Source: Utricularia gibba (Eukaryota > Plantae > Magnoliophyta). Taken from it: DNA of 27,282 bases. Below the pieces are notes generated by a model. The model did no database searches. It was not told the DNA's origin and worked only from the letters and a program-made list of their open reading frames with translations. The translations under genes were made by a program, and so were the position numbers. This document shows positions 1 through 27,282 of the stretch, in pieces; within the stretch, counting starts at the first letter, position 1; each line of letters opens with the position of its first letter. The DNA lies in assembly GCA_002189035.1 (NCBI GenBank), contig NEEC01000215.1, positions 1-27,282 on the forward strand, given 5' to 3'.

Positions 1-503
1 TTATTTTAAATCTTAATTAGCGTTCCACCGTTAGGAGCAATTTAGAACGTGTATACATTACAATGCCATGCCACACGGGCGTGGTTTACGCAAACCCACG
101 CCCGTGTGCCCTTGCAATGTAAACACGCTCCACATTGCTCCTAAGGATCGAGCGTTAACACAAGTTTCAAGTAAACCATCTCCACTCGATCCGAATCATG
201 TCTAAAGACCGAAAGCCAATAAAAATATTAAAATAAAAAATATACGCTCGATCCGCATCATATCTTAGAATCGAATGCAAATAGAATCGTTCAAATAAAA
301 AATATACACTCGATTGGAATCTTAACCAAGGATCGAATGCTAATTAAAATGATTAAATAAAAAATGCACACTCCATCCAAAGTATAACTAAGGTCGAATG
401 CTAATAAAATTAAAAACTAAGAAACTTTCACATGTAGTATATGCTTTAATAACTAACGTATTTACATTATTTATATTTTAATAAACATATATCACATGAT
501 TAT
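1..503. mobile_element. Foldback/MITE-like inverted-repeat element, copy 1 (truncated by window start; centre and right arm present)
   Basis: Contains the central CACACGGGCGTGG/CCACGCCCGTGTG hairpin and the right arm ending CACATGATTAT, as in the full copies. Confidence 0.7.
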
Positions 504-519
504 AAAAATATTTTTTTGT

Positions 520-768
520 CATTGTAGAAAGCTCATCACGCCACGCACACACCACCTGGAGAGGTTTCAACAGCTGTTATGAACTCACAACCCCTTGCTC
601 AGCAGATTCAGTAAAATTCTCTAACACTTGGGCTTCCAACGGATCATATCCCATATTCATTCATACGAAATTGTGCAAGAATAATGTGACTTTGAGTTTG
701 AACTAGATAGTAGGACGCTGATCGAAGAATGGCCATCGAGTCTCTAAAATTGGCCGTCCTCGCTCAAC
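520..768 (-). pseudogene. PIF/Harbinger-type DDE transposase C-terminal fragment, copy 1
   Basis: Same degenerate fragment as at 2841-3088, with extra single-base indels in this copy. Confidence 0.75.
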
Positions 769-1710
769 AAATGTGGGGTGCACGTGACATCCCAATTTCA
801 ACAAATGCATCATGATTTTCGTCGAGTGGGCCATGAGCCCGTCCGAACCCGGGGCCCGGGCCAAGGGCCCCTCGAGAGCGCCCGCCTCAATACGAGGAGG
901 TGTTCCTTCAAAAACCATATACGCGTCTCGTCACAACCCAACGTTAATAAATGCATCACTTTTTTTGGCGCGCTACTGCTGACTTTGGGCCTGAGTTCGG
1001 CACGACTCCGGCTCGATCAGGGTGCCCCACCGAGAGCTCCTCCTTAAGTATAAAGTGTGTTGTTGAAAAAAACCGTGTGCGGTTCTCGTGACATCCTAAC
1101 TTCAACAAATGCATCACGATTTTCGTCGAGTCGGACGGGACCGGGCTCCCGGGGCTCCGGACGAGGCGCAGCGCCCGCTCCCCTCCCCAAAACTAGAAGG
1201 TGTTCCATGGAAAACCATTTAGGCGGCTCGTGACAACCCAAAGTTAATAAATGCATCACTTTCTTTGCCGGGCTACAATGACTTTACGCTCGAGCCTGGT
1301 ACGACGTATGGGAAGATTCGAGTGCCCCCGAGAGCGTCTCCACAAGTATAAAGCGTGTTGTTGAAAAAACCGTGTTGGGTGCACGTGACATCCTAATTTC
1401 AACAAATGTGTCACGATTTTCGCCGAGTGGGACCAGAGTGGGCTCATCAGCCAGACCGAACCCGGGGCCAAGCCAAGGGCCCTCGAGAGCGCCCCCACAA
1501 AACTAGATGGTGTTCCACGAAAAAAAATTAGGCGGCTCGTGATAACCCAACGCTAAGAATGCATCCCTTTTTTCGCCGGGCTAAAACTGACTTTGGGCTC
1601 ATGCCCGGCGCGACCCCAGCCCGTGTGCATACGCAGCAGCACCACGAGGCCACATGGGCTTGGTTAATGCCGCGTGCTCGAGCAGCAGCCACAAGGCCAT
1701 ACGGCCGTGG
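769..1710. repeat. GC/CpG-rich block of nested ~150/~300-bp subrepeats, copy 1
   Basis: Recurring CGTGACATCC..CAACAAATGCATCA / CGTSACAACCCAA..TAATAAATGCATCA anchors. Equivalent blocks: 3089-4035, 5419-6369, 7750-8697, 10079-11027, 12410-13359, 14742-15693, 17076-18025, 19408-20356, 21738-22687, 24070-25022, 26395-27282 (truncated). Confidence 0.9.
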
Positions 1711-1766
1711 AAAAAAAGAAAAACAACCATAAAATACAATAAGCCAAAAATAAAAATAAAATTGAT

Positions 1767-1923
1767 AAACCCTTGGTTCGGTTCGGGCCCAATCAAAACC
1801 CGTAGGGTTTAACCCGTTCGGGTTGAACAGAAAGACAACCCCATGGGTCATGCAAACTGTAATACCCAGAATTTCATCGGGTTGGGTCCGAACCTGAATG
1901 GATCCAACCCAGGCCCATCTCTA
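1767..1923 (-). mobile_element. Solitary hAT-like transposon terminus (putative TIR TAGAGATGG plus subterminal repeats), copy 1
   Basis: The - strand starts TAGAGATGGGCCTGGGTTGG, resembling the Ac TIR (T/C)AGGGATGAAA and the Tam3 TIR TAAAGATG. It is followed by clustered AACCCG/CGGGTT/CCGAA motifs. Equivalent segments: 4093-4249, 6426-6582, 8755-8911, 11085-11241, 13417-13573, 15751-15907, 18083-18239, 20413-20569, 22745-22901, 25074-25230. No partner TIR seen. Confidence 0.5.
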
Positions 1924-2031
1924 ATCATAATCATATGATATAGGTTTATTAAATTATAAATAATTGAAATACATTATTTATTAAACCGTAGGATAACTGT
2001 GAAAGCTTCTTTGACTTAATTATTACCATTT

Positions 2032-2720
2032 GATCCTCAGTTGTACTTTGGATGGAGTGTGTATTTTTACTTTAGTCAATTTAATTAGCATTCGATCCTT
2101 GGTTATGATTCAGATCATATTTGCTATTTTTTTACTTTAAATATTTTTATTATCATTCGATCCTTAAGTATAATGCGGATCGAGCGCGTATTTTTTTTTA
2201 ATATTTTTTATTAGCATTCGAACGTTAGGTATGCTGCGGATCGAGCGTATATTTTTCACTCTCATATTTTTATTAGCCTTAGATCCTTAGGTATACTTTG
2301 GATCGAGTGCATATTCATTTATTTTAAATCTTAATTAGCGTTCCACCGTTAGGAGCAATTTAGAACGTGTATACATTACAATGCCATGCCACACGGGCGT
2401 GGTTTACGCACAACCCACGCCCGTGTGCCCTTGCAATGTAAACACGCTCCACATTGCTCCTAAGGATCGAGCGTTAACACAAGTTTCAAGTAAACCATCT
2501 CCACTCGATCCGAATCATGTCTAAAGACCGAAAGCCAATAAAAATATTAAAATAAAAAATATACGCTCGATCCGCATCATATCTTAGAATCGAATGCAAA
2601 TAGAATCGTTCAAATAAAAAATATACACTCGATTGGAATCTTAACCAAGGATCGAATGCTAATTAAAATGATTAAAATAAAAATGCACACTCCATCCAAA
2701 GTATAACTAAGGGTCGAATG
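2032..2720. repeat. ~62-bp subrepeats inside the foldback arms (5 left, 4 right), each with a TCGATCC-N13-GGATCGA-like dyad
   Basis: GATCC-type anchors at 2032, 2094, 2159, 2220 and 2282. A perfect dyad lies at 2157-2183. The same layout occurs in every monomer. Confidence 0.85.
2390..2427. other. Central hairpin of the foldback: perfect 13-bp GC-rich stem with a 12-nt loop
   Basis: CACACGGGCGTGG (2390-2402), loop TTTACGCACAAC, CCACGCCCGTGTG (2415-2427). Confidence 0.9.
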
Positions 2721-2840
2721 CTAATAAAATTAAAAACTAAGAAACTTTCACATGTAGTATATGCTTTAATAACTAACGTATTTACATTATTTATATTTTA
2801 ATAAACATATATCACATGATTATAAAAATATTTTTTTTGT

Positions 2841-3088
2841 CATTGTAGAAAGCTCATCACGCCACGCACACCACCTGGAGAGGTTTCAACAGCTGTTATG
2901 AACTCACAACCCCTTGCTCAGCAGATTCAGTAAAATTCTCTAACACTTGGGCTTCCAACGGATCATATCCCATATTCATTCATACGAAATTGTGCAAGAA
3001 TAATGTGACTTTGAGTTTGAACTAGATAGTAGGACGCTGATCGAAGAATGGCCCATCGAGTCTCTAAAATTGGCCGTCCTCGCTCAAC
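2841..3088 (-). pseudogene. PIF/Harbinger-type DDE transposase C-terminal fragment, copy 2 (frameshifted, internal stop)
   Basis: Three frames read VERGRPILETRWAILRSASYYLVQTQSHIILA / LHNFV*MNMGYDPLEAQVLENFTESAEQGV / EFITAVETSPGWCAWRDELSTM. This matches the motif order I recall for plant PIF/Harbinger (DDE_Tnp_4-type) transposase C-termini: IERxFGxLKxRWAILRS..FY..TQ..II.AC.LLHNF..M..DPLE..FI..VE.S..W..WRD.LA..M. Recognised by eye. Confidence 0.8.
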
Positions 3089-4252
3089 AAATGTGGGGTG
3101 CACGTGACATCCCAATTTCAACAAATGCATCATGATTTTCGTCGAGTGGGCCCATGAGCCCGTCCGAACCCGGGGCCCGGGCCAAGGGCCCTCGAGAGCG
3201 CCCGCCTCAATACGAGGAGGTGTTCCTTCAAAAACCATATACGCGTCTCGTCACAACCCAACGTTAATAAATGCATCACTTTTTTTGGCGCGCTACTGCT
3301 GACTTTGGGCCTGAGTTCGGCACGACCTCCGGCTCGATCAGGGTGCCCCCCGAGAGCTCCTCCTTAAGTATAAAGTGTGTTGTTGAAAAAAACGTGTGCG
3401 GTTCTCGTGACATCCTAACTTCAACAAATGCATCACGATTTTCGTCGAGTCGGACGGGACCGGGCTCCCGGGGCCCGGACGAGGCGCAGCGCCCGCTCCC
3501 CTCCCCCCAAAACTAGAAGGTGTTCCATGGAAAACCATTTAGGCGGCTCGTGACAACCCAAAGTTAATAAATGCATCACTTTCTTTGCCGGGCTACAATG
3601 ACTTTACGCTCGAGCCTGGTACGACGTATGGGAAGATTCGAGTGCCCCCGAGAGCGTCTCCACAAGTATAAAGCGTGTTGTTGAAAAAACCGTGTTGGGT
3701 GCACGTGACATCCTAATTTCAACAAATGTGTCACGATTTTCGCCGAGTGGGACCAGAGTGGGCTCATCAGCCAGACCGAACCCGGGGCCCAAGCCAAGGG
3801 CCCCTCGAGAGCGCCCCCCACAAAACTAGATGGTGTTCCACGAAAAAAAATTAGGCGGCTCGTGATAACCCAACGCTAAGAAATGCATCCCTTTTTTCGC
3901 CGGGCTAAAACTGACTTTGGGCTCATGCCCGGCGCGACCCCAGCCCGTGTGCATACGCAGCAGCACCACGAGGCCACATGGGCTTGGTTAATGCCCGCGT
4001 GCTCGAGCAGCAGCCACAAGGCCATACGGCCGTGGAAAAAAAGAAAAACAACCATAAAATACAATAAGCCAAAAATAAAAAATAAAATTGATAAACCCTT
4101 GGTTCGGTTCGGGCCCAATCAAAACCCGTAGGGTTTAACCCGTTCGGGTTGAACAGAAAGACAACCCCATGGGTCATGCAAACTGTAATACCCAGAATTT
4201 CATCGGGTTGGGTCCGAACCTGAATGGATCCAACCCAGGCCCATCTCTAATC

Positions 4253-5152
4253 ATAATCATATGATATAGGTTTATTAAATTATAAATAATTGAAATACAT
4301 TATTTATTAAACCGTAGGATAACTGTGAAAGCTTCTTTGACTTAATTATTACCATTTGATCCTCAGTTGTACTTTGGATGGAGTGTGTATTTTTACTTTA
4401 GTCAATTTAATTAGCATTCGATCCTTGGTTATGATTCAGATCATATTTGCTATTTTTTTACTTTAAATATTTTTATTATCATTCGATCCTTAAGTATAAT
4501 GCGGATCGAGCGCGTATTTTTTATTTTAATATTTTTTATTAGCATTCGAACGTTAGGTATGCTGCGGATCGAGCGTATATTTTTCACTCTCATATTTTTA
4601 TTAGCCTTAGATCCTTAGGTATACTTTGGATCGAGTGCATATTCATTTATTTTAAATCTTAATTAGCGTTCCACCGTTAGGAGCAATTTAGAACGTGTAT
4701 ACATTACAATGCCATGCCACACGGGCGTGGTTTACGCACAACCCACGCCCGTGTGCCCTTGCAATGTAAACACGCTCCACATTGCTCCTAAGGATCGAGC
4801 GTTAACACAAGTTTCAAGTAAACCATCTCCACTCGATCCGAATCATGTCTAAAGACCGAAAGCCAATAAAAATATTAAAATAAAAAAATATACGCTCGAT
4901 CCGCATCATATCTTAGAATCGAATGCAAATAGAATCGTTCAATAAAAAAATATACACTCGATTGGAATCTTAACCAAGGATCGAATGCTAATTAAAATGA
5001 TTAAAATAAAAATGCACACTCCATCCAAAGTATAACTAAGGGTCGAATGCTAATAAAATTAAAAACTAAGAAACTTTCACATGTAGTATATGCTTTAATA
5101 ACTAACGTATTTACATTATTTATATTTTAATAAACATATATCACATGATTAT
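4253..5152. mobile_element. Foldback/MITE-like inverted-repeat element, copy 3
   Basis: Same ends and arms as 1927-2823. Confidence 0.75.
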
Positions 5153-5169
5153 AAAAATATTTTTTTTGT

Positions 5170-5418
5170 CATTGTAGAAAGCTCATCACGCCACGCACAC
5201 CACCCTGGAGAGGTTTCAACAGCTGTTATGAACTCACAACCCCTTGCTCAGCAGATTCAGTAAAATTCTCTAACACTTGGGCTTCCAACGGATCATATCC
5301 CATATTCATTCATACGAAATTGTGCAAGAATAATGTGACTTTGAGTTTGAACTAGATAGTAGGACGCTGATCGAAGAATGGCCCATCGAGTCTCTAAAAT
5401 TGGCCGTCCTCGCTCAAC
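5170..5418 (-). pseudogene. PIF/Harbinger-type transposase fragment, copy 3
   Basis: Same sequence and lesions as 2841-3088; RWAILRSASYY is visible in ORF 5293..5610. Confidence 0.8.
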
Positions 5419-6585
5419 AAATGTGGGGTGCACGTGACATCCCAATTTCAACAAATGCATCATGATTTTCGTCGAGTGGGCCCATGAGCCCGTCCGAACC
5501 CGGGGCCCGGGCCAAGGGCCCCTCGAGAGCGCCCGCCTCAATACGAGGAGGTGTTCCTTCAAAAACCATATACGCGTCTCGTCACAACCCAACGTTAATA
5601 AATGCATCACTTTTTTTGGCGCGCTACTGCTGACTTTGGGCCTGAGTTCGGCACGACCTCCGGCTCGATCAGGGTGCCCCCCGAGAGCTCCTCCTTAAGT
5701 ATAAAGTGTGTTGTTGAAAAAAACCGTGTGCGGTTCTCGTGACATCCTAACTTCAACAAATGCATCACGATTTTCGTCGAGTCGGACGGGACCGGGCTCC
5801 CGGGGCCCGGACGAGGCGCAGCGCCCGCTCCCTCCCCCCCAAAACTAGAAGGTGTTCCATGGAAAACCATTTAGGCGGCTCGTGACAACCCAAAGTTAAT
5901 AAATGCATCACTTTCTTTGCCGGGCTACAATGACTTTACGCTCGAGCCTGGTACGACGTATGGGAAGATTCGAGTGCCCCCCGAGAGCGTCTCCACAAGT
6001 ATAAAGCGTGTTGTTGAAAAAACCGTGTTGGGTGCACGTGACATCCTAATTTCAACAAATGTGTCACGATTTTCGCCGAGTGGGACCAGAGTGGGCTCAT
6101 CAGCCAGACCGAACCCGGGGCCCAAGCCAAGGGCCCCTCGAGAGCGCCCCCCACAAAACTAGATGGTGTTCCACGAAAAAAAATTAGGCGGCTCGTGATA
6201 ACCCAACGCTAAGAAATGCATCCCTTTTTTCGCCGGGCTAAAACTGACTTTGGGCTCATGCCCGGCGCGACCCCCAGCCCGTGTGCATACGCAGCAGCAC
6301 CACGAGGCCACATGGGCTTGGTTAATGCCCGCGTGCTCGAGCAGCAGCCACAAGGCCATACGGCCGTGGAAAAAAAGAAAAACAACCATAAAATACAATA
6401 AGCCAAAAATAAAAATAAAATTGATAAACCCTTGGTTCGGTTCGGGCCCAATCAAAACCCGTAGGGTTTAACCCGTTCGGGTTGAACAGAAAGACAACCC
6501 CATGGGTCATGCAAACTGTAATACCCAGAATTTCATCGGGTTGGGTCCGAACCTGAATGGATCCAACCCAGGCCCATCTCTAATC

Positions 6586-7484
6586 ATAATCATATGATAT
6601 AGGTTTATTAAATTATAAATAATTGAAATACATTATTTATTAAACCGTAGGATAACTGTGAAAGCTTCTTTGACTTAATTATTACCATTTGATCCTCAGT
6701 TGTACTTTGGATGGAGTGTGTATTTTTACTTTAGTCAATTTAATTAGCATTCGATCCTTGGTTATGATTCAGATCATATTTGCTATTTTTTTACTTTAAA
6801 TATTTTTATTATCATTCGATCCTTAAGTATAATGCGGATCGAGCGCGTATTTTTTATTTTAATATTTTTTATTAGCATTCGAACGTTAGGTATGCTGCGG
6901 ATCGAGCGTATATTTTTCACTCTCATATTTTTATTAGCCTTAGATCCTTAGGTATACTTTGGATCGAGTGCATATTCATTTATTTTAAATCTTAATTAGC
7001 GTTCCACCGTTAGGAGCAATTTAGAACGTGTATACATTACAATGCCATGCCACACGGGCGTGGTTTACGCACAACCCACGCCCGTGTGCCCTTGCAATGT
7101 AAACACGCTCCACATTGCTCCTAAGGATCGAGCGTTAACACAAGTTTCAAGTAAACCATCTCCACTCGATCCGAATCATGTCTAAAGACCGAAAGCCAAT
7201 AAAAATATTAAAATAAAAAATATACGCTCGATCCGCATCATATCTTAGAATCGAATGCAAATAGAATCGTTCAAATAAAAAATATACACTCGATTGGAAT
7301 CTTAACCAAGGATCGAATGCTAATTAAAATGATTAAAATAAAAATGCACACTCCATCCAAAGTATAACTAAGGGTCGAATGCTAATAAAATTAAAAACTA
7401 AGAAACTTTCACATGTAGTATATGCTTTAATAACTAACGTATTTACATTATTTATATTTTAATAAACATATATCACATGATTAT
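6586..7484. mobile_element. Foldback/MITE-like inverted-repeat element, copy 4
   Basis: Same ends and arms as 1927-2823. Confidence 0.75.
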
Positions 7485-7500
7485 AAAAATATTTTTTTGT

Positions 7501-7749
7501 CATTGTAGAAAGCTCATCACGCCACGCACACCACCCTGGAGAGGTTTCAACAGCTGTTATGAACTCACAACCCCTTGCTCAGCAGATTCAGTAAAATTCT
7601 CTAACACTTGGGCTTCCAACGGATCATATCCCATATTCATTCATACGAAATTGTGCAAGAATAATGTGACTTTGAGTTTGAACTAGATAGTAGGACGCTG
7701 ATCGAAGAATGGCCCATCGAGTCTCTAAAATTGGCCGTCCTCGCTCAAC
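7501..7749 (-). pseudogene. PIF/Harbinger-type transposase fragment, copy 4
   Basis: Same sequence and lesions as 2841-3088. Confidence 0.8.
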
Positions 7750-8914
7750 AAATGTGGGGTGCACGTGACATCCCAATTTCAACAAATGCATCATGATTTT
7801 CGTCGAGTGGGCCCATGAGCCCGTCCGAACCCGGGGCCCGGGCCAAGGGCCCCTCGAGAGCGCCCGCCTCAATACGAGGAGGTGTTCCTTCAAAAACCAT
7901 ATACGCGTCTCGTCACAACCCAACGTTAATAAATGCATCACTTTTTTTGGCGCGCTACTGCTGACTTTGGGCCTGAGTTCGGCACGACCTCCGGCTCGAT
8001 CAGGGTGCCCCCGAGAGCTCCTCCTTAAGTATAAAGTGTGTTGTTGAAAAAAACGTGTGCGGTTCTCGTGACATCCTAACTTCAACAAATGCATCACGAT
8101 TTTCGTCGAGTCGGACGGGACCGGGCTCCCGGGGCCCGGACGAGGCGCAGCGCCCGCTCCCCTCCCCCCAAAACTAGAAGGTGTTCCATGGAAAACCATT
8201 TAGGCGGCTCGTGACAACCCAAAGTTAATAAATGCATCACTTTCTTTGCCGGGCTACAATGACTTTACGCTCGAGCCTGGTACGACGTATGGGAAGATTC
8301 GAGTGCCCCCCGAGAGCGTCTCCACAAGTATAAAGCGTGTTGTTGAAAAAACCGTGTTGGGTGCACGTGACATCCTAATTTCAACAAATGTGTCACGATT
8401 TTCGCCGAGTGGGACCAGAGTGGGCTCATCAGCCAGACCGAACCCGGGGCCCAAGCCAAGGGCCCCTCGAGAGCGCCCCCACAAAACTAGATGGTGTTCC
8501 ACGAAAAAAAATTAGGCGGCTCGTGATAACCCAACGCTAAGAAATGCATCCCTTTTTTCGCCGGGCTAAAACTGACTTTGGGCTCATGCCCGGCGCGACC
8601 CCCAGCCCGTGTGCATACGCAGCAGCACCACGAGGCCACATGGGCTTGGTTAATGCCCGCGTGCTCGAGCAGCAGCCACAAGGCCATACGGCCGTGGAAA
8701 AAAAGAAAAACAACCATAAAATACAATAAGCCAAAAATAAAAAATAAAATTGATAAACCCTTGGTTCGGTTCGGGCCCAATCAAAACCCGTAGGGTTTAA
8801 CCCGTTCGGGTTGAACAGAAAGACAACCCCATGGGTCATGCAAACTGTAATACCCAGAATTTCATCGGGTTGGGTCCGAACCTGAATGGATCCAACCCAG
8901 GCCCATCTCTAATC

Positions 8915-9813
8915 ATAATCATATGATATAGGTTTATTAAATTATAAATAATTGAAATACATTATTTATTAAACCGTAGGATAACTGTGAAAGCTTCTTT
9001 GACTTAATTATTACCATTTGATCCTCAGTTGTACTTTGGATGGAGTGTGTATTTTTACTTTAGTCAATTTAATTAGCATTCGATCCTTGGTTATGATTCA
9101 GATCATATTTGCTATTTTTTTACTTTAAATATTTTTATTATCATTCGATCCTTAAGTATAATGCGGATCGAGCGCGTATTTTTTATTTTAATATTTTTTA
9201 TTAGCATTCGAACGTTAGGTATGCTGCGGATCGAGCGTATATTTTTCACTCTCATATTTTTATTAGCCTTAGATCCTTAGGTATACTTTGGATCGAGTGC
9301 ATATTCATTTATTTTAAATCTTAATTAGCGTTCCACCGTTAGGAGCAATTTAGAACGTGTATACATTACAATGCCATGCCACACGGGCGTGGTTTACGCA
9401 CAACCCACGCCCGTGTGCCCTTGCAATGTAAACACGCTCCACATTGCTCCTAAGGATCGAGCGTTAACACAAGTTTCAAGTAAACCATCTCCACTCGATC
9501 CGAATCATGTCTAAAGACCGAAAGCCAATAAAAATATTAAAATAAAAAATATACGCTCGATCCGCATCATATCTTAGAATCGAATGCAAATAGAATCGTT
9601 CAAATAAAAAATATACACTCGATTGGAATCTTAACCAAGGATCGAATGCTAATTAAAATGATTAAAATAAAAATGCACACTCCATCCAAAGTATAACTAA
9701 GGGTCGAATGCTAATAAAATTAAAAACTAAGAAACTTTCACATGTAGTATATGCTTTAATAACTAACGTATTTACATTATTTATATTTTAATAAACATAT
9801 ATCACATGATTAT
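8915..9813. mobile_element. Foldback/MITE-like inverted-repeat element, copy 5
   Basis: Same ends and arms as 1927-2823. Confidence 0.75.
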
Positions 9814-9830
9814 AAAAATATTTTTTTTGT

Positions 9831-10078
9831 CATTGTAGAAAGCTCATCACGCCACGCACACCACCCTGGAGAGGTTTCAACAGCTGTTATGAACTCACAA
9901 CCCTTGCTCAGCAGATTCAGTAAAATTCTCTAACACTTGGGCTTCCAACGGATCATATCCCATATTCATTCATACGAAATTGTGCAAGAATAATGTGACT
10001 TTGAGTTTGAACTAGATAGTAGGACGCTGATCGAAGAATGGCCCATCGAGTCTCTAAAATTGGCCGTCCTCGCTCAAC
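9831..10078 (-). pseudogene. PIF/Harbinger-type transposase fragment, copy 5
   Basis: Same sequence and lesions as 2841-3088. Confidence 0.8.
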
Positions 10079-11244
10079 AAATGTGGGGTGCACGTGACAT
10101 CCCAATTTCAACAAATGCATCATGATTTTCGTCGAGTGGGCCCATGAGCCCGTCCGAACCCGGGGCCCGGGCCAAGGGCCCCTCGAGAGCGCCCGCCTCA
10201 ATACGAGGAGGTGTTCCTTCAAAAACCATATACGCGTCTCGTCACAACCCAACGTTAATAAATGCATCACTTTTTTTGGCGCGCTACTGCTGACTTTGGG
10301 CCTGAGTTCGGCACGACCTCCGGCTCGATCAGGGTGCCCCCGAGAGCTCCTCCTTAAGTATAAAGTGTGTTGTTGAAAAAAACCGTGTGCGGTTCTCGTG
10401 ACATCCTAACTTCAACAAATGCATCACGATTTTCGTCGAGTCGGACGGGACCGGGCTCCCGGGGCCCGGACGAGGCGCAGCGCCCGCTCCCCTCCCCCCA
10501 AAACTAGAAGGTGTTCCATGGAAAACCATTTAGGCGGCTCGTGACAACCCAAAGTTAATAAATGCATCACTTTCTTTGCCGGGCTACAATGACTTTACGC
10601 TCGAGCCTGGTACGACGTATGGGAAGATTCGAGTGCCCCCGAGAGCGTCTCCACAAGTATAAAGCGTGTTGTTGAAAAAACCGTGTTGGGTGCACGTGAC
10701 ATCCTAATTTCAACAAATGTGTCACGATTTTCGCCGAGTGGGACCAGAGTGGGCTCATCAGCCAGACCGAACCCGGGGCCCAAGCCAAGGGCCCCTCGAG
10801 AGCGCCCCCCACAAAACTAGATGGTGTTCCACGAAAAAAAATTAGGCGGCTCGTGATAACCCAACGCTAAGAAATGCATCCCTTTTTTCGCCGGGCTAAA
10901 ACTGACTTTGGGCTCATGCCCGGCGCGACCCCCAGCCCGTGTGCATACGCAGCAGCACCACGAGGCCACATGGGCTTGGTTAATGCCCGCGTGCTCGAGC
11001 AGCAGCCACAAGGCCATACGGCCGTGGAAAAAAAGAAAAACAACCATAAAATACAATAAGCCAAAAATAAAAAATAAAATTGATAAACCCTTGGTTCGGT
11101 TCGGGCCCAATCAAAACCCGTAGGGTTTAACCCGTTCGGGTTGAACAGAAAGACAACCCCATGGGTCATGCAAACTGTAATACCCAGAATTTCATCGGGT
11201 TGGGTCCGAACCTGAATGGATCCAACCCAGGCCCATCTCTAATC

Positions 11245-12143
11245 ATAATCATATGATATAGGTTTATTAAATTATAAATAATTGAAATACATTATTTATT
11301 AAACCGTAGGATAACTGTGAAAGCTTCTTTGACTTAATTATTACCATTTGATCCTCAGTTGTACTTTGGATGGAGTGTGTATTTTTACTTTAGTCAATTT
11401 AATTAGCATTCGATCCTTGGTTATGATTCAGATCATATTTGCTATTTTTTTACTTTAAATATTTTTATTATCATTCGATCCTTAAGTATAATGCGGATCG
11501 AGCGCGTATTTTTTATTTTAATATTTTTTATTAGCATTCGAACGTTAGGTATGCTGCGGATCGAGCGTATATTTTTCACTCTCATATTTTTATTAGCCTT
11601 AGATCCTTAGGTATACTTTGGATCGAGTGCATATTCATTTATTTTAAATCTTAATTAGCGTTCCACCGTTAGGAGCAATTTAGAACGTGTATACATTACA
11701 ATGCCATGCCACACGGGCGTGGTTTACGCACAACCCACGCCCGTGTGCCCTTGCAATGTAAACACGCTCCACATTGCTCCTAAGGATCGAGCGTTAACAC
11801 AAGTTTCAAGTAAACCATCTCCACTCGATCCGAATCATGTCTAAAGACCGAAAGCCAATAAAAATATTAAAATAAAAAATATACGCTCGATCCGCATCAT
11901 ATCTTAGAATCGAATGCAAATAGAATCGTTCAAATAAAAAATATACACTCGATTGGAATCTTAACCAAGGATCGAATGCTAATTAAAATGATTAAAATAA
12001 AAATGCACACTCCATCCAAAGTATAACTAAGGGTCGAATGCTAATAAAATTAAAAACTAAGAAACTTTCACATGTAGTATATGCTTTAATAACTAACGTA
12101 TTTACATTATTTATATTTTAATAAACATATATCACATGATTAT
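11245..12143. mobile_element. Foldback/MITE-like inverted-repeat element, copy 6
   Basis: Same ends and arms as 1927-2823. Confidence 0.75.
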
Positions 12144-12160
12144 AAAAATATTTTTTTTGT

Positions 12161-12409
12161 CATTGTAGAAAGCTCATCACGCCACGCACACCACCCTGGA
12201 GAGGTTTCAACAGCTGTTATGAACTCACAACCCCTTGCTCAGCAGATTCAGTAAAATTCTCTAACACTTGGGCTTCCAACGGATCATATCCCATATTCAT
12301 TCATACGAAATTGTGCAAGAATAATGTGACTTTGAGTTTGAACTAGATAGTAGGACGCTGATCGAAGAATGGCCCATCGAGTCTCTAAAATTGGCCGTCC
12401 TCGCTCAAC
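12161..12409 (-). pseudogene. PIF/Harbinger-type transposase fragment, copy 6
   Basis: Same sequence and lesions as 2841-3088. Confidence 0.8.
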
Positions 12410-13576
12410 AAATGTGGGGTGCACGTGACATCCCAATTTCAACAAATGCATCATGATTTTCGTCGAGTGGGCCCATGAGCCCGTCCGAACCCGGGGCCCG
12501 GGCCAAGGGCCCCTCGAGAGCGCCCGCCTCAATACGAGGAGGTGTTCCTTCAAAAACCATATACGCGTCTCGTCACAACCCAACGTTAATAAATGCATCA
12601 CTTTTTTTGGCGCGCTACTGCTGACTTTGGGCCTGAGTTCGGCACGACCTCCGGCTCGATCAGGGTGCCCCACCGAGAGCTCCTCCTTAAGTATAAAGTG
12701 TGTTGTTGAAAAAAACCGTGTGCGGTTCTCGTGACATCCTAACTTCAACAAATGCATCACGATTTTCGTCGAGTCGGACGGGACCGGGCTCCCGGGGCCC
12801 GGACGAGGCGCAGCGCCCGCTCCCCTCCCCCCAAAACTAGAAGGTGTTCCATGGAAAACCATTTAGGCGGCTCGTGACAACCCAAAGTTAATAAATGCAT
12901 CACTTTCTTTGCCGGGCTACAATGACTTTACGCTCGAGCCTGGTACGACGTATGGGAAGATTCGAGTGCCCCCGAGAGCGTCTCCACAAGTATAAAGCGT
13001 GTTGTTGAAAAAACCGTGTTGGGTGCACGTGACATCCTAATTTCAACAAATGTGTCACGATTTTCGCCGAGTGGGACCAGAGTGGGCTCATCAGCCAGAC
13101 CGAACCCGGGGCCCAAGCCAAGGGCCCCTCGAGAGCGCCCCCCACAAAACTAGATGGTGTTCCACGAAAAAAAATTAGGCGGCTCGTGATAACCCAACGC
13201 TAAGAAATGCATCCCTTTTTTCGCCGGGCTAAAACTGACTTTGGGCTCATGCCCGGCGCGACCCCAGCCCGTGTGCATACGCAGCAGCACCACGAGGCCA
13301 CATGGGCTTGGTTAATGCCCGCGTGCTCGAGCAGCAGCCACAAGGCCATACGGCCGTGGAAAAAAAGAAAAACAACCATAAAATACAATAAGCCAAAAAT
13401 AAAAAATAAAATTGATAAACCCTTGGTTCGGTTCGGGCCCAATCAAAACCCGTAGGGTTTAACCCGTTCGGGTTGAACAGAAAGACAACCCCATGGGTCA
13501 TGCAAACTGTAATACCCAGAATTTCATCGGGTTGGGTCCGAACCTGAATGGATCCAACCCAGGCCCATCTCTAATC

Positions 13577-14475
13577 ATAATCATATGATATAGGTTTATT
13601 AAATTATAAATAATTGAAATACATTATTTATTAAACCGTAGGATAACTGTGAAAGCTTCTTTGACTTAATTATTACCATTTGATCCTCAGTTGTACTTTG
13701 GATGGAGTGTGTATTTTTACTTTAGTCAATTTAATTAGCATTCGATCCTTGGTTATGATTCAGATCATATTTGCTATTTTTTTACTTTAAATATTTTTAT
13801 TATCATTCGATCCTTAAGTATAATGCGGATCGAGCGCGTATTTTTTATTTTAATATTTTTTATTAGCATTCGAACGTTAGGTATGCTGCGGATCGAGCGT
13901 ATATTTTTCACTCTCATATTTTTATTAGCCTTAGATCCTTAGGTATACTTTGGATCGAGTGCATATTCATTTATTTTAAATCTTAATTAGCGTTCCACCG
14001 TTAGGAGCAATTTAGAACGTGTATACATTACAATGCCATGCCACACGGGCGTGGTTTACGCACAACCCACGCCCGTGTGCCCTTGCAATGTAAACACGCT
14101 CCACATTGCTCCTAAGGATCGAGCGTTAACACAAGTTTCAAGTAAACCATCTCCACTCGATCCGAATCATGTCTAAAGACCGAAAGCCAATAAAAATATT
14201 AAAATAAAAAATATACGCTCGATCCGCATCATATCTTAGAATCGAATGCAAATAGAATCGTTCAAATAAAAAATATACACTCGATTGGAATCTTAACCAA
14301 GGATCGAATGCTAATTAAAATGATTAAAATAAAAATGCACACTCCATCCAAAGTATAACTAAGGGTCGAATGCTAATAAAATTAAAAACTAAGAAACTTT
14401 CACATGTAGTATATGCTTTAATAACTAACGTATTTACATTATTTATATTTTAATAAACATATATCACATGATTAT
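13577..14475. mobile_element. Foldback/MITE-like inverted-repeat element, copy 7
   Basis: Same ends and arms as 1927-2823. Confidence 0.75.
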
Positions 14476-14492
14476 AAAAATATTTTTTTTGT

Positions 14493-14741
14493 CATTGTAG
14501 AAAGCTCATCACGCCACGCACACCACCCTGGAGAGGTTTCAACAGCTGTTATGAACTCACAACCCCTTGCTCAGCAGATTCAGTAAAATTCTCTAACACT
14601 TGGGCTTCCAACGGATCATATCCCATATTCATTCATACGAAATTGTGCAAGAATAATGTGACTTTGAGTTTGAACTAGATAGTAGGACGCTGATCGAAGA
14701 ATGGCCCATCGAGTCTCTAAAATTGGCCGTCCTCGCTCAAC
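14493..14741 (-). pseudogene. PIF/Harbinger-type transposase fragment, copy 7
   Basis: Same sequence and lesions as 2841-3088. Confidence 0.8.
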
Positions 14742-15910
14742 AAATGTGGGGTGCACGTGACATCCCAATTTCAACAAATGCATCATGATTTTCGTCGAGT
14801 GGGCCCATGAGCCCGTCCGAACCCGGGGCCCGGGCCAAGGGCCCCTCGAGAGCGCCCGCCTCAATACGAGGAGGTGTTCCTTCAAAAACCATATACGCGT
14901 CTCGTCACAACCCAACGTTAATAAATGCATCACTTTTTTTGGCGCGCTACTGCTGACTTTGGGCCTGAGTTCGGCACGACCTCCGGCTCGATCAGGGTGC
15001 CCCCCGAGAGCTCCTCCTTAAGTATAAAGTGTGTTGTTGAAAAAAACCGTGTGCGGTTCTCGTGACATCCTAACTTCAACAAATGCATCACGATTTTCGT
15101 CGAGTCGGACGGGACCGGGCTCCCGGGGCCCGGACGAGGCGCAGCGCCCGCTCCCTCCCCCCCAAAACTAGAAGGTGTTCCATGGAAAACCATTTAGGCG
15201 GCTCGTGACAACCCAAAGTTAATAAATGCATCACTTTCTTTGCCGGGCTACAATGACTTTACGCTCGAGCCTGGTACGACGTATGGGAAGATTCGAGTGC
15301 CCCCCGAGAGCGTCTCCACAAGTATAAAGCGTGTTGTTGAAAAAACCGTGTTGGGTGCACGTGACATCCTAATTTCAACAAATGTGTCACGATTTTCGCC
15401 GAGTGGGACCAGAGTGGGCTCATCAGCCAGACCGAACCCGGGGCCCAAGCCAAGGGCCCCTCGAGAGCGCCCCCCCACAAAACTAGATGGTGTTCCACGA
15501 AAAAAAATTAGGCGGCTCGTGATAACCCAACGCTAAGAAATGCATCCCTTTTTTCGCCGGGCTAAAACTGACTTTGGGCTCATGCCCGGCGCGACCCCCA
15601 GCCCGTGTGCATACGCAGCAGCACCACGAGGCCACATGGGCTTGGTTAATGCCCGCGTGCTCGAGCAGCAGCCACAAGGCCATACGGCCGTGGAAAAAAA
15701 GAAAAACAACCATAAAATACAATAAGCCAAAAATAAAAAATAAAATTGATAAACCCTTGGTTCGGTTCGGGCCCAATCAAAACCCGTAGGGTTTAACCCG
15801 TTCGGGTTGAACAGAAAGACAACCCCATGGGTCATGCAAACTGTAATACCCAGAATTTCATCGGGTTGGGTCCGAACCTGAATGGATCCAACCCAGGCCC
15901 ATCTCTAATC

Positions 15911-16809
15911 ATAATCATATGATATAGGTTTATTAAATTATAAATAATTGAAATACATTATTTATTAAACCGTAGGATAACTGTGAAAGCTTCTTTGACT
16001 TAATTATTACCATTTGATCCTCAGTTGTACTTTGGATGGAGTGTGTATTTTTACTTTAGTCAATTTAATTAGCATTCGATCCTTGGTTATGATTCAGATC
16101 ATATTTGCTATTTTTTTACTTTAAATATTTTTATTATCATTCGATCCTTAAGTATAATGCGGATCGAGCGCGTATTTTTTATTTTAATATTTTTTATTAG
16201 CATTCGAACGTTAGGTATGCTGCGGATCGAGCGTATATTTTTCACTCTCATATTTTTATTAGCCTTAGATCCTTAGGTATACTTTGGATCGAGTGCATAT
16301 TCATTTATTTTAAATCTTAATTAGCGTTCCACCGTTAGGAGCAATTTAGAACGTGTATACATTACAATGCCATGCCACACGGGCGTGGTTTACGCACAAC
16401 CCACGCCCGTGTGCCCTTGCAATGTAAACACGCTCCACATTGCTCCTAAGGATCGAGCGTTAACACAAGTTTCAAGTAAACCATCTCCACTCGATCCGAA
16501 TCATGTCTAAAGACCGAAAGCCAATAAAAATATTAAAATAAAAAATATACGCTCGATCCGCATCATATCTTAGAATCGAATGCAAATAGAATCGTTCAAA
16601 TAAAAAATATACACTCGATTGGAATCTTAACCAAGGATCGAATGCTAATTAAAATGATTAAAATAAAAATGCACACTCCATCCAAAGTATAACTAAGGGT
16701 CGAATGCTAATAAAATTAAAAACTAAGAAACTTTCACATGTAGTATATGCTTTAATAACTAACGTATTTACATTATTTATATTTTAATAAACATATATCA
16801 CATGATTAT
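15911..16809. mobile_element. Foldback/MITE-like inverted-repeat element, copy 8
   Basis: Same ends and arms as 1927-2823. Confidence 0.75.
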
Positions 16810-16826
16810 AAAAATATTTTTTTTGT

Positions 16827-17075
16827 CATTGTAGAAAGCTCATCACGCCACGCACACCACCCTGGAGAGGTTTCAACAGCTGTTATGAACTCACAACCCC
16901 TTGCTCAGCAGATTCAGTAAAATTCTCTAACACTTGGGCTTCCAACGGATCATATCCCATATTCATTCATACGAAATTGTGCAAGAATAATGTGACTTTG
17001 AGTTTGAACTAGATAGTAGGACGCTGATCGAAGAATGGCCCATCGAGTCTCTAAAATTGGCCGTCCTCGCTCAAC
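16827..17075 (-). pseudogene. PIF/Harbinger-type transposase fragment, copy 8
   Basis: Same sequence and lesions as 2841-3088. Confidence 0.8.
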
Positions 17076-18242
17076 AAATGTGGGGTGCACGTGACATCCC
17101 AATTTCAACAAATGCATCATGATTTTCGTCGAGTGGGCCCATGAGCCCGTCCGAACCCGGGGCCCGGGCCAAGGGCCCCTCGAGAGCGCCCGCCTCAATA
17201 CGAGGAGGTGTTCCTTCAAAAACCATATACGCGTCTCGTCACAACCCAACGTTAATAAATGCATCACTTTTTTTGGCGCGCTACTGCTGACTTTGGGCCT
17301 GAGTTCGGCACGACCTCCGGCTCGATCAGGGTGCCCCCCGAGAGCTCCTCCTTAAGTATAAAGTGTGTTGTTGAAAAAAACCGTGTGCGGTTCTCGTGAC
17401 ATCCTAACTTCAACAAATGCATCACGATTTTCGTCGAGTCGGACGGGACCGGGCTCCCGGGGCCCGGACGAGGCGCAGCGCCCGCTCCCTCCCCCCAAAA
17501 CTAGAAGGTGTTCCATGGAAAACCATTTAGGCGGCTCGTGACAACCCAAAGTTAATAAATGCATCACTTTCTTTGCCGGGCTACAATGACTTTACGCTCG
17601 AGCCTGGTACGACGTATGGGAAGATTCGAGTGCCCCCCGAGAGCGTCTCCACAAGTATAAAGCGTGTTGTTGAAAAAACCGTGTTGGGTGCACGTGACAT
17701 CCTAATTTCAACAAATGTGTCACGATTTTCGCCGAGTGGGACCAGAGTGGGCTCATCAGCCAGACCGAACCCGGGGCCCAAGCCAAGGGCCCTCGAGAGC
17801 GCCCCCCCACAAAACTAGATGGTGTTCCACGAAAAAAAATTAGGCGGCTCGTGATAACCCAACGCTAAGAAATGCATCCCTTTTTTCGCCGGGCTAAAAC
17901 TGACTTTGGGCTCATGCCCGGCGCGACCCCCAGCCCGTGTGCATACGCAGCAGCACCACGAGGCCACATGGGCTTGGTTAATGCCCGCGTGCTCGAGCAG
18001 CAGCCACAAGGCCATACGGCCGTGGAAAAAAAGAAAAACAACCATAAAATACAATAAGCCAAAAATAAAAAATAAAATTGATAAACCCTTGGTTCGGTTC
18101 GGGCCCAATCAAAACCCGTAGGGTTTAACCCGTTCGGGTTGAACAGAAAGACAACCCCATGGGTCATGCAAACTGTAATACCCAGAATTTCATCGGGTTG
18201 GGTCCGAACCTGAATGGATCCAACCCAGGCCCATCTCTAATC

Positions 18243-19141
18243 ATAATCATATGATATAGGTTTATTAAATTATAAATAATTGAAATACATTATTTATTAA
18301 ACCGTAGGATAACTGTGAAAGCTTCTTTGACTTAATTATTACCATTTGATCCTCAGTTGTACTTTGGATGGAGTGTGTATTTTTACTTTAGTCAATTTAA
18401 TTAGCATTCGATCCTTGGTTATGATTCAGATCATATTTGCTATTTTTTTACTTTAAATATTTTTATTATCATTCGATCCTTAAGTATAATGCGGATCGAG
18501 CGCGTATTTTTTATTTTAATATTTTTTATTAGCATTCGAACGTTAGGTATGCTGCGGATCGAGCGTATATTTTTCACTCTCATATTTTTATTAGCCTTAG
18601 ATCCTTAGGTATACTTTGGATCGAGTGCATATTCATTTATTTTAAATCTTAATTAGCGTTCCACCGTTAGGAGCAATTTAGAACGTGTATACATTACAAT
18701 GCCATGCCACACGGGCGTGGTTTACGCACAACCCACGCCCGTGTGCCCTTGCAATGTAAACACGCTCCACATTGCTCCTAAGGATCGAGCGTTAACACAA
18801 GTTTCAAGTAAACCATCTCCACTCGATCCGAATCATGTCTAAAGACCGAAAGCCAATAAAAATATTAAAATAAAAAATATACGCTCGATCCGCATCATAT
18901 CTTAGAATCGAATGCAAATAGAATCGTTCAAATAAAAAATATACACTCGATTGGAATCTTAACCAAGGATCGAATGCTAATTAAAATGATTAAAATAAAA
19001 ATGCACACTCCATCCAAAGTATAACTAAGGGTCGAATGCTAATAAAATTAAAAACTAAGAAACTTTCACATGTAGTATATGCTTTAATAACTAACGTATT
19101 TACATTATTTATATTTTAATAAACATATATCACATGATTAT
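18243..19141. mobile_element. Foldback/MITE-like inverted-repeat element, copy 9
   Basis: Same ends and arms as 1927-2823. Confidence 0.75.
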
Positions 19142-19158
19142 AAAAATATTTTTTTTGT

Positions 19159-19407
19159 CATTGTAGAAAGCTCATCACGCCACGCACACCACCCTGGAGA
19201 GGTTTCAACAGCTGTTATGAACTCACAACCCCTTGCTCAGCAGATTCAGTAAAATTCTCTAACACTTGGGCTTCCAACGGATCATATCCCATATTCATTC
19301 ATACGAAATTGTGCAAGAATAATGTGACTTTGAGTTTGAACTAGATAGTAGGACGCTGATCGAAGAATGGCCCATCGAGTCTCTAAAATTGGCCGTCCTC
19401 GCTCAAC
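19159..19407 (-). pseudogene. PIF/Harbinger-type transposase fragment, copy 9
   Basis: Same sequence and lesions as 2841-3088. Confidence 0.8.
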
Positions 19408-20572
19408 AAATGTGGGGTGCACGTGACATCCCAATTTCAACAAATGCATCATGATTTTCGTCGAGTGGGCCCATGAGCCCGTCCGAACCCGGGGCCCGGG
19501 CCAAGGGCCCCTCGAGAGCGCCCGCCTCAATACGAGGAGGTGTTCCTTCAAAAACCATATACGCGTCTCGTCACAACCCAACGTTAATAAATGCATCACT
19601 TTTTTTGGCGCGCTACTGCTGACTTTGGGCCTGAGTTCGGCACGACCTCCGGCTCGATCAGGGTGCCCCCCGAGAGCTCCTCCTTAAGTATAAAGTGTGT
19701 TGTTGAAAAAAACCGTGTGCGGTTCTCGTGACATCCTAACTTCAACAAATGCATCACGATTTTCGTCGAGTCGGACGGGACCGGGCTCCCGGGGCCCGGA
19801 CGAGGCGCAGCGCCCGCTCCCCTCCCCCCAAAACTAGAAGGTGTTCCATGGAAAACCATTTAGGCGGCTCGTGACAACCCAAAGTTAATAAATGCATCAC
19901 TTTCTTTGCCGGGCTACAATGACTTTACGCTCGAGCCTGGTACGACGTATGGGAAGATTCGAGTGCCCCCGAGAGCGTCTCCACAAGTATAAAGCGTGTT
20001 GTTGAAAAAACCGTGTTGGGTGCACGTGACATCCTAATTTCAACAAATGTGTCACGATTTTCGCCGAGTGGGACCAGAGTGGGCTCATCAGCCAGACCGA
20101 ACCCGGGGCCCAAGCCAAGGGCCCCTCGAGAGCGCCCCCACAAAACTAGATGGTGTTCCACGAAAAAAAATTAGGCGGCTCGTGATAACCCAACGCTAAG
20201 AAATGCATCCCTTTTTTCGCCGGGCTAAAACTGACTTTGGGCTCATGCCCGGCGCGACCCCCAGCCCGTGTGCATACGCAGCAGCACCACGAGGCCACAT
20301 GGGCTTGGTTAATGCCCGCGTGCTCGAGCAGCAGCCACAAGGCCATACGGCCGTGGAAAAAAAGAAAACAACCATAAAATACAATAAGCCAAAAATAAAA
20401 AATAAAATTGATAAACCCTTGGTTCGGTTCGGGCCCAATCAAAACCCGTAGGGTTTAACCCGTTCGGGTTGAACAGAAAGACAACCCCATGGGTCATGCA
20501 AACTGTAATACCCAGAATTTCATCGGGTTGGGTCCGAACCTGAATGGATCCAACCCAGGCCCATCTCTAATC

Positions 20573-21471
20573 ATAATCATATGATATAGGTTTATTAAAT
20601 TATAAATAATTGAAATACATTATTTATTAAACCGTAGGATAACTGTGAAAGCTTCTTTGACTTAATTATTACCATTTGATCCTCAGTTGTACTTTGGATG
20701 GAGTGTGTATTTTTACTTTAGTCAATTTAATTAGCATTCGATCCTTGGTTATGATTCAGATCATATTTGCTATTTTTTTACTTTAAATATTTTTATTATC
20801 ATTCGATCCTTAAGTATAATGCGGATCGAGCGCGTATTTTTTATTTTAATATTTTTTATTAGCATTCGAACGTTAGGTATGCTGCGGATCGAGCGTATAT
20901 TTTTCACTCTCATATTTTTATTAGCCTTAGATCCTTAGGTATACTTTGGATCGAGTGCATATTCATTTATTTTAAATCTTAATTAGCGTTCCACCGTTAG
21001 GAGCAATTTAGAACGTGTATACATTACAATGCCATGCCACACGGGCGTGGTTTACGCACAACCCACGCCCGTGTGCCCTTGCAATGTAAACACGCTCCAC
21101 ATTGCTCCTAAGGATCGAGCGTTAACACAAGTTTCAAGTAAACCATCTCCACTCGATCCGAATCATGTCTAAAGACCGAAAGCCAATAAAAATATTAAAA
21201 TAAAAAATATACGCTCGATCCGCATCATATCTTAGAATCGAATGCAAATAGAATCGTTCAAATAAAAAATATACACTCGATTGGAATCTTAACCAAGGAT
21301 CGAATGCTAATTAAAATGATTAAAATAAAAATGCACACTCCATCCAAAGTATAACTAAGGGTCGAATGCTAATAAAATTAAAAACTAAGAAACTTTCACA
21401 TGTAGTATATGCTTTAATAACTAACGTATTTACATTATTTATATTTTAATAAACATATATCACATGATTAT
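20573..21471. mobile_element. Foldback/MITE-like inverted-repeat element, copy 10
   Basis: Same ends and arms as 1927-2823. Confidence 0.75.
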
Positions 21472-21488
21472 AAAAATATTTTTTTTGT

Positions 21489-21737
21489 CATTGTAGAAAG
21501 CTCATCACGCCACGCACACCACCCTGGAGAGGTTTCAACAGCTGTTATGAACTCACAACCCCTTGCTCAGCAGATTCAGTAAAATTCTCTAACACTTGGG
21601 CTTCCAACGGATCATATCCCATATTCATTCATACGAAATTGTGCAAGAATAATGTGACTTTGAGTTTGAACTAGATAGTAGGACGCTGATCGAAGAATGG
21701 CCCATCGAGTCTCTAAAATTGGCCGTCCTCGCTCAAC
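21489..21737 (-). pseudogene. PIF/Harbinger-type transposase fragment, copy 10
   Basis: Same sequence and lesions as 2841-3088. Confidence 0.8.
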
Positions 21738-22904
21738 AAATGTGGGGTGCACGTGACATCCCAATTTCAACAAATGCATCATGATTTTCGTCGAGTGGGC
21801 CCATGAGCCCGTCCGAACCCGGGGCCCGGGCCAAGGGCCCCTCGAGAGCGCCCGCCTCAATACGAGGAGGTGTTCCTTCAAAAACCATATACGCGTCTCG
21901 TCACAACCAACGTTAATAAATGCATCACTTTTTTTGGCGCGCTACTGCTGACTTTGGGCCCGAGTTCGGCACGACCTCCGGCCGATCAGGGTGCCCCCCC
22001 GAGAGCTCCTCCTTAAGTATAAAGTGTGTTGTTGAAAAAAACCGTGTGCGGTTCTCGTGACATCCTAACTTCAACAAATGCATCACGATTTTCGTCGAGT
22101 CGGACGGGACCGGGCTCCCGGGGCCCGGACGAGGCGCAGCGCCCGCTCCCCTCCCCCCAAAACTAGAAGGTGTTCCATGGAAAACCATTTAGGCGGCTCG
22201 TGACAACCCAAAGTTAATAAATGCATCACTTTCTTTGCCGGGCTACAATGACTTTACGCTCGAGCCTGGTACGACGTATGGGAAGATTCGAGTGCCCCCG
22301 AGAGCGTCTCCACAAGTATAAAGCGTGTTGTTGAAAAAACCGTGTTGGGTGCACGTGACATCCTAATTTCAACAAATGTGTCACGATTTTCGCCGAGTGG
22401 GACCAGAGTGGGCTCATCAGCCAGACCGAACCCGGGGCCCAAGCCAAGGGCCCCTCGAGAGCGCCCCCCCACAAAACTAGATGGTGTTCCACGAAAAAAA
22501 ATTAGGCGGCTCGTGATAACCCAACGCTAAGAAATGCATCCCTTTTTTCGCCGGGCTAAAACTGACTTTGGGCTCATGCCCGGCGCGACCCCCAGCCCGT
22601 GTGCATACGCAGCAGCACCACGAGGCCACATGGGCTTGGTTAATGCCCGCGTGCTCGAGCAGCAGCCACAAGGCCATACGGCCGTGGAAAAAAAGAAAAA
22701 CAACCATAAAATACAATAAGCCAAAAATAAAAAATAAAATTGATAAACCCTTGGTTCGGTTCGGGCCCAATCAAAACCCGTAGGGTTTAACCCGTTCGGG
22801 TTGAACAGAAAGACAACCCCATGGGTCATGCAAACTGTAATACCCAGAATTTCATCGGGTTGGGTCCGAACCTGAATGGATCCAACCCAGGCCCATCTCT
22901 AATC

Positions 22905-23803
22905 ATAATCATATGATATAGGTTTATTAAATTATAAATAATTGAAATACATTATTTATTAAACCGTAGGATAACTGTGAAAGCTTCTTTGACTTAATTA
23001 TTACCATTTGATCCTCAGTTGTACTTTGGATGGAGTGTGTATTTTTACTTTAGTCAATTTAATTAGCATTCGATCCTTGGTTATGATTCAGATCATATTT
23101 GCTATTTTTTTACTTTAAATATTTTTATTATCATTCGATCCTTAAGTATAATGCGGATCGAGCGCGTATTTTTTATTTTAATATTTTTTATTAGCATTCG
23201 AACGTTAGGTATGCTGCGGATCGAGCGTATATTTTTCACTCTCATATTTTTATTAGCCTTAGATCCTTAGGTATACTTTGGATCGAGTGCATATTCATTT
23301 ATTTTAAATCTTAATTAGCGTTCCACCGTTAGGAGCAATTTAGAACGTGTATACATTACAATGCCATGCCACACGGGCGTGGTTTACGCACAACCCACGC
23401 CCGTGTGCCCTTGCAATGTAAACACGCTCCACATTGCTCCTAAGGATCGAGCGTTAACACAAGTTTCAAGTAAACCATCTCCACTCGATCCGAATCATGT
23501 CTAAAGACCGAAAGCCAATAAAAATATTAAAATAAAAAATATACGCTCGATCCGCATCATATCTTAGAATCGAATGCAAATAGAATCGTTCAAATAAAAA
23601 ATATACACTCGATTGGAATCTTAACCAAGGATCGAATGCTAATTAAAATGATTAAAATAAAAATGCACACTCCATCCAAAGTATAACTAAGGGTCGAATG
23701 CTAATAAAATTAAAAACTAAGAAACTTTCACATGTAGTATATGCTTTAATAACTAACGTATTTACATTATTTATATTTTAATAAACATATATCACATGAT
23801 TAT
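22905..23803. mobile_element. Foldback/MITE-like inverted-repeat element, copy 11
   Basis: Same ends and arms as 1927-2823. Confidence 0.75.
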
Positions 23804-23820
23804 AAAAATATTTTTTTTGT

Positions 23821-24069
23821 CATTGTAGAAAGCTCATCACGCCACGCACACCACCCTGGAGAGGTTTCAACAGCTGTTATGAACTCACAACCCCTTGCTC
23901 AGCAGATTCAGTAAAATTCTCTAACACTTGGGCTTCCAACGGATCATATCCCATATTCATTCATACGAAATTGTGCAAGAATAATGTGACTTTGAGTTTG
24001 AACTAGATAGTAGGACGCTGATCGAAGAATGGCCCATCGAGTCTCTAAAATTGGCCGTCCTCGCTCAAC
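23821..24069 (-). pseudogene. PIF/Harbinger-type transposase fragment, copy 11
   Basis: Same sequence and lesions as 2841-3088. Confidence 0.8.
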
Positions 24070-25233
24070 AAATGTGGGGTGCACGTGACATCCCAATTTC
24101 AACAAATGCATCATGATTTTCGTCGAGTGGGCCCATGAGCCCGTCCGAACCCGGGGCCCGGGCCAAGGCCCCTCGAGAGCGCCCGCCTCAATACGAGGAG
24201 GTGTTCCTTCAAAAACCATATACGCGTCTCGTCACAACCCAACGTTAATAAATGCATCACTTTTTTTGGCGCGCTACTGCTGACTTTGGGCCTGAGTTCG
24301 GCACGACCTCCGGCTCGATCAGGGTGCCCCACCGAGAGCTCCTCCTTAAGTATAAAGTGTGTTGTTGAAAAAAACGTGTGCGGTTCTCGTGACATCCTAA
24401 CTTCAACAAATGCATCACGATTTTCGTCGAGTCGGACGGGACCGGGCTCCCGGGGCCCGGACGAGGCGCAGCGCCCGCTCCCCTCCCCCCCAAAACTAGA
24501 AGGTGTTCCATGGAAAACCATTTAGGCGGCTCGTGACAACCCAAAGTTAATAAATGCATCACTTTCTTTGCCGGGCTACAATGACTTTACGCTCGAGCCT
24601 GGTACGACGTATGGGAAGATTCGAGTGCCCCCCGAGAGCGTCTCCACAAGTATAAAGCGTGTTGTTGAAAAAACCGTGTTGGGTGCACGTGACATCCTAA
24701 TTTCAACAAATGTGTCACGATTTTCGCCGAGTGGGACCAGAGTGGGCTCATCAGCCAGACCGAACCCGGGGCCCAAGCCAAGGGCCCCTCGAGAGCGCCC
24801 CCCACAAAACTAGATGGTGTTCCACGAAAAAAAATTAGGCGGCTCGTGATAACCCAACGCTAAGAAATGCATCCCTTTTTTTCGCCGGGCTAAAACTGAC
24901 TTTGGGCTCATGCCCGGCGCGACCCCCAGCCCGTGTGCATACGCAGCAGCACCACGAGGCCACATGGGCTTGGTTAATGCCCCGCGTGCTCGAGCAGCAG
25001 CCACAAGGCCATACGGCCGTGGAAAAAAGAAAAACAACCATAAATACAATAAGCCAAAAAAAATAAAATTGATAAACCCTTGGTTCGGTTCGGGCCCAAT
25101 CAAAACCCGTAGGGTTTAACCCGTTCGGGTTGAACAGAAAGACAACCCCATGGGTCATGCAAACTGTAATACCCAGAATTTCATCGGGTTGGGTCCGAAC
25201 CTGAATGGATCCAACCCAGGCCCATCTCTAATC

Positions 25234-26130
25234 ATAATCATATGATATAGGTTTATTAAATTATAAATAATTGAAATACATTATTTATTAAACCGTAGGA
25301 TAACTGTGAAAGCTTCTTTGACTTAATTATTACCATTTGATCCTCAGTTGTACTTTGGATGGAGTGTGTATTTTTACTTTAGTCAATTTAATTAGCATTC
25401 GATCCTTGGTTATGATTCAGATCATATTTGCTATTTTTTTACTTTAAATATTTTTATATCATTCGATCCTTAAGTATAATGCGGATCGAGCGCGTATTTT
25501 TTATTTTAATATTTTTTATTAGCATTCGAACGTTAGGTATGCTGCGGATCGAGCGTATATTTTTCACTCTCATATTTTTATTAGCCTTAGATCCTTAGGT
25601 ATACTTTGGATCGAGTGCATATTCATTTATTTTAAATCTTAATTAGCGTTCCACCGTTAGGAGCAATTTAGAACGTGTATACATTACAATGCCATGCCAC
25701 ACGGGCGTGGTTTACGCACAACCCACGCCCGTGTGCCCTTGCAATGTAAACACGCTCCACATTGCTCCTAAGGATCGAGCGTTAACACAAGTTTCAAGTA
25801 AACCATCTCCACTCGATCCGAATCATGTCTAAAGACCGAAAGCCAATAAAAATATTAAAATAAAAAATATACGCTCGATCCGCATCATATCTTAGAATCG
25901 AATGCAAATAGAATCGTTCAAATAAAAATATACACTCGATTGGAATCTTAACCAAGGATCGAATGCTAATTAAAATGATTAAAATAAAAATGCACACTCC
26001 ATCCAAAGTATAACTAAGGGTCGAATGCTAATAAAATTAAAAACTAAGAAACTTTCACATGTAGTATATGCTTTAATAACTAACGTATTTACATTATTTA
26101 TATTTTAATAAACATATATCACATGATTAT
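25234..26130. mobile_element. Foldback/MITE-like inverted-repeat element, copy 12
   Basis: Same ends and arms as 1927-2823. Confidence 0.75.
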
Positions 26131-26146
26131 AAAATATTTTTTTTGT

Positions 26147-26394
26147 CATTGTAGAAAGCTCATCACGCCACGCACACCACCCTGGAGAGGTTTCAACAGC
26201 TGTTATGAACTCACACCCCTTGCTCAGCAGATTCAGTAAAATTCTCTAACACTTGGGCTTCCAACGGATCATATCCCATATTCATTCATACGAAATTGTG
26301 CAAGAATAATGTGACTTTGAGTTTGAACTAGATAGTAGGACGCTGATCGAAGAATGGCCCATCGAGTCTCTAAAATTGGCCGTCCTCGCTCAAC
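26147..26394 (-). pseudogene. PIF/Harbinger-type transposase fragment, copy 12
   Basis: Same sequence and lesions as 2841-3088. Confidence 0.8.
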
Positions 26395-27282
26395 AAATGT
26401 GGGGTGCACGTGACATCCCAATTTCAACAAATGCATCATGATTTTCGTCGAGTGGGCCCATGAGCCCGTCCGAACCCGGGGCCCGGGCCAAGGGCCCCTC
26501 GAGAGCGCCCGCCTCAATACGAGGAGGTGTTCCTTCAAAAACCATATACGCGTCTCGTCACAACCCAACGTTAATAAATGCATCACTTTTTTTGGCGCGC
26601 TACTGCTGACTTTGGGCCTGAGTTCGGCACGACCTCCGGCTCGATCAGGGTGCCCCACCGAGAGCTCCTCCTTAAGTATAAAGTGTGTTGTTGAAAAAAA
26701 CCGTGTGCGGTTCTCGTGACATCCTAACTTCAACAAATGCATCACGATTTTCGTCGAGTCGGACGGGACCGGGCTCCCGGGGCCCGGACGAGGCGCAGCG
26801 CCCGCTCCCCTCCCCCCCAAAACTAGAAGGTGTTCCATGGAAAACCATTTAGGCGGCTCGTGACAACCCAAAGTTAATAAATGCATCACTTTCTTTGCCG
26901 GGCTACAATGACTTTACGCTCGAGCCTGGTACGACGTATGGGAAGATTCGAGTGCCCCCGAGAGCGTCTCCACAAGTATAAAGCGTGTTGTTGAAAAAAC
27001 CGTGTTGGGTGCACGTGACATCCTAATTTCAACAAATGTGTCACGATTTTCGCCGAGTGGGACCAGAGTGGCTCATCAGCCAGACCGAACCCGGGCCCAA
27101 GCCAAGGCCCCTCGAGAGCGCCCCCCCCACAAAACTAGATGGTGTTCCACGAAAAAAAATTAGGGGCTCGTGATAACCCAACGCTAAGAAATGCATCCCT
27201 TTTTTCGCCGGCTAAAACTGACTTTGGGCTCATGCCCGGCGCGACCCCCAGCCCGTGTGCATACGCAGCAGCACCACGAGGC

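Follow-up and report, generated by a model that had tools for sequence, protein, structure and literature searches.

The 27,282-bp stretch of Utricularia gibba DNA analysed here (hereafter the window) is filled from end to end by copies of a 2.33-kb sequence, which raises the question of what this unit was built from and how it came to be repeated. The probable answer is a genuine long-monomer satellite (macrosatellite) of the plant nuclear genome, with a unit derived from transposon-graveyard DNA.

The tandem array and its unit

The array spans positions 1..27282 and, having no edge inside the window, is open at both ends. Twelve occurrences of a 30-mer anchor, spaced 2319-2334 bp apart, give the unit length; the window thus contains 11.7 unit copies arranged head-to-tail (27282/2332), the tandem repetition that characterizes satellites. 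Aligned with one another, the 11 full monomers show 99.7-100% identity. In the phase chosen here, units start at positions 184, 2503, 4831, 7164, 9493, and 11823 (copies 1-6) and 14155, 16489, 18821, 21151, 23483, and 25811 (copies 7-12). All module coordinates are given in monomer 5 (9493-11822, plus strand), which serves as the reference unit; the remaining units are shifted by approximately 2,332 bp per copy. The preliminary description of this DNA had proposed a 2.33-kb monomer, repeated head-to-tail about 11.7 times and carrying a single site each for HindIII and BamHI, and both proposals hold: the two sites, in the sequence contexts originally quoted, each occur exactly 11 times in the window, once per unit (HindIII at 11321..11326 and BamHI at 11218-11223).

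Only short open reading frames (ORFs) are present, all within repeats, as is typical of a gene-free satellite unit. The unit contains no tRNA and no Rfam family scoring above threshold: the sole signal, at 11681-11771, is MIR6143-like and sub-threshold (28 bits compared to a gathering score of 75). CpG observed/expected ratios in the unit are 1.05-2.2 with no transition excess, so that CpG decay analysis gives no methylation signature. No independent sequence was found beyond this assembly: a 26-mer taken at the centre of the hairpin had no match in a metagenome scan, and eight ORF translations were absent from a collection of 15 billion proteins. The unit is non-coding and plant-like; the nearest protein relative of its transposase remnant (discussed below) carries the DDE_Tnp_4 and Plant_tran domains.

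Modules of the unit

The largest module is a foldback of 898 bp, which is complete at 11245..12142 and is supported by its folding z-score and by inverted repeats I1-I14. It consists of a left arm (11245-11672), a centre (11673-11821), and a right arm (11822-12142), the last being the sequence of 9493-9813 one unit earlier. The arms have a GC content of 27-28% and are 71-88% complementary to each other; the minimum free energy of the foldback DNA is -209.8 kcal/mol, compared to -73.9 +/- 4.3 kcal/mol for shuffled sequences (z = -31.8). In the right arm (9493..9813, plus strand; Tandem Repeats Finder period 62, repeat family D4), four 62-bp subrepeats (9494-9741) are followed by an AT-rich outer segment. 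The left arm contains five to six copies of 62-65 bp (11338..11672, minus strand), inverted relative to those of the right arm. These 62-bp subrepeats are 63-80% alike, and 10 copies across both arms have in common the conserved core CTCGATCC-N13-AAGGATCGAATGCTAAT. At the centre lies a GC-rich hairpin (11696..11761, inverted repeat I14) with 30-nt arms that are 83% complementary and a 6-nt loop. The module is accordingly organized like an FB-type element: arms of approximately 430 and 320 bp, each with four to six 62-bp subrepeats, around a 6-nt central loop. Its outer edges (11245 and 9813) share at most a TA dinucleotide, as chance alone would produce in AT-rich DNA.

The same arms can be read in another way. 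Tandem phases are indistinguishable, and the arms at 9493-9813 and 11245-11672 also flank a 1.43-kb interior (I1-I7); the array could then be a head-to-tail series of one cargo-carrying transposon (foldback or Pack-MULE-like), with arms of approximately 450 bp as its long terminal inverted repeats (TIRs), meeting at the foldback centre across a spacer of approximately 6 nt, and with the Harbinger piece, GC-rich block, and orphan end described below as captured cargo. From the terminus inwards, each arm would run from a unique GC-rich segment of approximately 45 bp through arrays of a conserved 38-bp motif to an AT-rich inner part, a layout like that of transposon ends with subterminal binding-site repeats; the CpG-containing motif cores are also kept, with an arm CpG observed/expected ratio of approximately 2. 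However, the inverted symmetry continues unbroken through the centre to the 6-nt loop (I8, I14), as in a simple hairpin element, and a 6-nt spacer corresponds to none of the target-site duplication lengths common in plants (8 bp for hAT, 9-11 bp for MULE, and 3 bp for PIF and CACTA elements). Such an array would have been seeded by double insertion into one target, giving a tandem dimer that grew by unequal exchange. Satellites that arose in this way are on record in Drosophila, where tandem transposon dimers formed by double insertion expand (PMC5932611): head-to-tail repeats, a very short spacer, and later unequal exchange are the points of likeness, with the unit here as the candidate single mobile element, whereas the spacer of approximately 6 nt again differs in having no usual target duplication length. 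We consider this origin unlikely, and describe the remaining modules as parts of a composite satellite unit.

The next module is the dead remnant of a PIF/Harbinger transposase C-terminus (9822..10078, minus strand), verified for 9907-10078. Its closest acceptable relative, P0002, was obtained by a full HMMER scan only (phmmer E value of 7e-4, 1.84 billion proteins searched) and itself matches the Pfam families DDE_Tnp_4 (PF13359, E = 2.5e-13) and Plant_tran (PF04827, E = 1.6e-8). P0001, which ranked first in that scan, is a bacterial repeat protein (Flg_new_2) whose similarity was put down to low complexity or chance and set aside. BLASTP aligns the remnant to P0002 with 72% identity over 32 amino acids, and tblastn yields two high-scoring segment pairs in two frames (72% and 81% identical, E = 1.3e-17), so that positions 10078-9907 encode 59 residues resembling the C-terminus of a DDE_Tnp_4 protein. 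These approximately 59 residues are recognizable via P0002, and the catalytic core is absent; the transposase piece is therefore a fragment and not a complete element. It is truncated at 10078, its reading frame shifts near 9983-9987, and a stop codon interrupts it in frame at 9970-9972: in contrast to a PIF/Harbinger gene, only the C-terminal tail is present, cut upstream, and it is a fossil. A tail in the third frame, down to approximately 9822, is plausible. When scanned directly against Pfam, the stop-free pieces gave no match, an ESM Atlas search gave no usable match, and a word-index protein search with the C-terminal region of a 192-aa ORF gave none. Four metagenome relatives of P0002 (L001-L004) are 41-53% identical to it; none has DNA in common with the unit, and their translated ORFs gave no match to it by tblastn (E <= 1).

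GC content steps from 27-28% in the foldback arms to 55% in the next module. This GC-rich block (10079..10940, plus strand), defined by self-BLAST, pairwise identity, and repeat families D1, D3, and D7-D9, comprises 2.8 copies of a subrepeat of approximately 300 bp with 76-84% identity overall and 79-84% in the pairwise comparison, each of which has a weaker half-period of approximately 150 bp (self-BLAST offsets 304, 602, and 157). Plant rDNA spacers typically contain GC-rich subrepeats of 150-300 bp, and long satellites derived from such spacers exist in Solanum; with its GC content and undepleted CpG, the block might therefore be taken for former subrepeats of an rDNA intergenic spacer from which the satellite arose. 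Against this, the unit has no rRNA or other Rfam match and the block is flanked by pieces of transposons rather than by rRNA genes, leaving an rDNA origin extremely improbable.

The block is followed by a short tail of 62% GC (10941..11030, plus strand) and by an A-rich stretch that leads into a segment of short CGGGTT/AACCCG-type motifs (11031..11244, minus strand), recognized from the sequence itself. This segment terminates in a TIR-like 18-mer (11222-11239) adjoining the foldback. The 18-mer is found once per unit and on a single strand (11 matches, where 0.03 are expected), and no inverted partner is present within the unit at up to 3 mismatches. PIF/Harbinger elements are recognized by a TIR pair with a 3-bp TTA/TAA target duplication; here, there is one TIR-like end per unit.

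The composition originally proposed for the monomer is thus borne out with respect to the foldback of approximately 900 bp, the GC-rich subrepeat block, and the one-sided TIR-like end. Of the proposed transposase remnant of approximately 250 bp, 9907-10078 is confirmed in two reading frames, while 9822-9906 is a presumptive extension. The count of at least four unrelated modules is unsupported as stated: the TIR-like end could belong with either the Harbinger remnant or the GC-rich block.

Copy variation and the origin of the array

Variation among the monomers is confined to 49 alignment columns, of which 48 reflect length differences of 1-2 bases or the alignment by-products of such differences, for the most part at homopolymers, and one is a clean substitution. 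The variable columns gather mainly in the two outermost full monomers, with 23 in the first and 14 in the last. This pattern looks like long-read consensus noise and not evolution, and collapse or polishing of a repeat contig would yield the same picture of near-identity. Two columns hinted at a four-unit higher-order repeat, which is not significant (permutation p = 0.09). The statement that the monomers repeat almost without substitutions therefore stands as to near-identity, with the qualification that one clean substitution is present and that variation consists chiefly of small length differences. The further claim of very recent amplification is left without support, as near-identity on a repeat-only long-read contig is indistinguishable from consensus polishing or collapse and is no evidence of youth. 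Because the differences are noise-like, age and true homogeneity are not measurable from this assembly.

The contig is pure repeat without flank, and its inter-copy differences are all noise-like and worst toward the ends; it could on these grounds be a concatemer of a 2.33-kb circle (extrachromosomal circular DNA, an organellar plasmid, or a rolling-circle multimer) or a product of the assembly, in which a few copies were over-expanded or collapsed. A small circular replicon would be recognized by an initiator gene and by an origin stem-loop with its nonanucleotide, but no Rep gene is found among the ORFs of the unit, neither TAATATTAC nor TAGTATTAC (the geminivirus/nanovirus nonanucleotide) occurs in it, and no ORF exceeds 133 codons from stop to stop in a consensus dimer. 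The content, moreover, is nuclear transposon debris, and a 27-kb contig requires multi-unit reads, which a sheared 2.3-kb circle would presumably not supply to a long-read library. We regard a circle or an assembly product as quite improbable.

The composite satellite remains the preferred reading, and the proposed mosaic of decayed, unrelated repeat modules amplified as a single block is upheld by the contrast between internal repeats that are 63-88% alike and unit copies that are nearly identical. The unit brings together a non-autonomous foldback-type element of 0.9 kb with 62-bp subrepeats, the final 60-85 or so codons of a defunct PIF/Harbinger transposase gene, an older GC-rich tandem repeat of approximately 300 bp (2.8 copies), and an orphan transposon-like end. 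These modules would have decayed first, with head-to-tail duplication of the whole block occurring later, possibly promoted by the large palindrome in each unit, and the block would subsequently have been expanded and homogenized as one unit. Expansion may have proceeded by unequal exchange between sister chromatids or homologues, by replication template switching, or alternatively by rolling-circle amplification of an excised circle.

Relation to known satellites and significance

Long composite monomers are not unusual among plant satellites: examples include Sobo of Solanum bulbocastanum (4.7 kb), potato centromeric repeats (up to 5.4 kb), rye B-chromosome repeats (0.9-4 kb), and VfSat of Vicia faba (0.7-2.0 kb) (PMC5895790). 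The array shares with these a non-coding monomer of kilobase size, head-to-tail arrangement, highly homogeneous copies, and a complex monomer that points to other genomic repeats as its source. Those from Solanum and rye consist mainly of retrotransposon pieces, whereas the present unit is DNA-transposon debris with an older tandem repeat. A second parallel is the foldback transposon Tetris and the TIR-220 satellite of Drosophila virilis (PMC4079207): in both cases, a foldback-type element with tandem subrepeats in its arms lies physically within a satellite-like array. In Tetris, however, only the 220-bp arm subrepeat was amplified, whereas the present unit takes in the entire foldback plus 1.4 kb of adjacent DNA, the 62-bp subrepeats stay at four to six per arm, and the host is a plant and not an insect; no sequence relationship is claimed. 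A literature search found no description of this repeat family. Both long composite satellites and the passage from transposon to satellite have been documented before, so the array opens no new question.

Assembled centromere regions of U. gibba have been reported to be without satellites (PMC8333044). That this array is the missing centromeric or pericentromeric satellite, or a "hairpin factory" providing a hairpin of approximately 900 bp every 2.3 kb for silencing small RNAs, or both, is a speculation to which we give little credence; if the hairpin factory were real, its small RNAs would silence a related foldback transposon family. If transcribed, the array could be a source of hairpin-derived small RNAs. 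It has no sequence-encoded product, and its biology is likely structural (heterochromatin). The array is a clean, fully dissected case of transposon-graveyard DNA turned into a satellite unit, in which the fossil transposase tail marks every copy as a descendant of one locus, and the unit, with its single HindIII and BamHI sites, is useful for repeat annotation of the genome and as a cytogenetic probe.

Organisation of the array and variation between units

The window is a tandem array of a 2.33-kb unit. Copies of a 30-mer anchor, 12 in all, are spaced 2319–2334 bp apart, equivalent to 11.7 units in 27,282 bases, and the array is open at both window ends. The head-to-tail repetition of approximately 11.7 copies proposed in the preliminary description is thus borne out, as is its assignment of a single HindIII and a single BamHI site to each monomer: in the sequence context quoted there, each site occurs exactly 11 times in the window (one per unit). 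Tandem Repeats Finder, run with a maximum period of 500, listed 62-bp subrepeats as the sole repeats, and these recur strictly periodically at approximately 2.33 kb.

The 2.33-kb units are certainly very similar to one another: in an alignment of the 11 full monomers, identity is 99.7–100%. There are 49 variable columns in this alignment, 48 of which represent 1–2-base length differences or alignment by-products (mostly in homopolymer runs), leaving one with a clean substitution. Departures from the consensus number 23 in the first full unit and 14 in the last, compared to 2–7 in interior units. This pattern is typical of errors in a long-read consensus, which are worst at low-coverage contig ends, and not of evolutionary divergence; in a pure-repeat contig, polishing also draws each unit toward the family consensus. 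Because the variation resembles consensus error and polishing homogenises the units, the very recent amplification claimed previously is unreadable from the window.

C-run length or position variants are present at alignment columns 1006–1007 (near 10498 in unit 5) in units 3 and 7 (and 8 and 11), and a second C-run variant is present at column 1151 (near 10640 in unit 5) in units 3–4, 7–8 and 11. The four-unit (approximately 9.3-kb) higher-order repeat hinted at by these two variants was not significant in a permutation test that took in all alignment columns (p = 0.09). Measured stop to stop, ORFs in a consensus dimer reach at most 133 codons, and the longer ones sit in the GC-rich repeats. 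Two short ORFs of unit 6 are joined by a difference in homopolymer length into one of 192 codons (12284–12862, minus strand) that extends out of the GC-rich repeats and into the fossil transposase, which shows how consensus errors make spurious ORFs in this array.

Modules of the 2.33-kb unit

Module coordinates refer to the fifth monomer (9493–11822). The transposase remnant lies on the minus strand from 10078 down to approximately 9822, the latter being an inferred limit. Its short stop-free pieces matched nothing in Pfam, in a word-index protein search or in Atlas; P0002, a 146-residue protein fragment from a Logan assembly with Pfam matches to DDE_Tnp_4 (E 2.5e-13) and Plant_tran (E 1.6e-8), was identified when a 41-residue piece was run against 1.84 billion proteins in a full HMMER scan. 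When P0002 was compared to the unit using tblastn, two collinear segments in different frames were found (joint E 1.3e-17), the first at 10078–9983 (72% over 32 residues) and the second at 9987–9907 (81% over 27 residues), which is interrupted by an in-frame stop at 9970–9972. The similarity ends sharply upstream of 10078, at the GC-rich block. A putative third-frame tail down to 9822 resembles the way in which such transposases usually end; P0002 stops short of this tail and its metagenome relatives are too distant to cover it. The fossil is a single broken fragment, present in all units of the near-identical array. The metagenome relatives of P0002 (L001–L004, from soil; e.g. contig Ga0137388_10069273) are stop-interrupted, Harbinger-type and 41–53% identical; they probably represent copies of eukaryotic transposons, with no DNA-level relation to the window.

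The GC-rich block (10079–10940) comprises 2.8 copies of an approximately 300-bp subrepeat (76–84% identity) with a weaker half-period of approximately 150 bp, and has a GC content of 55% compared to 27–28% in the foldback arms. It is directly followed by a 90-bp GC-rich tail (10941–11030) and then by an orphan end (11031–11244) consisting of an A-rich stretch and a segment with many short CGGGTT/AACCCG-type motifs. Each unit has a single copy of the 18-mer that closes the orphan end and directly adjoins the foldback; all copies lie on the same strand, and no inverted partner is present in the unit at three or fewer mismatches. The orphan end may be the 5' terminus of the Harbinger derivative to which the transposase remnant belongs.

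The foldback (11245–12142, 898 nt) crosses the unit boundary in the phase used. Folded as single-stranded DNA, it has a predicted energy of -209.8 kcal/mol, compared to -73.9 +/- 4.3 for shuffled sequences (z = -31.8). Its arms are 71–88% complementary and contain 4–6 copies of the 62-bp subrepeat; a 38-bp core, CTCGATCC-N13-AAGGATCGAATGCTAAT, is common to ten subrepeat copies and is followed by an A-rich linker. At the centre is a GC-rich hairpin with a 6-nt loop (11696–11761), into which the inverted-repeat symmetry extends. As phase is arbitrary in a tandem array, another reading is that a cargo-carrying element of 2.3 kb has these arms as its long terminal inverted repeats, with its copies placed head to tail across a spacer of approximately 6 nt; satellite formation by double insertion (PMC5932611) would agree with such an arrangement. 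However, the inverted symmetry is unbroken through the foldback centre and 6 nt is no common plant target duplication length, and for these reasons we consider such an element unlikely.

Each 62-bp arm subrepeat also contains a small inverted repeat, TCGATCC-N13-GGATCGA (9494–9741 and 11338–11713; in all units), and CpG in the arms is approximately twice expectation despite their GC content of 27–28%. These inverted repeats and the CpG retention would be compatible with conserved sites for protein binding or with very low methylation. Across modules, CpG observed/expected is 0.75–2.2 with no module depleted, and the 300-bp copies have no transition excess; a methylation-decay signature is therefore absent from the unit.

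No Rfam family scored above threshold in the unit, and derivation of the GC-rich block from an rDNA spacer appears highly improbable. The sole Rfam signal is a match of the central hairpin to MIR6143, a family of plant miRNA precursors (11681–11771, minus strand, once per unit; 28 bits, E 0.02); it is under the gathering score of 75 and probably reflects generic hairpin resemblance. No tRNA, telomere motif or geminivirus/nanovirus origin nonanucleotide was found in the unit. Neither a small-circle concatemer nor an assembly artefact is a probable explanation of the contig: the unit is without a replicon feature, its sequence is debris of nuclear transposons, and building a contig of 27 kb requires reads that each span many units.

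A probable composite long-monomer satellite

The internal repeats of the unit (subrepeats, foldback arms and 300-bp copies) are 63–88% identical, in contrast to the near-identical 2.33-kb units, and are, as judged from sequence, old. In the simplest history, a locus of dead repeats, nested or abutting, would have been present first; an initial tandem duplication of approximately 2.33 kb would have followed, and then array growth and homogenisation with the whole block as one unit. The array may have been amplified by unequal exchange, by template switching that the palindrome might have triggered, or by the rolling-circle route from an excised circle. The overall interpretation of the preliminary description is thus retained in part, as a composite of decayed repeats, and set aside with respect to recent amplification.

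Long-monomer plant satellites of composite origin have been documented in Vicia faba (0.7–2.0 kb) and rye B chromosomes (0.9–4 kb), and also include Sobo (4.7 kb) and potato centromeric repeats of up to 5.4 kb (PMC5895790). In Drosophila virilis, a satellite was seeded by a foldback transposon (PMC4079207), but there the arm subrepeat alone was amplified, whereas here the 2.33-kb block was amplified as one unit. Our literature search found no paper describing Utricularia satellites. For U. gibba, the regions put forward as centromeric are said to be without satellite repeats (PMC8333044), a statement that bears on the 2.33-kb array only if the array proves to be centromeric. The 2.33-kb array is best read as a satellite of the composite, long-monomer kind already documented in plants.
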